Origin: an uncultured Bacilli bacterium
GTDB lineage: Bacteria > Bacillota_I > Bacilli_A > RF39 > UBA660
Direction: 5' to 3'
Assembly (NCBI GenBank): GCA_934182615.1
Contig: CAKPRO010000001.1
Location: 78,197 to 142,196 of the forward strand
Length of the DNA stretch: 64,000 nucleotides
Part shown: positions 1 to 64,000 of the stretch, piece by piece
Layout of the letters: each line of letters opens with the position of its first letter
Numbering within the stretch: the first letter of the stretch is position 1
Notes under the pieces: generated by a model
The model's input: only the letters and a program-made list of their open reading frames with translations
What the model was told of the DNA's origin: nothing
Database searches by the model: none
Position numbers and translations under genes: made by a program

Positions 1-155
1 CAATATCCTATGAAAAAAATAGTATAATAAATAGTGTAGAAATTAAAATAATAGATAAATCATCAATAACTATAAATATAAATAATACAGTCAGATATTA
101 CACAAATGCTACTGATGTTGTATCTTATCTAAATGAACAATTTAGTATATATTAA
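1..155 (+). CDS. 3' end of an unidentified CDS (open from the window edge, stop TAA at 153-155)
   Basis: Frame 3 is open from position 3 to the TAA. It converges on pepF with a shared hairpin terminator. Confidence 0.35.
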   Translation, partial: ISYEKNSIINSVEIKIIDKSSITININNTVRYYTNATDVVSYLNEQFSIY

Positions 156-189
156 TAAATATATAAAATAATTTTCTACATAAGTAACA

Positions 190-222
190 ACAAAAGAGAC
201 AACTAATTTGTCTCTTTTTTAT
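190..222. terminator. Bidirectional intrinsic terminator (AAGAGACAA-loop-TTGTCTCTTTTTT)
   Basis: Inverted repeat at 194-216 followed by a T-run, between convergent genes. It overlaps the pepF stop codon. Confidence 0.5.
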
Positions 223-1990
223 ACATATCTAATATATTTTTAAACTCATCTAAAGCCGAAGTAACAACTTCTTTCTTAGTCAAATCAACACCTGCTAATT
301 TTAGAGATTCAATAGGACTCTTTCTAGCACCACATTTCAAGAATTCAATATAACCATCTACTGCTCCCTCTTTACCAGATAAAATATTATTAACAATCAC
401 AGTAGCGGCACTTAAACCAGTAGCATACTTATAAACATAAAAGTCGTAGTAGAAGTGAGGTATTCTCTCCCATTCATATTTAATATAATCATCAACTACT
501 ACATTATCACCAAAGTAAAACTTATTAAGGTCATAATACATATTAGATAACTTATCCGCAGTTAAAGCTCCATCATTATCTATAATATTAGATATTTCTT
601 TCTCAAATTCAGCAAACATTGTCTGTCTATATATCGTAGCCCTATATAATTCCATTAAATTATTAAGAATAAATAATCTCTCTTCTTTACTATTACTATG
701 TTCTAACATATAATGACTAAGTAATAATTCATTAACAGTAGAAGCAACCTCTGCTACAAATATTCTATACTCACTATTCTGATAAGTATTATAATTTCTA
801 GAATAATAACTATGCATAGAATGACCCATCTCATGAATTAAAGTAGACATATCATTATACTTATCTTGATAGTTAAGTAAAATATAAGGATAAGTATCAT
901 ACATACCACCAGAGTATCCACCAGTTCTCTTGTTTTTAGTAGGATAAACATCAATCCATCTACTATCTAATCCTTCTTTAACCTTATTAACATATTCATC
1001 TCCAAATACTTCAAGAACTTTAATAATAATATTTTTAGCCTCTTCATATTCATATTTCTTATCATATTCACCCACTATTGGAACATAGATATCATATAAA
1101 TGAAGTTCATCAAGACCTAAAATACCTTTCTTTAAATTATAATATTCATAAATATAACCAATCTTTTCATGAACACTATCAATAAGATTATTATAAACAT
1201 CAATACTAACATCATCACCAAATAAACTCATCTCGATAGCGGTATCATATTTATATATCTTAGCCAAAGTAGATAGTTCTTTCATATTCGTAGCAATTAA
1301 ACTAGCATAAGTATTAGTATACTTCTTATATTCACTATATAAAGTATTAAAAGCACTCTCTCTAACATTTCTATCCTTACTCTCAATAAATAAAGAATAA
1401 TTACTATTAGTAAGTTCTATCTCTTTACCATCACTATCTATAACATTACCAAAAGACATATCACAATCCTTAAATAACTCATAAGTATCATAACAAGTAC
1501 CAATAATCTTACCCATACTAGACAGTATTTTCTCTTCATTGTCTCCTAATGTATGTTTCTTATATCTATATACCTCATCAATATAACATTTATATTCCTT
1601 AAGTAGTTTCTCTTCCTTATAAAACAATTTCAAAGTCTTATTATCAAGTTTCAATATACTAGGAACAATAAAATAACTACACTTACTAAAATCACTTCTT
1701 AGATTAGATACCTTCTCACTAAGTTCTTGCTTATCGTTATCAGAAGTATCCAAATCAAAAGATAAACTAGTATAAATAGATAACTTAGTAACAACTCTAT
1801 CAATATCAAAATATAACTTAATAGTCTTATAAAAATTACTACTATTAATTATCATCTTCTTCTCAAAATTACCAAGTTTCTTAATAAGCTTCTTAGCTTT
1901 ATCATAATCCTTATCAAAAGAATTCATATCACTATAAATAACATCTAAATCCCAAGTATACTTCTCATCAATATCGCATCTATTCTTCAT
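203..1990 (-). CDS. pepF: Oligoendopeptidase F (M3B family zinc metallopeptidase)
   Basis: 595 aa with an HEMGHSMH zinc motif. Length and architecture are typical of PepF. Confidence 0.85.
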   Translation of the reverse strand: MKNRCDIDEKYTWDLDVIYSDMNSFDKDYDKAKKLIKKLGNFEKKMIINSSNFYKTIKLYFDIDRVVTKLSIYTSLSFDLDTSDNDKQELSEKVSNLRSDFSKCSYFIVPSILKLDNKTLKLFYKEEKLLKEYKCYIDEVYRYKKHTLGDNEEKILSSMGKIIGTCYDTYELFKDCDMSFGNVIDSDGKEIELTNSNYSLFIESKDRNVRESAFNTLYSEYKKYTNTYASLIATNMKELSTLAKIYKYDTAIEMSLFGDDVSIDVYNNLIDSVHEKIGYIYEYYNLKKGILGLDELHLYDIYVPIVGEYDKKYEYEEAKNIIIKVLEVFGDEYVNKVKEGLDSRWIDVYPTKNKRTGGYSGGMYDTYPYILLNYQDKYNDMSTLIHEMGHSMHSYYSRNYNTYQNSEYRIFVAEVASTVNELLLSHYMLEHSNSKEERLFILNNLMELYRATIYRQTMFAEFEKEISNIIDNDGALTADKLSNMYYDLNKFYFGDNVVVDDYIKYEWERIPHFYYDFYVYKYATGLSAATVIVNNILSGKEGAVDGYIEFLKCGARKSPIESLKLAGVDLTKKEVVTSALDEFKNILDMYKKETN

Positions 1991-2005
1991 AATTATCCTT
2001 TCTTA

Positions 2006-3103
2006 CTACACATTAAATCTAAAATGACAAATATCTCCATCTTGCATTATATATTCTTTACCCTCAATTCTAGCCTTACCAAGTTCCCTAACCTTAAGTT
2101 CAGAACCAGCATTAACTAAATCATTATAAGACATAACCTCTGCCTTAATAAAACCTTTTTCAAAATCAGAATGAATAATACCAGCACATTCTGGAGCCTT
2201 AGAACCTTTCTTAAAAGTCCAAGCCCTAACCTCATCCTTGCCAACAGTAAAGAATGTTGCAAGACCAAGTAAATCATAAGTCTTATTAATTAGTCTTTCC
2301 ACTCCACTCTCTTTAATACCTAAATCATCTAAAAATAACTTCTTCTCTTCTTCATCAAGTTCAGATAATTCACTCTCTAACTTAGCACATATAATTGCAG
2401 TTTCACTACCCTCTTTTTTAGCATAATCTTCTACTAACTTAGTATAATTATTACCAGTATTAATATCATTATCTTCTACATTTAAAGCATAAATAATAGG
2501 TTTCAAAGTAATCAAGTTAAAAGAACTAATTAATTTCTTCTCTTCTTCATCTAAACCTAACTTTCTAACTGGAATATTACTCTCTAATGCTTCTTTAATT
2601 CTTTCTAATAACTCTATTTCTTTAACATCATCTTTATTCTTCGTAGTCATTGCTTTCTTACCAATCTTATTAATTCTAGAAGTAACAATCTCTAAATCAG
2701 ATAAAACAAGTTCTACATTAATAACTTCAATATCTCTAATTGGATCAACACTACCATCAACATGAATAATATTCTCATCATCAAAGCATCTAACTACTTC
2801 AACAACAGCATCAACTTCTCTAATATGTGATAAAAACTTATTACCAAGCCCTTCACCATTACTAGCTCCCTTAACTAATCCTGCTATATCAGTAAACTCA
2901 TAAGTAGTAGGAATAACTCTCTCTGGATTATACATATTCTTTAAAACATCAATCCTCTCATCTGGTACAATTACTACTCCTACATTAGGATCAATTGTCG
3001 CAAAAGGATAATTAGCCATCAAAATACTCTTCTTAGTAATAGCATTAAATAAAGTACTCTTTCCTACATTAGGAAGACCAACTATACCTGCTGTTAAACT
3101 CAT
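2006..3103 (-). CDS. ychF: Ribosome-binding ATPase YchF (Obg-family GTPase)
   Basis: GIVGLPNVGKSTLFNAIT P-loop and a C-terminal TGS-like region. The likely start is the internal ATG at 3103 (MSLTAGIVGLPNVGKS), not the extended ORF start at 3148. Confidence 0.85.
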   Translation of the reverse strand: MSLTAGIVGLPNVGKSTLFNAITKKSILMANYPFATIDPNVGVVIVPDERIDVLKNMYNPERVIPTTYEFTDIAGLVKGASNGEGLGNKFLSHIREVDAVVEVVRCFDDENIIHVDGSVDPIRDIEVINVELVLSDLEIVTSRINKIGKKAMTTKNKDDVKEIELLERIKEALESNIPVRKLGLDEEEKKLISSFNLITLKPIIYALNVEDNDINTGNNYTKLVEDYAKKEGSETAIICAKLESELSELDEEEKKLFLDDLGIKESGVERLINKTYDLLGLATFFTVGKDEVRAWTFKKGSKAPECAGIIHSDFEKGFIKAEVMSYNDLVNAGSELKVRELGKARIEGKEYIMQDGDICHFRFNV

Positions 3104-3321
3104 ATATATCACTTCTTTCTTCCTAATTATTATATCAAAAAAAGCCATATATTACAATCTTAAAAACAGTAATTAAATATTATTTTTATTCACTTTCAGC
3201 CTATAGTCTTCCAGTGTTATTGCTAGCCAATACTTGTCTATCAATAATATATCAGCCATATCTATTATATATAAGCATAAATACATACCCAAAACTATTG
3301 ATTATGAAACTCATAGGTTCA

Positions 3322-3352
3322 TAATCACTTTAAAAGACCTTAGGCTTTTAAA
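3322..3352. terminator. Hairpin terminator downstream of the AbgT-family gene
   Basis: CTTTAAAAGACC-tta-GGCTTTTAAAG inverted repeat. Confidence 0.35.
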
Positions 3353-3389
3353 GATATAAAAAAAGCTATACATAGAGTATAACTCTTAT

Positions 3390-4925
3390 TTATAACATAA
3401 CCCCAGTACCAATACCAATAGGAATACCAATAATATAGAAAGCTAATATAATAATAAGCCATAAAACAGTAAACGCTATTGCATAAGGTACCATCAAACT
3501 CATAGCATCCGCTATCGTAATAACATCATTCTTCCTCTTATTATAAATATGTAAGAATCCAATCAAAATAACAAAATAACTAAATATCGGAGTAAGACCC
3601 TTAACACTACTATCAGCAGCCCTAAATACCGCTTCAGCAAACTCTGGAGTCATTGAACTTTGCATAAACATCGGTACAATAACCGGTGACATCATAGCCC
3701 ACTTAGTCGATGCCATTGGTACAAAGAAAGTAGAAATAGCCACAACTAAGAAAGTAACAACCACTAGTAATAGACCAGTAAATTGAAATTTATTAATAAG
3801 TTCAGATAAAGAAGCCACAATAAATAACCCAATATTAGTTTCTTTAAATATCAAACAAAACTGAGCCGCAAAGAAAATAAGAACAAGAAGAGAAGCAACA
3901 TCTTTGAGATAATAACTCATACCATCTACCAAATCCCTATTATCATCAATAGTACCAACTCTAATACCATATATTAAAGAACTAAAGATAAGTAAAAATG
4001 AGAATATCGTAACCGAACCCTGATAGAAGTAAGAACCTTCTCCAAATAACATATCAACATATTTACTTTGATTCAAATCAAGTAATAATCCCGAAAAAGG
4101 AAGACCCTTAATAATACAATAAACAAGTAATAACAAAGCAATAAAAGTAGCCCCTAACGAAAGAACAACACCCTTTCTCTCTTTTTTACTAGGAACACCA
4201 TCTTGTGAAGGCTCTTCTTCATCAAAATAATACTTACCAAGTTTAGGAATAATAAATTTTTCCGTAACAACCATACCAACATAAGCCACTAATATCATAC
4301 TAATAGCGGTAAAAATAATATTACCATATAAATTAACATTATATGCCGAATCAAGTACCTTACTAGCCTTACCAGAATATAAAGTAAGCATTGAATCAAG
4401 CCTATTAATAATAACATTAGCTCCATACCCAAAAGTAATACCCGAAAAAGCCGCACAAATACCCGCTGACGGATGTCTACCAAGATTCATAAATAATATC
4501 GCAGCAAGAGGAATAAGTATTACATATCCAACTTCATAAAACATTGAAAATATAATACCTAGTAATACCACAAGAAAAGTCAAAAACTTTCTAGGTACCT
4601 TCTCACTAATCATCTTAAATAAAGAATTAAGAAATCCTGACTTATAAGCAACCCCTACTCCAAGTAAACCAATAATCAAATTACCTAAAGGAGCAAAATT
4701 AAGAAAATTATTAAGCATATTACTAATCAAATATTGAAGACCAGTCCTATTAAACAAATTATTAATATTAACAACCTGACTATTCAAATCACCAGTAGCC
4801 TCATTAACAACATAATAACTAGTCTCTAAATTAAGAATACTACCAATACTACTAATAATCATAATACCAATAGTAAGTATCAAAAATACCAATGCTGGAT
4901 GAAGTCTAATCTTTTTCTTTTTCAT
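3390..4925 (-). CDS. AbgT family transporter (p-aminobenzoyl-glutamate transporter-like)
   Basis: 511-aa polytopic membrane protein. Motifs NFAPLGNLIIGLLG and FRAADSSV match the AbgT family. Confidence 0.8.
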   Translation of the reverse strand: MKKKKIRLHPALVFLILTIGIMIISSIGSILNLETSYYVVNEATGDLNSQVVNINNLFNRTGLQYLISNMLNNFLNFAPLGNLIIGLLGVGVAYKSGFLNSLFKMISEKVPRKFLTFLVVLLGIIFSMFYEVGYVILIPLAAILFMNLGRHPSAGICAAFSGITFGYGANVIINRLDSMLTLYSGKASKVLDSAYNVNLYGNIIFTAISMILVAYVGMVVTEKFIIPKLGKYYFDEEEPSQDGVPSKKERKGVVLSLGATFIALLLLVYCIIKGLPFSGLLLDLNQSKYVDMLFGEGSYFYQGSVTIFSFLLIFSSLIYGIRVGTIDDNRDLVDGMSYYLKDVASLLVLIFFAAQFCLIFKETNIGLFIVASLSELINKFQFTGLLLVVVTFLVVAISTFFVPMASTKWAMMSPVIVPMFMQSSMTPEFAEAVFRAADSSVKGLTPIFSYFVILIGFLHIYNKRKNDVITIADAMSLMVPYAIAFTVLWLIIILAFYIIGIPIGIGTGVML

Positions 4926-5100
4926 TACATACCACCTTTTTAATCTTTTTATTAAGTTCCACTCTAGGTATCATAATAACCCTAGAACATTTAACACATC
5001 TAATTTTAACATCCGCTCCCAATCTAATAATTTCAAAATCATAAGAACCACACGGATGAACCTTCTTCATAGTAACAATATCACCTAAATTATAATTCAT
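4906..5100 (-). CDS. DUF951 family protein (YyzM-like)
   Basis: 64 aa with GDIVTMKKVHPCG...IIRLGADVKIRCVKCSRVIMIPR, matching the DUF951 signature. Confidence 0.7.
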   Translation of the reverse strand: MNYNLGDIVTMKKVHPCGSYDFEIIRLGADVKIRCVKCSRVIMIPRVELNKKIKKVVCNEKEKD

Positions 5101-5201
5101 ATAATCACTTCCATATTCACATTATAGCATTAATTTAATTTTAAGTAAATTAATATATTATACATTTTTAAATTTTTATTATGTATCTTCTTCTAAGAAT
5201 A

Positions 5202-5230
5202 TTGTAAAAAAACCTATCATTTGATATAAT
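5202..5230 (+). promoter_or_regulatory. Sigma-A type promoter (TTGTAA-17-TATAAT) for the 5257 gene
   Basis: TTGTAA at 5202-5207 and TATAAT at 5225-5230 with a 17-nt spacer. An AAGGGATGAT ribosome-binding site (RBS) precedes the GTG start. Confidence 0.4.
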
Positions 5231-5256
5231 ATAAAAGATAAAGAAGGGATGATGAA

Positions 5257-6600
5257 GTGAAAAAAGAAGTAAATAATACAAGAAAAAAAAGAAAACTAAA
5301 TTTTCAAAAAATATTTAATTTAGTAAGTGCTATGTTTATCTTAGCCTGCTGTATATTCTATGGAACAAGATTCCTAAAACTATATATAGCAAACAACAAA
5401 GTAGAAAAAATAACTGTACTCGCTGACAATATCAAAGATAACAATAAAGATAGTGAATCATTTAAACAAATAAATGAAGACTATTACTTTACTGGAGAAG
5501 TAGAAAATAACTATGTAAAATACTCTAATATATTATGGAGAATAGTAAAAGTAAACTCTGACAAATCAGTAACCCTAGTATCAGATAATGCTTTAACATC
5601 ATTAAATCCTGGTACAGGAACAACATATGAAAAAACATCCATAAATAAATGGTTAAATAAAGGAGAAGAAGAAAACACAGGTATTCTAGAAACAAATCTA
5701 AATAATACCTCAAAGTATCTAACATTCTCAAAAACATGTAAAGATACAGTAACCGATACCAAAAACATTACATGTAAAGATAAATTAGAAGATACTTACA
5801 TAACCGCCCCATCAGTATATGACTATGTAAATACCGGTGGTAATAAAGGCTTTATGAATAATAATGAATACTTCTATTTAACCAATATAGATAAAGATAA
5901 AAAATTAATGTATATCGATTCAACAGGTAAAACAAATAGTACTGATGATTCAGATATCCTAGGAGTAAAAGCCATTATAACATTAAAAAATACCCTAACA
6001 TTAAAAGAAGGAAATGGTACCAAAGATAACCCATATACCTTTGAAGATAAAGAAGGATTATTAGGAAGTTATGTAAAACTAGGTAATGATACATGGAGAA
6101 TCTATAGTATAGAAGATAATACTGTAAAATTATCATTAGATAACTATCTAAAAGTAAATAATAAAGAAGTAAAATATAAATATTCAAATAACGGCTACTA
6201 CCACAACGATACAAAACAAGGTACCTTAGCAGAATATCTAAATAAAACATATCTAAATACCTTAAGTTATAAAGATAAAATAAAAGAAAATAAATTCGCT
6301 AATGGTATCTATAGTAGTACCACTAACTACGATTATAATAAAGTATTAACAACTACTGTTGATACCAAAGTATCAGTATTAAGTATTGGTAACATAATAT
6401 TAAATAATAACAATACTAACTACTTCCTATCAACAGGAGTATCAAAAGATAGTAACCTAGTATATGTAATGCAAGATGATTATAAAGTATATACCAAAGT
6501 ATCCACTACTACATTAAAAATAGTTCCAACAATAGCACTAGATAAATCACTACTAACAAAAGGAGACGGAACAATAGAAAGTCCATACGAGGTAGAATAA
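5257..6600 (+). CDS. Hypothetical N-terminally anchored secreted protein (T/N/K-rich, no recognised domain)
   Basis: GTG start followed by an MKKEVNN... basic region and a hydrophobic anchor. Composition is low-complexity N/T/K/Y-rich. It is the first gene of a + strand envelope cluster. Confidence 0.5.
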   Translation: MKKEVNNTRKKRKLNFQKIFNLVSAMFILACCIFYGTRFLKLYIANNKVEKITVLADNIKDNNKDSESFKQINEDYYFTGEVENNYVKYSNILWRIVKVNSDKSVTLVSDNALTSLNPGTGTTYEKTSINKWLNKGEEENTGILETNLNNTSKYLTFSKTCKDTVTDTKNITCKDKLEDTYITAPSVYDYVNTGGNKGFMNNNEYFYLTNIDKDKKLMYIDSTGKTNSTDDSDILGVKAIITLKNTLTLKEGNGTKDNPYTFEDKEGLLGSYVKLGNDTWRIYSIEDNTVKLSLDNYLKVNNKEVKYKYSNNGYYHNDTKQGTLAEYLNKTYLNTLSYKDKIKENKFANGIYSSTTNYDYNKVLTTTVDTKVSVLSIGNIILNNNNTNYFLSTGVSKDSNLVYVMQDDYKVYTKVSTTTLKIVPTIALDKSLLTKGDGTIESPYEVE

Positions 6601-6601
6601 T

Positions 6602-7630
6602 ATGAGTACAAGAAAAAAGAAAAAAATATATAAAACAACAATTCTATTTATAATATTAGATTTATTAGCCATAACTGGCTTTGTAGTAATGTATGGTCCT
6701 TGGGACAAAGTAAGAAACATGTATGTAAATACCGCTTTAAAAACCATGCACCATCAATACTTTGCCAATATCTTCTACAGTCAAAAAACAATTGATAAAA
6801 TAAATAGTAGTAGTTATTTCGTAACCATAAATGAAGATGCTAATACTGAAGATGTTATAATAAATACCAAAGAAAAATCAAAATATAAAGATAAATATGA
6901 AGAAGAACTATTTACAAGAAACAACCCTGATGACTCCTATAAAATAATAGATCTAAAAATAGGAACATCAAAAGGTTACCTAGTAGCCATCTATAAACCA
7001 GAAAAAGTAAGACTAATATCCACTAAACAATTCAATGTTGGTGGTAAAGGAGAACGAATCCTAACCATGTGTCAAAGATATGGTGGCTCAGTATGTATAA
7101 ATGGTGGAGGCTTCCAAGATGAAGGTTATGGTTCTGATATACCAATAGGTATCGTAATCCAAAATGGCGAAATAACTTGGGGTAAAGATACTGCTGATAC
7201 CGCTAGAGACAATGTAATAGGTCTAACAAAAGACGGCAAACTAAAACTAATGTCAAATGCTACCGCTAATGAAGCATTAGCAGCTGGTGTAAATGACGCC
7301 ATGATATTTGGCCCATTCCTAATAGTAAATGGAAAACCACTAGAAATAGTTGGAGATCCATGGGGTCAAGCACCGAGAGTAGCCATTGGACAAACAAAAG
7401 ATGGAATAATCCTATTTCTAGTGGTAGATGGTGAAAACTATATAAATGGTGCTAGTCTGCAAGATATGGTAGATGTATTACAAAAATATGGCGCATATAA
7501 TGCCGCTAACCTAGATGGCGGACAATCATCAAGTTTAGTAGTAAATAACAAATTATATAATAACCCACCTCCTGCTGCTAAAAGACAAGGCGGAAGATAT
7601 GTTGTAACAGGATGGGGATTAATAGACTAA
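6602..7630 (+). CDS. Phosphodiester glycosidase family protein (DUF2233/NAGPA-like), membrane anchored
   Basis: N-terminal TM segment, then YGGSVCINGGGF and NLDGGQSSSL motifs typical of phosphodiester glycosidase domains. Confidence 0.6.
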   Translation: MSTRKKKKIYKTTILFIILDLLAITGFVVMYGPWDKVRNMYVNTALKTMHHQYFANIFYSQKTIDKINSSSYFVTINEDANTEDVIINTKEKSKYKDKYEEELFTRNNPDDSYKIIDLKIGTSKGYLVAIYKPEKVRLISTKQFNVGGKGERILTMCQRYGGSVCINGGGFQDEGYGSDIPIGIVIQNGEITWGKDTADTARDNVIGLTKDGKLKLMSNATANEALAAGVNDAMIFGPFLIVNGKPLEIVGDPWGQAPRVAIGQTKDGIILFLVVDGENYINGASLQDMVDVLQKYGAYNAANLDGGQSSSLVVNNKLYNNPPPAAKRQGGRYVVTGWGLID

Positions 7631-7702
7631 AGCTTATCTAAATATAAGCTTTTTTCATTTACAAAACATATTACATTTGATATACTAATAATAGGTGGTA
7701 AA

Positions 7703-8953
7703 ATGAACAAAAGAAGAAGAAAAAGAAAACTAAAAAAAAGTGTTAAAATAACCCTAGTATTATTACTAGTAATAGGACTATTATCCTATCCAACATATAA
7801 ACTGCTAACAAAAGAAAAAACTCCTAATAACGAAGCAAAACCAAATACCGAAGAAAAAGAAGAACATTATGAACTATCACTAATAGCAGTCGGAGACAAC
7901 CTAATTCATTCATCAGTATATAAAGATGCCAATAAACATGCCAATTATAACGGTTATGACTTCAAACCAATGATAACCAATATCAAAGAAATAGTATCAA
8001 ACTATGATATTGGCTACTACAACCAAGAAACAATCCTAGGAGGAACAGAACTAGGACTAAATGACTACCCAACATTTAATTCTCCATATGAAGCTGGAGA
8101 TGCCATGATCGATGCAGGCTTTAATCTAGTAAGTCTAGCCACTAATCATACCATGGATAGTGGTAAAAAGGCCGTAGAAAATTCATGTAAATACTGGAAC
8201 TCAAAAGAAAATGTTTTAACCGCAGGTAGTTATTGTAGTGAAGAAGAAAGAAACGAAATAAAAATAAAAGAAAAAAATAACATAACATATACTATGTTAA
8301 ATTATACATACGGAACAAATGGTATGAAAGTACCAAATGATTACTTAGTAAATGTATGGCCTACTGATATAGATAATATTAATAATCCAGAGAAAGATAC
8401 CAAATATCAAGAGTACAAGAAACAAGTAAAACAAGATGTAGAAAAAGTAAGAGACAAAGTAGATGTCCTAATCGTAGCCATGCACTGGGGTGTAGAGTAT
8501 ACTCATAATCCAACCGAATATGAAAAAGATATGGCTTCATACTTAGCCTCACTAGGAGTAGATCTAATAATTGGAACCCATCCCCATGTAATACAACCAG
8601 TAACATGGATAGATAATACCTTAGTAATATATTCTCTAGGTAATTTCCTATCAGCCCAATATCAAAACCAATCAACATGTACAAACTATAAATGTACAAC
8701 TGGATTAATGACAAGTCTAAAAATAGAAAAAGATGTCAAAGGAAAAGAAAAAAGTATAAAAATAACTAATGTAGAAAACGAATTAATATATAACTACTAC
8801 AACCAATCAACATGGAGAGGATTCAAAGTAATACCATTCTCTAATCCAGAAATAAAAACATACTTACCAAGTTATAAATCAGTATATAATACCTACAAAG
8901 AAGTAGTACAACGACTTGACAGTAATATGTATGTAAAAGAAACAGTAGAATAA
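7703..8953 (+). CDS. capA: CapA family protein (PGA_cap metallophosphatase-like, capsule/poly-gamma-glutamate biosynthesis)
   Basis: IAVGDN...HWGVEYTHNPTEYEKDMA...GTHPHV motifs of the CapA/PgsA family, with an N-terminal signal anchor. Confidence 0.75.
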   Translation: MNKRRRKRKLKKSVKITLVLLLVIGLLSYPTYKLLTKEKTPNNEAKPNTEEKEEHYELSLIAVGDNLIHSSVYKDANKHANYNGYDFKPMITNIKEIVSNYDIGYYNQETILGGTELGLNDYPTFNSPYEAGDAMIDAGFNLVSLATNHTMDSGKKAVENSCKYWNSKENVLTAGSYCSEEERNEIKIKEKNNITYTMLNYTYGTNGMKVPNDYLVNVWPTDIDNINNPEKDTKYQEYKKQVKQDVEKVRDKVDVLIVAMHWGVEYTHNPTEYEKDMASYLASLGVDLIIGTHPHVIQPVTWIDNTLVIYSLGNFLSAQYQNQSTCTNYKCTTGLMTSLKIEKDVKGKEKSIKITNVENELIYNYYNQSTWRGFKVIPFSNPEIKTYLPSYKSVYNTYKEVVQRLDSNMYVKETVE

Positions 8954-8990
8954 AAAAGTATCACTTTAACTAGTGATATTTTTTTTAACA
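8946..8990. terminator. Bidirectional terminator between convergent capA and clpC
   Basis: TATCACT-ttaac-AGTGATA hairpin followed by a T-run. Confidence 0.45.
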
Positions 8991-11272
8991 ATAGAATCGA
9001 TATAAATATCCTTATCTCCTCTAATAACCCCATCAATAATAACATTCTCAATATCTTTAGAAATAATCTTATCAATTCTCCTAGCCCCAAACTCATAAAA
9101 TTCACACTTATTAACAATCTCATCAATAACATTATCATTAATATCAATATTAATATCTTTATATTTATCTCTAATATATTCAAATCTCTTCTTAATAATA
9201 CATTTAATAGAAGTATCATCAAGTCTATCAAAAACAATAATATTATCAATCCTATTAATAAAAGCCGTATTAAAATATCCCTTCAAACTCGAAATAACAC
9301 TACTATCAGTCTTCTTATTAAAACCAATACCATTCTTCTCAAAACCAATATTTGAAGTCATAATAACAACAACATTATTAAATCTAACTTCTCTACCTTT
9401 AGAATTCTTAATTTTACCCTCTTCAAGTATCTGATAAAACAAATTAATAACATTAGGATGAGCTTTATCAATTTCATCAAGTAATAAAACACTATTAGGT
9501 TTATTTCTAATTTCTTCTAAAATATTCTTATTATCATCATATCCAACATATCCAGGTGAAGAACCAAGTATCTTATTAACCGCAGTACTATCACTATACT
9601 CACTCATATCCATTCTAATAAGATTATCTGCTCCTACTAAAATATTAGCATATTCTTTAGCCAACCTACTCTTACCTACACCTGAAGAACCTACAAATAA
9701 AAGAGAATAACATCTATCATTATATCCACATCTAATTCTTTTAGTAATATCCATCAAATTATCAATAGCTTTATCTTCTCCTACAATAATATCCTTAAGT
9801 CTATTTTCCATATCATTAATATTACCACTATTAGAAATAATTTCATATACAGGAACTCCCGTTCTATTACTAATAACACTAGCAATATCATCAAGTAAAA
9901 TCTTATTCTTATTATTCCTACTAAGTAATTCAATATCATTTAAACGAGACATAAGTTCTGTCTCCTTCTTTCTCAAAGAATAAGCCTTATCAATATTATT
10001 ATCAATAATAAAACTATTTTTATCCTTATTTAATTTACAAATTTCCCTCTTAATATCCCTAATCTCATTATCCGAAGTACACCCTCTAAGTCCAACTCTA
10101 GAAGCAACTTCATCTAAAATATCGATCTCTTTGTCAGGTCTATTTCTATCAAAAATATATTTCTCTGACAAATTAATAATATAATCAATCATATCATTAT
10201 CAATAATAACATTATGATATCTCTCATAAATATTCTTAATCTTCGTTAATATATTTTTAGTTTCCCCTATACTAGGCTCATTAACAAATATCTTTTGAAA
10301 TCTTCTCTCTAACGCCGAATCCTTTTCAATAAACTTCTTATATTCTTCAGTAGTAGTAGCCCCTATACATCTAATTTTACCCCTAGCTAATGCCGGTTTC
10401 AAAATATTAGAAGCATCAATAGCTCCTTCAGCTCCACCCGCTCCTACTAAAGTATGAATCTCATCGATAAATAAAATAATATCATCATTATCTTCAATCT
10501 CTTTAATAACCTTTTTCATTCTCTCTTCAAATTCACCACGATATTTAGTACCCGCTACCATCGTAGCCATATCTAAAGAAATAATTTTCTTATCACATAA
10601 TACCTTAGGAACCTCATCATTAACAATAAGCCTAGACAACTCTTCCACAATCGCAGTCTTACCAACACCAGCGTCTCCTATTAAAATAGGATTATTTTTA
10701 GTTCTTCTGCATAATATTTCCATAACTCTTTTAACTTCTTTATCTCTTCCAATAACCGGATCAAGTAAATTATTTTTAGCCTCACTAGTAAGATCTACCC
10801 CAAGATCATATATAAGAAGTTTTTTCTTCTTATTTTTTTTACTTTTCTTAATCAAGCTACTAGAAAAATCATCATATATATCTTCAATATCAATACCCAT
10901 ACCAATAATAAGTCTAATAGCAATACCTTCTCCCTCTTCTAACATAGCAAAAAACAAATGTTCTGAAGTAACCTCACCATCATTATTTTCCTTACTATCA
11001 ATAATAGCATTCTGAATAACCTTTCTAAGTAAAGGAGTATATAAAAATACCTCATTCTTTTTATCCGTAGTACCTACAACCTTACACAGTTCACTTTTAA
11101 AATTATCATACTCAAGTCCATATTCACTAAGTCTATCACATATATTACTATCACTATTAAGAATAGCAAGAAGTAAATGTTCAGTCCCAATATAAGGATG
11201 TCCAAGCCCTATCATCTCTTTCTTAGCATTATTCAAAATAGTCTGTGCCTCTTCATTAAAATTACCAATCAT
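8966..11272 (-). CDS. clpC: Clp protease ATP-binding subunit ClpC-like AAA+ chaperone
   Basis: Two Clp_N repeats, a D1 Walker A ([14 protein letters not shown]) and a D2 Walker A ([14 protein letters not shown]); 768 aa. Confidence 0.8.
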
Positions 11273-11391
11273 AATATTCTCCTTTCATAATTATTCTATG
11301 ATTATAATGTAATAATTTTAATAATTTTAAACAATAAAAATAGACTTTTAATGCAAAAAAAATACCTACCTAAGTAGATATTTTATTATAA

Positions 11392-12864
11392 CTATATCAA
11401 AGCCATTACAAGTAATACAAGTATTACAATTAATAATAGCATTAATACAAATCTCCAAATATACTTAACCCATGAAGTATATGGAACATCTAAGTATTTA
11501 AGAGCCACAATTAAAAGAAAACTTGTAGGTCCTATAATACCAACTATACCATAAATACTTTGGAAAGTCATAGCATAAGTAGCTAACATAGACTCATCAC
11601 TAACTGCACTAATTAAAGGTGAATAAACACCAGCAACAGTATAATATAAGTCAGAATGAAGTAAACTACCAATTGCAGAAATAATACTAGCAGTAACCAA
11701 ATTAATTCCTAATTTAGACTCAGAAACCCAAGTAATAATAGTAGAAATAAAACTATGGTTATAAGTGGAAACTAGTATAGCATAAGTAAGAATAACTAAG
11801 AAAACAGTGCCAACCATTTTTTTAGATCCATTAACAAAATTATGAACAGTTTCATCAAATTTAATTTTATAAACAAATTTAATAATTAAAGTAAATAAAA
11901 TTAAAGTAATGATAATTGACATATAAGAACCTAAACCAGCCCAGTTACCAAATGCATACATATTACCAGAAACAATATTAGAGAAAATAGTAAACTCTCC
12001 AATCTTAATTCCAAGTAACCATTCATTAAACTTATCAAAGCATTTAATACCAAATAAAGTGTTCCAAGGTAAATATCCTAAAATAAGAATAACTAATATA
12101 ACTGATAACATAACAATAATAGGCCATGTTTTAATATTTTTATAGTCACCCTTAACTTCAGAAACACTAACTTCATTACTTTCATTTAGTTCATACTTAA
12201 CTTTTTTATCATTAACATTCTTAATATGTTTTTTAATAAAGAATATAAGTAATGCAATACCTAATACTAATAAAATTAATTTAGGTAATAAAAGTGAAGT
12301 ATTACTAATATTAGTCATTTTCTCTATAGTAGTAGCACTATATCCATAATAACTATTAGGATCTCTAAAAGTAACAAATACGCCACCAATAAATCCTACT
12401 AGCATAGATACAACAGTAGAACTAATAGCCACTAATTTGTCATAACCAAGTAACATAATAATAGCTATAACAAATGGTACAAATACTAATAGAACATTAA
12501 CAAGTCCAGTAACTGAAGTAAGTACTGCAAATAAAGCAGTAACAATAAATACAAATAATTCACTATGTCCTTTTACTTTTTGAGCAATATTATCAACTAA
12601 TTTCTTATAAGCAGGAACTTCATTAAGAACACCATAAAAAGCTCCAAGTACTAATAGATAAACTACAGTATCAAAGAAATAATAGAATGATTGAACAAAA
12701 TTAATAAGAACATCACCTAGTGCAATCATAGTATATTTACCTTCTAATGCTGGAACAAAATATCCAAGTATAGCAAGAATACCATCTACTGCAAGTAATG
12801 CTCCTAACACAATTAAAATAACTTTAAATAAACTATGCTTTTTCATATTAACCTCCTCTAACAA
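11392..12864 (-). CDS. YfcC-family polytopic membrane transporter (putative anaerobic C4-dicarboxylate/basic amino acid carrier family)
   Basis: 490 aa with ~12 TM segments. GAFYGVLNEV-type motif resembles the YfcC/DcuC-like family. Confidence 0.5.
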   Translation of the reverse strand: MLEEVNMKKHSLFKVILIVLGALLAVDGILAILGYFVPALEGKYTMIALGDVLINFVQSFYYFFDTVVYLLVLGAFYGVLNEVPAYKKLVDNIAQKVKGHSELFVFIVTALFAVLTSVTGLVNVLLVFVPFVIAIIMLLGYDKLVAISSTVVSMLVGFIGGVFVTFRDPNSYYGYSATTIEKMTNISNTSLLLPKLILLVLGIALLIFFIKKHIKNVNDKKVKYELNESNEVSVSEVKGDYKNIKTWPIIVMLSVILVILILGYLPWNTLFGIKCFDKFNEWLLGIKIGEFTIFSNIVSGNMYAFGNWAGLGSYMSIIITLILFTLIIKFVYKIKFDETVHNFVNGSKKMVGTVFLVILTYAILVSTYNHSFISTIITWVSESKLGINLVTASIISAIGSLLHSDLYYTVAGVYSPLISAVSDESMLATYAMTFQSIYGIVGIIGPTSFLLIVALKYLDVPYTSWVKYIWRFVLMLLLIVILVLLVMALI

Positions 12865-12946
12865 TAATTATATCACAAAACAAGTAAATGTAAATAAAAA
12901 AAAGAAAAAAACTCAAGTTTTTCCCTTATTTTTATTGGTTTTATGA

Positions 12947-14437
12947 CTATTTTCTCTCCTTCATAGTAGGAAACAAAATAACATCTCTAATAGAATCAGA
13001 TTCAGTAAATAACATACATAATCTATCTATACCATATCCAATACCACCAGCAGGAGGCATACCATACTCTAATGCTTCAATAAAGTCCATATCAATATCA
13101 TTAGCCTCATCATTACCAAGTTCTCTTTCTTTAATTTGATTTTCAAATCTTTCTAATTGATCAATAGGATCATTAAGTTCAGTATATGCATTAGCAAATT
13201 CCTTACCACCAATAAACAATTCAAATCTATCTACAAATCTAGGATCCTCAGGATTCTTCTTTGTAAGTGGACTAATCTCAATCGGATGACCATATAAGAA
13301 TGTAGGCTGAATTAAAGTCTCTTCAACATATTTTTCAAAAAATAAATTAACAATATGTCCAAAACTCTTTTCATGTTCCTCAACCTCGATATGATGTTCC
13401 TCTGCTAACTTAAGAGCCTCTTCAACACTCATATCTTTCTTAAAGTCAATACCAGTCTTTTCTTTAATAGCCTCAACCATACTAACTCTCTTCCATGGAC
13501 CTTCTAAATTAATTTCATTACCACACCAATTAAAAGTCATTCTACCAAAAACTTCCCTAGCAATAGTTTGAAACATTCCCTCAGTCATATCCATCATACC
13601 ATCTAAATTACTATAAGCAAGATATGCTTCCATTTCTGTAAATTCAGGATTATGTCTAGTATCCATACCTTCATTTCTAAATACTCTACCAATCTCATAA
13701 ACAGCTTCCATTCCACCTACTAAAAGTCTCTTTAAAGGAAGCTCTAAAGCAATTCTAAGATACATATCTAAATCTTGTGCATTATGATGAGTACAGAAAG
13801 GTCTAGCACTAGCACCAGTAAGTAAAGTAGTAAGTACTGGAGTTTCAACTTCAACAAAACCTAATCCATCCATATAATTTTGAATACATCTAATGATTTT
13901 AGGTCTAAGAAAAGCCGTCTTCTTAGAATCCTCATTCATAATTAAATCAACATATCTTCTTCTATATCTTTCTTCAATATCAGTAAGACCATGGAATTTT
14001 TCAGGTAAAGGTCTAAGTGCCTTAACTAAATGAGTATATTCTAAACATTTAACAGTAAGTTCTCCAGTCTTAGTTTTCATAACCTTACCAGTAACACCAA
14101 CAATATCTCCAATATCAGCAGTCTTAAATAAATTATAAGTTTCTTCTCCTACATCATTAATAGAAATATATACTTGCATCTTACCAGTCTTATCTTGAAT
14201 ACTAAAGAAAGAAGCCTTTCCCATCTTTCTAATAAACATAATTCTACCAGCAATAGTAACTTTATCTTCTAAATTTTCTAATTCATCATGTTCATATTTA
14301 CTATATTGCTCTCTAATATCTTCAGATGTATGTGTCCTATCAAACCTATGTCCAAAAGGATCCATCCCCATTTCTCTTATTCTATTTGCCTTTTCTATTC
14401 TAACTAATTCTTGATCAGTTCTTTCCATTTTTATCAT
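12947..14437 (-). CDS. lysS: Lysine--tRNA ligase (class II)
   Basis: 496 aa with an OB anticodon-binding domain plus class II motifs ([25 protein letters not shown]). Confidence 0.95.
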
Positions 14438-15024
14438 TCCTCTCTTATCACATTAGTCTTAGCAATAATATCATGAAGTCCTCTGCCATCCTTCTTATAT
14501 AACATCATAAGAATACTAATGATAATAATCATACTCTCAATAGCAGATATTACACTAACACTATAATTAAACTTTTCCATATCTAAAAAGTTTATACTTA
14601 TCGTACTATATAAAGTTGTAACAATACCATATATTAATAATCCTCTAATAACCATATTCCAAATACTAGGTCTCTCACCCTTATCATTAACAACTTTAAT
14701 CTTAAGTAATTTCTTACCCAAAGTTTGTCCTTTATTAAAGTAAGCAAAAACAATATAATAGCCAATGAATACAACAGAGGTTGCAACATTGACTGGAAGT
14801 TTCCGTTTAGTAAGCTCATAATTAAGTGGCATTACCTTTTCAGTATATTCCTCCACAGTAATATTTCCCTCTTTATAATCATTCATTACATCATTAATTT
14901 CCTTAGTAAGATCACTACCAATATTAACACTAGCAGTAATTCCCATAAGTACTATCGTAATAATAAAGTAATCAATTAAATATGCAAATATTCTCTTAAA
15001 AAAATCCGCTTTCATAAAAATCAC
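14434..15024 (-). CDS. RDD family membrane protein
   Basis: [15 protein letters not shown] motif and 3-4 TM segments. Overlaps the lysS start by 4 nt. Confidence 0.65.
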
Positions 15025-15035
15025 CTATACACATA

Positions 15036-16019
15036 TTATATACTATTTTCCAATTTTTTCAAATAGTTATTTAATATTTTCTCGATATCTTCTCTACTAG
15101 TAGCCTTAAATATAGCATTCTTAACTTCCTGACTACCATTCATTCCCTTCAAATACCAAGCAATATGACTTCTCATCTCTAATACTGCTACCTTCTCAGG
15201 TTTAATCTTCATCAAATAATCCATATGATGAAAACACATATCAATTCTTTCCTTATAACTAGGCTTATCAATAATAGTACCATCATCAAAATAAGTAACA
15301 AGTTCTTTAATTAACCAAGGATTACCTAAAACTCCTCTACCAATCATAATAGCATCACAACCAGTATAAGAAAACATTCTTTTAGCACTTTCAATATCCT
15401 TAATATCACCATTACCAATAACAGGTATATTAACGCTTTCCTTAACAGCTTTAATAATATCTAAATTAACAGTCCCAGAGTATCCCTGACTCCTAGTTCT
15501 ACCATGAACACAAATAGCAGATGCCCCAGCCTTTTCTACTATTTTAGCCACTTCAACAGCATTTATACTATTATTATCCCATCCACTTCTAATTTTAACA
15601 GTAACAGGAACACTAACACTCTTAACAACAGCACTAACAATTTCATATATCTTTTCAGGATTCTTAAGAAGAGCAGCTCCTGCTTGTGACTTAATAGCAA
15701 CTTTAGGTACAGGACATCCCATATTAATATCAATAATATCAGGATGCATAATATCTTCAACCATTTTAGCAGCCTCTACAAAAGTATCCAAATCACTACC
15801 AAATATTTGCTGAACTATTGGTCTCTCACATTCCTCAAAATATAACATATCTTTAGTTTTCTTACTATCATAAACAAGTCCCTTATCACTAACCATTTCA
15901 GCATAGATAAGACCACACCCCATTTCTTTAATAATCTTTCTAAAAGCACTATTACATACCCCTGCCATTGGAGCTAAAACAATATTATTTTTAATAGTAA
16001 CATTACCAATTTTAAACAT
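15036..16019 (-). CDS. dusB: tRNA-dihydrouridine synthase B
   Basis: LAPMAGV...GCP TIM-barrel Dus motifs. The preferred start is the ATG at 16019, which has a GGTGA RBS; the extended ORF starts at a TTG at 16055. Confidence 0.85.
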   Translation of the reverse strand: MFKIGNVTIKNNIVLAPMAGVCNSAFRKIIKEMGCGLIYAEMVSDKGLVYDSKKTKDMLYFEECERPIVQQIFGSDLDTFVEAAKMVEDIMHPDIIDINMGCPVPKVAIKSQAGAALLKNPEKIYEIVSAVVKSVSVPVTVKIRSGWDNNSINAVEVAKIVEKAGASAICVHGRTRSQGYSGTVNLDIIKAVKESVNIPVIGNGDIKDIESAKRMFSYTGCDAIMIGRGVLGNPWLIKELVTYFDDGTIIDKPSYKERIDMCFHHMDYLMKIKPEKVAVLEMRSHIAWYLKGMNGSQEVKNAIFKATSREDIEKILNNYLKKLENSI

Positions 16020-16085
16020 AAAATCACCACTTGTATGTATTTTATCACATAACAAAGAAAAATAAAAGAAAAATTAAGTATTTTA

Positions 16086-16280
16086 CTACTTAATAATATT
16101 TAAAAAATCATACAAAAAATTACATACCAAATATGATAAAGAGAACATAACTAAAATATAAAATATTCTAGCTTGAAAAACCTTATTTTTCTTGAATATA
16201 CTATTAAAGTTAACACTATCCATAGTATAAATAACTAAAGGTAAAACAAATAAATATAAAACAAATTTATTCATTTTCAA
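16086..16280 (-). CDS. Small hypothetical membrane protein (64 aa)
   Basis: ORF with hydrophobic segments, overlapping the rpiB 3' end by 14 nt. Weak call. Confidence 0.25.
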   Translation of the reverse strand: MKMNKFVLYLFVLPLVIYTMDSVNFNSIFKKNKVFQARIFYILVMFSLSYLVCNFLYDFLNIIK

Positions 16281-16716
16281 TTTCCTTAATCATATTATTT
16301 CTTCTAATATATTTACTAACATTAGAAAAAGGTGTTTCAATAAAATTATTAACTATCTTTTTCATAACTTCATGATCAACTTCTTCACTCATAGCAATAA
16401 CATTAGCATTATTATGACTTCTACATAAAATAGCTTCACTCTCATTAGATACTTTAGCACAGTATACACCTTTCATTTTATTCAAAACAATACTCATTCC
16501 AATACCAGTACCACAAATAGCAATACCAAGATCAATTTCCTCATTTTGAATAGCTTCTCCTAATTTCTTAGCATATACAGGAAAATCAACAGACTCAGCA
16601 CTATTAGTACCAAAATCAATTACATAAATATCATTTTCATCAAAATATTCCTTCAAAAACTCTTTAGCAGTAAATCCTCTATGATCACTAGCAATACCAA
16701 TTTTAATATTATTCAT
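16267..16716 (-). CDS. rpiB: Ribose-5-phosphate isomerase B (RpiB/LacAB family)
   Basis: 149 aa with IGIASDHRGF...ICGTGIGMSI motifs. Confidence 0.85.
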   Translation of the reverse strand: MNNIKIGIASDHRGFTAKEFLKEYFDENDIYVIDFGTNSAESVDFPVYAKKLGEAIQNEEIDLGIAICGTGIGMSIVLNKMKGVYCAKVSNESEAILCRSHNNANVIAMSEEVDHEVMKKIVNNFIETPFSNVSKYIRRNNMIKEIENE

Positions 16717-16805
16717 AAAATCATCCTCTTTCTATAACAATTATAACAAAAAAAAGAATAATTAAAATATAATTATCTCTTTTTTACATATTTTTTACAT
16801 ATTAA

Positions 16806-17798
16806 TTATTGTCTTTCCAACATATATAAATTATCTAATAAAATACCAGTACCTTCTGCTACACAAGTAAGTGGAGATTCCGCTGTAAATACAGGAACCT
16901 TAAGTTCTTGACTAAGAACTTGCGAAAAACCATCTACTAAAGCACCACCACCAGTAAGTACTATACCTTTATCAATAATATCCGCAGAAAGTTCTGGAGG
17001 AGTCTGTTCAAGTATACCTTTTACCGCATGAATAATAGTATATACACTTTCTCTAAGAGCTTCTTCTATTTCATCACTAGTAAGAGTAATAGTATGTGGA
17101 AGACCAGTAACTAAATCTCTTCCTCTAACCTCCATTTTTTCATTCCTTGATCCAGGAAATACTGTACCAATAGTAATTTTAATATCTTCAGCAGTTCTTT
17201 CACCAACTAAAAGTTTATATTTATCTTTAATATATTTTACAATATCATTATCAAAAGCATTACCTGCTATTCTAATAGAAGCACTATTAACAATGCCACC
17301 TAAAGATAAAATAGCAATATCAGTAGTACCACCACCAATATCAATAACCATATTACCACTAGGTTTAGAAATATCCATTCCTGCACCAACAGCAGCCACC
17401 TTAGGCTCCTCTTCAAGAAAAACCTTTTTAGCTCCTGTTCTCTCAGCAGCTTCCTTAATAGCATTCTTTTCTACTTGTGTAATATTAGAAGGACAGCAAA
17501 TAAGAATTCTAGGTCTAGAGAAAAAACTCTTACCATTAACTTTTTTAATAAAGTAATTAAGCATAACTTCTGTAGTATCATAATCCGCTATTACACCATC
17601 TTTCATAGGTTTAATAGCCTTAACTTTCCCCGGAGTTCTACCAAGCATCTCATGAGCTTCAGTACCAACAGCCAAAGGTTTCTTCGTTTCAGCATCAATA
17701 GCAACTACAGATGGTTCATTTAAAACAATGCCCTGACCCTTAATATAGATAAGTACATTAGCAGTTCCTAAGTCAATACCAATATCTTTGTTAAACAT
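16806..17798 (-). CDS. mbl: Rod-shape-determining actin homolog MreB/Mbl
   Basis: 330 aa with DLGTANVLIY and DIGGGTTD actin-fold motifs. Its position next to spoIIID matches mbl. Confidence 0.9.
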   Translation of the reverse strand: MFNKDIGIDLGTANVLIYIKGQGIVLNEPSVVAIDAETKKPLAVGTEAHEMLGRTPGKVKAIKPMKDGVIADYDTTEVMLNYFIKKVNGKSFFSRPRILICCPSNITQVEKNAIKEAAERTGAKKVFLEEEPKVAAVGAGMDISKPSGNMVIDIGGGTTDIAILSLGGIVNSASIRIAGNAFDNDIVKYIKDKYKLLVGERTAEDIKITIGTVFPGSRNEKMEVRGRDLVTGLPHTITLTSDEIEEALRESVYTIIHAVKGILEQTPPELSADIIDKGIVLTGGGALVDGFSQVLSQELKVPVFTAESPLTCVAEGTGILLDNLYMLERQ

Positions 17799-17854
17799 AA
17801 AATCACCATCCTTATTTCCATTTTACCACAATTTAACAGTTTTTTATACAAATA

Positions 17855-18121
17855 TTACACTTTTCTTTTCAAAAACTTTCTTTTTGTCGACTCTCCTCCC
17901 TTAATATGCTTAATATCAGCATGAAATTCCATAATACTTGACACTTTTTCATACAAATTTTTGTCAATCAAAGAAAGTCTATATCGCATATCATTATGTA
18001 CAGTACTCTTAGAAACACCAAATACTAAAGAAGCATCCCTAACCGTTTTATCATTAATAATAATATACTTTGCCTCGTCAATTACTCTATTATATATTCT
18101 ATTATTCATATATTCACCCAT
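17855..18121 (-). CDS. spoIIID: Stage III sporulation protein D (mother-cell transcription factor)
   Basis: 88 aa with VFGVSKSTVHNDM HTH and a GGESTKRKF C-terminus, typical of SpoIIID. Confidence 0.85.
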   Translation of the reverse strand: MGEYMNNRIYNRVIDEAKYIIINDKTVRDASLVFGVSKSTVHNDMRYRLSLIDKNLYEKVSSIMEFHADIKHIKGGESTKRKFLKRKV

Positions 18122-18165
18122 AGTATTATATTAAATAAAGAATATATTTATGAAAAAAGATAAAA

Positions 18166-18858
18166 CTATAATTCATCTAAAGATTTATTATAGAATTCTT
18201 CAGGATTAACAATTTTACCTTTATGATATAATTCAAAATGTAAATGATTACCCATATCTTTCTCTATATTAGATAATCCACTTTTAGCAATAATTTGTCC
18301 CTGAATAACTTTATCATCCTTACTAACAATAACATCAGATAAACTTTGATATACACTAATTAGATCATTATTATGTCTAATCTCAATAGTAGTACCCATA
18401 ATATCATTATTTTCAACCGAAATAACAGTACCATCTAAAATACTAATAACATCAAAAACATTCTCACTAGCATAATCAACACCCGAATTTTGCATATAAG
18501 TATTCTCATAGAATATAATAGCTTTCTCCTGATTATCAGTAGAATCCTTATAATCATAGAAAGATTTAGCTATCTTAACATCATCACTAAGATATGGCTT
18601 AACTATAGTATTATTAGTACTAACTACTGGAATATCCCTATTAGTCCCCTCAGTAATCTCACCATCAACATATTTAATATTATTATCTTTCTTAGAAAAC
18701 AATAAATTATTAGCAAAATTACCTACAAAAAACATACTAAATAAAAATGCCAATACCAAAGTACCATATATTACAGGTACAAAAAATGATTTAATTCTTC
18801 TATTTCTCATCTTATCACCTCTAATATAATTGTTTCCTAAAACCAAAATAATATACAT
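18166..18858 (-). CDS. spoIIQ: M23 (LytM) peptidase-domain membrane protein, SpoIIQ-like by position
   Basis: N-terminal TM plus an M23 domain with an intact HLHFELYHKGKIVNP motif. The spoIID - M23 - spoIIID - mreB order matches clostridial spoIIQ loci. Confidence 0.55.
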   Translation of the reverse strand: MYIILVLGNNYIRGDKMRNRRIKSFFVPVIYGTLVLAFLFSMFFVGNFANNLLFSKKDNNIKYVDGEITEGTNRDIPVVSTNNTIVKPYLSDDVKIAKSFYDYKDSTDNQEKAIIFYENTYMQNSGVDYASENVFDVISILDGTVISVENNDIMGTTIEIRHNNDLISVYQSLSDVIVSKDDKVIQGQIIAKSGLSNIEKDMGNHLHFELYHKGKIVNPEEFYNKSLDEL

Positions 18859-19784
18859 TAATTTTCCATTTTTTTAATCTCAGTACCAGAATAATAATAT
18901 TTCAAAATATCTTTATAACTATAACCTTCTTGTGCCATACCAAGAGCACCATATTGACTCATACCAACACCATGACCATATCCAATAGTAGAAATAATAA
19001 TCTTATCACCTTCTTTTTTTAAAGAAAAATCAAGCGATCTAAGTCCTAATTTATCATATAAACTTTTCCCAGTAAATTCCTTACCATTAATACTAAGCGT
19101 AACAATTCTATTAGTACTACTCCTCTTAAGAACTTTAAAATCAAAAGAATCACTATAAGAAAGACCTAACTTTTTATAAAAAGAATTAATATCCATTGAA
19201 GTATTACTTCTAAATGCCGAACTAGTCTTTTCATCCCAAGAAGATTTAACACTTTTTAAATATGGCAAATCAACATCAAAAACTAAAGAAGCCGTTTCAG
19301 TATACCCATTACTAGTAGAAAAAAACAAAGCATCAATTACTTCACCATCATATTCTAAATATTCCATACTCGTTTCATTAACCACTTCTCTAAGTTTATT
19401 AATATTATTAATATAATCATCACCCCAAGCATCTTTTAAATAATTATCATCTAAATAAACCTGATTCATAATAGAATCAACAACATCATAATCATTATCT
19501 TTATTATACTCCATTCTTTTAAAAGCATAACTTCTAGCCGCCACTGCTTGAGCTTTAAAAGCCTCTTTTTCAAAATAAATAGGCATTTCACCCGCTAAAA
19601 CACCAACAATATATTCTTCAAAAGGAATAGAATCAATATTTCCCGTACTCATTCTTTTAACTCTAATAATAGTATTGGACATATATTTAATTTTTATTTC
19701 TTCTTTTTCATCTATTTTATAAAAATTAACAATCAAAAAAGGAATAAAAATAACAATAACAGTAATAAAAATAATCTTTTTCAT
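18858..19784 (-). CDS. spoIID: Stage II sporulation protein D (SpoIID/LytB-type lytic transglycosylase)
   Basis: 308 aa with a signal anchor and a SpoIID/LytB domain (AQAVAARSYA, GYGHGVGMSQYGA). Confidence 0.85.
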   Translation of the reverse strand: MKKIIFITVIVIFIPFLIVNFYKIDEKEEIKIKYMSNTIIRVKRMSTGNIDSIPFEEYIVGVLAGEMPIYFEKEAFKAQAVAARSYAFKRMEYNKDNDYDVVDSIMNQVYLDDNYLKDAWGDDYINNINKLREVVNETSMEYLEYDGEVIDALFFSTSNGYTETASLVFDVDLPYLKSVKSSWDEKTSSAFRSNTSMDINSFYKKLGLSYSDSFDFKVLKRSSTNRIVTLSINGKEFTGKSLYDKLGLRSLDFSLKKEGDKIIISTIGYGHGVGMSQYGALGMAQEGYSYKDILKYYYSGTEIKKMEN

Positions 19785-19848
19785 ATCATAACCTCTATCT
19801 AATTATATGACATAGAAAAAGAAAAAACTGTCAAAAAAAGAAATGATA

Positions 19849-20562
19849 TTATCTACCATTTCTTAACATTTCAAATTTAACATTAGAAGTAAGTCCTATA
19901 ATATCAGGATCCTTTTCATTAATAAAGGCCAAATCAAATAAAGTACCTCTATTAAAACCAACATTACCACCTCTATCAAGAACAATTCCTATAAAATCAT
20001 CCATACCAGGAACATTACTAATTCTAAAAATAGAATAGAATGGAAATGATGGATCTGCTGCTAAAATTCTAACAGTACCAAATTCATTATCATCATAATA
20101 CATAGATTCATTTAAATTATGACCTGCAGCTGTATAACCAGAACAACCATAACAATTAGCACCATACCCAGTTAAATTACCAACTACAGTATCAAGTACC
20201 TCTCTATCATAAAATAAACCTGAAGAACTAGGAGTAGTCGGAGTCTCAGGAACAACCGGTGTCGTATCAACAACAGGTTCTTCAGTAACTTCCTCTTTAA
20301 CCTCTTCTTCTTTTATTTCTTCTTTTTCAGTATCATCATCCAAAGGAACAACAACACTAGTATCAACAGAACTAAGAAGCAATTCTTCACTTTTAAATAA
20401 AGTCATTGTCTTATCTGCCATTTTGTCAAAATTATTATTACCAATAGTTATATTTTGATTATTAGCACCACCTGAAAAAACAAGTGTCAAAAATAAAGTA
20501 ACTACTAATAACTGTGAAGAAATAGTTATAACCTTAACAGTTACATTCTTCATTAATCTCAC
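19849..20562 (-). CDS. 3D-domain (MltA-like) cell-wall protein, YabE-like position
   Basis: Signal peptide, a Thr/Pro/Glu-rich linker, then a C-terminal 3D-type domain (YGCSGYTAAGHNL, DRGGNVGFNRGTLFD). It lies downstream of tatD, as yabE does in Bacillus. Confidence 0.6.
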   Translation of the reverse strand: MRLMKNVTVKVITISSQLLVVTLFLTLVFSGGANNQNITIGNNNFDKMADKTMTLFKSEELLLSSVDTSVVVPLDDDTEKEEIKEEEVKEEVTEEPVVDTTPVVPETPTTPSSSGLFYDREVLDTVVGNLTGYGANCYGCSGYTAAGHNLNESMYYDDNEFGTVRILAADPSFPFYSIFRISNVPGMDDFIGIVLDRGGNVGFNRGTLFDLAFINEKDPDIIGLTSNVKFEMLRNGR

Positions 20563-20593
20563 CTCATTAATATTTTAGAACATATTAATTGTA

Positions 20594-21358
20594 TCATTTT
20601 TCGCAAGAAAAGTCAAATACGGCCTCCGCATTAGCAGTAGTAACCCTAGCAATATCAAGGCTTGAAGTCCCTTTTATACTCGCAATCTCATCAGCAATAA
20701 TAGGTATATATTTAGGACTATTATTCTCTCCTCTATGAGGAACTGGAGCAAGATACGGACTATCAGTCTCTAATAAAATATATGCTAAATCAATATCTTT
20801 TACCACTTCTTTAATAGTCTTAGCATTTTTATAAGTAATTATACCTCCAATACCAATTTTATATCCAAGTTTAATAAATTCCCTAGCCATTTCTACAGAA
20901 CCACTAAAACAATGTATACTTCCCTTTAAATTGTATTCTTTTAAAATATTATATGTATCTTGTATAGAATCTCTACTATGAACAATAATAGGTTTATTAT
21001 ACTTTTGTGCAATATCTAATTGTTTCCTAAAAACCATACTTTGTTTTTCTCTATCAGTATCATCATAATGATAATCAAGCCCAATTTCACCAACAGCAAC
21101 AATTTTAGAATTATTAATATTCTCTTCTAAAAAAGAAAAATATTCATCATTAAAATCGTCGAGTTCGGTAGGATGAAATCCAATAGCCCCATATATAATA
21201 TCATATTTATTAACAAGTTCTAAAACCTCTTTATTTGAAACTATATCACATCCATTAACAATAATCCTATTAACATTATTATCTTTACATTCAGAAATAA
21301 CTTTTTCAATATCATCATAGTATTCACTAAATACATGACAATGAGTATCAATATACAT
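20594..21358 (-). CDS. tatD: TatD family metal-dependent DNase/hydrolase
   Basis: 254 aa with DTHCH...GEIGLD...HSRD motifs. Confidence 0.9.
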   Translation of the reverse strand: MYIDTHCHVFSEYYDDIEKVISECKDNNVNRIIVNGCDIVSNKEVLELVNKYDIIYGAIGFHPTELDDFNDEYFSFLEENINNSKIVAVGEIGLDYHYDDTDREKQSMVFRKQLDIAQKYNKPIIVHSRDSIQDTYNILKEYNLKGSIHCFSGSVEMAREFIKLGYKIGIGGIITYKNAKTIKEVVKDIDLAYILLETDSPYLAPVPHRGENNSPKYIPIIADEIASIKGTSSLDIARVTTANAEAVFDFSCEK

Positions 21359-21400
21359 AAAAATCCTCCTAATAAAAAATCATACTAACTAATAGTATAA

Positions 21401-21568
21401 TTATTTAATATTAATTTTAATAAAAATTTTAACAACAAGAAAACAAACTATTGATATATAAATAAAATCAATAATATTCTTATGATTAAAAATAAATAAA
21501 ATAATAATACCACCAAAAACTAAAGATAACACCTTATAAATCATACTATGATTCTTACCATTAAACAT
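21401..21568 (-). CDS. Small hydrophobic peptide (55 aa), not in the ORF track
   Basis: ATG at 21568 preceded by AAGGGAGACTGG at good spacing for an RBS. Single TM helix. Lies between metG and tatD. Confidence 0.3.
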   Translation of the reverse strand: MFNGKNHSMIYKVLSLVFGGIIILFIFNHKNIIDFIYISIVCFLVVKIFIKINIK

Positions 21569-21678
21569 AGCCAGTCTCCCTTTCAGTATTAGGTACTACA
21601 ACAAAAATATAGCATAATTATCATCATATGTAAATAAAAATAAGTAAACTTTACATAAAAAAAGAACTAAGTAAACAC

Positions 21679-23208
21679 TTAATTCTCAATTCTTTGAAAT
21701 AAAACTTCAGCCTTATTAACCCTAGTACCTGACTTATATCCACCAAACTCACTAGTACTATCATAAGAAATATTATCAGTATTAATTTGATTAAATATCT
21801 TCTCACAAGTATCAGGAATAAAAGCTTGTAATAATACAGTACAAATTCTAATACACTCAACTAGATTATATAACACAGTAGCAAGTCTATCTTTTTTAGA
21901 TTCATCTTTAACAAGAACCCAAGGCATAGTCTCATCAATATATTTATTACAATCTCTAAGTACATCAAATATACTAGCAATAGCTTTAGAAACTTCTAAT
22001 CCATTCATATAATCTTCTACTACATCTTTTAATCCTATAGCCTCTTCAATCAATTTATTATCAATCTCTTCATTAACTTTAGTATTAGTAACAACACCAT
22101 CAAAATATTTATTAGCCATACCAATAGTTCTATTAACCAAATTACCAAGTACATTAGCAAGATCTCCATTAGTTCTATTAATTAAAGCTTCTTCAGAAAA
22201 ATTACCATCACTACCAAATGGAACCTCTCTCAAAACAAAATATCTAACAGCATCAACACCATAAGCATCAATATACTCTCTAGGATCTTTATAATTACCT
22301 AAACTCTTAGATATTTTACCACCATTAATAACTAACCATCCATGTCCAAATACCTTGTCAGGTAAAGGTAAATCAAGAGCCATCAACATAATAGGCCAAA
22401 TAATAGTATGAAATCTAACTATTTCTTTACCTACTATATGTAAATTAGCAGGAAAATATCTCTTAAATAGTGAATCATCTTCACTTAAATATCCTACAGC
22501 AGACAAATAATTAGCTAAAGCATCAATCCATACATAAACAACATGTTTAGGATCAAAAGTTACAGGAATACCCCAATCAAAACTAGTTCTAGACACACAT
22601 AAATCTTCAAGTCCAGGTTTAATAAAATTATTAAGCATTTCATTCTTTCTAGATTCAGGTTCAATAAAAGTAGGATGTTCCTCATAAAACTTAACTAATC
22701 TATCTTGATATTTAGAAAGTTTAAAGAAATAAGCCTCTTCAGATACCTCATTAACTTCTCTACCACAATCAGGACATTTACCATCTACAAGTTGTGTCTC
22801 AGTCCAAAAAGATTCACAAGGAGTACAATATAATCCCTTATATTCTCCTTTATAAATATCCCCTTGATTATATAGTTTTTCAAATATTCTTTGTACACAA
22901 ACAACATGCTCTGGATCAGTAGTTCTAATAAATTTATCATAACTAATATTTAAACTCTTCCATAAATCTTTAGAATTAACAACAATCTTATCAACATACT
23001 CTTGAGGAGTAATACCAGCCTCTTCAGCCTTCTTTTGTATTTTTAATCCATGTTCGTCAGTACCAGTTAAATAAAATACATCATAACCAGTAAGTCTCTT
23101 ATATCTAGCAATAGCATCCGCTATTATAGTAGTATAACAATGTCCAATATGAAAATTAGCACTTGGATAATATATAGGTGTAGTAACATAAAATTTTTCT
23201 TTATTCAT
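21679..23208 (-). CDS. metG: Methionine--tRNA ligase (short form lacking the C-terminal tRNA-binding domain)
   Basis: 509 aa with HIGH (ANFHIGHCY), KMSKS (KISKSLGN) and a CPDCG zinc knuckle. Confidence 0.95.
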   Translation of the reverse strand: MNKEKFYVTTPIYYPSANFHIGHCYTTIIADAIARYKRLTGYDVFYLTGTDEHGLKIQKKAEEAGITPQEYVDKIVVNSKDLWKSLNISYDKFIRTTDPEHVVCVQRIFEKLYNQGDIYKGEYKGLYCTPCESFWTETQLVDGKCPDCGREVNEVSEEAYFFKLSKYQDRLVKFYEEHPTFIEPESRKNEMLNNFIKPGLEDLCVSRTSFDWGIPVTFDPKHVVYVWIDALANYLSAVGYLSEDDSLFKRYFPANLHIVGKEIVRFHTIIWPIMLMALDLPLPDKVFGHGWLVINGGKISKSLGNYKDPREYIDAYGVDAVRYFVLREVPFGSDGNFSEEALINRTNGDLANVLGNLVNRTIGMANKYFDGVVTNTKVNEEIDNKLIEEAIGLKDVVEDYMNGLEVSKAIASIFDVLRDCNKYIDETMPWVLVKDESKKDRLATVLYNLVECIRICTVLLQAFIPDTCEKIFNQINTDNISYDSTSEFGGYKSGTRVNKAEVLFQRIEN

Positions 23209-23702
23209 TATAAATCATCTCCCTTATTATTAGTACTACCAATTCCACCTTCTCTTAAATCAGTAGTATTATCATCATCAGTAATTAAATATGGTATAAA
23301 TATACCTTGTACAAATCTATCTCCCTTTTTAATCTCAATAACCTCATCCCCTTCATTCTCTAAACATACAAAAATATGACCACCATTACTAGAATTACCA
23401 TAGTAATCAGCATCAATAATACCAACCTGATTACACATCCGTACATTATACTTAAATCCCAAACTACTTCTAATAAATATACCAAGAAATTCATTATTAT
23501 TCATTATCACCCTAATACCAGTAGGAATAACCTTTCTCTCCCCTGGTTTCAAAGTAACAGAAATAACACTATAAAAATCATAACCAGCGCTACTAATAGT
23601 ACCCCTTTTAGGTAAAATAACATCATCATAATTACCATTAGGTATATCTTTAATAAAAGTATCTCTATCAATAATTTCAAATTTTCTCATATAAACCTCC
23701 AA
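23208..23702 (-). CDS. dut: dUTP diphosphatase (dUTPase/dCTP deaminase fold)
   Basis: 164 aa with GYDF, IIDADYYG and REGGIGSTN motifs. Its stop overlaps the metG start. Confidence 0.65.
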   Translation of the reverse strand: MEVYMRKFEIIDRDTFIKDIPNGNYDDVILPKRGTISSAGYDFYSVISVTLKPGERKVIPTGIRVIMNNNEFLGIFIRSSLGFKYNVRMCNQVGIIDADYYGNSSNGGHIFVCLENEGDEVIEIKKGDRFVQGIFIPYLITDDDNTTDLREGGIGSTNNKGDDL

Positions 23703-23703
23703 T

Positions 23704-23920
23704 AAAAAAATAAGATAGCCAAAGGACGAATAAATATCCGCGGTACCACCTTATTTTATGTAACATACACTCATTAAGTTATAACGTAACAACCGTCTAT
23801 ACCTATTAGATATAAAAGCTCCAGAACCATTTATAATAACTTTCATTATCTATTTCCACCAACCATAGACTCTCTATAAACTAATATTATTACTCTTTCC
23901 TTCATCGCATTACGAAATTA
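23704..23920 (-). promoter_or_regulatory. T-box riboswitch leader (probable Met specifier) with terminator/antiterminator, controlling dut-metG
   Basis: Minus strand carries the canonical T-box sequence AATAAGGTGGTACCGCGG (plus 23735-23752), then a terminator helix and a U-run ending at the dut start. Stem I candidate has a GA motif (GCGATGAAGG), an AGAGA box and an AAUGA specifier-loop candidate. The leader is preceded upstream by a TTGTAA-17-TGgTAAAAT promoter. Confidence 0.6.
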
Positions 23921-24080
23921 TTTTACCACAATAAAAACATAATTACAATAGAAAATCAACTTTTTTTATAATCTATGCTTATATATAATAGATATGGTTG
24001 ATATCTTGTTGTTAGACTACCATAGGCTAACAACAACACTCTAAGACTAAAGACTTAGAGTGAACAAAAAATAAATAATA

Positions 24081-24611
24081 TTAATCAACAAATTGTTTAC
24101 TAAGTAATTTAGACAAAACAATACACATCTTATCCTCAACATCACTGATAGGAACATCAGTAGAAATAAGAATAACACTACCTATAGCATCACCATTATC
24201 AACAATAGAAGAAAAAGTATAATATCCAACCTCCTCTTCATCTTTAATAATCTGAAAAGATTTCTTCTGTTTCTCAAAAAAATTATCCCTTCTCTCAATA
24301 GACCTCTCAGTAAACTCATTAATTTCCTTATCCAAATACTTCTTCTTTAAAGGACCAGCAGCCGCTATAACCTTATCCCTATCAGTAACAATAATATTAT
24401 GTTTAATAATCTGATTAAAAGCCTCAACATAATCAATAGAAACATTCTTTAAACTTTCAATCTGAGAATACTTCTTCAAAATAATAGAATCATTTTCCAA
24501 ATATATCTCTAAACTCTCACCATTTTTAATTCTAAGATTCTTTCTAATCTCTTTTGGAATAACAATTCTTCCCAACTCATCAATCCTTCTAATTATACCA
24601 GTAGTTTTCAT
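24081..24611 (-). CDS. spoVT: Stage V sporulation protein T (AbrB-type swapped-hairpin N-domain plus GAF)
   Basis: MKTTGIIRRIDELGRIVIPKEIRKNLRI AbrB/SpoVT N-terminus; 176 aa. Lies next to mfd as in Bacillus. Confidence 0.85.
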   Translation of the reverse strand: MKTTGIIRRIDELGRIVIPKEIRKNLRIKNGESLEIYLENDSIILKKYSQIESLKNVSIDYVEAFNQIIKHNIIVTDRDKVIAAAGPLKKKYLDKEINEFTERSIERRDNFFEKQKKSFQIIKDEEEVGYYTFSSIVDNGDAIGSVILISTDVPISDVEDKMCIVLSKLLSKQFVD

Positions 24612-24694
24612 TTATTTCACCTATACTTTCTCTAATTATTTTGTCAAATAACTAAAGAATTATACAATAAACAAAAAAATTAAAGAAATAATCT

Positions 24695-27600
24695 TTAATC
24701 TTTAATATCTTTAATAATTTTATCTAATAATTCATTAAAATAAAATATAAAATGTTTATCTAATTTTACAATATCTAATATAATATGTATTTTACCATCA
24801 ATATAAGAAAATCTAAATTGTTTACATATCTCATATGCACTAAAGAATAACAATTCACCATCAACTTTAGCAGAAACATCTTTAGGTAAAACAATCTCAA
24901 CATAATTTTTATTTTGTTTACTCTCAGTAATATTAAGTTCTTTAGCTTGTTTCTCAAACCACTCTTCATGCATATAAATAACCATATCTTCAGTAACTTT
25001 ACCAAATCTATTACTAAGTGTCTCTTTAATTTTATTAATATCCTCTATCGAATTAATACTATTAATCATCTCATGAATCTCAATCTTAATCTCATCATCA
25101 GGAACATATTCATCATCAATATGTGTGTCAACTTCAATTAAAGGCTTATTTGACACATCTTCTTTTTCTTCTACTTTAACACCCTTTAATTTGTCAACTT
25201 CTTCTTTTAACATCTTAAGATATAAATCAATACCAATACTATCAATAAATCCCGATTGTTCACTACCTAATATATCACCTGCCCCACGTATAGATAAATC
25301 TCTCATCGCAATTTTAAACCCACTACCAAGTTCTGTAAATTCCTTTATCGTATTAAGTCTCTTAACAGCCAAATCATTAAGTTCTTTTTTACCACTATAC
25401 ATCATATAAGCATAACCAATTCTATCACTTCTACCAATTCTACCTCTAATCTGATATAACTGTGATAAACCAAAATGATCGGCATCAAGAATAATCAAAG
25501 TATTAACATTAGGAATATCAATACCAGTCTCTATAATAGTAGTACATAAAAGAATATCAAATTCATGGTTAATAAAATCAATCATAATATTCTCCAAATG
25601 ATCCTTAGTCATTCTACCATGCGCATATCTAATAGTAGCCTCTGGAACAAGTTTATGTATTTCATCTAACTTACTATCTAATTTATCAATATTATTATAT
25701 AAAATAAATACCTGTCCCTCTCTAGATAGTTCCTTATATATAGCATCCTTAATAATATTTTTATTTTCCGGTATAACATAAGTTTGAATAGGTCTTCTCT
25801 TCTCAGGAGGAGTCTCAATAAGAGCAAGTCCTCTAATACCAGACATAGACATTTGCAAAGTTCTAGGTATTGGAGTAGCAGACAAAGTAAGAACATCTAT
25901 AGAACTCTTATATTTCTTAATCTTTTCCTTATGAGCAACACCAAACCTCTGCTCCTCATCAATAACAAGCAACCCCAAATCCTTAAAATCAATCTTCTCA
26001 TTAAGAATCTTATGAGTACCAAATAAAATATCAATCTTTCCTTCCTTTAACTTTTCAAGTATTTCTCTTTGCTCTTTAACAGAAGTAAATCTATTAAGAA
26101 GAGCAATATTAATAGGAAAATCAATAAATCTATTCAAAGCAGACTTATATTGTTGACTAGACAAAATAGTAGTAGGACACAAATACGCTACTTGCTTACC
26201 ATCATTAACAGCCTTAAATATCGCTCTAAAAGCAACTTCTGTTTTACCATAACCAACATCTCCACATAAAAGCATATCCATTGGCTTATTTCTTTCCATT
26301 TCCTTCTTTATAATCTCGGTAGCTCTAAGTTGATCAGAAGTAGGAACATAACTAAACTTACTTTCAAATAAAATTTGATTTTCATCATCATGTGAAAAAG
26401 CATATCCACTAGAAGCCTCTCTCTCAATAGAAACCTTAATAAGATCTGCCGCTATACTCTCTAATTTCTTCTTGACTCTAGCCTTTCTCTTATTCCAAGA
26501 ATCAGTACCAAGTTTATCCAACTTAAAGAAAGTGCCCTCTTTTCCATTAAATTTAGTAATCTTATCAATCTTTTCAACAGGTAAGTATAGAATATCATCA
26601 TCAGCATACAATAATTTAATATAGTCCTTCTTCATTCCATTCTTAACCAAAGTACATATCTCAATATATTTACCAATACCATGATCAATATGAACAATTA
26701 AATCTCCCTTTTCCAAATTATCAATATTACTAATCTTAGTACCAACCTTATATTTACTCTTTACTTTTCTTTTATCTTCAACCTTACCAAATAAGTCATT
26801 AACAGACATAACAACATAATCATCAAAGATAAAACCACCATAAATATATTTATTAACAAAATTAATCTTATTATTAATAATATTATTCTCATCAGTAAAT
26901 ATAATATCATCAAGTTCCAAATAAGTAACAATCCTCTTAACAACATTTCTATCATCAACACATAATATAACAGTCTTACCACTCTTAATATATCTAATTA
27001 AATCTAACTTTAACTTTTCAAAATTACCACAATAATTCTCAATACTATGTGAAACATATTTCTTATTATTAACATCTAAATCTACTAAATTATCTATATC
27101 AAGAATATAAATATTATGTTTATTAGAAATATCTTCAATATCCCACATATAATTAGTCTTAATATCATCATCAAGTTCACTATCATATTCTAATATATTC
27201 TCTCTAAGTAAAGAATAACTATTAATAATCTGATTATAATCATAATAAAAAATAACACTATCCGAAGCATAATCCCAAAGTCCACTAACAGAATCAGAAT
27301 AATTAAGTAAATATTTCTGTTTTCTAGTTATATTATCCTCTATTTTACCATCAATTAAAAACTCCGTATAAGGATATATTTTAACACTATCAACAGAAGT
27401 ATTAGATATCTGATCCTCTAAATCAAAATATTTAATACTATCAATAGTATCTCCCCAAAACTCTATTCTTATAGGATTATCAAACTCAATAGGAAATATA
27501 TCAATAACATATCCCCTAATAGCCATCTCTCCAGTCCTACTAACAACAGGTACTTTCTCATAACCTAAATCAAATAATTTATTAATAAAATCATCTCTAT

Positions 27601-28003
27601 CAATATCCATATCCTTATTAATATCAATAATCTTATTCTTATATAACTTAGTACTAGGTAAATATCTAAGTATACCCATCAAATTAGTAACAACAATATA
27701 TTTACCATTACCAAGTAATTTATTCAAAGTAGTAAGTCTATCAATAACAAATTCTGGACTAATATCAGTAACTTCACTAGTAATAAAGTCATCCATCGGA
27801 AAAAACAAAACCTTATCAGTATAATTAAGTAATCTATTATAAATATCATTAGCCTCATATAAAGAATTAGTTATAACTAAATTATTCTTCTTATTTTTAA
27901 TAAAATAATTATAAATATATAAAGAATTAAGTTCTTTATTTAACCCAGTAATAGCATAATTATCCCTACTATCAATATCAAATAGATTATTAAAAATCCC
28001 CAT
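24695..28003 (-). CDS. mfd: Transcription-repair coupling factor
   Basis: 1102 aa with a UvrB-homology region, an RNAP-interaction domain, and SF2 helicase motifs (GDVGYGKTEVA, DEEQRFG) and TRCF domain. Confidence 0.95.
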   Translation of the reverse strand: MGIFNNLFDIDSRDNYAITGLNKELNSLYIYNYFIKNKKNNLVITNSLYEANDIYNRLLNYTDKVLFFPMDDFITSEVTDISPEFVIDRLTTLNKLLGNGKYIVVTNLMGILRYLPSTKLYKNKIIDINKDMDIDRDDFINKLFDLGYEKVPVVSRTGEMAIRGYVIDIFPIEFDNPIRIEFWGDTIDSIKYFDLEDQISNTSVDSVKIYPYTEFLIDGKIEDNITRKQKYLLNYSDSVSGLWDYASDSVIFYYDYNQIINSYSLLRENILEYDSELDDDIKTNYMWDIEDISNKHNIYILDIDNLVDLDVNNKKYVSHSIENYCGNFEKLKLDLIRYIKSGKTVILCVDDRNVVKRIVTYLELDDIIFTDENNIINNKINFVNKYIYGGFIFDDYVVMSVNDLFGKVEDKRKVKSKYKVGTKISNIDNLEKGDLIVHIDHGIGKYIEICTLVKNGMKKDYIKLLYADDDILYLPVEKIDKITKFNGKEGTFFKLDKLGTDSWNKRKARVKKKLESIAADLIKVSIEREASSGYAFSHDDENQILFESKFSYVPTSDQLRATEIIKKEMERNKPMDMLLCGDVGYGKTEVAFRAIFKAVNDGKQVAYLCPTTILSSQQYKSALNRFIDFPINIALLNRFTSVKEQREILEKLKEGKIDILFGTHKILNEKIDFKDLGLLVIDEEQRFGVAHKEKIKKYKSSIDVLTLSATPIPRTLQMSMSGIRGLALIETPPEKRRPIQTYVIPENKNIIKDAIYKELSREGQVFILYNNIDKLDSKLDEIHKLVPEATIRYAHGRMTKDHLENIMIDFINHEFDILLCTTIIETGIDIPNVNTLIILDADHFGLSQLYQIRGRIGRSDRIGYAYMMYSGKKELNDLAVKRLNTIKEFTELGSGFKIAMRDLSIRGAGDILGSEQSGFIDSIGIDLYLKMLKEEVDKLKGVKVEEKEDVSNKPLIEVDTHIDDEYVPDDEIKIEIHEMINSINSIEDINKIKETLSNRFGKVTEDMVIYMHEEWFEKQAKELNITESKQNKNYVEIVLPKDVSAKVDGELLFFSAYEICKQFRFSYIDGKIHIILDIVKLDKHFIFYFNELLDKIIKDIKD

Positions 28004-28051
28004 AAATATTCCTCCTTTCCAAGACTAAAAGATACATATTAATGTATCTTA

Positions 28052-28636
28052 TTATAATTCATTCTTTTTATTCATACTATTATAAATTTGTTTCAATCTA
28101 ACAATATCACAATTAACAAAGTCCTCTAATAAATTATCTACTTTAGCATAAACCGCATCAAGTACTTCCCTTTGTTCTTTACTAAATTTACCAAGTACAC
28201 AATCAATAGCATCTATCGTTCTATCTTTTCCATATATTCCAATTTTAAATCTAACATAGTCTCTAGTTTGAATAGCCTTAGTAATACTCTTAAGACCATT
28301 ATGTCCTCCACTAGAACTATTATTAACAACCTTAATTTTACCCAATACCATATCCAAATCATCATGCATTATCAAAATATCTTGACTATTAATATTATAA
28401 AAATCAACAATTTTTTTAACAGCATTACCAGATAAATTCATATAAGTCAAAGGTTTAGCCACAATTACCTTTTCCCCATTTATATTAATATCAAATATAT
28501 CAGCCTCAAATTTTCTTTCAGTTCTAAAAGCACAACCATATTTTTTAGCAAACATATTTGCAAGTTCGTAACCAATATTATGTCTTGTATTTTCATATTC
28601 CTTACCAGGATTTCCAAGTCCCACTACTAACTTCAT
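28052..28636 (-). CDS. pth: Peptidyl-tRNA hydrolase
   Basis: LVVGLGNPGKEYENTRHNIG N-terminus; 194 aa. Confidence 0.95.
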   Translation of the reverse strand: MKLVVGLGNPGKEYENTRHNIGYELANMFAKKYGCAFRTERKFEADIFDININGEKVIVAKPLTYMNLSGNAVKKIVDFYNINSQDILIMHDDLDMVLGKIKVVNNSSSGGHNGLKSITKAIQTRDYVRFKIGIYGKDRTIDAIDCVLGKFSKEQREVLDAVYAKVDNLLEDFVNCDIVRLKQIYNSMNKKNEL

Positions 28637-29490
28637 TATTTTCCCTCCTTATGATATTCTTTATATACTTCATTTTTAGGTATTTTTCTATCCTTTGCTA
28701 CTTTCTTAATTGCAGTCATAACATCAAGTCCAGCTTTAATATACAAGTCAACAGCTTCATTAATAGACAAATTATCATCAATAACCTTTTCATCACATCC
28801 ACTTACAACAATAACAAATTCCCCTTTTTCAGGAATATTCTTAATAACATCACTAAGTTTTCCCCTATATACAGTTTCAAACTTCTTAGTAATTTCCCTT
28901 GAAATACTAATATCTCTATCACCAAATACTTCTAACATCATATTAAGTGTTTTCATAATACGATGCGGTGCTTCATAAAAAATCATAGTATATTCATTAT
29001 CCTTAAGCATTTCTAATTCATCTCTACGTTTAGAATCCTTACTATTTAAGAAACCATAGAATAAAAATGGTTGTGGTGATATACCAGAAGCAATCAAAGC
29101 ACATACAAAAGCAGTAGCGCCAGGTAATGCAATAACATTATAATTATTATCACTAATATACTTAACCGTTTTATACCCAGGATCACTTATAATAGGAGTT
29201 CCTCTATCCGTAACTAACCCAACAGAATAACCATTTTTCAAATATTCAAGTACCTTCTCCTTTAAAATATCTTCATTATGTTCATGTAAAGAAATAAGTT
29301 TCTTTTTAATACCAAAATTATTAAGTAAATTAAGTGTAACCCTCGTATCTTCAGAAAAAATAACCCCTACTTCTTCTAGTACTTTAACTGCTCTATAAGT
29401 CATATCATCCAAATTACCAATCGGTGTAGGAATCAAATATAAACTAGGAGTATCATTATAACTATTTTGTATCATGAGTATCATCTCCAA
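28636..29490 (-). CDS. rsmI: 16S rRNA (cytidine1402-2'-O)-methyltransferase RsmI
   Basis: LYLIPTPIGNLDDMTYRA tetrapyrrole-methylase-fold motif. The true start is probably a few codons inside the extended ORF. Confidence 0.85.
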   Translation of the reverse strand: MEMILMIQNSYNDTPSLYLIPTPIGNLDDMTYRAVKVLEEVGVIFSEDTRVTLNLLNNFGIKKKLISLHEHNEDILKEKVLEYLKNGYSVGLVTDRGTPIISDPGYKTVKYISDNNYNVIALPGATAFVCALIASGISPQPFLFYGFLNSKDSKRRDELEMLKDNEYTMIFYEAPHRIMKTLNMMLEVFGDRDISISREITKKFETVYRGKLSDVIKNIPEKGEFVIVVSGCDEKVIDDNLSINEAVDLYIKAGLDVMTAIKKVAKDRKIPKNEVYKEYHKEGK

Positions 29491-30208
29491 ACATATTCTT
29501 TATCTCAATATTATAGTTACCATCATTATCATAAACAATCAAAGGATAAAGCATTTTTAACCCTTTTTTACCACCTTTTACAAACTCAATAAGCATTAAA
29601 TCACTATCCCTATTTTCTTTAGGATAAATAAATCTAATCTTCTTAGCCATAAACCCATATTTATTAGCAGTATCTAGTATCTGTGTTAATCTCTCTGTCC
29701 TATGAACCATTGCTAACCTACCATTAGTTTTAAGTACCCTTTTAGATATAGTAAATATATCATCTAAATTAAGAAGTTTCTCATGCCTAGCAATAGCCTT
29801 AATCGAATTAACATTCTCAAATAAAGAATTATTAGTATCAAAATAAGGAGGATTACAAGTAATAACATCAAAATAATCATCACCAAATAAATTAATAACA
29901 TTCTTAGCATCATCATTAATAATAGTTATCTGCTTGTCCATCTTATTTTCAATAATAGATTTAACTCCCAAATCAAAAACAGATTTTTGTATCTCAACAC
30001 CATAAATATTAGCCTTTGTCCTAAAACTAAGAAGCATTGGAATAGGAGCATTACCAGTAGCAATATCTAAAATATTTTTGTCTCTTAAATTAATAGTTAC
30101 AAAATTAGCAAGTAATAAAGAATCTAAAGAAAATTTAAAATAATCAGTATCTTGATAAATATAAGCATCTTTAAAATTTAAAAGATTATTCTTTACTATC
30201 ATTAACAT
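29462..30208 (-). CDS. tRNA1(Val) (adenine37-N6)-methyltransferase-like class I SAM MTase (YabB/YfiC family)
   Basis: DIATGNAPIP SAM motif and NPPY catalytic motif (ITCNPPYF). Confidence 0.8.
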   Translation of the reverse strand: MLMIVKNNLLNFKDAYIYQDTDYFKFSLDSLLLANFVTINLRDKNILDIATGNAPIPMLLSFRTKANIYGVEIQKSVFDLGVKSIIENKMDKQITIINDDAKNVINLFGDDYFDVITCNPPYFDTNNSLFENVNSIKAIARHEKLLNLDDIFTISKRVLKTNGRLAMVHRTERLTQILDTANKYGFMAKKIRFIYPKENRDSDLMLIEFVKGGKKGLKMLYPLIVYDNDGNYNIEIKNMFGDDTHDTK

Positions 30209-30965
30209 CTACCTGTACAATTTCATTATCCACAAATACCTTATATTTACCCGCTAACGGTTCAGAAGAAATTACCTTTCCTTCATTACCATTTATTTTA
30301 ACCTTTTTACCAACATCTGGAATATTTTTTCTAACTTCCGTATATTGTTCATTTTCATAATTTAAACAACATAAAAGCCTACCACAAACCCCATTAATTT
30401 TAGTAGGATTTAAAGCAATTCCTTGATTCTTAGCCATATTAATTGAAACAGATTCAAAATTAGTTAAAAAAGAACTACAACATAAAATCCTACCACAAGG
30501 ACCTATACCACCAATTTCTTTAGCCTTATCTCTAACACCAATCTGTCTAAGTTCAATCCTTGTCTTTAAATTAGAAGCTAAATCTTTAGCTAATTTTCTA
30601 AAATCAATTCTCTCATCAGCTAAAAAGCGAAAAATCAATTGACTCTTATCAAAATTATAATTAGCATCAATAATAGTCATATTAAGATTTTCTCTAAGAG
30701 CTAATTCCCTACATTTTTCCAAAGCTTTCTTCTCATCCTGTATATTTCTCAAATGTTGTTGAAAATCCTTTTTAGTAGCTACTCTAACAACTTCAGGATA
30801 AACCTCATTTTCTCTCTTAGAATCAACTATCTCAACAATCTTACCAAACTTAAGACCTTTCTCAGTATTAACAATAACCGTTAAATTAACCTTTAAATCC
30901 AAGTCTTTAGGATTAAAATAATAAACTTTAGTATCATTATTAAACTTTACTCCCACTATTTTCAT
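30186..30965 (-). CDS. ricT: PSP1-domain protein YaaT/RicT (stage 0 sporulation/RNase Y regulatory complex)
   Basis: 259 aa with a PSP1 C-terminal domain (GPCGRILCCSSFL...CGRLLCCLNYE cysteine pairs). Lies downstream of holB as in Bacillus. Confidence 0.85.
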   Translation of the reverse strand: MKIVGVKFNNDTKVYYFNPKDLDLKVNLTVIVNTEKGLKFGKIVEIVDSKRENEVYPEVVRVATKKDFQQHLRNIQDEKKALEKCRELALRENLNMTIIDANYNFDKSQLIFRFLADERIDFRKLAKDLASNLKTRIELRQIGVRDKAKEIGGIGPCGRILCCSSFLTNFESVSINMAKNQGIALNPTKINGVCGRLLCCLNYENEQYTEVRKNIPDVGKKVKINGNEGKVISSEPLAGKYKVFVDNEIVQVDVNDSKE

Positions 30966-31900
30966 GAATTATCACCACACATATCTATAATCAATTTATC
31001 AATCAATAAATTAATATTCAAATTATACTTAATATTATTTAAAGCATCATTTAAAACATTAATTTTATCACATAACACATCAATATCATTCATATTAGCA
31101 ATCTTTATAATATTATCTTCATAATCATTAAAAAATAATATACTTAAACCACTCTTATACCTAATAACATCATAATAAAAATAAATCATTAAATTAATAC
31201 CAATAATATTATAGTTTCTATCTTTAAAATTATTATGCCATAACTTCCTAGTATAAATTAAAGTATCAAGTTTATAATTCTCAATATATTCAGTAAACCC
31301 AATAACATCATTTATAATCTTCTCTTTATTATCATCAGAAATATCATTATACCCATAACTAATAAGTAAATCAGATAGATTACTAATAGTATCATGACTA
31401 CATTTCTTCTTATTTAATTTAATCACTTGACATCTAGAAATAATCGTAGGAAGAAGCATATTAATATTATCCGTAATCAAAATAGCAATAATATCATCAA
31501 CAGGTTCTTCCAAAAATTTTAATATAGAATTAGCAGTCTGAACATTCATCTTTTCAGCAGATCTAATAATATAAATTTTCTTATTTCCTTCAAAAGCTTT
31601 ATTATTAAATTCACTCTGTAAATCAAGTAATTGATCTTTCTTTATCCACATACCATCAGGTTTAATAACTTTAACATCAACATAATTACCATCATCAATA
31701 CGTTTACATATATTTTTAATATCATTATCATCATTAATATCCATACAAATAATTTCTTTAACAAAAGATAAAACAATATCCATAACATCAGGATTACCAT
31801 TAGAATCAAAAATATAAGCATGAGAAAGTTTATTATTTTTAATAGCATTATTAACCATATTATAAAAAATAGGTTGTCCATCTTTATATAGTTCTAACAT
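30962..31900 (-). CDS. holB: DNA polymerase III subunit delta'
   Basis: 312 aa AAA+-like protein with sensor motifs (SHAYIF, IISRCQVIKL). Confidence 0.8.
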   Translation of the reverse strand: MLELYKDGQPIFYNMVNNAIKNNKLSHAYIFDSNGNPDVMDIVLSFVKEIICMDINDDNDIKNICKRIDDGNYVDVKVIKPDGMWIKKDQLLDLQSEFNNKAFEGNKKIYIIRSAEKMNVQTANSILKFLEEPVDDIIAILITDNINMLLPTIISRCQVIKLNKKKCSHDTISNLSDLLISYGYNDISDDNKEKIINDVIGFTEYIENYKLDTLIYTRKLWHNNFKDRNYNIIGINLMIYFYYDVIRYKSGLSILFFNDYEDNIIKIANMNDIDVLCDKINVLNDALNNIKYNLNINLLIDKLIIDMCGDNS

Positions 31901-31910
31901 AACTCACCTC

Positions 31911-32099
31911 TCAAACAATTAAAATTGAAAACAAACATAATCCAACTACTGCCGGTAAACCAAAAATACCAATTAAAACAATAGTAAATACATTAAAGGC
32001 AATAGTAATTCCTAACGGAAAAACAATAATATTATAAGTATAAATCATTAATATTGCAATTATAACTTTCTTAATAATCAAAAATAATTTATTAAACAT
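31911..32099 (-). CDS. bofA: BofA-like small membrane protein (pro-sigma-K processing inhibitor family)
   Basis: 62 aa with two TM segments and a G-x-x-N...GIFGLPAVVGL pattern like BofA. Lies just downstream of recR as in B. subtilis. Confidence 0.45.
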   Translation of the reverse strand: MFNKLFLIIKKVIIAILMIYTYNIIVFPLGITIAFNVFTIVLIGIFGLPAVVGLCLFSILIV

Positions 32100-32132
32100 A
32101 ACCCACCAATAAATTATATGATATTTATAATA

Positions 32133-32726
32133 CTATATGTCTTTTCTCCCTTCAAGAGCAAACTCTAATGTCATAGCATCAATATAATCAATATCAGTCC
32201 CCATTGGAATACCCGTAGCAATTCTAGTAATCTTAATATTTTTATTTTCTAATATTTTCTTTATATATTGCATTGTCGTTTCCCCTTCAATTGAAGGTTT
32301 AAGAGCCAAAATAATTTCTTCAATATTTTCCTTATCAATTCTAGAAATCAAACTAGAAATATTAACATCATCAGGCCCTATTCCCTCCAAAGGAGAAATA
32401 AGTCCACCTAAAACATGATATTTACCATTATAAATATTAATCTTTTCAAATAAAGAAATATCCTTTGCCTTTTCCACAACAAAGACTATCTTACTATTTC
32501 TATTAGAATCAGAACAAATATCACAAATATCACTCTCTGTAATATTTCCACATATAGAACAATTAGTTAGTTTATCCCTAACATCAATAATGGCATCAGA
32601 AAAAGATGTCAATTTTTCTTTACTAAAATTTATTAAAGAAAAAGCAAGTCTCTCTGCTGTTTTCTCTCCAATACCAGGTAAATCTTTAAAACAATCAATA
32701 ATATTCTTTATACTGTTAGGATACAT
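32133..32726 (-). CDS. recR: Recombination protein RecR
   Basis: HhH at N-terminus, a C4 zinc finger (CSICGNI...CDIC) and a Toprim domain; 197 aa. Confidence 0.95.
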   Translation of the reverse strand: MYPNSIKNIIDCFKDLPGIGEKTAERLAFSLINFSKEKLTSFSDAIIDVRDKLTNCSICGNITESDICDICSDSNRNSKIVFVVEKAKDISLFEKINIYNGKYHVLGGLISPLEGIGPDDVNISSLISRIDKENIEEIILALKPSIEGETTMQYIKKILENKNIKITRIATGIPMGTDIDYIDAMTLEFALEGRKDI

Positions 32727-32727
32727 C

Positions 32728-33033
32728 TTACATCAAACCATTTAACATATTACTATATTTACCAAGTTTTTCTTTTTTATCTTTTTCCATATTTTCAATA
32801 GCATTATTAACTGCTACTAAAACCATATCTTCTAACATTTCTTTGTCATCTTGTTCTATACTATCAACATCTATATTAACAGAAATAAGTTTATTATTTC
32901 CTCCAACCACAGCTGTCACCAATTGTGATTTACCTTCATAAGTTTTACTTTCTAACTCATTTTGTGTCTTTTCAATATCTCTTTGCATTTTTTTAGCCTG
33001 CATCATTATAGCTTGCATATTCATATTTATCAT
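32728..33033 (-). CDS. ybaB: Nucleoid-associated protein YbaB/EbfC
   Basis: 101 aa with NMQAIMMQAKKMQ N-terminus. Confidence 0.9.
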   Translation of the reverse strand: MINMNMQAIMMQAKKMQRDIEKTQNELESKTYEGKSQLVTAVVGGNNKLISVNIDVDSIEQDDKEMLEDMVLVAVNNAIENMEKDKKEKLGKYSNMLNGLM

Positions 33034-33042
33034 TCTCCTTTA

Positions 33043-34701
33043 TCATTTATATTCTATAATACTATCTCCTACTAAATCAATCAAATCATCAATAGAAGAT
33101 TTTTCTTTCTTATTATTATCATTATTTTCTATTTCCTTAACACTATATTTAATTCCTTTTTTTAAATCATCAATATATTTATTTTTAATAACCTTCCATT
33201 TATCATTATCAACAGCAACAGCATAAACTCTATTACCAAAAAGTCTTTCTAATAATTTCTCAGTAACTTCTAAATTACTATTAATTCTACTTGCTGTAGA
33301 TGGATAATTACAAGATAAAATTACATATTGACTTGCTCCAACCACTATATTAGAATCCTTAAGTAACCCAGAAACGACAGAAAATTCTTCATCATCAATA
33401 TAATCATCTAAACTATTCCATCTTAATTTAAACTCTTCTAATACACTCTTTGAAGCTAAAGCCAAAGAATTATTAACTCTAATTTCAACTTGTTCATCAG
33501 AAATAGAACTATCTTTTATTTCCCGGGAAATATTTTCATTATTTTGGGAAATATTTTTCTCTTTTTTCTCAATTATTTCCCGGGAAATAATTTTTTCACT
33601 ACTTTTCTCATTATTTACCATTAGATTTCCAAATTTTAAATCAGAATATTTAAGAATTGAAATCATAAATATAATTGAACTATGATTAGAAATCTTTATA
33701 GAATTTTGAACACCATTAAGGCTTTCTATTAAATCATATAAATCTTTATCATTATATTTATCAGAAACCAATTTGATATAATCGTTTTTAGTAGAAATAC
33801 TTGATAAAATATTAGCATTTTTATACAAAATAACATCTTTAAGAAAAATAAGCATTTCTTCAACAAACTTATTAATGTCTTTACCAGACTCATCTAAATA
33901 ATCAACAAATTCTATTAATTTAACCTTATTATTATTTTTAATATTATCTAATAATGTATAAAGTTCTTCATATGAAACCGAACCATTAACTTTATAAACA
34001 TCATCGATAGTAATATTATCATTAGAATAAGCTACCAATTGATCTAAAAAGTTTATAGCATCTCTCATTCCACCATCAGATAATCTTGCTATTTCATATA
34101 ATGCATCATCATCAATAGTAATATCTTCAAGATTAGAAATTTCTCTAAGTCTTTCCACTATTTTTTTATCATCAATCTTAGAAAATCTAAATTTTTGACA
34201 TCTTGAAGCTATAGTTAATGGTATTTTATGAGGCTCAGTCGTAGCTAAAATAAATATAACATGACTAGGAGGTTCCTCCAAAGTCTTTAAAAGTGCATTA
34301 AATGCTTGTGTTGTAAGCATATGAACTTCATCTATTATATAGACCTTATATTTAGAATTACTAGGAACTAAATTAATTTTATCCCTTAATTCTCTGATTT
34401 CATCAACACCATTATTCGAAGCAGCATCTATTTCAACAATATCATTACTATTCAAATAATTAAGACAATTATAACATTTCCCACATGGGTTACCATCAAC
34501 TAAATTTTCACAATTAACTAATCTTGCAATAATTTTAGCAATAGTAGTCTTTCCCGTTCCTCTAGGTCCACAAAAAAGATAAGCATGGGACACTTTTCCA
34601 GAAACAATAGCATTTTTAATAACAGTAACAACCTCTTCTTGTCCATAAACACTATTAAAATCAACAGGTCTATATTTTCTATACAAAGCTAAATATCCCA
34701 T
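33043..34701 (-). CDS. dnaX: DNA polymerase III subunits gamma/tau
   Basis: GPRGTGKTT Walker A, CGKCYNC zinc module and an SRC motif (TIASRCQ); 552 aa. The linker region contains two in-frame Noc-binding palindromes. Confidence 0.95.
   Translation of the reverse strand: MGYLALYRKYRPVDFNSVYGQEEVVTVIKNAIVSGKVSHAYLFCGPRGTGKTTIAKIIARLVNCENLVDGNPCGKCYNCLNYLNSNDIVEIDAASNNGVDEIRELRDKINLVPSNSKYKVYIIDEVHMLTTQAFNALLKTLEEPPSHVIFILATTEPHKIPLTIASRCQKFRFSKIDDKKIVERLREISNLEDITIDDDALYEIARLSDGGMRDAINFLDQLVAYSNDNITIDDVYKVNGSVSYEELYTLLDNIKNNNKVKLIEFVDYLDESGKDINKFVEEMLIFLKDVILYKNANILSSISTKNDYIKLVSDKYNDKDLYDLIESLNGVQNSIKISNHSSIIFMISILKYSDLKFGNLMVNNEKSSEKIISREIIEKKEKNISQNNENISREIKDSSISDEQVEIRVNNSLALASKSVLEEFKLRWNSLDDYIDDEEFSVVSGLLKDSNIVVGASQYVILSCNYPSTASRINSNLEVTEKLLERLFGNRVYAVAVDNDKWKVIKNKYIDDLKKGIKYSVKEIENNDNNKKEKSSIDDLIDLVGDSIIEYK
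33517..33599. promoter_or_regulatory. Two Noc-binding-site palindromes (TATTTCCCGGGAAATA) inside the dnaX coding sequence
   Basis: Exact 16-mers at 33517-33532 and 33584-33599, translated in frame as ...ISREI... / KIISREII in the tau linker. A TTGGGAAATAT half-site lies between them. Confidence 0.7.
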
Positions 34702-34748
34702 AAAATACCTCCTACATAAACATTATACCACATAAAACAAAGAAAACA

Positions 34749-35177
34749 TCATTTTTTTCTCTTTTTTTTAAAAAAATCAGATAATATTTCAGAGCATTTA
34801 TTGCTTTTAATATAATTCAAAGAAACATATGGCTCTACAGTTGTTTTATTGTACATTTGTATGCCTTGTCTGATAGTGCCATAATAAATATTTTTAATTC
34901 TACTCTCCATAATAGCTCCAACACACATCATACAAGGCTCTAAAGTAACATATAAAGAGCAGTCATCTAACCTCCAACTCCCCAATTTTCGACACGCTCT
35001 GCTGATAGCCACTATCTCAGCATGCATTATAGCATCATTTTCCCTCTCTTTTTCATTGTATCCACAGGCGATGAGCTCATTTCCTCGAAATATGGCACAA
35101 CCAACAGGTATTTCATCCAAATTATAAGCAATTTTAGCTTGCTCAAAAGCCACTTCTAATTTATCAACATCCATCAT
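34749..35177 (-). CDS. tadA: tRNA-specific adenosine deaminase
   Basis: HAE and PC..C CMP/dCMP deaminase zinc motifs (HAEIVAI, EPCMMCVGA). Preferred start is the ATG at 35177, which has an AGAGGAGAAG RBS. The longer ORF to 35210 begins with MFHVEH, which is simply the parS palindrome read as codons. Confidence 0.85.
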   Translation of the reverse strand: MMDVDKLEVAFEQAKIAYNLDEIPVGCAIFRGNELIACGYNEKERENDAIMHAEIVAISRACRKLGSWRLDDCSLYVTLEPCMMCVGAIMESRIKNIYYGTIRQGIQMYNKTTVEPYVSLNYIKSNKCSEILSDFFKKKRKK

Positions 35178-35203
35178 AATATCTTCTCCTCTATGTTCCA
35201 CGT

Positions 35204-35968
35204 GGAACATAAAAAAATATTATCATAGTAATTATCAAATTTCAAAATATTATATTTTAAATTAAACAAAACATTTAAAAATCTCATGTTCCACGTGAAA
35301 CATTGATTGTTTTTTTATAATTAAATTTATTATTAATAATCATTAACAACAAAAATATAATAATAAAAGAATATAATTCAAAGATTACAAAAAAAATATA
35401 AATAGCTTTTTAAAATAAATAAAAATTGTTGATGAATTCATGTTCCACGTGAAACATTAAAATAATCATTTATCTAAAGCAAGTTATTATTAATTTCAAA
35501 TATACAAAAAATAATAATTAAAACATATAAAAATAAAATACGTAATAATTTAATTTGAAAATTATATAGGAAAAAGCTGTTGATAATCTATGTTCCACGT
35601 GAAACATAGAATTTACTTTCAAATTTTATTTAATATTTAATACATAAAACATTTCTAATCAACATAGTATTAAAAATTATTTCTATTAAATAATTTTTTT
35701 TATGGCTAATTTAATATATTTTTTACATATATTAATTAACTGTTGATAACCAATGTTCCACGTGGAACATGAGTTATTATTTTATAATTAAATTTGTTAT
35801 TAATAATCATTAATGAATAAAATACAATAATAAATATATATAATTCAAAAATCACATAACAAATATAAACGACTTTTAAAAATAAATAAAAAATTGTTGA
35901 TAACCAATGTTCCACGTGGAACATGAAGTTAGTTATCTAATTATTATTGCTATGTTTCACGTGAAACA
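35204..35968. repeat. Tandem array of seven parS (ParB/Spo0J centromere) sites, ~150-bp period, each unit with a DnaA-box-like TTATCAACA
   Basis: 16-mers at 35204-35219, 35287-35302, 35441-35456, 35591-35606, 35754-35769, 35908-35923, 35953-35968. Three are TGTTCCACGTGAAACA (exact B. subtilis consensus), three are the symmetric TGTTCCACGTGGAACA, one is fully palindromic TGTTTCACGTGAAACA. Spacers are paralogous AT-rich ~130-bp units ending in TGTTGATAA(CC). Confidence 0.8.
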
Positions 35969-36007
35969 TAGTATAATTTTAAATCTAATTTATCAACAGG
36001 CATAAAA

Positions 36008-36086
36008 AAAGATACACACACTAAATAAATGTTAAAGCTGCTGACTTCCGTCCCTGACTTGGTTCCATCATTTAATGTTGTATCAA
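36008..36086 (-). ncRNA. ffs: Small (4.5S-type) signal recognition particle RNA
   Basis: Minus strand contains CCAAGUCAGGGACGGAAGUCAGCAGC, matching the conserved SRP domain IV (AGGUCAGGUCCGGAAGGAAGCAGC). 5' and 3' ends can pair; a U-run lies at 36001-36010. A perfect promoter sits upstream. Confidence 0.6.
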
Positions 36087-36091
36087 CAAGT

Positions 36092-36120
36092 ATTATATAA
36101 CAATTAAAAAACATAGTCAA
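36092..36120 (-). promoter_or_regulatory. Sigma-A promoter of the SRP RNA (TTGACT-17-TATAAT)
   Basis: Minus strand TTGACT (plus 36115-36120), a 17-nt spacer and TATAAT (plus 36092-36097), about 7 nt before the predicted RNA 5' end. Confidence 0.55.
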
Positions 36121-36233
36121 TATAAGCAAATAAACATACAAATGTATGTTTATTTGCTTATAAACTATATATATTAAAGAATTTTATAAAATTAATAATT
36201 GCTTAATTGTGATTAAAATTTAGTAATAAAAAT

Positions 36234-36249
36234 TATTTCCCGGGAAATA
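36234..36249. promoter_or_regulatory. Noc-binding-site palindrome TATTTCCCGGGAAATA
   Basis: Exact 16-mer within an extended AATTATTTCCCGGGAAATAA, downstream of gyrA. Confidence 0.65.
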
Positions 36250-36254
36250 AAATA

Positions 36255-36288
36255 TAAAAATGAAGACACCAAGACTTCATTTTTTACA
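36255..36288 (-). terminator. Intrinsic terminator downstream of gyrA
   Basis: Minus strand AAAAATGAAGTCTTGGTGTCTTCATTTTTATATTTT: a GC-poor hairpin plus U-run. Confidence 0.45.
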
Positions 36289-36290
36289 TT

Positions 36291-36341
36291 AAAGACTACA
36301 GACTTTAATGTACACTGAGAGATATAATATAGCTCGAAGTG
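36291..36341 (-). repeat. REP-like ~50-nt element (copy a), directly 3' of the gyrA stop
   Basis: Minus-strand form CACTTCGAGCT...TCTCAGTGT...CATTAAAG-TCTGTAGT-CTTTAATG. Shares 5' motifs and a hairpin with conserved loop with the copies at 47452, 56438, 56594 and 61391. Confidence 0.6.
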
Positions 36342-36354
36342 AAAAAAAAGAAAG

Positions 36355-38883
36355 CTATTCACTTTCCTTTTCGATATTTTCACCATTAATATTATCATCA
36401 CTAACTTCTTCTCTATCAACAATAGAAGTAGAACTAACAATACTATCTTCTTTTAAATTAATAAGTTTAACACCTTGAGTAACTCTACTCATAGTAGAAA
36501 TCTTATCAACAGCCAATCTAATAATAATACCAGAATCAGTAATAATCATTAAGTCTTTACTATCATCAACTGTCTTAAATGACACAATAGAACCATTCTT
36601 TTCAGTAATATTAACAGTCTTAACACCTTTACCACCACGATTAGTAATTCTATATTCATCAACAGGTGTCTTCTTACCATAACCCTTTTCAGTAATAACA
36701 AGTACATACTCATTAGGTTCAACAATTTCCATACCAACAAGTATACCACCATCAAGATTAATACCTCTAACACCAGAAGCACTTCTACCCATAATTCTAA
36801 CAGCATCTTCATTAAATCTAACCATTCTACCATTAGAAGAAGCCATTAATATCTCATCATTGCCAGTAGTTTTCTTAACAGATACAAGTTCATCATCATC
36901 TTTTAAAGTAATAAACTTCTTACCATTATTCCTAATACTATCAAATTCAGATATATCAGTCCTTTTAATTAAACCACTTTTAGTAGCAAATACCAAACAC
37001 TTGTATTCATCATTATTAGATATCTTCAATAAAGAAGTAACCTTTTCATCTTTATCTAAAGATAATAAATTAATAATAGGTAATCCTTTAGATTGTCTAC
37101 TGTACTCAGGAATCTCATAACCCTTAATTCTATATACTTTACCCTTATTAGTAAACATAAGAATATAATCATGACTAGTCGCATTAATCAAATGCTCTAC
37201 AAAATCCTCTTCATTAGTAGCCATACCTTTAACACCCATACCACCTCTATTTTGAGTTTTATAAGTATCAGCAGGTAATCTCTTAATATAACCCTTATTA
37301 GTTAAAGTAATAACAACATTCTCAACAGGAATCAAAGATTCATCTTCAATATAATCAATAGCAGTCATATCAATATGTGTTCTTCTCTCATCAGCATATT
37401 TATCTTTAATTTCAAGCATTTCAGTCTTAATAACCTCAAGAATCTTCTCTTCACTAGCTAATATTTCTTCTAATTCCTTAACTAATTTTTCAAGTTCAGC
37501 AATCTCTTCTTCAATCTTAGATTTTTCAAGTCCAGTAAGTCTCTTCAATCTCATATCAAGAATAGCTTGAGATTGAACCTCTGATAAAGCAAAATTAGAC
37601 ATAAGTCCAGCTTTAGCCTCATCGTCATCAGCAGACTCTCTAATAATCTTAATAACTCTATCAATATTATCAAGAGCAATCTTTAAACCATCTAATATAT
37701 GTAATCTATCCTTATATCTCTTTAAATCAAATTGACATCTACGATAAATAACATGTTTCTGATGATCAATATACTTCTCAATAATCTCTCTTAAACCAAG
37801 TGTTCTAGGACTTCCATCCACAAGCATTAAGAAATTAATACCATAAGAAGTCTGAAGTTGCGTATGCTTATATAAGTTATTTAAAACAACATTAGCATTA
37901 GCCTCTTTCTTAACATCAATAACAATCTTAATACCCTCTAAAGCCGATTCATCACTTAAATTAGAAATACCATCAATAACCTTATCTCTAACAAGTTCAC
38001 CAATTCTTTGAATCAAAGCCTTCTTATTAACCTGATATGGAAGCTCTGTAATAACGATTCTGTGCTTATTATGAGTCTCTTCTACAGTAGCCATACCTCT
38101 AATAGTAATAGCTCCTCTACCGCTCTCATATGCCCTTTTAATGCCACTATTACCAAGAATAACACCAGCAGTAGGAAAATCAGGTCCCTTAATATATTGC
38201 ATAAGTTCAGTAACAGTAATCTCTGGATTATCAATATAAGCAACACATCCATCAATAACTTCACCTAAATTATGTGGTGGAATATTAGTAGCCATACCAA
38301 CAGCAATACCCATATTACCATTAACTAATATATTAGGAAATCTACTAGGTAATACAACAGGCTCTTTTCTCTGACCATCATAATTCTCCGAAAAATCAAC
38401 AGTATCCTTATTTAAATCTCTTAAAAGTTCCATCGATATCTTAGCAAGTCTAGCCTCAGTATAACGACTAGCAGCTGCTCCATCACCATCAATAGAACCA
38501 AAATTACCATGTCCATCAACAAGTGTATGTCGATAAGTAAAGTCTTGAGCCATTCTAACCATAGATTCATAAATAGCAGAATCACCATGTGGATGATAAT
38601 GACCCATAACAGCACCAACAGCATTAGCAGATTTCTGATATTTCTTATCAGGAGTCATACCCTCTTCATATAAAGTATATAAAATTCTTCTATGAACAGG
38701 CTTAAGACCATCTCTAACATCAGGAAGAGCTCTAGCAACAATAACACTCATTGAATAATCAAGGAAAGACTTCCTCATTTCACCAACAATATTAACTGCT
38801 ACTTTTCTATCTCTCTCATGATTATTATCTTCACCCATATCTTCTATATTCAAATTTTTATCTACATTCTTATCTTCCATCAT
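36355..38883 (-). CDS. gyrA: DNA gyrase subunit A
   Basis: 842 aa with the active-site Tyr region, a QRDR-like segment and C-terminal beta-pinwheel repeats. Confidence 0.97.
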
Positions 38884-38890
38884 AAACCTC

Positions 38891-40810
<1,920 letters not shown>

Positions 40811-40826
40811 CTATCACCTTCCTGCA

Positions 40827-41927
40827 TCAAATTATTTCCCGGGAAATAATTTTACCATTTTCTATTCTATAAACATTAGCTTTATTTCTCACATTTTTAT
40901 CAATATTTTCAATATCCGTAGTAGTAACTATCGTTTGAATATCATTATCTAAATATTTAATTACCTTATTTCTCTTATCAATATCTAATTCACTAAATAT
41001 ATCATCCAAAAGTAAAATAGGCGTATCAGACAAAACATCCGTAAATAATTTAACTTCTGCTAACTTAAGAGCAAGTACAGCACTCCTTATTTGTCCCTGT
41101 GAACCATATAAAGATAAATTCTTTCCATTCAAATCAAAATAAAAATCATCTCTATTAGGTCCAATAAAAGTAATCTTATACTGAATTTCTCTTGATAAAT
41201 TACTTTTAAGTTTATCTTTAAATAAATTATTATCTAAATTACTAACATTAGAAGTATATATCATCTTAAGTCCTTCTAATCCTGTAATAGAACTAAATAT
41301 ATCATCTATATATTTATTAACTAAGTCTACATATTTCCTTCTAAAATTATAAATAACTATTGATAAACCAATATATTTATCATTAAGAATATCTAAATAA
41401 TTCATATCACTCTCTTTATTAATATTAATAATCTTCAAAAATTCATTTCTTTGACGTAAAACTAAATTATAATTATTTAAATTTGCTAAATAAATCTTAT
41501 TAATTTGACTAATTTGAATATTAAAGTATTTTCTTCTACAAGATGGACTATCTTTAAATATTCTAATACTATCACTACTAAAAAGAATAACATTCATTTT
41601 AGAAATATAGTCACTTAATTTTTTGATCTCTTTTTTATTTATCTTAACAACCTTACCATTCTCATTAATTAATAGTTCAAGTTCATCATAAGAACCATTA
41701 TAATCAACAATTCCTTTAATCATTGAATATCTACTATTAAAATTAATAAGATTCTTATCACTAATAGATAAAAAAGACTTCGTAACAGCAAGTACATAAA
41801 TAGATTCTAGTAAATTAGTTTTTCCTTGAGCATTATCTCCTATTATAATATTTAAATTATTATTAAATTCTAATAAAATATCATCATAATTACGATAATT
41901 TTTTAAATAAATTTTTTGTAATTTCAA
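40827..41927 (-). CDS. recF: DNA replication and repair protein RecF
   Basis: GDNAQGKTNLLE Walker A and an ABC signature; 366 aa. The last eight codons (KIISREII) and the TGA stop are supplied by a Noc-binding palindrome. Confidence 0.95.
   Translation of the reverse strand: MKLQKIYLKNYRNYDDILLEFNNNLNIIIGDNAQGKTNLLESIYVLAVTKSFLSISDKNLINFNSRYSMIKGIVDYNGSYDELELLINENGKVVKINKKEIKKLSDYISKMNVILFSSDSIRIFKDSPSCRRKYFNIQISQINKIYLANLNNYNLVLRQRNEFLKIININKESDMNYLDILNDKYIGLSIVIYNFRRKYVDLVNKYIDDIFSSITGLEGLKMIYTSNVSNLDNNLFKDKLKSNLSREIQYKITFIGPNRDDFYFDLNGKNLSLYGSQGQIRSAVLALKLAEVKLFTDVLSDTPILLLDDIFSELDIDKRNKVIKYLDNDIQTIVTTTDIENIDKNVRNKANVYRIENGKIISREII
40833..40848. promoter_or_regulatory. Noc-binding-site palindrome forming the recF 3' end (part of a 29-bp repeat identical to 53707-53735)
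   Basis: CAAATTATTTCCCGGGAAATAATTTTACC at 40827-40855 is identical to 53707-53735. Confidence 0.7.
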
Positions 41928-42053
41928 TATAAAGTCATTTTCTTGCCCATATTTTCACCTTTACTAATCTCATGTACCCCTATACATATATAATTATACC
42001 ATATTTCAATAAAAATTAAAAGAAAAAACACATATTTTCTATGTATTTTTTCC

Positions 42054-42509
42054 TTATTTTTCAACGGTTTTTCTCATAATTCCATTTAAATATTTTTCTA
42101 TCTTTATACACTTCGTAATTTGATTATCAATCGTAGTATAAGGTACCTTAATATTCATCTCTTTACCATTATCAAAATATATTTTTGTACCATTACTTTC
42201 TTTAACATATCTAGTAATATTATTATAAGCAAGCCATATACATTTCTTAGAACTAGGAGTACATGTAGGAAAGAAAATAATCATATTATAAGAAGATACA
42301 ATAATAGGAGTCTTAATATAATAATTAAAAATATCAATAACAAATTGCCTCTGAATATTATAAGAATTACCATAAAAATTACACCCATATTTAAGTAATT
42401 TAAGACAATCAATACTCAAATAAAAATCCTTATTCTTCTCCACAACATAAGTACCATATCCATTAGAAGTAAAGCACAAAACATCATCAGTAAGAATATA
42501 ATTTCTCAT
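42054..42509 (-). CDS. comK: ComK family protein (competence transcription factor family)
   Basis: Alignable to B. subtilis ComK across the conserved core: CNFYGNSY / CRFFGSSY; KTPIIVSSYNMIIFFPT / KPPIMVDPSNQIFLFPT; FDNGKEMNIKVPY / FSNGKTMELPISY. The start is assigned to the ATG at 42509, which has a GGAGAGGGGGA RBS. Confidence 0.7.
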   Translation of the reverse strand: MRNYILTDDVLCFTSNGYGTYVVEKNKDFYLSIDCLKLLKYGCNFYGNSYNIQRQFVIDIFNYYIKTPIIVSSYNMIIFFPTCTPSSKKCIWLAYNNITRYVKESNGTKIYFDNGKEMNIKVPYTTIDNQITKCIKIEKYLNGIMRKTVEK

Positions 42510-42707
42510 AAAATCCCCCTCTCCACATATAAAAATATGTACCATGTATTAAAGCATATAATCATGTCGAATTTTATCAAAATATGTCGTAAATTATCAA
42601 AAATTTTCCTTTTCTTAACATTTCTATCATCAAAATTACTGTTTTATCACAAAAAAAATAGATAAAAGAATCAAATCCCTTATCTATTAAACAAATATAA
42701 ATCAAAA

Positions 42708-43823
42708 TTAGCAAGTTTTAATAGGTAAAACAAGTTGTACCAAAGAATCATCTTCATTACTCTTAATAACAATAGGAGAACTATCATTATTCATACATAA
42801 AACAATCTTTTCTTTATTAAAACTCTTAATAGCATCTAACATAAACTTAGAACTAAACGAAATTTCAATATTCTTATCATTTTCTACATTAATTTTTTCC
42901 TCTACTTTACCAATTTCTGGACTATTTGAAGAAATCATAAGTTCATTACCATTTAAAGATAACTTAATAGTATTCTTTTCTCTATCAGAAGTAAGTAAAC
43001 TAGCTCTATCAATCATATTATATAAATCATTAAAAGAACACTCAAGTAATATATTAAAATTCTTAGGAATAATATCACTAGTAGTAGGATAAGTACCAGA
43101 AAGTAATCTAGATAAAAATACAATATTACCATATTTAAACAAAACCTTATTACTAAATAAATGTAATTCTAAAGATTCTTCATCATTATCAAGCATTTTA
43201 GTAAGTTCTACTAAGTTCTTACCAGGAATAACAATATTAATATCACTTTCATCAACTTTATCAATAGCTACTAATTTTCTAGCAAGTCTATATGAATCAG
43301 TAGCAATAACATCTAATTCACCATTATTAATTCTAAAATTAATACCTGTAAGAAGTGGTCTAGTTTCACTTTGTGAAATAGCAAATACTGTTTGATTAAT
43401 AATATCCTTAAATACTCCATTGTTAATAACAATAGGCTCCTTAGTTTCATCTAAATCTAAATTAGGAAATTCATTAGGATTAATACCATTTAAATTAAAC
43501 TCTGTATTATCTGTACTAACAATCATCTTATATCCATCAATAACCTCAATAGATATATCTGTATTAGGAAGTTTTCTTATTATTTCAACAATATACTTAC
43601 CTCCTATTACTATACTACCTGTTTCTTCTAAACTTGTTAACTTATCTTTTGGTATAAAAGATCTAATTGAGACATCAGTATCACTTGCATATAAATATAA
43701 TCCATCATCCTTTAAATCAAACTTAATACCTGTTAATATTGGAATCAAGTTTTTAGTAGATATTGCTCTTGCTGTATTATTTAAACTTTCTAATAATATT
43801 TCTTTCTTTACGACTAATTTCAT
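42708..43823 (-). CDS. dnaN: DNA polymerase III beta sliding clamp
   Basis: 371-374 aa three-domain clamp. Start is probably the ATG at 43823 (MKLVVKKEILL), which has a GAGGA RBS. Confidence 0.95.
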   Translation of the reverse strand: MKLVVKKEILLESLNNTARAISTKNLIPILTGIKFDLKDDGLYLYASDTDVSIRSFIPKDKLTSLEETGSIVIGGKYIVEIIRKLPNTDISIEVIDGYKMIVSTDNTEFNLNGINPNEFPNLDLDETKEPIVINNGVFKDIINQTVFAISQSETRPLLTGINFRINNGELDVIATDSYRLARKLVAIDKVDESDINIVIPGKNLVELTKMLDNDEESLELHLFSNKVLFKYGNIVFLSRLLSGTYPTTSDIIPKNFNILLECSFNDLYNMIDRASLLTSDREKNTIKLSLNGNELMISSNSPEIGKVEEKINVENDKNIEISFSSKFMLDAIKSFNKEKIVLCMNNDSSPIVIKSNEDDSLVQLVLPIKTC

Positions 43824-43832
43824 TTTTATCAT

Positions 43833-43974
43833 CCTCTTTCTTTTATTATTTATTTATTATATTATTATTATTATGCTGTGGATATTGTGGAAAACTCACC
43901 TTTACCCTTGTTTTATATACTTTTACTTATCCACAATACCTGTTGATAACTTCAAACTTTTCCACTATCAACAA
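43833..43974. other. oriC part 2 (dnaA-dnaN spacer): DnaA-box cluster plus AT-rich unwinding element
   Basis: Perfect TTATCCACA at 43927-43935. Variants: ATATCCACA (43878-43886, reverse), TTTTCCACA (43887-43895, reverse), TTATCAACA (43941-43949, reverse), CTATCAACA (43965-43973). A pure A/T run at 43840-43875 lies next to the dnaN start. Confidence 0.8.
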
Positions 43975-45345
43975 CTATATTCTCTTTTTTAACTCCTCAA
44001 TTACTGTTTGTAACTGATAATTTGTCTCTAAATCTTTCTCTATTTTTTGATATGCACTTATTATTGTTGAGTGGTCTCTACCTCCAAAGTAAGTTCCCAT
44101 CTTTGGATATGACTCATTTGTCATTATTCTACACAAGTATATAGCTATTTGCCGCTGATAGTTTATATCCTTACTTCTTTTTTTACCTTTTAAATCTTCA
44201 ATATCTATCTTAAAGTACTCACAGACAATTCTCTGAATCCTATGAATATCATTTTTATATACACTACGTTCACTAATTTTATCTTTTAAAGCCTCAATAG
44301 CAATATCTAAAGTAACAACTCCATGATTCATCATTAGTGCATAAGCAAAAACCCTTGTAATTGCTCCTTCTAACTGTCTAACATCGGAATCATTAATATT
44401 AGCAATATACTCAATGACTTCAATCGGAATATCTTCCGCTGCCTCCTGATGAGATATCTTCCTTTTAATAATATCTACTCTCAGTCCAAAATCAGGTGGA
44501 GTGATATTAGCAGTAAGACCCCAATTAAACCTTGTAATAAGCCTATTTTCTAACATCTTTAAATCATCAACAGACCTGTCGGAAGCTATAATAATTTGTT
44601 TATTTGAGTCATGTAACTGATTAAAAGTATGGAAGAATTCTTCTTGTCCTTTAGTAGCGGACCCTAAAAATTGAATATCATCAATAATTAGAACATCAAT
44701 ATTCCTATACTTATTCTTAAAAGAATCAATCTTATCAAAACTATTCTTCTCATTATTTCTAACCGCCGCTATATAATCATTAACAAACTGTTCACTTGAC
44801 ACATACAAAACCTTCTTATTCGTATTTTGAATAATATAATTACCAATAGCATGCATTAAATGTGTTTTACCAAGTCCACTTTTACCATATAAAAATAAAG
44901 GATTATAAGCTTTACCAGGTTTTTCCGCCACCGCTCTAGCAGCAGTAAAAGCAAACCTATTCGAGTTACCTACAATAAAACTATCAAAAGTATATTCGCT
45001 ATTTAGATTAGCGGAAGCACTAGTTTGATGTGGAACTCCCATACTTTCATTAGAAGTACCAATAATAACCTCTTCATTATTATCACTAATTTCATTAATT
45101 TCGTTTTCTAAAATAAATTTAAAATTAAAATTTGTTCCCGTAATAGAATTAAAAGTTTCTTCAATATCATCAATATAATTTTCTTCTAAATGTTTTTTAT
45201 GTAAAGCTAAAGGAACGATAATAGTGGCAGTACCACCATCTAATTTATATAATTTAGTATCCTTAAACCAAGTATCATAAGATAAAGGAGTAATACGTTC
45301 TTTAATTTTATCAAGAAATTCATTCCATAAATTATCCGTATTCAT
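43975..45345 (-). CDS. dnaA: Chromosomal replication initiator protein DnaA
   Basis: 456 aa with an AAA+ domain (GKSGLGKTHLMHAIGN) and a C-terminal DnaA-box binding domain. Confidence 0.97.
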   Translation of the reverse strand: MNTDNLWNEFLDKIKERITPLSYDTWFKDTKLYKLDGGTATIIVPLALHKKHLEENYIDDIEETFNSITGTNFNFKFILENEINEISDNNEEVIIGTSNESMGVPHQTSASANLNSEYTFDSFIVGNSNRFAFTAARAVAEKPGKAYNPLFLYGKSGLGKTHLMHAIGNYIIQNTNKKVLYVSSEQFVNDYIAAVRNNEKNSFDKIDSFKNKYRNIDVLIIDDIQFLGSATKGQEEFFHTFNQLHDSNKQIIIASDRSVDDLKMLENRLITRFNWGLTANITPPDFGLRVDIIKRKISHQEAAEDIPIEVIEYIANINDSDVRQLEGAITRVFAYALMMNHGVVTLDIAIEALKDKISERSVYKNDIHRIQRIVCEYFKIDIEDLKGKKRSKDINYQRQIAIYLCRIMTNESYPKMGTYFGGRDHSTIISAYQKIEKDLETNYQLQTVIEELKKRI

Positions 45346-45439
45346 ATCAAAACCTCCTTAATCAAATCTGCCATTAATCTTATTATATCTCAAAAAAAAA
45401 TTTTGTCTAGATATTTTTTTTAATTAACAGGTAAAATAA

Positions 45440-45580
45440 CAAGTTATCCACAACTTATCAACAATATAATACCATATAAAATAAGACTTTAAAAGACTTT
45501 TCCACAATTTTTGTCAATTTTTGTTGTCAACAGTCAACAGCTTTACTTTTCCACAGCCCTGTGGATATTGTGGATAAATA
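45440..45580. other. oriC part 1 (upstream of dnaA): DnaA-box cluster
   Basis: TTATCCACA at 45445-45453 and 45569-45577 (reverse); TTATCAACA at 45455-45463; TTTTCCACA at 45498-45506 and 45547-45555; ATATCCACA at 45560-45568 (reverse). Confidence 0.8.
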
Positions 45581-45609
45581 AAAAAAGCCTTGATTTATAA
45601 GGCTTTATT
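45581..45609 (-). terminator. Intrinsic terminator of the HerA-like gene
   Basis: AAGCCTT-gatttat-AAGGCTT hairpin followed by a U-run on the minus strand. Confidence 0.5.
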
Positions 45610-47370
45610 CTAGTTACTTTTCCACTGTATCATCCACTTGTCAAATATTTTAGCATTTGTACTCTGTGGTTCTGGATTAGGAAGTTGCATTTTTACAATA
45701 AGTGGAATCTTCATCATCTTACCAAATGCAACACAAGTACCAGATTGAAGTGATTTTTGTTTTTCAATAACATCACTACTAATATTAGGAACCATCTTTT
45801 CAATATACTCTAAATCACTAGGATGGTTAATTTTAAATATTAAGAAATTACTACACTGTGATAAAACAGTTTCAGATAGTTCAGTAGGTCTTTGCGTAAT
45901 TAAATCAAGACATATACCAAATTTTCTACCTTCTTTAGCAATTCTTTCAAATATATTATATCCAAGAATATTAATATCATTATCCTTCTGAACATATCTA
46001 TGAGCCTCCTCTAGCATAAGATGCATTGGCATACTACCTCTAGTAGGAAGCTTTTTAGCAAAGTTAAAGATAATTCTTGCATATACTTTAACAAGAGCTT
46101 TAGCAAATCTATCATCAATATTTTCTAATACAAAATTAATAATTTGTGCTCTCTTATTATTACTCACTAATATTAAATCAGAAATAAATTCATTTACAGT
46201 AATAAACTTATCACATTCAAAATACTTTCTCATAGAACTATTAGCAATAGTATGTAATTTAACTTTTAAAGCTGTAGCTTCAGCATAAGATTTCTCATTA
46301 AGAAGAAGTCCTTCAGATATTAATGTAAAGTTAAGAGCTACTTCTAAATCGTCAATTGTAAAGAAAGTAGGTACATAATCCTCATTCCATTTAGTTTCAT
46401 TATCGACAAACTTCTTAATATATTCAGTAATAAGAATTCTTTCTACAAATTGCCCTTGACTATCAATTTCAAAACATTTTCTAAAAGTTCTAGTATAACC
46501 AACACCAGGTACTTCAACATCTAAGTTAAGTTCAGGTGTATGACAATCAGTCAAAATAGAAAATATTTGGTCTCTAATTCTAGCAGATACTTGATTAGAA
46601 TACATAACTGATACAATAGCGGATGCAATTAAATGGTTTTTATATCTATTAGATTCCTCATCATTTTTAGCAAATAAAGAAACATAAGCAAGCATCTTTT
46701 CAATAATCATAATTTGTGAATAATCAGTTACATCAAGTATATTAGCATAATCATCAACAGAAAGTAACCATAAAGGTAATTTAAGAATATTAACTCCCTT
46801 ATCAGTATCAGTGCTAAACATCTTGTAATTAAAATTATAATTATAACTAGAAATACTACTAAAAGCACTATCATATTCATCAGTATTATTAAATATAAAA
46901 ATAATACTATTAAAAGGAATATAATTAGGCATAGTAAATAAATTTTGTACTAATCTAGCAACACCATAAGTTTTACCAGAACCAGTATTACCAAAAATAG
47001 CACTATGATTGCTCCACATATCATCAATATTAATTTTAATAGGGCTATCGTTATACAAAGGAGAAAGTCCTAGCATCATTGCAGTATTGTCATTATACCC
47101 AGTAAGTTCTGCTAATTCATCAGCATTAATAATTCTAATTTTAGAATTAATACTAGGTTTTCTAATAATACCATCATAAAATTTGCTTCCATGAAATTCT
47201 CCTAAAAAACTAATTTTAGCCTCTCCGTTCATAATTTCTTCTACTTCACCTAATATTTTTTTATTATTTTCTTCAAAAACAACATTTAAGTTAAGTAAAT
47301 CATCAGTAATAACATTATCAATTTTAACAATAGCATAATTTTTACTGATAGCAATAATTTCTTTAAACAT
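45610..47370 (-). CDS. HerA/FtsK-like (DUF87) P-loop ATPase with N-terminal HAS-barrel-like region, solitary
   Basis: Walker A AIFGNTGSGKTYG, Walker B LMLEEAH, and the GICLDLITQRP arginine-finger segment typical of HerA-type ATPases. Start assigned to the ATG at 47370, which has an AAGAAGGG RBS. Confidence 0.7.
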   Translation of the reverse strand: MFKEIIAISKNYAIVKIDNVITDDLLNLNVVFEENNKKILGEVEEIMNGEAKISFLGEFHGSKFYDGIIRKPSINSKIRIINADELAELTGYNDNTAMMLGLSPLYNDSPIKINIDDMWSNHSAIFGNTGSGKTYGVARLVQNLFTMPNYIPFNSIIFIFNNTDEYDSAFSSISSYNYNFNYKMFSTDTDKGVNILKLPLWLLSVDDYANILDVTDYSQIMIIEKMLAYVSLFAKNDEESNRYKNHLIASAIVSVMYSNQVSARIRDQIFSILTDCHTPELNLDVEVPGVGYTRTFRKCFEIDSQGQFVERILITEYIKKFVDNETKWNEDYVPTFFTIDDLEVALNFTLISEGLLLNEKSYAEATALKVKLHTIANSSMRKYFECDKFITVNEFISDLILVSNNKRAQIINFVLENIDDRFAKALVKVYARIIFNFAKKLPTRGSMPMHLMLEEAHRYVQKDNDINILGYNIFERIAKEGRKFGICLDLITQRPTELSETVLSQCSNFLIFKINHPSDLEYIEKMVPNISSDVIEKQKSLQSGTCVAFGKMMKIPLIVKMQLPNPEPQSTNAKIFDKWMIQWKSN

Positions 47371-47451
47371 AATCGCCCTTCTTTCTATTCTAAGTAAATT
47401 ATACCAAATAAATATCAAAAAATAAATAACTTTTTAATAATTTTTTAGAGT

Positions 47452-47495
47452 AGTTCGCACTTTGTTGCTCACTATTTTTAAAGCCTAGGGTCTTT
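47452..47495 (+). repeat. REP-like element (copy d) in the ltaS-like 5' region
   Basis: AGTTCGCAC...GCTCACTAT...TTTTAAAG-CCTAGGGT-CTTTAAAA. Confidence 0.55.
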
Positions 47496-47596
47496 AAAAA
47501 ATAATTTTAAGCCAAAATTGTCTTAAAATTAATATTTTTCTTCAATTATTTACAAAATATTAAATATATAGTATAATTTCATTAGTGGTGATTTTT

Positions 47597-49570
47597 GTGA
47601 AAAAAGAAGTAAAACAAAAAAAGAATAAAAAAAATATAAATAAAAAAACAAAATATGAAGAAATAAAAAATAAAGTTAAAGATTTTATTTTAAAATATTA
47701 TTATATATTAATTATATCATTACCTTTTATATTAATCGATATAATAACTAAAATATTGGGATACAAAATACATTTCTATGGAATATTTAGATTAGTACCA
47801 TGTTTATTTACTCTCACATATATAATCCTAATGGTTGGAATATCCCTATTCTTAGAAAAAAAGAAAGGTAAGATAGTATATACAATCTTTTTTATATTAG
47901 CCTTTGCTTTATTTATAACTAACAATATCTACTATTCAATGACTAACACATTCTTTGATTTTAGTTTAATTATGTTAGCAGGAGAAGGCTCAGACTACTT
48001 TATGGATGCTATTTTAAATTGTAATATTTGGGTATATATATCAAGTGTAATAATAATAATATCTTATATATTTGGATTAAAACAATTTAAAGAAAGAAAG
48101 AAAACAGACTTAAAAAAAATAATAAAAGTATTTTTCTTATTTTTAATTCTTCATTTAATAACTCCATTATTCTTAGGAAAACCAAATGATACCTTAACAT
48201 GGAGTACATGGAGAAATCCAAGAAATATATATATAAATTTCAATGATAACAATAAAAGTATGATGGTATCAGGAATATATGAATATAGTATTAGAAATTT
48301 CTATATAACATTTATTAAAGCTAAAAAAACAGATAATGAAGAAGATATAACTTTTCTTGAAGAAGAATATAATAAAGAAGAAGAAAATTATCAAACAAGT
48401 TATACTGGAAAATTTAAAGATAAAAATGTAATCTTTCTTCAATTAGAGGGAACCGATAACTGGTTAATAACAAAAGAAGATACACCAACTCTATATAATA
48501 TGATGAATAATTCTATTAACTTTACTAATCATTATTCATATTATAATGGCGGTGGATCAACCTTCAATTCAGAGTTTGCAGTAAATACAGGATTTATAAC
48601 ACCTCTATCATATACCCAAAACGCTTATTCATTTAATAAAAATTCATTCCCATATTCATTAGCAAAATTATTAAAAAATAAAAATTATAGTGTTAATGCC
48701 TTCCATATGAATGATGGAGAATATTATTCAAGAGCAACAAATTATAAAAATTGGGGTTATGATAACTATTATGGTTTAAAAGAACTAGGAACATATAAAG
48801 ATGATGCCTATACATTAGATAGAGAATTAATATTAAATGAAACATTTAAAGAAAAAATGTTTAGTGAAGAAAAATTTGCCGATTATATAATAACTTACTC
48901 AGGACACTTACCATTTACTACAGAAAAAGGTGTATGTAAAAAATTAGTAACTGAAGATATATTAAAAGAACAAGGATTAGAAGAACTTCCATCAGATTAT
49001 ATTCTACCTACTATGAGTGAAGAAGATTGTGCTAGAAGACAAGCTAAAGAAACAGATTATATGGTTGAACTTCTAATAAATACACTAACTGAGAAGAATT
49101 TAATAGACAATACAGTAATAGTAGTATTCACTGATCATTATCTATATACCTTATCAGATCAAACAATATTAGATAAATATAAAGATACAAGTAATAATTT
49201 AATAAATCATACTCCATTCTTTATATGGGACAATGGAAATACTAAAAAGAAAGTAACATCTGTAACATCACAATTAAATATATTACCTACTATAATAAAT
49301 CTATTAGGTTTAGAATATCATCCTAATTACTATATAGGAAAAGATGCTTTAAATGGTAGTTACAATGGCATAGTCTTCTTTAGTGATTATTCATGGTATG
49401 ATGGAAATGTATATGTTGATGGCGGAGCAGTAACCAATAACAAATACATAGACCAAGTATCATTAGAAGATAAAAATTATTATATAAACTACATTATAAG
49501 AAAAAACGATTTAACATTAAAATATAATTATTTCAAAAAGATATCTACTTCAAAAGATAAAGAAGTATAA
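47597..49570 (+). CDS. ltaS: LTA synthase family protein (LtaS-like sulfatase-fold, polytopic N-terminus)
   Basis: Five N-terminal TM helices plus an extracellular sulfatase-like domain (YNGGGSTFNSEF). Start assigned to GTG 47597, which has an AGTGGTGAT RBS. Same start sequence GTGAAAAAAGAAGTA as the 5257 gene. Confidence 0.75.
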   Translation: MKKEVKQKKNKKNINKKTKYEEIKNKVKDFILKYYYILIISLPFILIDIITKILGYKIHFYGIFRLVPCLFTLTYIILMVGISLFLEKKKGKIVYTIFFILAFALFITNNIYYSMTNTFFDFSLIMLAGEGSDYFMDAILNCNIWVYISSVIIIISYIFGLKQFKERKKTDLKKIIKVFFLFLILHLITPLFLGKPNDTLTWSTWRNPRNIYINFNDNNKSMMVSGIYEYSIRNFYITFIKAKKTDNEEDITFLEEEYNKEEENYQTSYTGKFKDKNVIFLQLEGTDNWLITKEDTPTLYNMMNNSINFTNHYSYYNGGGSTFNSEFAVNTGFITPLSYTQNAYSFNKNSFPYSLAKLLKNKNYSVNAFHMNDGEYYSRATNYKNWGYDNYYGLKELGTYKDDAYTLDRELILNETFKEKMFSEEKFADYIITYSGHLPFTTEKGVCKKLVTEDILKEQGLEELPSDYILPTMSEEDCARRQAKETDYMVELLINTLTEKNLIDNTVIVVFTDHYLYTLSDQTILDKYKDTSNNLINHTPFFIWDNGNTKKKVTSVTSQLNILPTIINLLGLEYHPNYYIGKDALNGSYNGIVFFSDYSWYDGNVYVDGGAVTNNKYIDQVSLEDKNYYINYIIRKNDLTLKYNYFKKISTSKDKEV

Positions 49571-49605
49571 AAAAAGCTCACTTTAATTTAGTGAACTTTT
49601 TCTTT
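49571..49605. terminator. Bidirectional terminator between the convergent ltaS-like and GT2 genes
   Basis: AAAAAGCTCACT-ttaattt-AGTGAACTTTTT hairpin. Confidence 0.45.
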
Positions 49606-51111
49606 TACATTAGTATCAATATCATCAATAGTAACTTTACTATCATGTGGTATAGGTTTCCATGTAACTTTCATAAATAATGCTGCATAAGTAGTATATC
49701 TACCAATAATATCAAATATTGGCCAAGTAATAGTATATAATACTTTTTTCTTAAAAGTCATCTTTTTAATATTTTTTCTTTCAATAATAAATACATAAAC
49801 AGCTACCCACATGTTCTGTATATACATACCCATTCGATAGAATAATCTAAGCCAAATAGCAGTAATCATTCCAATAAATAAAGCATTAATACCAGGCTCT
49901 ACAGAAATCTTAATTGAAAATAAATTTCTAAGACCTTTAGCCAAATAAGTACCACCACTAAGTAAATCAATATTATTAATACCATTGTTGTAGTAGTAGC
50001 AACTTCCCATAATAAGAATAACAATAATCCATTTAGCTAAATTAAATACTGAAAAAGGTGTTAATTGAAGTAAAGTATCATAAGAAGCAAATCTATGTCT
50101 AATAGATTCAATAATACTAAGAATAATATCTTTAAAAGATTTATTATTTTTCTTAGTATTTTCTCTCCACTTAGTTTTAATAAATAATTTACCAAAGAAA
50201 ATATTTAAAAATAAATAAGGACCACTTTCACAGAAGGCAAGTAAATGACCTTTTGACCATCTAAGTCTTTGTCTTAATGCAATCTTTAAGCTAGTAGGTT
50301 GCTCATCATAAAACATAGCCTCATCATTATAAGTAATCTGATATCCCTGTGCAACAGCATCTGCTGTAAGTGCTCTATCCTCAGTAAGAGAAGTATATTT
50401 CCAGCCATCCTTTACTATCTCACTAGCAAATAAGAAACCAGTACCCTGTATATTAGTAGCTAGTCTAAGAACAGACCTAGCTCTATGATTACATCTTATC
50501 GATCTAATCCAGTGAATAGCATAAGTAGAAGCAATCCAGTTTTCATCAAAATTCTTCGTATTACGATAAGAAGTAATAATTTTTTCACCAGAATCAAAGG
50601 CATCATTCATCTTAGAAATATAATTTCCATTAAGAAGATTATCAGCATCAAAGATAAAGTATCCCTCAAAACTCATTCTACCATAATCTTCACCTATTTT
50701 TTCTAATAAATATTGAAGAGCAAATCCTTTAGTTTTATGTTCATTATCAAATCTTTCGTAGCAGATAGCTCCATGCTTTCTAGCAATATCAGCAGTATTA
50801 TCAGTACAATTATCCGCTACTACAAAAGTAGTAATAAGTTCTTTTGGATAATCTTGTTTATTAATACTATCAAGTAAGTTACCAATGACATTTTTTTCAT
50901 TTCTTGCTGCTATCAATATAGCATATTTATGTTTATTTTTAGCAGGTTTAAACTTCCTAGTAAAGAAAACACCAATTAACCAATATAAAGTTTTATAAGC
51001 CATCATAATAACAAGAATTTTACCAATAATATTGTATACATTTTTCCAAGCAAGATAAGAATCTCCTATTGAATTAATAATATTAAAAAAATACATCACA
51101 TACAACCTCAC
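49588..51111 (-). CDS. Processive family-2 glycosyltransferase (membrane; PgaC/IcaA/cellulose-synthase-like)
   Basis: GT-A fold with DAD (FIFDADNLL) and QRLRWSKG (QxxRW) motifs, plus C-terminal TM helices; 507 aa. Confidence 0.7.
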   Translation of the reverse strand: MRLYVMYFFNIINSIGDSYLAWKNVYNIIGKILVIMMAYKTLYWLIGVFFTRKFKPAKNKHKYAILIAARNEKNVIGNLLDSINKQDYPKELITTFVVADNCTDNTADIARKHGAICYERFDNEHKTKGFALQYLLEKIGEDYGRMSFEGYFIFDADNLLNGNYISKMNDAFDSGEKIITSYRNTKNFDENWIASTYAIHWIRSIRCNHRARSVLRLATNIQGTGFLFASEIVKDGWKYTSLTEDRALTADAVAQGYQITYNDEAMFYDEQPTSLKIALRQRLRWSKGHLLAFCESGPYLFLNIFFGKLFIKTKWRENTKKNNKSFKDIILSIIESIRHRFASYDTLLQLTPFSVFNLAKWIIVILIMGSCYYYNNGINNIDLLSGGTYLAKGLRNLFSIKISVEPGINALFIGMITAIWLRLFYRMGMYIQNMWVAVYVFIIERKNIKKMTFKKKVLYTITWPIFDIIGRYTTYAALFMKVTWKPIPHDSKVTIDDIDTNVKEKVH

Positions 51112-51220
51112 TTCAGAAATATTGTATCATACATTGACATTTAATACAATAAAAAAACTCCCTAATAAAAAATGTTTGAATAATTATGTTAAATATGATA
51201 TTATATAACCGGTGATAATT

Positions 51221-52363
51221 ATGCATGTAATAGGAGTAATAGCGGAATATAATCCTTTTCACAAAGGACATTTATATCAAATAAATAAAATAAAAGAAAA
51301 ATATCCCAATAGTCTTTTAGTAGTGGTTACTTCTTCTTCTTTTACACAAAGAGGAGATATCTCACTACTAAATAAATGGGATAAAACAAAAATAGCTTTA
51401 GATAATAATGTCGATTTAGTCGTAGAGTTACCATTTGTCTATTCAACTCAGTCTTCTGATCTTTTTGCAGAAGGTGCAATTAGTATTCTAAATGCCTTAA
51501 AAATAGATACTCTTGTTTTTGGTACAGAAAGAGATAATATTAGCGACTTAGAACTCCTAGCAGATATTCAAATAAATAATATAGAGTATCAAGACAAAGT
51601 AAAAGAATATCTAAGTCAAGGATTAAACTATGCAACATCTACTAATAAAGCCCTTGAAGATTTAACTAATATAAAAGTAGATACTCCTAATGACTTATTA
51701 GCTTTGTCTTATATAAAACAAATAAAAAAACATAACTACCCAATAAAATATATAAATATAAAAAGAACAACATCATATCACGGTTCAGAAGTATTAGATA
51801 ACATAACATCAGCATCAAATATCAGAAAACTATATCTATCAGATAATACCATAGATAATCTAATACCATTTGATAAAAAATATCTTTATAAAATAGATAT
51901 GAATAAGTATTATGACATACTAAAATACAAAATATTAGCAGAAGATACAAGTATCAGCAAATATCAAACAGTAGATGAAGGCATTGAATCAAGAATAATA
52001 AAAAGTATTTATATATCAAATAACTATGAAAAATTAATTCAAAATATTAAAACCAAAAGATATACTTATAATAAAATATCTAGAATGCTTCTTCATATAC
52101 TCGTAGGCTTTACCAAAGAAGATGCTAGTAATATATCTATAGATTACATAAGAATATTAGGCTTTAATAAAAGAGGTCAAGAATATTTAAACAAAATAAA
52201 AAAAGAATTATCAATACCTTTAGTTATAGGATATAAAAAAAATATATCTAAAGTATTAGATATAGAATTAAAGGCTACAAAAATATATGCCTTAGTTACA
52301 GATGTGTCTCTTATTAAAAGAGAATATCAAATAAAACCAATAATTAAAGAAAATAATGACTAA
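51221..52363 (+). CDS. tmcAL: tRNA(Met) cytidine acetate ligase (TmcAL/YlbM nucleotidyltransferase family)
   Basis: GVIAEYNPFHKGHLYQ HIGH-like motif. Start assigned to the ATG at 51221, which has a GGTGAT RBS. Confidence 0.8.
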   Translation: MHVIGVIAEYNPFHKGHLYQINKIKEKYPNSLLVVVTSSSFTQRGDISLLNKWDKTKIALDNNVDLVVELPFVYSTQSSDLFAEGAISILNALKIDTLVFGTERDNISDLELLADIQINNIEYQDKVKEYLSQGLNYATSTNKALEDLTNIKVDTPNDLLALSYIKQIKKHNYPIKYINIKRTTSYHGSEVLDNITSASNIRKLYLSDNTIDNLIPFDKKYLYKIDMNKYYDILKYKILAEDTSISKYQTVDEGIESRIIKSIYISNNYEKLIQNIKTKRYTYNKISRMLLHILVGFTKEDASNISIDYIRILGFNKRGQEYLNKIKKELSIPLVIGYKKNISKVLDIELKATKIYALVTDVSLIKREYQIKPIIKENND

Positions 52364-52763
52364 AAATGTCTTTTATTTTCCCACTAAATAGAGATTCAAT
52401 AATCTCTTTTTTTTCATCTTTATCCTTAGATAAAAGCAAACTAGCCGTTAAAGTAATCTTTTCATTATTACCATTCTTATATTTATCATATTCTTCCCTT
52501 ACATTAATATATTTAGCATCCTCATCACTGTCAATATCATTCATAGTAAATATATAAGCCTTAAATCTATTACTATTCTTATTATCATAAATATTAAGAA
52601 TAATATTGTCTCCTAATATTTTATATTGAATATAGACATACTCTTCCTTTTTAATATCAAAATCATAACCAAAAATATCATTTACAAAGTCATTAAGTAA
52701 CCCCTCATTCATTACATCAATTAAAGATAATCTAAATATTTCGTCATTCATAAAATTCACCAC
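52344..52763 (-). CDS. Hypothetical protein (139 aa, acidic, no recognised domain)
   Basis: ORF with a plausible start; overlaps the tmcAL 3' end convergently by 20 nt. Confidence 0.3.
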   Translation of the reverse strand: MVNFMNDEIFRLSLIDVMNEGLLNDFVNDIFGYDFDIKKEEYVYIQYKILGDNIILNIYDNKNSNRFKAYIFTMNDIDSDEDAKYINVREEYDKYKNGNNEKITLTASLLLSKDKDEKKEIIESLFSGKIKDIFSHYFL

Positions 52764-52807
52764 TTTTAAATTACCATATAGATAATAGTAAAGTCAATAA
52801 AAAAAAT

Positions 52808-52845
52808 AAAATGTAACCAAATGGGTTACATTTTTAGTGTCAAAT
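52808..52845. terminator. Bidirectional hairpin terminator downstream of mutM
   Basis: ATGTAACC-aaatg-GGTTACAT with flanking T/A runs. Confidence 0.45.
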
Positions 52846-53672
52846 TATTGTAAAGTTTGGCACTTAGGACAATAATAAGTACCTCTACCACCAACTTTAA
52901 TCTTTTCAATTTTCGTATTACAAATAGGACAATTATTTTTATCCTTACCATGAACAAATAATTCATTTTGAAATAAACCGTGAACTCCATCAACAGAACT
53001 ATATGTTCTAATAGTAGTTCCTCCTTTTTCAATAGCGGCTTCTAAAACTTTTTTTGTATATTTAATTATATTTTCAGCTTCTTCTTTAGTAATTAAATTA
53101 CATTTCTTCAAAGGATTAATTTTAGATAGAAATAAAATTTCATCAGCATATATATTACCAATACCAACGATTATATTTTGGTCAAGTAAAACGCTCTTAA
53201 TAGGTAATTTCTTTTTCTTATATTTATCAAGTAAATATTCACTAGTAAGATTATCATCCCAAGGTTCAAGACCAAGCTTCACTAGTGGTCCTATCTTATC
53301 AATATCTTCTTTTTTTATAAGATACATTTTACCAAATTTTCTAGTATCCATATACCTAAGTTCGCTACCATCATCTAAGTCAAAAATAACATGTTCATGT
53401 TTATTAATATCATCATCTTTAGTCTTAAAAAAGTATTTACCTTCCATTCTAAGATGTGACAGAAGATAATAATCGTCTAAATCAAACAGCAAGAATTTAC
53501 CTCTTCTTTTAACATCATTAATACTTTGATTAGCAGTCTCTTTAATAAATTTCTCTTTACTAGGATATGCAATAATATTATCCCATAAAACTCTAGTTCT
53601 AATTATTTTTTTATTATTTAATCTTAACTTTAAAGATTCTTTAACAGTCTCTACCTCTGGTAATTCTGGCAT
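52845..53672 (-). CDS. mutM: Formamidopyrimidine-DNA glycosylase
   Basis: MPELPEVE N-terminus with catalytic Pro2 (start assigned to the ATG at 53672), an H2TH domain and a C-terminal CPICNT...CPKC zinc finger. Confidence 0.9.
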   Translation of the reverse strand: MPELPEVETVKESLKLRLNNKKIIRTRVLWDNIIAYPSKEKFIKETANQSINDVKRRGKFLLFDLDDYYLLSHLRMEGKYFFKTKDDDINKHEHVIFDLDDGSELRYMDTRKFGKMYLIKKEDIDKIGPLVKLGLEPWDDNLTSEYLLDKYKKKKLPIKSVLLDQNIIVGIGNIYADEILFLSKINPLKKCNLITKEEAENIIKYTKKVLEAAIEKGGTTIRTYSSVDGVHGLFQNELFVHGKDKNNCPICNTKIEKIKVGGRGTYYCPKCQTLQ

Positions 53673-53711
53673 ATATATCACCTCTTTTATTACTTAAATT
53701 ATTTTCCAAAT

Positions 53712-53727
53712 TATTTCCCGGGAAATA
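53712..53727. promoter_or_regulatory. Noc-binding-site palindrome immediately 3' of polA (29-bp copy identical to the recF 3' end)
   Basis: CAAATTATTTCCCGGGAAATAATTTTACC at 53707-53735. Confidence 0.7.
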
Positions 53728-53734
53728 ATTTTAC

Positions 53735-56329
53735 CTATTTAGCCTCATACCAATTATTTCCCAACTCTATATCTACATCGAGTGGTACCTTTAAATCAAA
53801 TACATTAGTCATAGTATTATATACAATCTCTTTAACTTTATCAATTTCATCATCGTATACATTAAATATTAATTCGTCATGTACTTGAAGAATCATCTTA
53901 CTCTTAATATTTTCTTTTTCAAATATTTCATCAATTTCAATCATAGCTTTTTTCAAAATATCTGAAGCTGACCCTTGAACAGGAGTATTAAGAGCCATTC
54001 TTTCACCCATATTTCTAATCATATAATTAGTACTCTTTAATTCATCAATAACTCTCTTTCTATTCATAATAGTTTTAACATAGCCATTCTTTTTAGCAGT
54101 TTCAATTTCTTTATCCATATAGTCTCTAACACCTGGATAAGTATCAAAATATTTATTAATAAATTCTTTAGCCTCTTTAACTGGAATACCTAAGTCTTCA
54201 GCTAAGCCATAACTACTAATACCATATAAAATACCAAAGTTAACAGCTTTAGCCTGCCTACGCATATTTTTAGTAACACCTTCTTGTGGTACTTTAAATA
54301 TATCCATAGCGGTCTTAGTATGAATATCTATACCTTCATTAAAAGCATTTATTAAATCATTAACTCCTGATAAATGAGCAAATACTCTAAGTTCAATCTG
54401 TGAGTAGTCAGAAGATAAAATAACACTATTACTTTCTGGAATAAAAGCCTTTCTAATAAGTCTACCATACTCACTTCTCATCGGAATATTTTGTAAGTTA
54501 GGTTCAATTGAAGATAACCTACCAGTTCTTGTTAAAGTCTGTGTATAAATAGTATGTATTTTACCATCATCACTAATACAGTTAATCATACCATCAATAT
54601 AAGTAGAATAAAGCTTAGTAAGTGCTCTATATTCTAAGATACAATTAACAATAGGATAATCCACTAATTTTTTAAGAACATCAGCATCAGTAGTATATCC
54701 CCCACTTTTATTTTTCTTTCCATAAGGAAGATTAAGCTTTTCAAATAAAATTTCACCAAGTTGTTTAGGAGAATTAATATTAAATTCACATCCAGCATAA
54801 TTATAAATATCCTTAGTAATAAGTTCTAATTTAATTTTAATTTCTTCTCCCATTTCTTTTAAAATATTTTTATCAACTCTAATACCTTCAATTTCCATCT
54901 TAGCAAGTACCTTTGCTAGAGGCATTTCAATATTTTCAAATAGATAAATATTATCTTCTTCTTTCATCTTATTATATAGTTCTTTCTTTGAAGTATAAAT
55001 AAATTTAGCTTTAAGAATAGCTCTCTTACTAGCTTCTTCATCACTTACTACTTCTTTCTTATCATAAATAGGAATATTAAAATTCATATTATTAGCAAGA
55101 TAAGCAATATCATCTTTAGTTTCGTAGTTAAGTAAATAAGCACTAATCATAGTATCAAAAACAATCTTAGGTACTTTAATACCATATCTATTAAATATTA
55201 CAATTAACTTCTTATAATCATAAGTAAATAAATTAAATTCAGTATTTAAAACATTATAATTATTTTTTAATATATCAAAAGGAATATAGTAGGCCAAATT
55301 ATTATTATATAAAGAAATACCAAGTAATTCAGCATCATGATAATTACCAATAGTAGTATCTAACCAGATAGCGGTCTCTTCATTAATTTTAACTTCATTA
55401 ATATCAGTAATGATTTTAAAGTTATCTATACTACTATGTTCTTCTTCCTTTTTATCTTCTTCAATTACATCATCTAATTTTTTAAGAAGAGAATGAAAAC
55501 CTAATTCTTTATAAATATTAGTAAGTTCTTCAATATTACAATTTTTATATTTTAAATCATCAAAACTAGCATCAAGAGGAACTTCTCTATATATTGTAAC
55601 TAAATCTTTACTATAATAAGCATCTTCTTCCCCATCAATAAGTTTAGTTTGTGTAGCACCTTTAATATTATTAATATTAGCATAAATATTTTCAATAGTG
55701 GTATATTCACTAACTAATTTAATAGCTCCTTTTTCTCCAATACCACGAACACCAGGAATGTTATCTGAAGCATCTCCCATTAAAGCCTTTAAATCTATCA
55801 TATGAATAGGTTCAAAACCATATGTCTCGTTAAAAGTTTTTCTATCCATCATAATATAATCTTTAGTTTTAAGTAATTTAACCGTTGTCTCATCACTAAT
55901 TAACTGAAGTAAATCTTTATCACTACTTACAATTAAAGCCTCATATTCTGGATCTTTCTCACACCACATAGATACAGTACCAATAATATCATCGGCTTCA
56001 TAACCGGCACATTCTAAATATTTAATTCCCATTGCTGCAAGTATTTTCTTAGCAATTGGAAATTGTACCTTTAAGTCATCAGGAGTTTCTTTTCTTCCAT
56101 CTTTATATCTTTCATATTTTTCATGTCTAAAAGTCTTACCTATATCAAAAGCCACCATCATATATTCTGGTTTCTCATCATTAACAATTTTATTAATCAT
56201 ATTAACAAAACCATATACTCCATTCGTAGGAAATCCATCTTTATTTCTCATTATATTACCTGTATAAAGAGTAGCATAATAGCTTCTAAATAAAAGATTA
56301 TTACCATCTACTAAAACTATTTTTTTCAT
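53735..56329 (-). CDS. polA: DNA polymerase I
   Basis: 864 aa with a 5'-3' exonuclease domain, a 3'-5' exonuclease-like domain and family A polymerase motifs (DYSQIELR, QVHDEL). Confidence 0.95.
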   Translation of the reverse strand: MKKIVLVDGNNLLFRSYYATLYTGNIMRNKDGFPTNGVYGFVNMINKIVNDEKPEYMMVAFDIGKTFRHEKYERYKDGRKETPDDLKVQFPIAKKILAAMGIKYLECAGYEADDIIGTVSMWCEKDPEYEALIVSSDKDLLQLISDETTVKLLKTKDYIMMDRKTFNETYGFEPIHMIDLKALMGDASDNIPGVRGIGEKGAIKLVSEYTTIENIYANINNIKGATQTKLIDGEEDAYYSKDLVTIYREVPLDASFDDLKYKNCNIEELTNIYKELGFHSLLKKLDDVIEEDKKEEEHSSIDNFKIITDINEVKINEETAIWLDTTIGNYHDAELLGISLYNNNLAYYIPFDILKNNYNVLNTEFNLFTYDYKKLIVIFNRYGIKVPKIVFDTMISAYLLNYETKDDIAYLANNMNFNIPIYDKKEVVSDEEASKRAILKAKFIYTSKKELYNKMKEEDNIYLFENIEMPLAKVLAKMEIEGIRVDKNILKEMGEEIKIKLELITKDIYNYAGCEFNINSPKQLGEILFEKLNLPYGKKNKSGGYTTDADVLKKLVDYPIVNCILEYRALTKLYSTYIDGMINCISDDGKIHTIYTQTLTRTGRLSSIEPNLQNIPMRSEYGRLIRKAFIPESNSVILSSDYSQIELRVFAHLSGVNDLINAFNEGIDIHTKTAMDIFKVPQEGVTKNMRRQAKAVNFGILYGISSYGLAEDLGIPVKEAKEFINKYFDTYPGVRDYMDKEIETAKKNGYVKTIMNRKRVIDELKSTNYMIRNMGERMALNTPVQGSASDILKKAMIEIDEIFEKENIKSKMILQVHDELIFNVYDDEIDKVKEIVYNTMTNVFDLKVPLDVDIELGNNWYEAK

Positions 56330-56414
56330 AACATCACCAAGTCTTTCTATATATAATTATACTAAAAAAAAGCTTTAAAATAAAGTCTTTCTATGTTATT
56401 TTATTTATATAAAT

Positions 56415-56677
56415 TATTTCCCAGGAAATAATTTATTAGTTCGAATCTACGTTTCTCACTATCATTAAAGCCTAATGTCTTTAATGAAAAATATGAAGCC
56501 TATAAAAATAGTCTTCATATTTAACAACATTTTTAATTTAGGTATTATTTTATATAATATTTATTCATTAAAATAACAAAAAACACTTTAAATAAAGACT
56601 ACAGGCTTTATTTAACAGTGAGAGATTACAAGCTCGAACTGAAAAAAAATATTTCCCAAATTATTTCCCGGGAAATA
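56415..56677. repeat. REPIN-like composite: Noc site + REP-like copy b (plus orientation), ~105-bp spacer, REP-like copy c (inverted) + Noc site
   Basis: TATTTCCCAGGAAATA at 56415-56430 (1 mismatch); REP-like 56438-56483; inverted REP-like 56594-56641; TATTTCCCGGGAAATA at 56662-56677 plus an ATATTTCCCAAA half-site. Lies in the polA-polC intergenic region. Confidence 0.65.
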
Positions 56678-56681
56678 TTTT

Positions 56682-59600
56682 CTAAAATAAACTAAGTTGA
56701 CTAGTCTCAGGCATACCTTCAAATATACCCATCGTTCTCATCTTATCAATTAAAGTTTGAGATACCTTACATCTAGTTTGAAAATCCTCAATACTAATAA
56801 ATGGAGCTCTTGCAGCCTCTTTTTCAATATTCTTAGCAACAACATCACCAAGACCATCAATAGCTCTAAATGGAGGAATAATAGTCTTATCATCTTCTAC
56901 TGTAAAGATAGAACCCTTACTTTTATATAAATTATAAGGAGCAACCTTAATACCTCTTGCAGCCATCTCTAAAGCAACCTTTAAAGATTCAGATATACCA
57001 TTCTCTTTATTAGAGGCATCAAAACCCTTATTCTCAATTTCAATAATAGAGTTCTTAATACTATCATATCCTCTAATCATAGCCTCAATATTAAAATCAG
57101 TAGCCTTAGTAGTATACCAACTAGCATAGAAGTATACAGGCATATGTACCTTATACCAAGCAATTCTAAAAGCACTTATAACATAAGCAGCAGCATGTGC
57201 TTTAGGGAACATATACTTAATCTTATGACAACTATCAATAAACCAAGATTCAATACCAGCCTTTTCCATAGTTTCTTTATGCTTAGCCCAAGTTTCTGGA
57301 TCTTTACTAGCCTTACCCTTACGTACAAATTCCATTATTTTAAATGCCTTAATAGGTTCAACACCATGATACATCAGATAAACCATTATATCATCACGAC
57401 ATCCAATAACATCTTTAAAAGGAACAATATTATTCTTAATAAGTTCTTGTGCATTACCAAGCCATACATCAGTACCATGAGATAATCCAGATATCTTAAT
57501 AAGTTCCGCAAAAGTAGTAGGTTTAGTTTCCGCTACCATAGAAATAGTAAAGGGAGTACCAAACTCAGGAATACCAAGAGTACCAGTATCACACATAATT
57601 TGTTCATTAGTAACCCCAAGTACCTTAGTAGAAGTAAATATACTCATCGTATCCTTATCATCAAGAGGAACCTTAAGAATATCCGTACCAGATAATTCTT
57701 GAATTAATCTAAGTTGTGTAGGATCAGAATGACCTAATATATCAAGTTTAAGTAAATCTTGGTCAATAGCATGATAATCAAAGTGTGTCGTTCTCCATGC
57801 ACTAGTAGGATCTTCAGCAGGAAATTGAAAAGGTGTAAAGTCAGATACATCCATATAATCAGGAACAACAACAATACCACCAGGATGCTGACCAGTTGTT
57901 CTCTTAACACCAGTACACCCCATCGCCAGTCTCTCAATTTCACAAGATCTCTTATTCATAATACCCTTATCTTCAAAGTATCCCTTAACAAAACCAAAGG
58001 CTGTTTTTTCCGCAACAGTACCAATCGTACCAGCCCTATAAACATTATCAACACCAAATAAAACTTTAGTATATTCATGAGCAGACGCTTGATTCAAATC
58101 CGAAAAGTTAAGATCAATATCAGGAACCTTATCAGCATTAAACCCAAGGAAAGTAGCAAATGGCATATCTTGCCCATCTTTATACATATGCTCACCACAA
58201 TTAGGACAAATCTTATCAGGCAAATCAAATCCACTAGAATAAGTAGCACCTAAATCATTACCATTATCATCTTTAAAAATACTATTTTTACATTTAAGGC
58301 ATCTATAATGAGCAGGAAGAGGATTAACCTCAGTAATACCCATCATCGTAGCTACAAATGAAGAACCAACACTACCTCTTGAACCAACCAAGAAACCTTC
58401 ATCATTAGAGTGTTTAACAAGTCTTTGAGCAATCAAATAAATAGGATCAAATCCCCCACCAATAACACCACCTAGAGACTTTTTAATTTTTTTATCTAGT
58501 GCCTTATCAGTCATTTCACCATCTTCTTCACTCCAATGTTTTTTAACATAATCACTAACAAGCATCTTAACCTCATCAAATCCGTTAACTAAAGTATTAT
58601 GTAAATTTTCAAATAACTTAGAATCAAGTTCATCATCACTAATATTAGGATTATCTTCACTAATAATTTCTTTCCAGCATTTGTAGACAATATCACCATA
58701 TAATTCCTTAGATATTCTCTCTTCAATATTATGTGGTAAATCATCACCATACCATTCTTTAGCCCTATCAAATACTAAGTCAGTAACCACTCTAGGACAA
58801 TCCAAATAAGACTTACCATCATCACTCTTAACTCTAGGTGAAAAAGGAATACCACCAGTATCAATAATAACCTCAATCTCATCTACCATATCAAGAACTT
58901 TATTAGTATTAGTAACAACAATATCATAAGCAAGTTCTTCTCCTAGAAAAGCAAAATCATTAAGCATTTCCTCAGTAGTTCTAAAGTGCTGTGAAGGAAT
59001 ACTCTTAATACTACTCTTAGCAAGAGGATGTCTACCACCACCAGGAACCTTCTGATTAACAATAATTTCTCTATATATCTTATCTTCCCTGCTAAAATGA
59101 TGAACATCCCCAGTAGCCACGATAAGCTTACCAGCCTCACGAGTAGCATTAATAATCTTCTTAATATGTTCCTTAATTTCATTAACATCTTTAAAATCAC
59201 TAGTCTGAATCAAATGGTCATATACTTCCGGAGGCTGTACTTCAACATAATCATAGAAATTAATAATATTAGTAAGTTCTTCTCCCTCTTTACTTCTCCC
59301 CTCAATAAAAACTTCGCTTTCGTAGCAGCCACTACCAATAATAAGACCTTCTCTAAGTTCATTAAGTTTACTTCTAAGAATTCTTGGTGTCTTATATAAA
59401 TAAGTAGTATTAGCAAGAGAAATAATTTTAAATAGATTCTTAAGTCCTGTCTTATTAAGAGCAATAGCATTAAAATGATAAGTTCTACCAAATTTATATA
59501 TTTCATCTTTTGGAATAAGTTTCTCTAAATCACTTATCTTCTCAAAGTTCTGTGTAAATAATTTACCAAGCATCTTGTAGAAAACTAAAGCAGTACCTTC

Positions 59601-61304
59601 AGCATCATAATCAGCTCTATGATGGGCGTCTTCATCCCAAGGAACATTATATCTTTTAACTAATGCAGATAAACTATGCCTAGAATAGCCAGTATCTAAC
59701 GCTCTAGATAACTCCAAAGTATCAATAACAGTACTATTAAATTCACCAAGATTATATTTTTTCATAGCACTAGAAATAAACGAAATATCAAACTTAGCAT
59801 TATGAGCAACCATTGGATTATCTCCTGCCCATTCTAAGAATCTCTTTGTAACATTCTCTTCATTGTCTTTACCTTTTACCATATCATCAGTAATACAAGT
59901 AAGTTCTGTAATTTTATCAGGGATATGTCTTCCTGGATCAATTAATTCATCAAATCTATCAATAATAGCACCATCTTTAATCTTAACAGCACCTATTTCA
60001 ATCATTTGATCAGCCCCACCAGCATTAAAACCAGTAGTCTCTGTATCAAAAACAACATAAGTAAGATCCTTAAGAATTCTATCATCAGGTCTAACAACAA
60101 TATTAACAGTATCATCAACAACAGTAAGTTCAGTACCATATAAACCCTTAAAATGTTTACTAGGATCTTCTATCTTTTTATTATAACTTTTAATAATATC
60201 ATAAGCAATAGGAAAGGCTTGACAACCACTATGATCGGTAATAGCAACCCCTCTGTAACCCATATCAATACACTTACTAACAAGTTCACAAGTATGTTTA
60301 TTTAAATCAACATTAGTAATACCATCCATCTGACTCATCATTGTATGAGCATGAAGTTCAACTCTCTTAATAGGGGCATTATCTACTACCTTTTCTTTTT
60401 CAGGACTCTCTGTCTTATCAACATCTTTATATCTAGTAGTAAAAGTAAGTTCGTTAGAATACTTATCCATAGCTACTTTACCATAAAAGTTATACCAAGA
60501 ACCAACCCTAAGTAAATCTTTAATTCTAGCATATTCATCATTATCTTTAGTAAACATCTTAACATAAATACTATCACTATTATCAGTAACCTTAAGAGTA
60601 ATAATCTTATATCCACTCTTAGATTCAAACATATCCATACCAAATATCATCCCATTAATAGTAATATTATCTACTTCATACATTAAATCCTTAATAGGAG
60701 TAATACTAGTATCTCTCTTTGGTCTAAAGTATTTTTTTTCTTCTACTTTATCAGGAACACTTTCCTTTCTAGGAGACACCATACTAGGTATATTAACTAT
60801 TTTATCTTTTTCAATTTGATTAAGAATATCATTCTCTTTATTCTCACATAGATTTAAAACAAAATTACCATTAAATCCATATCTATTAAGCATTTCATTC
60901 AAATATTCTTTCTTTTCAGTCATATAAGCAAGCTCTGCTTTATTATAAACATCAAATATATAATTATCATTATCAATATTTAACTTTCTATCAATAAAAG
61001 TCTTATATTTAATACTCTCATCACTAAATAAATCTATTAATTTATCAAAATAATCTTCTAAATATTCATTACTATTATTATTCGTAGTAATAACAACATT
61101 AATATCTTTAATAGTCTTAAAAGTATTCATTATTTTATTACATAATTCATCATATATATATACAGGTAAAACTTTATCATTACTAATAATAAACTCCCAT
61201 AAATTATTTTTCTCATACACTATAATCTTATCAATACTAGCATTCTCTAAATAATCTTTGTTCATGCCTATTTGATTAAGCAATCTTTCCATTTTATCCT
61301 GCAT
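56682..61304 (-). CDS. polC: DNA polymerase III PolC-type (Gram-positive replicative polymerase)
   Basis: 1540 aa with an OB domain, a DEDDh 3'-5' exonuclease inserted in the PHP domain (FDTETTG), a polymerase core and a C-terminal region. Confidence 0.95.
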   Translation of the reverse strand: MQDKMERLLNQIGMNKDYLENASIDKIIVYEKNNLWEFIISNDKVLPVYIYDELCNKIMNTFKTIKDINVVITTNNNSNEYLEDYFDKLIDLFSDESIKYKTFIDRKLNIDNDNYIFDVYNKAELAYMTEKKEYLNEMLNRYGFNGNFVLNLCENKENDILNQIEKDKIVNIPSMVSPRKESVPDKVEEKKYFRPKRDTSITPIKDLMYEVDNITINGMIFGMDMFESKSGYKIITLKVTDNSDSIYVKMFTKDNDEYARIKDLLRVGSWYNFYGKVAMDKYSNELTFTTRYKDVDKTESPEKEKVVDNAPIKRVELHAHTMMSQMDGITNVDLNKHTCELVSKCIDMGYRGVAITDHSGCQAFPIAYDIIKSYNKKIEDPSKHFKGLYGTELTVVDDTVNIVVRPDDRILKDLTYVVFDTETTGFNAGGADQMIEIGAVKIKDGAIIDRFDELIDPGRHIPDKITELTCITDDMVKGKDNEENVTKRFLEWAGDNPMVAHNAKFDISFISSAMKKYNLGEFNSTVIDTLELSRALDTGYSRHSLSALVKRYNVPWDEDAHHRADYDAEGTALVFYKMLGKLFTQNFEKISDLEKLIPKDEIYKFGRTYHFNAIALNKTGLKNLFKIISLANTTYLYKTPRILRSKLNELREGLIIGSGCYESEVFIEGRSKEGEELTNIINFYDYVEVQPPEVYDHLIQTSDFKDVNEIKEHIKKIINATREAGKLIVATGDVHHFSREDKIYREIIVNQKVPGGGRHPLAKSSIKSIPSQHFRTTEEMLNDFAFLGEELAYDIVVTNTNKVLDMVDEIEVIIDTGGIPFSPRVKSDDGKSYLDCPRVVTDLVFDRAKEWYGDDLPHNIEERISKELYGDIVYKCWKEIISEDNPNISDDELDSKLFENLHNTLVNGFDEVKMLVSDYVKKHWSEEDGEMTDKALDKKIKKSLGGVIGGGFDPIYLIAQRLVKHSNDEGFLVGSRGSVGSSFVATMMGITEVNPLPAHYRCLKCKNSIFKDDNGNDLGATYSSGFDLPDKICPNCGEHMYKDGQDMPFATFLGFNADKVPDIDLNFSDLNQASAHEYTKVLFGVDNVYRAGTIGTVAEKTAFGFVKGYFEDKGIMNKRSCEIERLAMGCTGVKRTTGQHPGGIVVVPDYMDVSDFTPFQFPAEDPTSAWRTTHFDYHAIDQDLLKLDILGHSDPTQLRLIQELSGTDILKVPLDDKDTMSIFTSTKVLGVTNEQIMCDTGTLGIPEFGTPFTISMVAETKPTTFAELIKISGLSHGTDVWLGNAQELIKNNIVPFKDVIGCRDDIMVYLMYHGVEPIKAFKIMEFVRKGKASKDPETWAKHKETMEKAGIESWFIDSCHKIKYMFPKAHAAAYVISAFRIAWYKVHMPVYFYASWYTTKATDFNIEAMIRGYDSIKNSIIEIENKGFDASNKENGISESLKVALEMAARGIKVAPYNLYKSKGSIFTVEDDKTIIPPFRAIDGLGDVVAKNIEKEAARAPFISIEDFQTRCKVSQTLIDKMRTMGIFEGMPETSQLSLF

Positions 61305-61390
61305 AATATCACCTAAACTTCCTAAATAATATTATACTAAAAAAAAGAAGTAAATTAAACATATTTACATTCTTTTTACAAACTTTTTTA

Positions 61391-61437
61391 ACTTCAGAGC
61401 CTGTAGTCTCTTCCGTGTTATAGAAAGCCTAGGTCTT
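61391..61437 (+). repeat. REP-like element (copy e) in the polC upstream region
   Basis: ACTTCAGAGC...TCTCTTCCGTGTTA...TATAGAAAG-CCTAGGT-CTTTCTATA. Confidence 0.5.
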
Positions 61438-61477
61438 TCTATAATAATTTAGAGCCTTTCTAAAAAAGTCTCTAAAT

Positions 61478-61498
61478 TAACCTATCAACAGATATTGT
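61478..61498. promoter_or_regulatory. Inverted pair of DnaA-box-like motifs (TATCAACAG-ATA-TTGTTGATA) in the polC 5' region
   Basis: Near-palindrome containing two TTATCAACA-like boxes in opposite orientation. Confidence 0.35.
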
Positions 61499-61524
61499 TG
61501 ATACATAAAAAATCACCCATTTAA

Positions 61525-61968
61525 CTATGAGTGATTTTCTTCTTCTAAATAATCTTTTATACCATTAGCGGATAAAGTAGCACATTTAATTCTTGATGGT
61601 TGCTTACTAGTATCATCAAAAACAAGTAATTCTTTAAGTACATCTTTATCATATTCTTCTTCATTAATCATCTTAAGATAATTATCAATTAAATAAATAC
61701 CTTCTTCCTTAGATTTACCTACTAGCATATTAGCTAAAATATTAGTAGAAGATATACTAATAACACAAGCTTCACCTTCAAAAGAAATATCTCTAATAAT
61801 ATTATCTTCTATTTTTAAATAAATATCTAAATTATCAATACAACTAACATTTCTAGTATTAATCTTAACATAATCTTCATTACTAGTATGTTTCATATTA
61901 GGATTCTGATAATTATCTAAAATAATACTTCTTTTTAAATCTCTATCCATTATAATATTTCCTTCCAT
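61525..61968 (-). CDS. sufU: SUF Fe-S cluster scaffold/sulfur-transfer protein SufU (NifU-like)
   Basis: 147 aa. Conserved Cys residues in GEACVISIS and CATLS contexts match SufU/IscU. Confidence 0.85.
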   Translation of the reverse strand: MEGNIIMDRDLKRSIILDNYQNPNMKHTSNEDYVKINTRNVSCIDNLDIYLKIEDNIIRDISFEGEACVISISSTNILANMLVGKSKEEGIYLIDNYLKMINEEEYDKDVLKELLVFDDTSKQPSRIKCATLSANGIKDYLEEENHS

Positions 61969-63146
61969 ATATTACTACTATTCTTAAGTACATTAATAAG
62001 TAAATCAATTTCTTCCTTATTATTATAGAAACTTAAACTAATTCTAACAGTATTACTAATATTAAATACATTATCAAGAATTTTAGCACAATGATTACCT
62101 GCCCTAACACATATATTATATTTATCTAAGTAAATAGCGGCATCTTGAGCAAATACTCCTTTAATATTAAATGCTACAATATTAGTATCAACATCTTTAT
62201 TATATACTTCAATAAAGTCTAGTTTATTAAGTTCATTAATTAAGTATCTTCTAAGATCTTTTTCATATTTATTAATTTTATCCATACCTATATTATTTAA
62301 ATATTGAATAGCAGCACTAAGGCCCAATACTCCCTCTATATTAGGAGTACCTCCTTCTAGTCTAGTAGGAATTTCTCTAAGTTCAACATAACCATCTTTA
62401 GTAAATATGGCATTCATACCACCACCATAGTTCATAGGAGTAATCTTATCAAGTAAATCAAATTTAGCATATAAAACTCCAACTCCAGTAGGTCCATACA
62501 TCTTATGACCTGAAAAAGCCATAAAATCTATATCATCTTTTTGAACATCAATCTTCTTATGAGGAATACCCTGAGCAGCATCTACTACTACGAAAATATT
62601 ATTATCATGAGCTATCTTACTAATTTCTTTAATAGGTCTTTCATCCCCTACAACATTAGTAACATAAGCAAGTGATACAACTTTAGTCTTATTAGTAATA
62701 TTCTTTTTAAAATTATCAATAGTAACTTCATGATTTTCATTTAAAGGAATATATTTAACCTTGATACCAATTTCTTTTTGTAAAATAAACCACGGAAGAA
62801 TATTTGAAGCATGTTCACTAAGTGTAATTAATACTTCATCATCTTTCTTAAGATAATTCCTAAAAAATCCTGTAACTATCATATTCATTCCATTAGTAGT
62901 ACCACTAGTAAAAACGATTTCTGAGTTTTCTTTAGCATTTATAAAATTTTTAATTTCTTCTCTTGTACTTTCATATAAATTATCAACAATAGCACTAGTT
63001 TTATAATCTCCTCTATGTGCATTAGCAGTATATTCATCATAGTATTTACAAATAGCCTCTCTAACACACTTAGGTTTTAAAGTAGTAGCACCATTATCAA
63101 AGTAAACAATATTATTAGAAAGCATTGCAAAATCATCTCTATGCAT
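61950..63146 (-). CDS. sufS: Cysteine desulfurase SufS (class V aminotransferase)
   Basis: 398 aa with the PLP-lysine region FSGHKMYGPTGVG and the catalytic Cys loop AGNHCA. Confidence 0.9.
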   Translation of the reverse strand: MHRDDFAMLSNNIVYFDNGATTLKPKCVREAICKYYDEYTANAHRGDYKTSAIVDNLYESTREEIKNFINAKENSEIVFTSGTTNGMNMIVTGFFRNYLKKDDEVLITLSEHASNILPWFILQKEIGIKVKYIPLNENHEVTIDNFKKNITNKTKVVSLAYVTNVVGDERPIKEISKIAHDNNIFVVVDAAQGIPHKKIDVQKDDIDFMAFSGHKMYGPTGVGVLYAKFDLLDKITPMNYGGGMNAIFTKDGYVELREIPTRLEGGTPNIEGVLGLSAAIQYLNNIGMDKINKYEKDLRRYLINELNKLDFIEVYNKDVDTNIVAFNIKGVFAQDAAIYLDKYNICVRAGNHCAKILDNVFNISNTVRISLSFYNNKEEIDLLINVLKNSSNIWKEIL

Positions 63147-63911
63147 TTATTCACCTCCAATCGAATCTAAAATACTAAGTATTCTCTCCATATTTTCCAT
63201 ATCAGGATTAATATTAGAAAGTATCATACCTTTAATAATTAATTTAACAGAATCATTATATGATATACCTCTACTCATCAAATAGAATAAATCTTCTTCA
63301 TTAATACTACCAATAGTAGAACTATGAATAGCGGTAACATCTTCTTCACTAATAAACATATTAGGATTAACTCTATTATCAGAATCACCTAAAGTAACAA
63401 TCTTTGTACTTTGATTTAAGTAGCAGTCCTTAATACCATTATCAACATAACTATTAATATCAAAGTAATTAGAACTATTTTCTTTAGCTACAATTCTATT
63501 AAATACATCACTACTAGTATTATTATCTAAATGATAAACATTAATTTTATAAAAATTATCATTATTACTAATACTAGAAAAATTATATTTAATATTAGCT
63601 CCTCTTTTATTTAAATTAATATTAACTACTTCATTACATTTATTATTATAATAAAATTTACTTATTATTAAAGAAGAAGCCATATCTAAATTATACTTAA
63701 TATTAAAATTAATATCATTATTATTAGAATACTCAAATAAATGAATACATTTATTATTATTAACGTTAATACATAAACTTACATTATTACAATCTATATA
63801 ATCAATAAAATAATTACCATTATTATTAAAATTAATACTATTATCATTAATTTCTACATCATCACTAACAAATGGAATAATTTTATTGTTTACTACTTTT
63901 ATTTTATTCAT
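63147..63911 (-). CDS. sufD: SufB/SufD-family Fe-S assembly protein (short SufD-like, 254 aa)
   Basis: The C-terminal beta-helix region resembles SufD/SufB (LFYLMSRGIS...). An AAAGAGGACAATAATG RBS overlaps the upstream gene's stop. Confidence 0.65.
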   Translation of the reverse strand: MNKIKVVNNKIIPFVSDDVEINDNSINFNNNGNYFIDYIDCNNVSLCINVNNNKCIHLFEYSNNNDINFNIKYNLDMASSLIISKFYYNNKCNEVVNINLNKRGANIKYNFSSISNNDNFYKINVYHLDNNTSSDVFNRIVAKENSSNYFDINSYVDNGIKDCYLNQSTKIVTLGDSDNRVNPNMFISEEDVTAIHSSTIGSINEEDLFYLMSRGISYNDSVKLIIKGMILSNINPDMENMERILSILDSIGGE

Positions 63912-64000
63912 TATTGTCCTCTTTAGTTATAACATTTTCCTTATTTAAATATTTATTGTATCCATTTTTTTCAATATCATTAGCAAGAGAATAGTCTCCA
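63908..64000 (-). CDS. sufC: 3' end of the upstream suf gene (probably the sufC ABC ATPase); partial
   Basis: Open frame ending NNE* and overlapping the sufD start by 4 nt (ATGA). The C-terminal ...NGYNKYL resembles the SufC C-terminus. Confidence 0.4.

What the first reader, a model, noticed from the sequence alone, without database searches (positions are those of the whole stretch)
33517..56677. Unusually dense Noc-binding-site palindromes (7 in 64 kb), several embedded in coding sequence
TATTTCCCGGGAAATA, the Noc-binding-site (NBS) 16-mer recognised by the ParB paralog Noc in Bacillus (established knowledge from nucleoid-occlusion work), occurs exactly at 33517, 33584, 36234, 40833, 53712 and 56662. 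A one-mismatch copy is at 56415. A GC-only CCCGGG core in a ~25% GC genome is extremely unlikely by chance. Density is several-fold higher than the ~1 per 50-60 kb reported for B. subtilis. Together with the parS array this indicates a parS-plus-NBS two-specificity ParB/Noc system that marks the origin-proximal region heavily.
Basis: partly seen in the sequence, partly recalled or inferred. Interest (0 to 1): 0.7.

Follow-up and report, generated by a model that had tools for sequence, protein, structure and literature searches.

The report
Clustered Noc-type binding sites around dnaA
Seven copies of the known Noc-binding palindrome bracket the dnaA gene of an uncultured gut bacterium. In its relatives the same palindrome alternates with ParB's parS site in tandem arrays, so the layout differs from the scattered one known in Bacillus and Staphylococcus.

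Summary
There are six exact TATTTCCCGGGAAATA copies and one copy with one mismatch, against 0.02 expected. One coordinate is a typo: 33584 should be 33574. Every CCCGGG in the 64 kb lies inside one of these sites.

The sites are best read as loading sites for a Noc-type ParB paralogue. They are not mobile, and RNA hairpin or operator readings fit poorly. The evidence:
- Copies sit at the same positions in related species whose flanks have diverged.
- In relatives, the copy inside dnaX is kept in two different reading frames, so selection acts on the DNA.
- Relatives encode ParB paralogues with the Noc specificity residues (Q173, K179, R201), next to rsmG or to soj-spo0J.

The layout is unusual. 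113 of 120 relatives' loci carrying the extended 22-mer fall in the block around dnaA. The gyrA-tadA spacer often holds alternating parS/NBS tandem arrays. The clade's Noc lacks the N-terminal membrane-targeting helix.

Two things are not shown. No noc gene was found in the 84 kb available for this species. Third-codon GC skew does not switch at dnaA.

Verdict: a new variant of a known system, of moderately high interest.

The parts
33517..33532 (.). NBS copy 1, exact, inside dnaX (read on the - strand as N-I-S-R-E-I)
   Evidence: dnaX identified
33574..33589 (.). NBS copy 2, exact, matches the extended 22-mer, inside dnaX (I-I-S-R-E-I-I). It is 57 bp from copy 1. An NBS half-site lies between them at about 33546-33556.
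   Evidence: 36 NBS copies lie inside dnaX genes of relatives, at about residues 345-400 in all but one, in two reading frames
36234..36249 (.). NBS copy 3, exact, in the gyrA-tadA spacer, about 105 nt downstream of the gyrA stop and beyond its terminator hairpin
   Evidence: this spacer carries parS and/or NBS in 43 of 43 relatives
35194..35968 (.). Array of 7 parS sites (TGTTYCACGTGRAACA) in the same spacer. Three of them are directly followed by a DnaA-box-like TTATCAACA. This is the ParB half of the dual system.
40833..40848 (.). NBS copy 4, exact 22-mer, forming the last codons of recF (IISREII-stop), about 26 nt upstream of the gyrB start
   Evidence: same position in relatives L014 and L055 with diverged flanks
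43877..45577 (.). dnaA (43975-45345, - strand) flanked by two DnaA-box clusters (43877-43949 and 45444-45577). This oriC-like centre is bracketed by the NBS sites.
53712..53727 (.). NBS copy 5, exact 22-mer, 8 nt after the polA stop and upstream of fpg. An abutting half-site lies at 53696-53707.
   Evidence: an NBS also lies in the fpg-polA spacer of relative L044
56415..56430 (.). NBS copy 6, one mismatch at the central base pair (CCCAGG). It lies in a roughly 260-bp insertion in the polC-polA spacer that also carries two REP-like hairpins in inverted orientation. It is probably a decaying duplicate.
   Evidence: relative L044 has a short spacer with one NBS
56662..56677 (.). NBS copy 7, exact, 5 nt after the polC stop. 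An abutting half-site lies at 56646-56657.
   Evidence: conserved in L044

Best explanation
The seven palindromes are nucleation (loading) sites for a Noc-type member of the ParB family of CTP-dependent DNA clamps.

Proposed mechanism. A Noc dimer reads each half-site through its helix-turn-helix; Gln173 reads the A at position 1 and Arg201 the C at position 6. The dimer binds CTP, closes into a ring, and slides onto flanking DNA. In this window the sites lie 3-13 kb apart on both sides of dnaA. Spreading zones of the size measured in S. aureus (8-10 kb) would therefore overlap or abut over much of the 30-60 kb region. That region would also overlap the ParB domain loaded at the 7-parS array at 35.2-36.0 kb.

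What is shown:
- the sites match the 16-bp NBS and are far beyond chance
- they are under DNA-level purifying selection
- they sit at orthologous positions in related species
- related genomes encode both a Noc-type and a ParB-type paralogue, and concentrate NBS around dnaA, often alternating with parS

What is inferred:
- this species itself encodes the Noc-type protein
- that protein binds, clamps and spreads
- what the resulting complex does. The clade's Noc lacks the N-terminal membrane helix. The output may therefore be centromere or origin-region organisation, or replication control, and not membrane tethering of the Bacillus type.
For: Sites and statistics:
- 6 exact copies plus 1 near copy against 0.02 expected.
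- No degenerate tail.
- Every CCCGGG in the window lies in an NBS.

Identity with the NBS and its recognition code comes from PMC7383237 and PMC8429893.

Positional conservation:
- The recF-end site is present in L014 and L055.
- The polC-end site is conserved in L044, and L044 also has an NBS in the fpg-polA spacer.
- The sites are identical in other samples of the same species (L001 and L002).

DNA-level selection: 36 NBS copies lie inside dnaX genes of relatives. 29 are read as IISREII and 7 as NYFPGNN.

Clade-wide clustering: 113 of 120 loci from a scan of GTDB species genomes for the 22-mer fall in the rnpA..noc | dnaA..mfd block.

Interleaved parS/NBS arrays occur in the gyrA-tadA spacer of relatives:
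- L118: 11 units
- L009: 6 units
- L059: 4 units
- L008: 7 units
- L060: 4 NBS followed by 13 parS
.

The gyrA-tadA spacer carries parS and/or NBS in 43 of 43 relatives.

The protein in relatives:
- 243 of 243 parsed homologues have Q173, K179, N/S/T at 184, and R201.
- GERRxRA is intact.
- Best PDB hits are Noc 7NFU/7NG0 at 222 bits, against 186 for ParB.
- The best NCBIfam model is TIGR04285 noc.
- The gene sits downstream of rsmG in most relatives examined (directly adjacent in L131), and next to soj-spo0J in L072.
Against: No noc, parB or soj gene or remnant was found in the 84 kb available for this species. In the closest relative that does carry noc (L098), noc lies directly upstream of dnaA. 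A herA-like gene occupies that position here.

The clade proteins score below NCBIfam's curated noc cut-off (270-288 bits against 315). Position 184 is N/S/T, not K.

They lack the N-terminal amphipathic helix that is needed for nucleoid occlusion in B. subtilis.

Absence of NBS elsewhere in these genomes is therefore not proven.

Binding has not been tested.
Confidence: 0.85

Rival explanations
1. ParB (Spo0J) of this species has relaxed or dual specificity and binds both parS and the NBS-like palindrome. noc was lost when the region upstream of dnaA was rearranged.
For: No noc was found in 84 kb. The position upstream of dnaA that holds noc in L098 is occupied here by herA-like and other genes. 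Jalal 2020 reports that promiscuous intermediates are possible.
Against: All sampled relatives that show the region have a dedicated Noc-type paralogue, and L072 has both types. The relative L014 shares the herA-dnaA arrangement and still keeps the exact 22-mer at the recF end, so the binding factor has persisted since that rearrangement. parS and NBS remain sharply distinct, with no intermediate sites.
Confidence: 0.07
2. The palindromes act at the RNA level as hairpins (weak terminators, attenuators or processing sites), or they are operators of an unrelated transcription factor that regulates replication genes (dnaX, recF/gyrB, gyrA, polA, polC).
For: Three copies lie immediately after, or across, stop codons of recF, polA and polC. 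All neighbouring genes are replication or repair genes.
Against: The sequence is invariant, not the structure; there are no compensatory variants. The sites are not flagged as terminator-like, and gyrA has its own terminator upstream of the site. Copies inside dnaX, and tandem arrays of up to 11 copies alternating with parS in relatives, do not fit terminators or simple operators.
Confidence: 0.05
3. The palindrome is a mobile or REP/MITE-like repeat that spreads with the neighbouring REP-like hairpin element.
For: Three copies (36234, 56415, 56662) lie 37-53 nt from an AAAGCCTnnnGTCTTT hairpin. The polC-polA spacer contains an inverted pair of NBS+hairpin units that is absent from relative L044.
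Against: Four copies have no hairpin nearby, and three hairpin loci (3333, 47480, 61396) have no NBS. Flanks are not conserved beyond about 24 bp. No transposase is present. Sites are orthologous across species of 70-85% nucleotide identity.
Confidence: 0.02
4. The pattern is a restriction-modification footprint of a SmaI/XmaI-type (CCCGGG) system.
For: The core is a SmaI site, and CCCGGG is otherwise absent from the window.
Against: Restriction-modification avoidance does not create conserved 24-bp palindromes at orthologous positions, or arrays alternating with parS. The 10 flanking positions on either side of the hexamer are as conserved as the hexamer itself.
Confidence: 0.01

Closest known systems
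Noc-NBS nucleoid-occlusion system of Bacillus subtilis and Staphylococcus aureus
   Same: The 16-bp palindrome matches the NBS. The relatives' protein has the Noc-type specificity residues Q173, K179 and R201, the GERRxRA CTP motif and a Noc-like C-terminal end (my comparison to B. subtilis Noc recalled from memory). Its gene lies next to rsmG or soj-spo0J. Its best structural relatives by sequence are Noc 7NFU/7NG0.
   Different: In B. subtilis and S. aureus, NBS are scattered over the origin-proximal half to two-thirds of the chromosome. That is about 70 sites in B. subtilis (my recollection) and 41 loci within +-700 kb in S. aureus. Here the sites are packed into about 23 kb around dnaA. 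In relatives they lie in a block of about 30 kb and form tandem arrays interleaved with parS. The clade protein lacks the N-terminal amphipathic membrane helix (about 16 residues before PNRFQPR, against about 39). It carries a long acidic, low-complexity linker. Residue 184 is N/S/T.
Chromosomal ParB-parS centromeres (origin-proximal parS clusters)
   Same: Multiple palindromic loading sites lie close to dnaA/oriC. The 7-parS array is of this type. The NBS cluster has the same kind of geography.
   Different: The sequence carries the two NBS-specific bases (A1, C6), which canonical ParB rejects. A second paralogue is needed.
Plasmid centromere repeat arrays such as F sopC (12 x 43-bp repeats, each a SopB site); recalled from general knowledge
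   Same: Head-to-tail arrays of ParB-family sites with a fixed period occur in relatives: L060 has 13 parS at 43 bp, and L118 has 11 units of 125 bp.
   Different: These arrays are chromosomal. In many relatives the unit holds two different specificities (parS plus NBS). In this window the array is parS only, with a single NBS beside it.
SlmA-SBS of Escherichia coli (functional analogue of Noc)
   Same: It is a site-specific DNA-binding protein whose sites mark the non-terminus part of the chromosome.
   Different: It belongs to an unrelated protein family (TetR), binds a different site, and its sites are scattered, not clustered.

Membership tests
NBS (Noc-binding site) | 16-bp palindrome TATTTCCCGGGAAATA, differing from parS at positions 1 (A) and 6 (C) | tested here: met
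   6 exact copies and 1 one-mismatch copy. Position 1/6 code and 16-bp length from PMC7383237 and PMC8429893; the 16-mer itself is from my recollection.
NBS (Noc-binding site) | Occupied by Noc in vivo or in vitro | not testable with these tools
   Needs ChIP-seq or binding assays.
NBS (Noc-binding site) | [quoted passage not shown] | tested here: inconclusive
   The sites are clustered, not scattered: 7 in 23 kb here, and 113 of 120 relatives' loci in the dnaA block. No complete genome could be read, and the scan was truncated.
Noc protein (ParB paralogue, TIGR04285) | A noc gene in the same genome | not testable with these tools
   Absent from the window and about 20 kb of flanks. Present in relatives.
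Noc protein (ParB paralogue, TIGR04285) | Specificity residues Q173, K179 and/or K184, R201 in the HTH | tested here: met
   In relatives only: 243 of 243 have Q/K/(N,S,T)/R. One lysine suffices according to PMC7383237.
Noc protein (ParB paralogue, TIGR04285) | ParB-type CTP-binding N-terminal domain (GERRxRA, ENxQR) | tested here: met
   In relatives: IIAGERRYKA and VENIQR are present. Pfam ParB_N plus HTH_ParB.
Noc protein (ParB paralogue, TIGR04285) | N-terminal amphipathic membrane-targeting helix | tested here: not met
   In relatives, only about 16-17 residues precede PNRFQPR, and in-frame stops lie just upstream. Query residue 7 aligns to residue 3 of Geobacillus NocNdelta26. The role of the helix is described in PMC8429893.
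Noc protein (ParB paralogue, TIGR04285) | Score above the curated NCBIfam cut-off for nucleoid_noc | tested here: not met
   270-288 bits against a cut-off of 315. It is still the best-scoring family, and it exceeds the clade ParB's 231 bits.
Noc protein (ParB paralogue, TIGR04285) | Gene next to rsmG(gidB) and/or soj-spo0J near oriC | tested here: met
   In relatives: mnmE-mnmG-rsmG-noc (L067, L082, L098, L102, L131), with three genes inserted between rsmG and noc in L139, and noc-soj-spo0J in L072.
Mobile palindromic repeat (REP/MITE) | Conserved element beyond the palindrome, variable insertion sites, association with a transposase or REP element | tested here: not met
   Flanks diverge beyond about 24 bp. 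Positions are orthologous across species. The hairpin association is partial.

The most novel reading that the evidence does not exclude
In this large clade of uncultured gut Bacilli, the 'Noc' paralogue is not a membrane-tethering nucleoid-occlusion factor. It is instead a second centromere-type CTP clamp that co-assembles with ParB on alternating parS/NBS arrays and on a few flanking sites around dnaA. This would be a two-clamp origin-region complex. It could represent the evolutionary intermediate between ParB and Bacillus-type Noc: specificity has already switched, the sites are still centromere-like, and the membrane helix has not yet been gained, or has been relocated as the FNTFF-like motif in the linker.
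Probability: 0.35. Interest if true: 0.8.

Novelty: new variant of a known kind. Interest (0 to 1): 0.66.

Why it matters
Noc is the textbook nucleoid-occlusion factor of Firmicutes. It is also the best-studied case of a ParB paralogue that switched DNA specificity and gained a CTP-controlled membrane switch. All experimental work comes from Bacillus, Geobacillus and Staphylococcus, where the sites are scattered.

A clade with thousands of sequenced members looks different:
- the sites match the 16-bp NBS but are packed around dnaA
- they are woven together with parS in regular arrays
- the protein naturally lacks the membrane helix

This gives a direct handle on three questions. What did the ancestral Noc do? 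Do two ParB-family clamps cooperate or compete on the same DNA? Is Noc's link to replication initiation, seen in S. aureus, an old property tied to the origin region?

It also gives natural alternating parS/NBS cassettes for orthogonal DNA-labelling tools.

Tried and rejected
- Finding noc in this species. An ORF-level phmmer search and a tblastn search of the window and flanks found nothing. The 10-kb flanks on either side and a JGI contig adding 3.4 kb on the right hold no ParB-family gene.
- Two database searches with clade Noc queries each returned more than 7,400 homologues, all about 70% identical, so the species' own copy could not be picked out.
- Two candidates chosen by contig statistics (P0097, P0197) belong to other species. 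The cluster look-up gave no sample identifiers.
- A search with the partial flank protein, meant to extend the walk, found nothing and used the last protein search.
- Viral contigs hold only 2 copies of the 22-mer, which gives no support for a phage origin.
- A terminator function: the NBS are not flagged by the terminator scan.
- A fixed REP+NBS composite pattern: no match.
- Rfam on the unrelated 113-nt repeat: no match.
- Literature searches for clustered or interleaved NBS, or for Noc in RF39-like bacteria, found nothing.
Full report
**Observation**

A search for TATTTCCCGGGAAATA finds exact copies at 33517, 33574, 36234, 40833, 53712 and 56662, and a one-mismatch copy at 56415. Shuffled sequence gives 0.02 copies.

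Relaxing the 14-mer core to three mismatches adds only two weak matches, which is what chance gives. The sites are therefore all-or-none.

All six CCCGGG hexamers in the window lie inside these sites. The conserved sequence extends to about 24 bp, AAA(T/A)TATTTCCCGGGAAATA(A/T)TTT.

**Setting**

The window comes from an uncultured, low-GC Firmicute with PolC, sporulation genes and a ComK homologue. It occurs in human-gut metagenomes (Hadza and others).

Nearly all genes are on the - strand. From right to left the order is:
- sufD, sufS, sufU
- polC, polA, fpg
- a mixed-strand stretch (45.6-52.8 kb) that includes a herA-like ATPase
- dnaA, dnaN, comK-like, recF, gyrB, gyrA
- SRP RNA and the parS array
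- tadA, dnaX, ybaB, recR, holB ... mfd, spoVT ... ychF, pepF

.

Placement of the sites:
- Two lie inside dnaX, in frame as (N/I)ISREI(I).
- One forms the last codons of recF.
- One lies in the gyrA-tadA spacer.
- Three lie in the fpg-polA and polA-polC spacers.

.

Seven canonical parS sites form an array at 35194-35968. Two DnaA-box clusters flank dnaA. The NBS sites lie at about -10.4, -7.7 and -3.1 kb on one side of dnaA, and at about +8.4 and +11.1 to +11.3 kb on the other. There are none in window 1-33.5 kb, nor in 10 kb to the left or about 12.5 kb to the right.

**What the sites are not**

A REP-like hairpin (AAAGCCTnnnGTCTTT) lies 37-53 nt from three of the copies. However, four copies have none, and three hairpin loci have no NBS.

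The one-mismatch copy at 56415 sits in a roughly 260-bp insertion with two inverted hairpin units. The close relative L044 lacks this insertion. That copy is probably a by-product of a local duplication.

Flanks are otherwise unrelated, and there is no transposase.

The palindromes are not flagged as terminators, and gyrA has its own terminator before the site.

**Comparative evidence**

Almost all hits are uncultured gut 'Bacilli/Tenericutes' MAGs such as CAG-710, CAG-884, CAG-1000, Ca. Scybalousia and Ca. Onthousia. This species itself was not reached. The closest loci are about 80% identical to the window.

Location of the hits. 113 of the 120 loci fall in one syntenic block: rnpA-yidC-jag-mnmE-mnmG-rsmG-noc | dnaA-dnaN-comK-recF-gyrB-gyrA-[spacer]-tadA-dnaX-recR-holB-psp1-trmN-rsmI-pth-mfd. 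An 8-kb chunk of a genome of about 1.5 Mb would land there by chance about 2% of the time.

The 259 NBS copies in these loci are distributed as follows:

| Location | Copies |
|---|---|
| gyrA-tadA spacer | about 132 |
| inside dnaX | 36 |
| inside trmN | 15 |
| rsmI/pth and jag/mnmE junctions | smaller recurrent numbers |

The copies inside dnaX are read in two different frames: 29 as IISREII and 7 as NYFPGNN. Selection therefore acts on the DNA, not on the peptide.

The recF-end and polC-end sites of this window are present at the same positions in relatives with diverged flanks, and relative L044 also has an NBS in its fpg-polA spacer.

The gyrA-tadA spacer carries parS and/or NBS in 43 of 43 relatives. 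28 have both, 12 have parS only, and 3 have NBS only.

In many relatives the two motifs alternate in regular tandem arrays:
- L118: 11 units of about 125 bp
- L009: 6 units of 126 bp
- L059: 4 units of 126 bp
- L008: 7 units of 62 bp
- L060 (a close relative): 4 NBS at 74 bp followed by 13 parS at 43 bp

This window's version is 7 parS plus one NBS.

**The protein**

Five of the loci encode ParB-family proteins. In four of them (L067, L082, L098, L102) the order is mnmE-mnmG-rsmG-noc. L072 has noc-soj-spo0J-X-abgT-ychF.

The Noc-type proteins read GK(S/T)Q..(I/V)(A/S)NKLRLL(N/S/T)L...ISERHAR. The L072 Spo0J reads GKSRSYITN...ISMGHAR.

Jalal et al. 2020 showed that Q173, K179, K184 and R201 set NBS specificity and that one lysine is enough.

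Evidence that the relatives' protein is Noc-type:
- All 243 parsed homologues from two database searches are Q/K/(N,S,T)/R.
- Their best matches among solved structures are Geobacillus Noc at 222 bits, ahead of ParB at 186 bits.
- The best NCBIfam model is nucleoid_noc, although below its cut-off: 270-288 bits against 315. The clade ParB scores 231.
- The CTP motif GERRxRA is intact.

Two differences stand out. First, only about 16 residues precede PNRFQPR, and stop codons lie just upstream. The proteins therefore start where the engineered NocNdelta26 starts, and they lack the amphipathic helix that B. subtilis Noc needs to bind the membrane and occlude division. Second, a long acidic, low-complexity linker precedes a Noc-like C-terminal end. 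In about 60% of the 86 full-length proteins examined it contains a short FNTFF or NTFEFPEI motif.

**Limits**

No noc, parB or soj gene or fragment exists in the 84 kb I could read for this species. The positions that hold noc in relatives, upstream of dnaA and upstream of abgT-ychF, are occupied by other genes here.

The relative L014 shares the herA-dnaA arrangement and still keeps the exact site. I therefore infer that the binding protein persists elsewhere in the genome. This is inference, not observation.

The genome scan was truncated and used only the AATT-flanked form, so 'no NBS elsewhere' is not shown.

'Origin-proximal' is supported by dnaA and its DnaA boxes. Against it, third-codon GC skew says the - strand is the leading strand across the whole window. 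The skew weakens steadily to the right:

| Region | Third-codon GC skew |
|---|---|
| left flank | about 0.55-0.8 |
| left of dnaA | 0.76 |
| right of dnaA | 0.48 |
| right flank | 0.05-0.3 |

. I cannot explain this.

**Comparison with known systems**

[quoted passage not shown] In S. aureus, 41 loci lie within +-700 kb of the origin, each with spreading over 8-10 kb. S. aureus Noc also restrains replication initiation and gives small peaks beside dnaA.

Here the site density is about 1 per 9 kb in the window and 1 per 3.3 kb within the cluster, centred on dnaA and overlapping the parS array.

I found no paper describing clustered or parS-interleaved NBS, or Noc in these lineages.

**Verdict**

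The sites are Noc-type loading sites that form a dual ParB/Noc zone with the parS array.

The system is a new variant of a known kind:
- the recognition code is the same
- the genomic layout is different: it is clustered, and in relatives it alternates with parS in arrays
- the protein lacks the defining membrane helix, so its function may differ from classical nucleoid occlusion

Noticed in passing
window 35194-35968: The 7 parS sites form a diverged tandem array with a period of about 150-160 bp. Three of them (at 35591, 35754 and 35908) are directly followed, after 2-3 nt, by a DnaA-box-like TTATCAACA; two further copies lie at the array's edges. The same box-like motif accompanies the NBS units in relative L060. 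It is about 5-fold enriched in gyrA-tadA spacers of relatives (1.11 per kb against 0.23 per kb).
   Followed up: partly
window 3333, 36291, 47480, 56467, 56594, 61396: A REP-like intergenic hairpin family, AAAG(C/T)CT-loop-GTCTTT, has a conserved C.T mismatch in the stem. Hairpins often occur in pairs, and some are preceded by AGTTCGA..TCTCACT. There is no Rfam family at the gathering threshold.
   Followed up: partly
window 3170-3282 and 23971-24083: A 113-nt inverted repeat pair is 79% complementary. One copy lies just upstream of the T-box leader, the other between ychF and abgT. No Rfam match was found, even at E<=1.
   Followed up: partly
window 1-64000, L002, L127: Third-codon GC skew is extreme (up to 0.95). 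It marks the - strand as leading on both sides of dnaA, so dnaA with its two DnaA-box clusters is not at a skew switch. The skew decays gradually rightwards, from about 0.76 to 0.48 to 0.05-0.3.
   Followed up: partly
window 45610-52763: A mixed-strand stretch (herA-like ATPase, LTA-synthase-like protein, GT2, nucleotidyltransferase, one unknown gene) lies where relatives have rpmH-rnpA-yidC-jag-mnmE-mnmG-rsmG-noc (L131), or noc directly upstream of dnaA (L098). This looks like a rearrangement or an inserted island next to dnaA.
   Followed up: partly
window 42054-42545: A ComK-family gene sits between dnaN and recF, where many Firmicutes have the small S4-like yaaA (recalled). This placement is conserved across the clade (L011, L014, L024, L131 and others).
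   Followed up: no
window 33546-33556, 53696-53707, 56646-56657; L044 about 2900-2940: NBS half-sites (AAATTATTT(C/T)CC) lie next to full sites. They directly abut the full sites at 53712 and 56662, and in relative L044; the one in dnaX lies between the two full copies. This gives '1.5-site' units of unknown significance.
   Followed up: no
proteins P0125-P0217 (relatives' Noc): The acidic, low-complexity linker holds a short semi-conserved motif, (D/S)FN(T/S)FF or NTFEFPEI. The first form resembles the F-x-x-F-F pattern of the B. subtilis Noc N-terminal helix (recalled from memory). This could be a relocated membrane or partner-docking motif.
   Followed up: partly
L081 (Ligilactobacillus acidipiscis) 7237; L088 (Listeria fleischmannii) 7917: Two of the few hits outside the uncultured clade also place the exact 22-mer at or next to the gyrB-gyrA junction. 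An NBS next to gyrBA may therefore be old within Bacilli.
   Followed up: no
window 23719-23914 and 36003-36089: An ordinary T-box leader lies upstream of an aminoacyl-tRNA-synthetase-like gene. The small SRP RNA lies between the NBS at 36234 and the parS array.
   Followed up: yes

Follow-up and report, generated by a model that had tools for sequence, protein, structure and literature searches.

The dnaX gene of this uncultured Bacilli bacterium contains two in-frame palindromes which, judged by their sequence, are real NBS-type sites (NBS, Noc-binding site; Noc is a chromosome-organising protein), a known kind of element present here in a new host clade and in a recurrent but unusual place. 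It is probable that these palindromes are loading sites for a Noc-type protein of the ParB family, accommodated in the one stretch of dnaX where any sequence is tolerated.

NBS palindromes in the dnaX linker

The dnaX gene (33043-34701, minus strand) of the 64,000-nucleotide stretch that was analysed (the window) encodes a tau-type clamp-loader subunit of DNA polymerase III, as identified from its 552-residue open reading frame, Pfam matches, homologs (of which thousands were found) and gene order. The first of the two sites in the protein, site 1 (33571-33592), is a 22-bp palindrome, AATTATTTCCCGGGAAATAATT, read as K-I-I-S-R-E-I-I, and site 2 (33517-33532) is a 16-bp palindrome, TATTTCCCGGGAAATA, read as E-N-I-S-R-E-I-K. 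Each contains the exact 14-mer ATTTCCCGGGAAAT, at 33575-33588 in site 1 and at 33518-33531 in site 2. The two copies are spaced by 57 bp (19 codons) and are read in the same frame, both as ATT TCC CGG GAA AT[A], giving ISREI at DnaX residues 372-376 and 391-395 within the peptide ...EKIISREIIEKKEKNISQNNENISREIKDSS... Between them, at 33544-33554, lies the half-site TTGGGAAATAT, the coding strand of which is read as N-I-S-Q. Both palindromes, the surrounding peptide and the half-site had been reported in a first-pass annotation of this DNA, and all were borne out; the accompanying remark that the palindrome gives one peptide on both strands is true, but trivial.

For comparison, the NBS consensus, ATTTCCCGGGAAAT or in its 16-bp form TATTTCCCGGGAAATA, was taken from published work on Bacillus and Staphylococcus (PMC8429893; PMC7383237; PMC5540599). 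The 16-bp NBS is the nucleation site of Noc, which forms a CTP-dependent sliding clamp and then spreads (PMC8429893); B. subtilis and S. aureus share one core consensus, and in them binding covers 8-10 kb around each site (PMC5540599). The two dnaX copies, together with four others in the window, are exact matches to the 16-bp site. Accounts of NBS in B. subtilis and S. aureus include Wu et al. 2009, Pang et al. 2017 (PMC5540599) and Jalal et al. 2020/2021 (PMC7383237; PMC8429893). The dnaX sites do not match the parS consensus TGTTNCACGTGAAACA, from which they differ at the specificity positions. A restriction site was also considered, given that CCCGGG is the SmaI sequence, and was ruled out, since conservation spans 16-24 bp and the sequence is that of an NBS.

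Both sites fall within a variable, low-complexity linker (about residues 357-401; 33499-33633, minus strand) that separates the clamp-loader domains from the C-terminal domain. The Pfam domains DNA_pol3_delta2, AAA and DNAX_ATPase_lid match residues 20-227, and no Pfam domain was found in the linker. Orthologs align well up to approximately residue 355 and again from approximately residue 402; between these points length and sequence differ completely, making the linker the sole segment of DnaX that is hypervariable in both. AF2 modelled residues ~357-401 as coil with a pLDDT of 22-35, against 75-89 for the adjoining C-terminal domain, in a model that is poor overall (mean pLDDT 58) and lends weak support to a disordered linker. 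The segment that hosts the NBS is hence a permissive, predicted-disordered linker, the non-conserved part of an essential gene.

Neighbouring NBS, the parS array and a putative cognate protein

The window contains six exact copies of the 14-mer and one copy with one mismatch, whereas shuffles of the window gave a mean of 0.11 copies with up to two mismatches and 0 for TTCCCGGGAA; six exact NBS in 64 kb therefore compare with none in shuffles. Every CCCGGG in the window (6 of 6) lies within a full NBS, and the 16-bp core TATTTCCCGGGAAATA is common to all six copies. Most of the six carry AAATT/AATTT flanks, beyond which they have nothing in common, so that the shared span is 16-24 bp. Outside dnaX, one exact NBS (36235-36248) is intergenic, between the 3' end of gyrA and the SRP RNA gene. 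Another (40834-40847) forms the last codons of recF, read as G-K-I-I-S-R-E-I-I-stop, just upstream of gyrB, and is kept in L088, a relative discussed below. Two more follow stop codons: one (53713-53726) lies 8 bp beyond that of polA, upstream of fpg, and the other (56663-56676) lies 5 bp beyond that of polC, with a half-site 5 bp away and the one-mismatch copy (56416-56429) nearby.

Between the SRP RNA gene and tadA, at 35194-35968, lies an array of seven parS sites, TGTTYCACGTGRAACA, with a spacing of ~150 bp. NBS bracket this array, the flanking copies being the dnaX pair and, on the side away from dnaX, the 36235 copy. Almost every related low-GC locus has a similar parS array upstream of dnaX. 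The occurrence of seven parS as well as NBS in the window indicates that both types of ParB-family site are in use. On the minus strand the genes run in the order dnaA (43975-45345), dnaN, a ComK-like gene, recF, gyrB, gyrA, the SRP RNA gene (36003-36089), tadA, dnaX, ybaB, recR and holB, and the tadA-dnaX-ybaB-recR-holB order is conserved. No switch of gene orientation or GC skew was seen at dnaA in the window, so that 'origin-proximal' describes this region by gene content alone. The window has a GC content of 25-30%. Proteins identical to those of the window are present in Hadza and other human-gut assemblies.

Neither noc nor parB was found in the window, in the 10 kb past both of its ends or in 89 dnaX-type loci, as searched with a GERRxRA regular expression, tblastn with Spo0J and Pfam. 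A wider search proceeded from B. subtilis Noc to representatives at 50% identity, from these to an AT-rich Noc-type profile and then to protein and metagenome searches. The residues of Noc that confer NBS-type specificity are Q173, K179, K184 and R201 (PMC7383237). Noc-type proteins (GK.QS..ANK.RLL ... ERHAR) in which Q, K and R occupy three of these four positions proved to be common in AT-rich gut Bacilli. Their genes adjoin rsmG, typically following it, and a second ParB-type gene is often located 1.3-2 kb away. The proteins found belong to similar AT-rich Bacilli and none was assigned to this species. The top matches were dominated by another abundant species, the one match with a name being labelled Clostridium sp. 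CAG:433. We infer a Noc homolog in this organism, its binding at the dnaX sites and an effect of that binding, which may lie in nucleoid occlusion, in organisation of the origin region or in interplay with ParB.

The membrane binding of B. subtilis Noc requires an N-terminal amphipathic helix (PMC8429893). Unlike that protein, the Noc-type proteins of related AT-rich Bacilli are without this membrane-targeting helix, and many have long low-complexity inserts; the missing helix makes a role in nucleoid occlusion uncertain. In ~860 kb around the Noc-type genes of similar organisms we detected only three NBS, which suggests that these organisms may use few sites, near dnaX and parS, unlike the scattered pattern in Bacillus.

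Conservation, codon usage and strain variation

Close relatives were identified by exact-protein look-ups; in a scan of genome contigs the best DnaX identity was 45% among the matches listed. Both NBS are exact in a sister species with 86% DnaX identity (L089). At 73% identity (L088), site 1 is exact within an otherwise diverged linker, and site 2 is absent. More distant comparisons used 36 low-GC species loci: most come from uncultured Bacilli MAGs whose DnaX is 38-46% identical overall, and a few from other low-GC Bacilli. In ten of the 36 the linker contains NBS, amounting to 11 exact sites that are in the ISREI frame every time, as compared with 0.8 predicted by flanking density (Poisson 1e-9, with shared ancestry ignored), an enrichment of ~14-fold over flanks that are already dense. 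Outside the linker, the dnaX coding sequences of these loci add up to 51.8 kb, in which no NBS was found; the 601 kb of the 36 loci contain 49 NBS, in addition to the six of the window. The place of the NBS within the linker differs among species, from its start to its end, and its presence is patchy on the DnaX tree, implying frequent loss or gain; this combination points to turnover and not to one frozen ancestral site. Loci from Bacillaceae, Staphylococcus and lactobacilli have no NBS in or near dnaX. In certain other lineages the linker instead holds exact parS, in the structurally equivalent frame and spelled GTT YCA CGT GAA ACA, read as VSRET or VPRET (two copies each in L032 and L035, and also L036 and L076). 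Since L036 lies just above the GC cut-off, parS in the linker is a feature of three low-GC lineages, or four when L036 is included.

The codons in which ISREI is written are rare ones. CGG accounts for 6 of the 667 Arg codons in window ORFs, and three of these six are in NBS, while 19 of 1164 Ser codons are TCC. Among the related low-GC loci, where TCC represents 4.4% of Ser codons and CGG 2.1% of Arg codons, ISREI in long ORFs has the TCC-CGG spelling in 30 of 33 instances. The three exceptions all belong to a conserved motif of rsmI, including the rsmI of the window, where ATT TCA AGG GAA ATT constitutes a two-mismatch match to the NBS at 28892. In seven related MAGs the SISREI of rsmI is spelled as an exact NBS. 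This recoding suggests that an NBS may overlay an existing motif by synonymous change, or occupy a spot where the peptide is immaterial. Taken together, the rare-codon spelling, the preservation of exact sites between species whose linkers have diverged, the recurrence in the same linker and the presence of parS in the same place and frame argue that the dnaX NBS are kept by selection on DNA and not on the peptide, and that ISREI, as far as the sequences speak, is a passenger.

The spacer between the two NBS (33533-33570, minus strand) contains one 21-bp in-frame repeat unit (E-N-I-S-Q-D/N-x) that carries the half-site. For the window allele, Tandem Repeats Finder returned only a 38-bp period, and the 21-bp unit is evident from strain alleles, in which it reads GAA AAT ATT TCC CAA GAT AGA (E-N-I-S-Q-D-R). 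The number of units ranges from 0 to 3, as exemplified by L086, with three perfect GAAAATATTTCCCAAGATAGA/AAA units between the sites. In L087 there is just one site, a hybrid flanked on the left as site 1 is and on the right as site 2 is, which indicates a deletion by recombination between identical palindromes. Site 2 and the half-sites are thus part of a 21-bp tandem repeat, in frame and present in different numbers of copies among strains, and duplication or deletion of this repeat between the two sites is the sole change in linker length that was seen. The sites themselves also vary. Site 1 is ISQEI or ISWEI in about half of the listed allele clusters (CGG to CAG or TGG), and site 2 is kept in nearly all alleles of the species, with ISWEI or FSREI in its place on occasion; transitions at the central CpG account for the Q and W variants. 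At least one exact NBS is present in nearly all alleles, and a few (P0035, P0045, P0053 and P0056) have none. The frequent change of site 1, together with the small number of siteless alleles, suggests that selection per site is weak and that the two sites are redundant.

The same variation could mean that the NBS are real but nearly neutral in dnaX, arising and decaying in unconstrained sequence near the parS/NBS cluster, with the second copy a product of slippage and no particular advantage in their lying within dnaX. The CpG transitions at site 1, the alleles lacking an exact site, the variable number of 21-bp repeats and the patchy distribution on the tree would all be expected of such sites, and the remaining NBS likewise occupy minimally harmful places, namely gene 3' ends and intergenic spacers. 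However, drift would not create or keep a GC-rich 14-mer in a genome of ~25% GC, nor does neutrality sit well with a 16-bp core that shows no change at 73% protein identity, in contrast to the diverged linker on either side of it, with the ~14-fold linker enrichment or with the retention of at least one exact site in nearly all alleles. We therefore regard near-neutrality as unlikely.

The first-pass annotation had offered two explanations, namely binding sites selected within the gene or a palindromic element inserted in frame. The former, with the sites selected in a permissive place, is supported by codon usage, conservation, recurrence and the parS sites. An inserted ~90-bp segment, as then proposed, is contradicted by the ortholog comparison, which reveals no extra block: linker lengths are 27-64 residues in this species and, in orthologs that lack NBS, about 10-70 residues, for the most part 40-70, so that the two ranges overlap. 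Given this, and the synonymous recoding in rsmI, the word 'inserted' in the title of that annotation is misleading. Rickettsia palindromic elements are mobile in-frame repeats of ~100-150 bp that lengthen the protein. A short mobile element of this or a MITE-like kind, placed in frame in the linker, would account for identical in-frame palindromes in several ORFs (twice in dnaX and once in recF), and the dnaX sites resemble the Rickettsia elements in being palindromes translated in frame in a permissive part of an essential protein. They differ in sharing 16-24 bp, in adding no length relative to orthologs and in having a known protein-binding sequence. No unit of at least ~100 bp extends beyond the core, no flanking element or target duplication accompanies the six copies, and there is no discrete added length, length changing within the species by 21-bp units. 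Synonymous changes have superimposed the site on conserved motifs that rsmI and other conserved genes already had, and distant Bacilli have an NBS of identical sequence. A mobile origin is accordingly very improbable.

A role in the mRNA is just as hard to credit. The two copies might pair with each other and pause ribosomes near A-runs, yielding a short, gamma-like DnaX as in E. coli, and they are indeed found directly behind domain III, the point at which E. coli produces gamma, with A-runs between them and a possible 17-bp stem (MFE -30.3 kcal/mol, z = -3.4). Such a stem is automatic for two identical palindromes, however, and is restricted to two-site alleles, whereas most species and some strains have a single site; an E. 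coli-type dnaX frameshift signal is further contradicted by the lack of a conserved slippery heptamer, by A-runs that are in the loop and not upstream of the stem, and by the palindrome being common outside genes. That ISREI itself has a function in DnaX, for example as a protein-interaction motif to which the palindrome is incidental, has next to no likelihood, for although the peptide recurs in the linker of many species in a constant frame, the rarest codons are always used, strains swap R for Q or W freely, parS-encoded VSRET or VPRET takes its place in other lineages and its position in the linker varies from start to end.

Proposed mechanism and wider significance

The NBS described here have the same 14-bp core, and the same 16-bp site, as those of B. 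subtilis and S. aureus, and share with them the presence of multiple chromosomal copies and the coexistence of parS (PMC5540599; PMC7383237; PMC8429893), and the same mechanism of nucleation, CTP-dependent clamp formation and spreading over several kb would be expected by analogy. A Noc-type dimer would thus nucleate on the 16-bp TATTTCCCGGGAAATA, bind CTP to become a closed sliding clamp and spread over several kb, a span that would here cover the parS array and the dnaA-gyrA cluster. In Bacillus, Noc also tethers the bound DNA to the membrane. The dnaX NBS would be part of a local cluster of ParB-family sites, with NBS on both sides of the seven-copy parS array. The disordered linker would absorb ISREI, with selection acting on the DNA; slippage of the 21-bp in-frame unit would have made site 2 and the half-sites, and recombination between the palindromes would collapse the pair. 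Unlike the Bacillus and Staphylococcus NBS, those in the window reach a much higher local density (six in 64 kb) and are clustered around a parS array, and the dnaX copies form a tandem pair that lies within an essential gene and encloses a repeat that varies among strains.

There are precedents for some of these features. Lin and Grossman (1998) reportedly found a B. subtilis parS within the spo0J coding sequence. There too, a 16-bp ParB-family palindrome in an ORF dictates a short peptide; the sites in dnaX differ in being of the NBS type and in occupying a disordered linker that is reused across lineages. ParB of Pseudomonas aeruginosa binds half-parS (PMC10419367; PMC5961200), a likeness to the isolated half-sites found here beside full sites, which are copies of the 21-bp coding repeat.

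Another way to view the clade's NBS is as parts of a composite centromere, co-clustered with parS and with the dnaX linker as one recurrent slot, and not as scattered nucleoid-occlusion marks. We consider this possible, if rather doubtful. In some species parS and NBS strictly alternate, as in L069, with six copies of each and a period of ~125 bp. If the idea were true, the helix-less NBS-binding paralog would work with or against ParB, and not as a division inhibitor, for instance as a second clamp loader or as a boundary to ParB sliding.

With loading of a Noc-type protein as the preferred reading of the dnaX sites, the linker offers a clean natural case in which a DNA-binding site overrides codon preference and sets the peptide within an essential gene. 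It comes with built-in controls, in that common codons are used for ISREI at places that retain no site, and in that other lineages have parS in this slot and frame. In annotations of these genomes, ISREI, VSRET and MFHVEH may be taken as markers of embedded NBS or parS. Studies of NBS and Noc have so far dealt with Bacillus and Staphylococcus, and the findings extend the system to uncultured gut Bacilli with reduced genomes. The tight co-clustering of parS and NBS, including the alternating arrays in relatives, is the lead most worth following, as it may bear on a possible interplay of the two CTP-dependent clamps.

parS arrays at tadA–dnaX and the dnaA region

The parS array of the window, centromere sites bound by ParB, comprises seven sites at 35194–35968, located between tadA and the SRP RNA gene, with the extended core ATGTTYCACGTGRAACAT and a spacing of ~150 bp. 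A DnaA-box-like motif with one mismatch, TTATCAACA, lies a few bases past most of these copies. Comparable arrays of 2–11 parS each are found upstream of tadA–dnaX in nearly all related low-GC loci. The first parS overlaps the start of the longest tadA ORF (34749–35210) at 35194–35210, and the N-terminus of this ORF, MFHVEH..., is that parS translated. Since public gene calls place the tadA start downstream, giving a 142-aa product, the embedded parS has probably produced a spurious N-terminal extension.

In the region 43975–50000, neither GC skew nor gene strand switches at dnaA, and genes for a HerA-like ATPase (45610–47418), an LtaS-like protein and a glycosyltransferase, rather than rpmH–rnpA, are found upstream of it. 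On these grounds, dnaA may not lie next to the origin of replication in this genome. Elsewhere in the window, a T-box leader (23719–23914) precedes a class I aminoacyl-tRNA synthetase gene (21679–23208), an ordinary arrangement.

Composite arrays and Noc-type proteins in relatives

Related uncultured Bacilli carry tandem arrays upstream of dnaX in which parS alternates strictly with NBS, the Noc-binding palindrome. The array of locus L069 (8617–9315) contains six copies of each site with a period of ~125 bp and spacings of 56–67 bp; others lie in L058 (1–433), L009 (8653–9321) and L007 (2885–2951). To our knowledge, such composite arrays have not been described. ParB-family proteins with Noc-type DNA-recognition residues occur in AT-rich gut Bacilli (P0386, P0316, P0372, the product of L090 10001–10975 and others). 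Unlike Noc of B. subtilis, these proteins lack the N-terminal membrane-targeting helix, and they often carry low-complexity inserts of 100–450 aa ahead of the C-terminal dimerisation domain.

Sites within the dnaX linker

Exact parS sites, translated as VPRET or VSRET, are present in the dnaX linker of L032 (11152 and 11197), L035 (11068 and 11137), L036 (11236) and L076 (2151), and occupy the identical slot, in an equivalent frame, to the NBS of the window dnaX. Comparison of dnaX alleles P0005–P0071 revealed NBS variants within the species (site 1, window 33575–33588; site 2, 33518–33531), nearly all of which are R to Q or R to W, arising from CGG to CAG or CGG to TGG. Both changes are transitions in the CpG at the centre of the site and would fit a deamination hotspot, possibly a methylated CCGG or CCCGGG.

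NBS outside dnaX

The window NBS at 40834 (recF), 53713 (polA) and 56663 (polC) are each no more than 10 bp from a stop codon, suggesting that NBS are placed preferentially at the 3′ ends of genes in tightly packed operons. In rsmI (28636–29490, minus strand), the conserved ISREI motif is spelled with TCA AGG, giving an NBS with two mismatches (28892–28905); in seven related MAGs the same motif is spelled by an exact NBS. The rsmI motif is a natural control for distinguishing DNA-level from peptide-level selection.

Follow-up and report, generated by a model that had tools for sequence, protein, structure and literature searches.

Candidate composite ParB-DnaA sites in a parS array between ffs and tadA of an uncultured gut Bacilli lineage

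By what means bacteria bring replication initiation and chromosome segregation into step is the question at stake in a short intergenic spacer of an uncultured Bacilli lineage from the human gut, where parS sites lie next to 9-mers that resemble DnaA boxes: do the two motifs form a functional pair? The spacer is part of a contiguous stretch of 64,000 nucleotides, the whole of which was analyzed (the window). On its minus strand dnaA (43975-45345), dnaN, a comK-like gene, recF, gyrB, gyrA (36355-38883), ffs, the spacer, tadA, dnaX, ybaB, and recR follow each other in this order. The upstream boundary of the array is ffs, the small SRP RNA gene (36003-36089, minus strand; Rfam RF00169, 53 bits), which has a promoter-like TTGACT-17-TATAAT at 36120-36092, and the downstream boundary is tadA, encoding a tRNA adenosine deaminase (34749-35177, minus strand), with dnaX behind it. 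Many gut metagenome contigs encode an identical TadA. The parAB genes for ParB and Soj are absent from the 64-kb window, and no par genes were found in a further 10 kb upstream of it, where all genes are co-oriented.

Seven matches to the parS motif TGTTNCACGTGNAACA are present in the window, with none expected, and all of them fall within 775 bp of the ffs-tadA spacer (35194-35968; 16% G+C). They are 16-bp palindromes of the Firmicute-type chromosomal parS (TGTTNCACGTGAAACA), identical in sequence to the parS of Bacillus subtilis, and their start-to-start distances are 93, 154, 150, 163, 154, and 45 bp. Units 3 to 6 are composites with a box on the minus strand: unit 3 (35427-35456) joins parS (35441-35456) to the weak box TCATCAACA (35427-35435) across a gap of 5 bp, and in unit 4 (35578-35606; parS 35591-35606, box 35578-35586), unit 5 (35741-35769; parS 35754-35769, box 35741-35749), and unit 6 (35895-35923; parS 35908-35923, box 35895-35903) the box is TTATCAACA and the gap 4 bp. 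Read on the plus strand, TGTTGATAA is separated in units 4, 5, and 6 by exactly 4 bp from the 16-bp parS behind it, and TGTTGATGA at 35427-35435 by 5 bp from that of unit 3. The initial annotation had coupled each parS unit to a DnaA-box-like sequence, which holds for these four of the seven, whereas unit 1 (35194-35209), unit 2 (35287-35302), and unit 7 (35953-35968; TGTTTCACGTGAAACA) lack an adjacent box, the last with none at 3 to 5 bp. Unit 1 has the putative promoter of tadA on one side and the ribosome-binding site of this gene on the other, a position that is kept in relatives. The positions given for the motif were accurate, i.e., plus-strand copies at 35578, 35741, and 35895, inverted ones at 35161 and 35990, and a weak copy at unit 3. 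Of the two inverted copies of TTATCAACA, both on the plus strand, the flanking one (35990-35998) sits between unit 7 and ffs, 21 bp from the former and 4 bp from the 3' end of the latter, and the other (35161-35169) lies within tadA codons 3 to 6 (D-V-D-K on the minus strand). The 838 bp from 35161 to 35998 hold five predicted boxes with at most one mismatch (TTATCAACA) and one with two mismatches (TCATCAACA).

Whether these copies exceed the background depends on their location. The exact 9-mer occurs 15 times in the window, where dinucleotide shuffles give 2.0. This window-wide excess misleads, however, and for the coding copies it was dropped as evidence on the strength of synonymous-codon shuffles. 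All nine coding copies, the one in tadA included, are in the frame xxT-GTT-GAT-AAx (V-D-K/N), and they represent background, since synonymous-codon shuffles reproduce their number (7.7 ± 2.0 expected). The tadA-internal copy, which had been cited in favor of a combined cluster, is explained by codon usage and retained as a candidate box only; in the relative L096, a synonymous GTG at this position yields a perfect TGTGGATAA. In contrast, six copies are intergenic, although the 5.8 kb of non-coding DNA should contain about 0.18 by an estimate from the base frequencies of the array units. All six are located in the array or in the two clusters that flank dnaA, and nowhere else in the window. A promoter reading with TTGATA as the -35 element was rejected, as no -10 element lies at a usable distance and promoter scan matches are no more numerous than in shuffles.

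The partner motif is strongly supported as a predicted DnaA box by its variant spectrum, by perfect consensus copies in sister species, and by the presence of the same variants beside dnaA. TTATCAACA, found five times in the array region, is within one mismatch of the consensus TTATCCACA (the TTATNCACA family). It is also present in both reference clusters flanking dnaA, as the initial annotation had reported, each time beside a perfect TTATCCACA: at 43941 in the dnaA-dnaN cluster (43877-43949), which consists of ATATCCACA, TTTTCCACA, TTATCCACA, and TTATCAACA, and at 45455 in the cluster upstream of dnaA (45444-45577; six boxes with at most one mismatch), where it abuts TTATCCACA at 45444. The arrays of relatives have at equivalent positions the consensus TTATCCACA or the variants TTTTCCACA, TCATCCACA, and TTGTCCACA, with the same spacing and relative orientation. 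The DnaA encoded in the window aligns over its full length with that of B. subtilis (8BTG) and is canonical overall; its recognition helix reads GGRDHSTIISA, compared to GGRDHTTV(L/I)HA in Escherichia coli and B. subtilis. It is a speculation that the DHSTIISA helix may be linked to a tolerance of A at box position 6. The affinity of the boxes cannot be assumed, given the altered recognition helix and the one-mismatch TTATCAACA used by the window species.

The relatives with the gyrA-ffs-array-tadA-dnaX synteny were picked by TadA similarity alone, and all of them are metagenome assemblies, in which tandem repeats may be collapsed or chimeric. Species with 65 to 95% TadA identity contain 7 to 11 parS sites each, and most of their internal units have the 9-mer 3 to 5 bp after parS in one orientation. 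Six further genomes of this identity range and synteny contain units with TTATCAACA, TTATCCACA, TCATCCACA, CTATCAACA, TTTTCAACA, TTTTCCACA, or TTGTCCACA, and CTATCCACA and TTATTCACA were also found at the paired position in relatives. The perfect TTATCCACA is present in five of nine units of L096 and in one unit of the conspecific strains L167, L200, and L218. Of 59 units from seven genomes of related gut Bacilli, 41 have a box with no more than two mismatches 3 to 5 bp from parS, always with its TTAT end parS-proximal; the other combinations of offset and orientation give 0.32 on average. With at most one mismatch, the box accompanies 27 of 52 parS sites of the clade, never in the inverted orientation, and none of 73 outgroup sites from Erysipelotrichaceae, Clostridia, and other Bacilli, which were taken regardless of boxes. 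A GTDB scan with TadA alignment retrieved mostly distant taxa; L012 and L011, whose contig ends inside the array, were useful, and the rest served as outgroup control.

Conservation within the box follows the same pattern. Among 50 unique units, which were preselected at two mismatches or fewer with the mismatches free to fall anywhere, T4, A7, and C8 are invariant, C5 is present in 47, and position 6 is exclusively A or C (28 and 22 units) at a background of 9% C. The sequences flanking the box cannot be aligned across species, and the spacers of L095 and L096, about 90% identical where aligned, are too close to be informative about constraint. The unit is mirrored in L131 and L122, which share the synteny and are about 63% identical in GyrA: here TGTGGATAA-N3/4-parS has the box on the gyrA side, so that the chromosomal orientation is opposite and the internal geometry unchanged. 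Relative orientation and spacing thus stay fixed even in the lineages with the inverted unit, which speaks for a stereospecific pair rather than a loose co-location. The boxes are nevertheless an addition to the array and no requirement for it. The nine-parS array of L012 has a box at none of its sites and L098 possesses a single parS, and boxes are therefore unnecessary for the array or for the centromere of this clade.

Our preferred reading, to which we assign a probability of roughly 0.6, is that the ffs-tadA array consists of putative composite ParB-DnaA sites that were amplified into a centromere array also recruiting DnaA. The proposal of a combined ParB/DnaA-box cluster is strongly supported by the comparison, as relatives have TTATCCACA or classic variants at the equivalent positions. 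The repeat unit would comprise the parS palindrome (16 to 18 bp) as the ParB loading site and, after 3 to 5 bp, the box TTATC[C/A]ACA with its TTAT end parS-proximal. ParB would nucleate at each parS, and domain IV of DnaA would occupy the neighboring box. As the two sites are only about 12 to 13 bp apart from center to center, the bound proteins would have to contact or exclude each other, and ParB and DnaA would hence touch or compete at each unit. The array might in this way serve as a centromere-integrated DnaA-box cluster, hold a small DnaA pool inside the partition complex, and couple the availability of DnaA, and hence initiation control, to the ParB/Soj centromere. With four to eight boxes per array, any DnaA sink would be a small one. 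That DnaA and ParB bind, that they interact, and in which direction the effect runs, we infer from the sequence. The retention of the pairing in related species suggests a built-in link between chromosome copying and partitioning.

The best-surviving alternative is an architectural one, in which DnaA bound 4 bp from parS blocks the sliding of CTP-ParB clamps on one side and, together with the inverted boxes at the ends, confines ParB to the array or shields ffs and tadA-dnaX from spreading. ParB clamps are stopped by DNA-bound roadblocks, and the very short and fixed gap between parS and box would suit this function, as would the inverted boxes at both array ends, which are 21 to 24 bp further out than the terminal parS. 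In L091, L092, L093, L095, L096, and L097, the box on the side of ffs is found again as TGTTGATA[AG]; at this position the motif is absent from L012 and L098, and L094, whose array has boxes, has CTATTGATGA. However, the terminal parS units closest to the genes have no box beside them, and a fixed orientation of the box is not something that a roadblock would require. The explanation is further weakened by the difference between lineages in the side that would be blocked, i.e., toward tadA in the clade of the window and toward gyrA in L131 and L122, so that no gene or direction is consistently protected. We regard both versions of this alternative as distinctly unlikely.

The composite reading must also be weighed against simple inheritance, because tandem duplication, and probably gene conversion as well, connects the units with each other, and unit counts are therefore not counts of independent events. 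An ancestral parS may by chance have been located beside a DnaA box, the pair then having been copied by tandem amplification and homogenized by gene conversion with the box remaining functionless. A higher-order duplication of 187 nt with 79% identity in the window, the variable number of units in conspecific strains (six, seven, or eight parS), the three identical 143-bp units of L092, and the existence of box-free arrays such as that of L012 are all in line with this scenario. Between the units of the window, box plus parS are 94 to 96% identical, compared to 43 to 48% for the 30-nt flanks, which contain about 0.1 bit per position. As the units are paralogous, the window alone cannot separate selection from common descent, but the data from other species do. 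It is this pattern of constraint that weakens the hitch-hiking of a functionless box: the box is retained where the flanks just outside the composite are near-random in identity, it varies across species only among DnaA-box variants, with C5, A7, and C8 kept in DNA of 16% G+C, and the mirrored lineage has the same internal geometry. Single composites of this geometry are also found in unrelated lineages among the metagenome matches listed, in a scan that sought this geometry only. Taken together, inheritance of a meaningless neighbor is improbable.

Even less probable is a partner other than DnaA, the 9-mer being an extended element of the ParB of this clade or the site of another factor. The preference of the window species for TTATCAACA over the consensus and the tight spacing to parS, as for a single extended site, would fit. 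The perfect consensus boxes in sister species and the 9-mers without parS in both clusters beside dnaA weaken this explanation, as do a variant spectrum that is that of DnaA boxes, the lack of the 9-mer at three of the seven parS sites of the window and at all nine of L012, and a gap that ranges from 3 to 5 bp. It is hardly credible that the array is a replication origin or part of one, despite its DnaA boxes in very AT-rich DNA and the precedent of cisII and cisMP of Deinococcus, whose arrays of iterons and DnaA boxes combine origin and centromere functions (PMC7671480), since its internal boxes are about 150 bp apart in one orientation, far sparser than the dense packing next to dnaA, and neither the array nor any other part of the window shows a switch of GC skew or gene orientation. 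The skew, which is negative over the entire 64 kb, rules out a second origin at the array.

The same data bear on the position of the array relative to the main origin. The initial annotation had spoken of oriC clusters and of a location near the origin, two labels that are less certain than it took them to be. The clusters do flank dnaA, and the array lies 8 to 10 kb from dnaA and its boxes, but neither GC skew nor gene orientation switches at dnaA within the 64 kb, and the additional 10 kb likewise contain no change of gene orientation.

The link between replication and segregation in B. subtilis is an indirect one, from Spo0J via Soj to DnaA. No description of one-to-one composite arrays of parS and DnaA boxes was found in the literature searched. 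Three known systems are nevertheless comparable to the proposed composite. In B. subtilis, deletion of the DnaA-box clusters (DBCs) causes early initiation and acts synergistically with the loss of spo0J (Okumura et al. 2012, PMC3245932). Like the DBCs, the array is by sequence a set of several DnaA boxes outside the dnaA-flanking origin region, as in a DBC- or datA-type sink, on a Bacilli chromosome and in a dnaA-proximal zone that also holds parS. In B. subtilis, however, DBCs and parS are separate loci, whereas the boxes of the array lie 3 to 5 bp from parS in a fixed orientation and are not dense, with one per unit of about 150 bp. Provided that DnaA binds to the array, its sequestration in the manner of DBCs or datA, tied to Spo0J/Soj control, or a negative control of initiation is, on this analogy, a tentative possibility with odds below even.

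The centromere of Caulobacter crescentus also contains DnaA boxes within its parS region. According to a review, DnaA binds these boxes via domain IV, and the binding of DnaA-ATP enables centromere translocation (Mera, Kalogeraki & Shapiro 2014, in PMC6399470). Caulobacter is an Alphaproteobacterium, and the review does not describe a tandem one-to-one composite array. By analogy, a Caulobacter-like role of bound DnaA in centromere function, such as the licensing of segregation, appears doubtful for the Bacilli array, and a contribution of bound DnaA to the shaping of ParB clamp sliding would be somewhat more doubtful still.

A structural resemblance also exists to the direct-repeat arrays cisII and cisMP of Deinococcus radiodurans, where every repeat physically links ParB-binding iterons with DnaA boxes and both proteins bind in vitro (Maurya & Misra 2020, PMC7671480). 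Direct contacts between ParB and DnaA have been reported for Deinococcus and Vibrio, and their significance is not known (PMC7022226). The Deinococcus elements are located on secondary replicons upstream of parAB, consist of overlapping non-canonical iterons and boxes, and have origin function (PMC7671480). The array described here differs in having canonical, adjacent parS sites and boxes and in its location in the ffs-tadA spacer, on the same chromosome as dnaA, and nothing indicates that it works as an origin. What is new in comparison with DBCs, the Caulobacter centromere, and the Deinococcus elements is the one-to-one pairing of canonical parS sites and predicted DnaA boxes.

A natural and conserved element with one DnaA site 3 to 5 bp from a ParB site is a well-defined piece of DNA on which cooperation, competition, or signaling between the two proteins can be told apart. 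It measures about 30 bp and both of its sites are canonical, so that the question is open to in vitro work despite the lack of a cultured organism. A more general form of the proposal is that parS-N3-5-TTATCMACA carries a stereospecific co-complex of ParB and DnaA, in which the partition complex gates DnaA or DnaA gates the loading of ParB, and which recurs in several Firmicute lineages and perhaps beyond; we put this forward as a possibility with the odds clearly against it. A metagenome scan for a parS half followed after N3-5 by TTATCCACA, with a perfect box and in a single orientation only, found the composite in many lineages among the matches listed, about 40% of which lack a full parS. 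As the query demanded this geometry, the scan cannot show a general enrichment or an orientation preference. The matches listed include the gut Firmicute L123 and additional gyrA-tadA arrays.

Looser associations of DnaA boxes with partition loci are known as well. In oriCII of Pseudomonas aeruginosa (PMC13438810) and in L123, a common gut Firmicute with about 40% G+C, a cluster of DnaA boxes adjoins the partition locus as in the array, but it is found next to parS or to the par promoter, and the boxes are not paired one-to-one with parS. In L123, a DnaA-box cluster is found together with four parS sites in the spacer upstream of parA-parB, with TTATCCACA 4 bp from the last of these sites.

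The ffs-proximal half of the array (35750-35990) varies among conspecific strains, which carry six, seven or eight parS sites (L001-L010, L167, L200 and L218 compared with the window), and this variation amounts to gain, loss or recombination of units. The GTDB contig L011 terminates within the array, as would be expected if repeats break assemblies. Turnover of parS was likewise observed between close species, represented by L095 and L096, where one site is decayed in L096 (TTTTTCATGTAAAATA) but intact in L095, whereas another shows a point change in L095 (…GAAACG) and is intact, together with TTATCCACA, in L096. At the tadA end, parS unit 1 (35194-35210) separates the putative promoter of tadA (TTGAAA-17-TAATAT, 35245-35217) from the ribosome-binding site, and many public gene calls (P0001, P0003 and others) lengthen TadA to 153 amino acids by starting at an ATG within this unit. 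Many Erysipelotrichaceae loci also have a parS a short way upstream of tadA.

Associations of parS with DnaA boxes were also found in other lineages. In L123, from a common gut Firmicute (about 40% G+C), four parS are followed by a DnaA-box cluster comprising TTATCCACA, TGTGGAAAA, ATATCCAC, TTATACACA, TGTGGATAA and TGTTGATAA; the parS sites and the cluster together occupy one 1.25-kb spacer (region 4480-5760), which precedes parA-parB and is remote from dnaA. The loci L137 and L170 (36-38% G+C) harbor a single perfect DnaA box flanked by two parS, in the arrangement ...GAAACA-attag-TTATCCACA-t-TTGTTCCACGTGGA. In high-G+C environmental contigs (L099, L103, L105, L107, L126, L133 and others; 56-61% G+C, mostly Ga-prefixed from JGI), TTTTCCACGTGGAACA-N4-5-TTATCCACA forms a conserved element with variable flanks, whose palindrome differs from parS by one base; in L103, genes for an M50 peptidase and a polyprenyl synthase are located nearby.

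With respect to the DnaA protein, the recognition helix in domain IV (43978-44268, - strand) reads GGRDHSTIISA, i.e., DHSTIISA in contrast to the DHTTV(L/I)HA of Escherichia coli, Bacillus subtilis and Aquifex, and the sister lineage L119 has DHSTVIHA. The helix difference may be linked to the A at position 6 of the DnaA box.

The GC skew of the + strand is negative over the entire window (1-64000; -0.08 to -0.46), almost all genes on either side of dnaA (43975-45345, - strand) lie on the - strand, and this co-orientation persists 10 kb farther upstream (window plus L219). The DnaA-box clusters flanking dnaA (43877-43949 and 45444-45577) thus coincide with no switch in skew or gene orientation. 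Neither rpmH nor parAB is present in the immediate neighborhood of dnaA. The true origin may be located elsewhere than at these clusters. A ComK-family gene (42054-42545, - strand) between dnaN and recF is kept in all conspecific contigs.

Six perfect copies of ATTTCCCGGGAAAT, which we take to be the B. subtilis Noc-binding-site consensus, occur in the window (33518, 33575, 36235, 40834, 53713 and 56663; 0.11 expected at ≤2 mismatches). One copy adjoins the array, between gyrA and the ffs promoter, and ATTTCCCGGGAAAT likewise adjoins parS sites in the relatives L122 and L119.

Follow-up and report, generated by a model that had tools for sequence, protein, structure and literature searches.

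Seven tandem parS sites between tadA and the SRP RNA gene form a probable dnaA-proximal centromere in an uncultured gut Bacilli species

The window considered here, a DNA stretch of 64,000 nucleotides, comes from an uncultured human-gut Bacilli species with an AT-rich genome (~27% GC), sporulation genes and a gene order resembling that of B. subtilis. Its genes run dnaA-dnaN-(comK-like)-recF-gyrB-gyrA-SRP RNA-array-tadA-dnaX-ybaB-recR, where the array is a 775-bp series of parS sites, bounded by the SRP RNA gene on one side and a tadA-like gene on the other. The SRP RNA gene, identified through Rfam, has a promoter (TTGACT-17-TATAAT at 36120..36092) and a T7 tail at its 3' end. The deaminase on the other side finds its best NCBIfam match in TadA, yet under the curated cut-off, and is also called at 142 aa in conspecific contigs. 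These assignments confirm the placement between tadA and the SRP RNA that a first-pass annotation had proposed. A permissive Rfam search of 35100-36400 returned the SRP RNA and chance microRNA matches and nothing else, and the array bears no sign of an RNA gene. The chance microRNA matches fall on an AT-rich hairpin at 36120-36163. The boundary genes and the sites between them are as follows.

34749..35177, minus strand: 142-aa deaminase of the CDA fold, tadA-like, bounding the array downstream
35194..35968, unstranded: the complete array, seven parS sites over 775 bp, from motif search and repeat analysis
35194..35209, unstranded: parS1, TGTTCCACGTGGAACA, overlapping the predicted tadA 5' UTR, 16 nt ahead of the ATG
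35217..35245, minus strand: candidate sigma-70-type tadA-dnaX promoter, TTGAAA-17-TGnTAATAT, a consensus match only
35287..35302, unstranded: parS2, TGTTCCACGTGAAACA, from motif search
35441..35456, unstranded: parS3, TGTTCCACGTGAAACA, from motif search
35591..35606, unstranded: parS4, TGTTCCACGTGAAACA, from motif search
35754..35769, unstranded: parS5, TGTTCCACGTGGAACA, from motif search
35908..35923, unstranded: parS6, TGTTCCACGTGGAACA, from motif search
35953..35968, unstranded: parS7, TGTTTCACGTGAAACA, at the centre of the 22-bp palindrome CTATGTTTCACGTGAAACATAG
36003..36089, minus strand: small SRP RNA gene (Rfam), the upstream boundary of the array

A search of the 64 kb for the motif TGTTNCACGTGNAACA returned seven 16-mers, all within 35194-35968. 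Sites of this type were absent from the rest of the window even when up to two mismatches were allowed, and no parS was found in the 10 kb past its right end; further parS sites may lie elsewhere in the genome. Counted on both strands, the matches number 14 against 0.04 expected, a count that 100 shuffles never attained; these canonical parS sites are clustered far beyond chance. The exact B. subtilis form TGTTNCACGTGAAACA stands at 35287, 35441, 35591 and 35953. The other three sites (35194, 35754 and 35908) carry TGTTCCACGTGGAACA, a perfect palindrome that differs by a single symmetric change, A12G. The full palindrome around parS extends to 18 bp, ATGTTNCACGTGNAACAT. The first-pass annotation had recognized the seven 16-mers, four exact and three with one symmetric variant, and these identifications stand; the generic repeat at unrelated loci that it had considered has no copy in the window beyond the array. 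Its boundaries required correction, however, from a start at 35204 and a length of 765 bp to the values above, as did the distance of the first site from the tadA start, which it had put at about 27 bp. Successive parS sites start 93, 154, 150, 163, 154 and 45 bp apart, so that the proposed periodicity of ~150 bp describes four of the six intervals (150-163 bp) but not the two outer ones.

Tandem Repeats Finder did not report the array because its spacers are too diverged, and the repeats were analysed instead by gapless repeat families and direct motif search. One pair of spacers, 35303-35440 and 35770-35907, shares 79% identity (z = 13-14 against shuffles). With the 16 nt adjoining parS removed, the similarity among the remaining long spacers does not exceed that of shuffles. 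An origin of the array by unit duplication, claimed earlier from the paralogy of its spacers, is thus borne out for this pair, whereas paralogy of all spacers was ruled out by the same alignments. A 15-nt direct repeat, TCTAATTTATCAACA, brackets the array, with copies at 35155-35169 and 35984-35998.

Variation within the species was followed in 19 conspecific gut-metagenome contigs, looked up by exact protein match (GyrB, RecR, SufD). All 19 hold the array in the same slot, with 7, 8, 9 or 10 sites, which is the copy-number variation that the first-pass annotation had suggested looking for in related genomes. Across these contigs and the window's own seven sites, 176 of 178 parS sites keep all 14 specified bases, and variation is limited to two tolerated positions, 5 and 12. 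Both edges of the array, with intervals of 93 and 45 bp, are constant in every strain, and the interior is variable. Two of the contigs have N gaps inside the array, and short-read assembly errors could lie behind some of the copy-number differences; identical array architectures recur across independent samples, which argues against assembly error. Three unit classes occur within the species and have only parS and YTGTTGATRA in common. Judged from sequence comparison, constraint is restricted to the parS cores and a short flanking motif, and the spacers turn over. Arrays would grow and shrink through the gain and loss of units of ~100-165 bp.

The distribution beyond the species was surveyed by a genome pattern scan for three or more parS sites at window-like spacing (136-166-bp intervals). 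The scan found at least 120 such loci, spread over at least 117 species of many phyla and often adjoining parB. Among the matches listed, 37 other loci have a ParB homologue within 8 kb of the array, and the pattern therefore does pick out real centromeres. Also among the matches listed, the same gyrA-tadA slot holds a parS array in ~30 other Bacilli-type species, with unrelated spacers and periods of 36 to ~190 bp. A functional constraint on the ~150-bp period was ruled out, given that relatives use 36-190 bp in the same slot. Because the sample of relatives was itself chosen for 136-166-bp intervals, it is uninformative about any preferred spacing. The first-pass annotation had contrasted the array with the dispersed parS sites of B. 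subtilis. With so many loci, and with the 22-24-site stretch of M. xanthus on record (PMC3899335, PMC3778016), a dense parS array is a common and already documented arrangement, not an exceptional one.

These comparisons bear on the proposal that the array has no chromosomal function, being a selfish or generic repeat, what is left of a plasmid or phage centromere after integration, or an artefact of assembly. The bracketing 15-nt repeat could mark an old insertion or duplication, and copy number does differ between strains. The proposal is largely refuted, and very little likelihood is left to it. Core housekeeping genes flank the array, with neither a par operon nor mobile-element genes. Every conspecific contig has it, across independent samples and assemblers, and the slot is kept across the ~30 species among the matches listed. 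The parS cores are invariant as the spacers decay, the window holds no dispersed copies of the REP/MITE kind, and among 2.9 million viral contigs the pattern turns up in just 3.

The tadA-proximal end of the array invites a regulatory interpretation. The stretch between parS1 and the tadA ATG (35177) includes a GGAG ribosome-binding site, and the candidate tadA-dnaX promoter would put parS1, downstream of it, at about +1 to +16. The palindromes could accordingly be operators for the tadA-dnaX-ybaB-recR operon, or serve SRP RNA termination, with ParB as repressor or roadblock or with an unrelated palindrome-binding factor as the regulator. Fixed edges on either side of a variable interior would suit such a role, and in P. 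aeruginosa ParB represses promoters overlapping parS3 and parS4 (PMC7022226). Regulation of this kind is nevertheless an improbable explanation of the array. A single operator would suffice, and seven to ten sites over 0.8-1.2 kb are not needed for it; the same motif is arrayed beside parB in many phyla; and the promoter call is weak, as consensus matches occur at background frequency (20 found against 17 expected).

DnaA boxes are interspersed with the parS sites. The variant TGTTGATAA, the reverse complement of TTATCAACA, or a relative of it lies 4-5 nt to the tadA side of four internal parS sites, and two further copies fall in the bracketing repeat:

35155..35169, plus strand: left copy of the 15-nt repeat, with TTATCAACA at 35161-35169, inside tadA codons 2-7
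35427..35435, minus strand: weak DnaA-box-like 9-mer TGTTGATGA, 2 mismatches to TGTGGATAA, 5 nt before parS3
35578..35586, minus strand: DnaA-box variant, TTATCAACA on the minus and TGTTGATAA on the plus strand, 4 nt before parS4
35741..35749, minus strand: DnaA-box variant, 4 nt before parS5
35895..35903, minus strand: DnaA-box variant, 4 nt before parS6
35990..35998, plus strand: DnaA-box variant TTATCAACA, 21 nt past parS7, in the right copy of TCTAATTTATCAACA

Five 9-mers within one mismatch of TTATCCACA thus occur in 35161-35998, plus one with two mismatches, and a box of the TGTTGATAA type is the sole conserved element of the unit besides parS. The pairing of box and parS is absent from the earlier reading of this DNA. 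Copies of TTATCAACA number 15 in the window, nine of them coding. All non-coding copies belong either to the region of the array or to one of the two DnaA-box clusters that flank dnaA; in these clusters TTATCAACA adjoins consensus boxes at 43941 and 45455. The 11-mer of the box before parS5, CTGTTGATAAC, recurs identically in the dnaA-dnaN spacer. In a divergent relative (locus L127), the same offset is occupied by TGTGGATAG, TGTTGATAA, TGTGGACAA and TGTGGAAAA, with the consensus TGTGGATAA, and the array of locus L014 has a perfect TGTGGATAA. That TGTTGATAA is a mere duplicate of the tadA start was ruled out by the opposite orientation of the internal boxes and by the other DnaA-box variants that replace it in L127.

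The association extends beyond the window. Boxes with at most one mismatch that start 0-8 nt from parS occur at 31 of 482 distinct parS flanks (0.64 expected), and 12 of 34 loci have such a parS-adjacent box (0.63 expected). Units pairing parS with a DnaA box are found in the window and in L127, L014, L018, L081, L032 and L025. About two thirds of the related arrays among the matches listed, including those of the closest other species (L119 and L044), have no box, and the box is therefore not essential to the array. On this sequence evidence, the array is very probably also a DnaA-box cluster that would hold DnaA beside ParB. The pairing hints at a built-in link of segregation to replication control.

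A stronger claim would make control of replication initiation the main role of the array. A DnaA-box cluster and a Spo0J platform would be merged in it, either to titrate DnaA or to bring it under regulation by Soj/Spo0J, and the array would physically unite two elements whose action in B. subtilis is synergistic. In that organism, deletion of six DnaA-box clusters together with spo0J leads to severe over-initiation (PMC3245932). In Caulobacter, DnaA is reported to bind boxes of the parS region (Mera 2014, as reviewed in PMC6399470). The claim also draws on the pairing of box variants with parS across diverged unit classes and lineages, and on the presence of the same variant in the clusters flanking dnaA. 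It remains rather unlikely, however. The box is missing from two thirds of the related same-slot arrays among the matches listed, short-period arrays (36-76 bp) have no space for one, and only three of the seven window sites have a box with one mismatch at the close offset.

The distance to the origin was stated in the first-pass annotation as ~8 kb from oriC. The DnaA-box clusters flanking dnaA do lie 7.9-9.6 kb from the array, the nearest at 43877-43949, but the skew shows no inversion there. Neither GC skew nor GC3 skew changes sign at dnaA, elsewhere in the window or in the 10 kb beyond, and the GC3 skew speaks against an origin at dnaA. In addition, polC, polA and sigA lie on the right of dnaA, and replication forks starting at dnaA would run into them head-on. 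Given the constant skew and these head-on genes, the array and the active origin may be separated by tens of kb.

Pfam scans of 30 ORFs and tblastn found no parB, parA, soj or noc in the window or in the fetched conspecific loci, the tblastn query being an approximate B. subtilis Spo0J sequence adequate only for homology detection. Binding of the sites by a cognate ParB is therefore a prediction. The consensus of the Noc-binding site (NBS) is taken here to be TATTTCCCGGGAAATA, after Wu et al. 2009 and Jalal et al. 2020. One exact copy lies close to the array:

36234..36249, unstranded: exact Noc-binding site TATTTCCCGGGAAATA, between gyrA and the SRP RNA gene, 266 bp from parS7

Its position is kept in conspecific contigs. 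Exact NBS occur in the window at 33517, 33574, 36234, 40833, 53712 and 56662, and the array sites are parS, not NBS. Exact NBS stand apart from parS, so that this organism has two distinct ParB-family motifs.

The region is thus likely, from its sequence, to be a chromosomal centromere, a dense, dnaA-proximal cluster of seven loading sites for ParB (Spo0J). Each 16-bp parS would capture a ParB dimer, which CTP binding would shut into a clamp; the closed clamp would slide onto flanking DNA and vacate parS for another dimer. With seven sites in 775 bp, clamp loading would proceed at a high rate from effectively one point. The expected outcome is one large partition complex serving ParA-driven segregation and SMC loading. 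ParB and DnaA binding, clamp loading and SMC recruitment are predicted from the sites, as are possible effects on tadA-dnaX transcription or replication initiation. In published work, a higher number of parS sites makes clamp loading faster and protein roadblocks halt sliding; DNA condensation was seen with 7, 13 and 26 parS sites, not with 1-4 (PMC8299390).

Among known systems, M. xanthus offers the closest layout. It has 22-24 parS upstream of parAB, 22 of them in a ParB-bound 3.12-kb fragment (PMC3899335, PMC3778016). There too, canonical 16-bp parS sites follow one another head to tail at ~100-150-bp spacing in one non-coding stretch, which in M. xanthus lies near the origin region, and the consensus, TGTTCCACGTGGAACG, is nearly the same as that of the window. 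The M. xanthus stretch adjoins parAB, whereas the window has no parB within 64 kb and its array occupies the gyrA-SRP RNA-tadA slot. M. xanthus is also proteobacterial with a high-GC genome, and DnaA-box pairing is unreported there. Tandem ParB-family sites acting as one centromere are likewise found in plasmids, as in sopC of the F plasmid with its twelve 43-bp repeats. Plasmid arrays have their own motifs, an adjoining par operon and a mobile replicon; the window, in contrast, has the universal chromosomal parS among core genes.

The Spo0J/parS system of B. subtilis (8-10 sites, consensus TGTTNCACGTGAAACA) shares the identical 16-mer, exact in four window sites, together with the dnaA-dnaN-recF-gyrB-gyrA ... 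dnaX-ybaB-recR order, the Bacilli lineage and NBS sites. Its parS sites, however, are single and scattered over ~0.75 Mb, as against seven in 775 bp here, and clustered parS is described as the rule, the scattered layout being the exception of a few lineages, including Bacilli (PMC8357415). Corynebacterium glutamicum (10 parS) and most bacteria have redundant parS near the origin that form one ParB/SMC loading zone (PMC7083940, PMC8357415). Such clusters span 5-40 kb with intervening genes, whereas the window confines its sites to one sub-kb intergenic stretch.

Two further systems bear on the DnaA boxes. In Caulobacter crescentus, DnaA boxes are described within the parS region, suggesting that the initiator acts at the centromere (Mera et al. 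2014, as reviewed in PMC6399470). DnaA binding and a segregation role were shown by experiment in that species; the Caulobacter boxes are not one per parS in a repeating unit, and the phylum and the polar anchoring are other than those of Bacilli (PMC6399470). The origin-proximal DnaA-box clusters of B. subtilis outside oriC (Okumura et al., PMC3245932) resemble the present boxes in being intergenic and within one mismatch of consensus, and they interact genetically with Spo0J in initiation control. In B. subtilis these clusters and parS occupy separate loci, whereas the window intersperses boxes and parS in a single array.

Taken simply as a parS cluster, the array is unremarkable, one more centromere in a known class. 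It does correct the impression, derived from B. subtilis, of parS sites as invariably scattered in Bacilli. A fixed slot in ~30 species, with fast turnover and with copy variation between strains of one gut species, also amounts to a natural experiment on site number, relevant to the number of parS sites that a centromere requires. Dense parS arrays are, moreover, easy sequence markers by which the centromere region can be recognized in metagenome-assembled genomes, and may serve this purpose more reliably than dnaA, which here lies apart from the skew switch.

More tentatively, the gyrA-tadA spacer of this gut Bacilli clade could be a modular docking strip built of tandem units of ParB site and DnaA box, some with a Noc site. 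If so, the strip would physically couple segregation with initiation control and with nucleoid occlusion or membrane tethering, and its composition would evolve fast by unit turnover. Should DnaA and Noc bind, the clade would hard-wire the crosstalk among replication initiation, segregation and division that has been studied in B. subtilis and Caulobacter through separate loci. The arrays would then provide compact natural substrates for the study of ParB clamps beside bound neighbours. Noc sites are included at locus L052, where 9 parS and 9 NBS follow each other in strict alternation with a 75-bp period; L078 and L014 are similar.

The array lies among minus-strand genes in DNA of about 27% GC. 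Toward the array, the genes run dnaA, dnaN, a ComK-family ORF, recF, gyrB and gyrA; beyond the tadA-like gene come dnaX, ybaB, recR, bofA and holB, in a B. subtilis-like order. The flanks named in the first-pass annotation hold: the SRP RNA is recognized by Rfam, and the 142-aa deaminase has TadA as its top NCBIfam match, under the curated cut-off. The sporulation genes spoIID, spoVT and bofA are present, and exact protein matches to GyrB, RecR and SufD come from human-gut metagenomes, including Hadza samples.

Features around the array
35245..35217, minus strand: promoter-like TTGAAA-17-TGnTAATAT, weak match
36003-36089, minus strand: small SRP RNA (Rfam, 53 bits), T7 tail
36120..36092, minus strand: near-consensus SRP RNA promoter
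36355-38883, minus strand: gyrA
43975-45345, minus strand: dnaA

Seven sites match TGTTNCACGTGAAACA, starting at 35194, 35287, 35441, 35591, 35754, 35908 and 35953 (parS1 to parS7, from the tadA side); no other match occurs in the 64-kb window at up to two mismatches, and the mean for dinucleotide-preserving shuffles is 0.04 matches. Both the number of sites and their division into four exact B. subtilis forms and three single symmetric variants agree with the first-pass annotation. The variant form, TGTTCCACGTGGAACA, differs by one base change that yields a perfect palindrome, and each of the seven sites is part of an 18-bp palindrome, ATGTT.CACGTG.AACAT. The start had been placed at 35204, 10 bp too late, so only 16 nt, instead of about 27, separate the first site from the start codon of tadA. 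Start-to-start intervals are 93, 154, 150, 163, 154 and 45 bp, in order; the proposed periodicity of about 150 bp thus describes the four interior intervals but not the two at the edges. Given the weak promoter-like match, parS1 would sit on the tadA 5' UTR, which is only a lead because such matches occur at background frequency in this AT-rich stretch. A permissive Rfam search found no RNA family inside the array.

The spacers had been regarded as mutually paralogous. This is true of one pair of long spacers (35303-35440 and 35770-35907; 79% identity, z = 13-14 against shuffles), whereas the remaining long-spacer pairs, when the 16 nt bordering the downstream parS are left out, show no likeness above shuffled sequence. 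Common to all long units is YTGTTGATRA, which ends 4-5 nt ahead of the next parS. The array is flanked by two identical copies of a 15-nt direct repeat, TCTAATTTATCAACA (35155-35169 and 35984-35998), which may be a remnant of array insertion or expansion. The right copy, which follows the T7 tail of the SRP RNA, resembles a relic tadA start on the minus strand (ATGCCTGTTGATAAATTAGA).

The array occupies the same slot in all 19 distinct conspecific contigs (20 gut-metagenome loci). Its copy number, a point raised at first pass, does vary, with 7, 8, 9 or 10 sites per contig. The edge intervals are fixed (45 bp on the SRP side, 93 bp on the tadA side), and internal units are gained or lost. One contig (L125) has an architecture identical to that of the window. 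An assembly artefact is disfavoured because the 8-site and 10-site architectures each recur in independent samples; N gaps lie inside the array in two contigs. All 14 specified bases are kept in 176 of 178 parS (conspecific contigs plus the window's seven), with variation limited to positions 5 and 12. The three unit classes (about 150, 154 and 163 bp) have only parS and a DnaA-box-like element in common. This box is compared below with TGTGGATAA, the DnaA box written as the reverse complement of TTATCCACA.

DnaA-box-like elements in the array
35427-35435: weak DnaA-box-like 9-mer, two mismatches to TGTGGATAA
35578-35586: DnaA-box variant, one mismatch to TGTGGATAA
35741-35749: DnaA-box variant, one mismatch to TGTGGATAA
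35895-35903: DnaA-box variant, one mismatch to TGTGGATAA
35161-35169 and 35990-35998: TTATCAACA in opposite orientation at the array edges, inside the 15-nt repeat TCTAATTTATCAACA

In the window, TTATCAACA occurs 15 times against 1.9 expected. Nine copies are coding; each of the six non-coding copies belongs to the array region or to one of the two DnaA-box clusters beside dnaA, and those in the clusters adjoin consensus TTATCCACA boxes. The array also has the 11-mer CTGTTGATAAC in common with the dnaA-dnaN spacer. In L127, a diverged relative that shares the GyrB, the corresponding position before successive parS holds TGTGGATAG, TGTTGATAA, TGTGGACAA and TGTGGAAAA, each a different one-mismatch variant, and the consensus of the four is the DnaA box. 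In other lineages from a genome scan, the mirrored layout occurs as parS-N1-9-TGTGGAWAA (L014, L018, L081) and as TTATCAACA-N2-3-parS (L032, L025, L006); the L014 array includes perfect DnaA boxes. Across 34 loci, a box with at most one mismatch starts 0-8 nt from parS in 31 of 482 distinct flanks, against 0.64 expected from the box rate in the same arrays' spacers; such flanks occur in 12 of the 34 loci (0.63 expected). No pairing was found in about two thirds of arrays, including all short-period ones and those of the nearest other species, L044 and L119; of the matches listed, L119 is the closest species-level genome. As a sequence pattern, the DnaA-box/parS pairing is statistically solid.

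A third element accompanies these two. The window holds six exact copies of TATTTCCCGGGAAATA, the Noc-binding-site (NBS) consensus, and one copy with a mismatch, against 0.02 expected.

NBS in the window
33517-33532 and 33574-33589: exact, 57 bp apart, both within dnaX
36234-36249: exact, 266 bp from parS7
40833-40848: exact
53712-53727: exact
56415-56430: one mismatch
56662-56677: exact

Exact sites thus occur about once per 10 kb; B. subtilis has about 70 per 4.2 Mb. Their positions are kept in conspecific contigs. Among the matches listed, NBS occur in 20 of 32 loci that we assigned to the Bacilli group versus none of 88 others, consistent with published work that confines noc to Firmicutes (PMC7383237). 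The elements interleave in some related Bacilli: nine parS and nine NBS alternate strictly at a 74-75-bp period in L052 (7098-7750), L078 (7-480) shows a similar alternation, parS and NBS alternate in the gyrA-tadA array of L040 (999-1200), and L014 (4759-5700) consists of units of parS, DnaA box and NBS.

The scan, for three parS 120-150 nt apart in 185,579 species genomes, returned at least 120 loci from at least 117 genomes, a sample selected for 136-166-bp intervals, from which frequencies and spacing preferences cannot be read. The matches listed span Bacillota, Patescibacteria, Acidobacteriota, Actinomycetota, Planctomycetota, Spirochaetota and Alpha-, Beta- and Gammaproteobacteria, among others, with 3-40 sites per locus and periods from 35 bp upward. 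About 30 are Bacilli-type contigs with the slot gyrA-(SRP)-array-tadA-dnaX, whose GyrA shares 60-79% identity with that of the window. By sequence comparison, slot and motif are conserved in the Bacilli clade and array architecture is not, since the loci differ in period (36, 40, 46, 55, 74-76 and about 100-190 bp) and have spacers that cannot be aligned. Of the other listed loci, 37 have a ParB homologue no more than 8 kb from the array, which indicates that the pattern detects real centromeres; it matches only 3 of 2.9 million viral contigs. Three loci labelled Methanobacteriaceae archaeon or Muribaculaceae (L034, L070, L117) are probably mis-binned MAG contigs, given their Bacilli-type gyrB-gyrA-array-tadA-dnaX synteny and 27-28% GC. 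The Hyphomicrobiales MAG chromosome OZ245032.1 carries three separate arrays (L012, L024, L097; 0.41, 2.16 and 3.19 Mb) of 8-9 sites each at a 49-50-bp period, which is unusual for a centromere motif.

The array had been placed about 8 kb from oriC. dnaA is indeed flanked at each end by a DnaA-box cluster (43877-43949 and 45444-45577), the arrangement of a bipartite Firmicute oriC; these clusters lie 7.9-9.6 kb from the array. However, the skew never inverts at dnaA: GC skew and third-codon-position skew (plus strand, genes of both strands) are negative throughout the window and 10 kb beyond its right end (L142), and polC, polA, sigA and the suf genes, right of dnaA, share the minus-strand orientation of the genes on its other side. 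By these criteria, the skew-defined origin is not at dnaA; forks would cross dnaA from right to left, with the active origin further right. Published work describes gut bacteria whose origin is not marked by dnaA (PMC10197239); the 8-kb distance is thus unproven.

As a parS array, the locus is of a dense chromosomal type already documented. M. xanthus has 22-24 parS, 22 of them in a 3.12-kb fragment bound by ParB (PMC3899335, PMC3778016). Clustered parS are described as the usual state, and the scattered arrangement in B. subtilis, noted at first pass, as a lineage peculiarity (PMC8357415). In the literature searched, we found no description of a gyrA-tadA slot conserved across a clade of gut Bacilli, of strain-level copy-number variation of such an array or, above all, of repeating units of parS and DnaA box (with NBS in relatives).

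No parB, parA or noc gene was located in the window or the fetched conspecific loci. Following established ParB biology, each parS would load ParB-CTP clamps that slide onto the DNA alongside, recruiting ParA and SMC. In vitro, DNA with 7, 13 or 26 parS was condensed and DNA with 1-4 was not, and loading rate rises with parS number (PMC8299390); 7-10 sites in about 1 kb would hence act as one strong clamp-loading point. A tight array would also spare the SMC collisions expected of widely spaced sites (PMC8357415). DnaA bound at its boxes would be held immediately next to ParB, with three plausible consequences. DnaA might be titrated, as it is by DnaA-box clusters in B. subtilis; losing those clusters and spo0J together has a synergistic effect (PMC3245932). 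DnaA might act at the centromere, a role it has in Caulobacter (Mera 2014, as cited in PMC6399470). Clamp sliding toward tadA-dnaX might be blocked on one side; bound proteins are roadblocks to sliding clamps (PMC8299390).

Several other features of the region were observed. Between an NBS and the promoter of the SRP RNA lies a perfect 36-nt AT-rich palindrome, AAGCAAATAAACATACAAATGTATGTTTATTTGCTT (36126-36161). It is probably the hairpin of the gyrA terminator, and it gave spurious microRNA matches in Rfam. The ComK-family ORF (42054-42545, minus strand; PF06338, E = 1.6e-26) lies between dnaN and recF, a gap that in Bacilli usually holds the small yaaA/rlbA gene; every conspecific contig has the ORF. 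Directly upstream of dnaA, instead of rpmH-rnpA, is a HerA/FtsK-like ATPase (45610-47418, minus strand; DUF87, weak matches to anti-phage HerA models), followed by LtaS-like sulfatase, GT2 and TmcAL genes. A T-box leader (23719-23914, minus strand, 113 bits) precedes a dUTPase-metG pair. One conspecific strain (L141, 18375-20677) differs after polC: in place of the window's polA it has an AraC-like regulator and a TraG/T4SS coupling protein, which probably belong to an integrated conjugative element close to the dnaA region.
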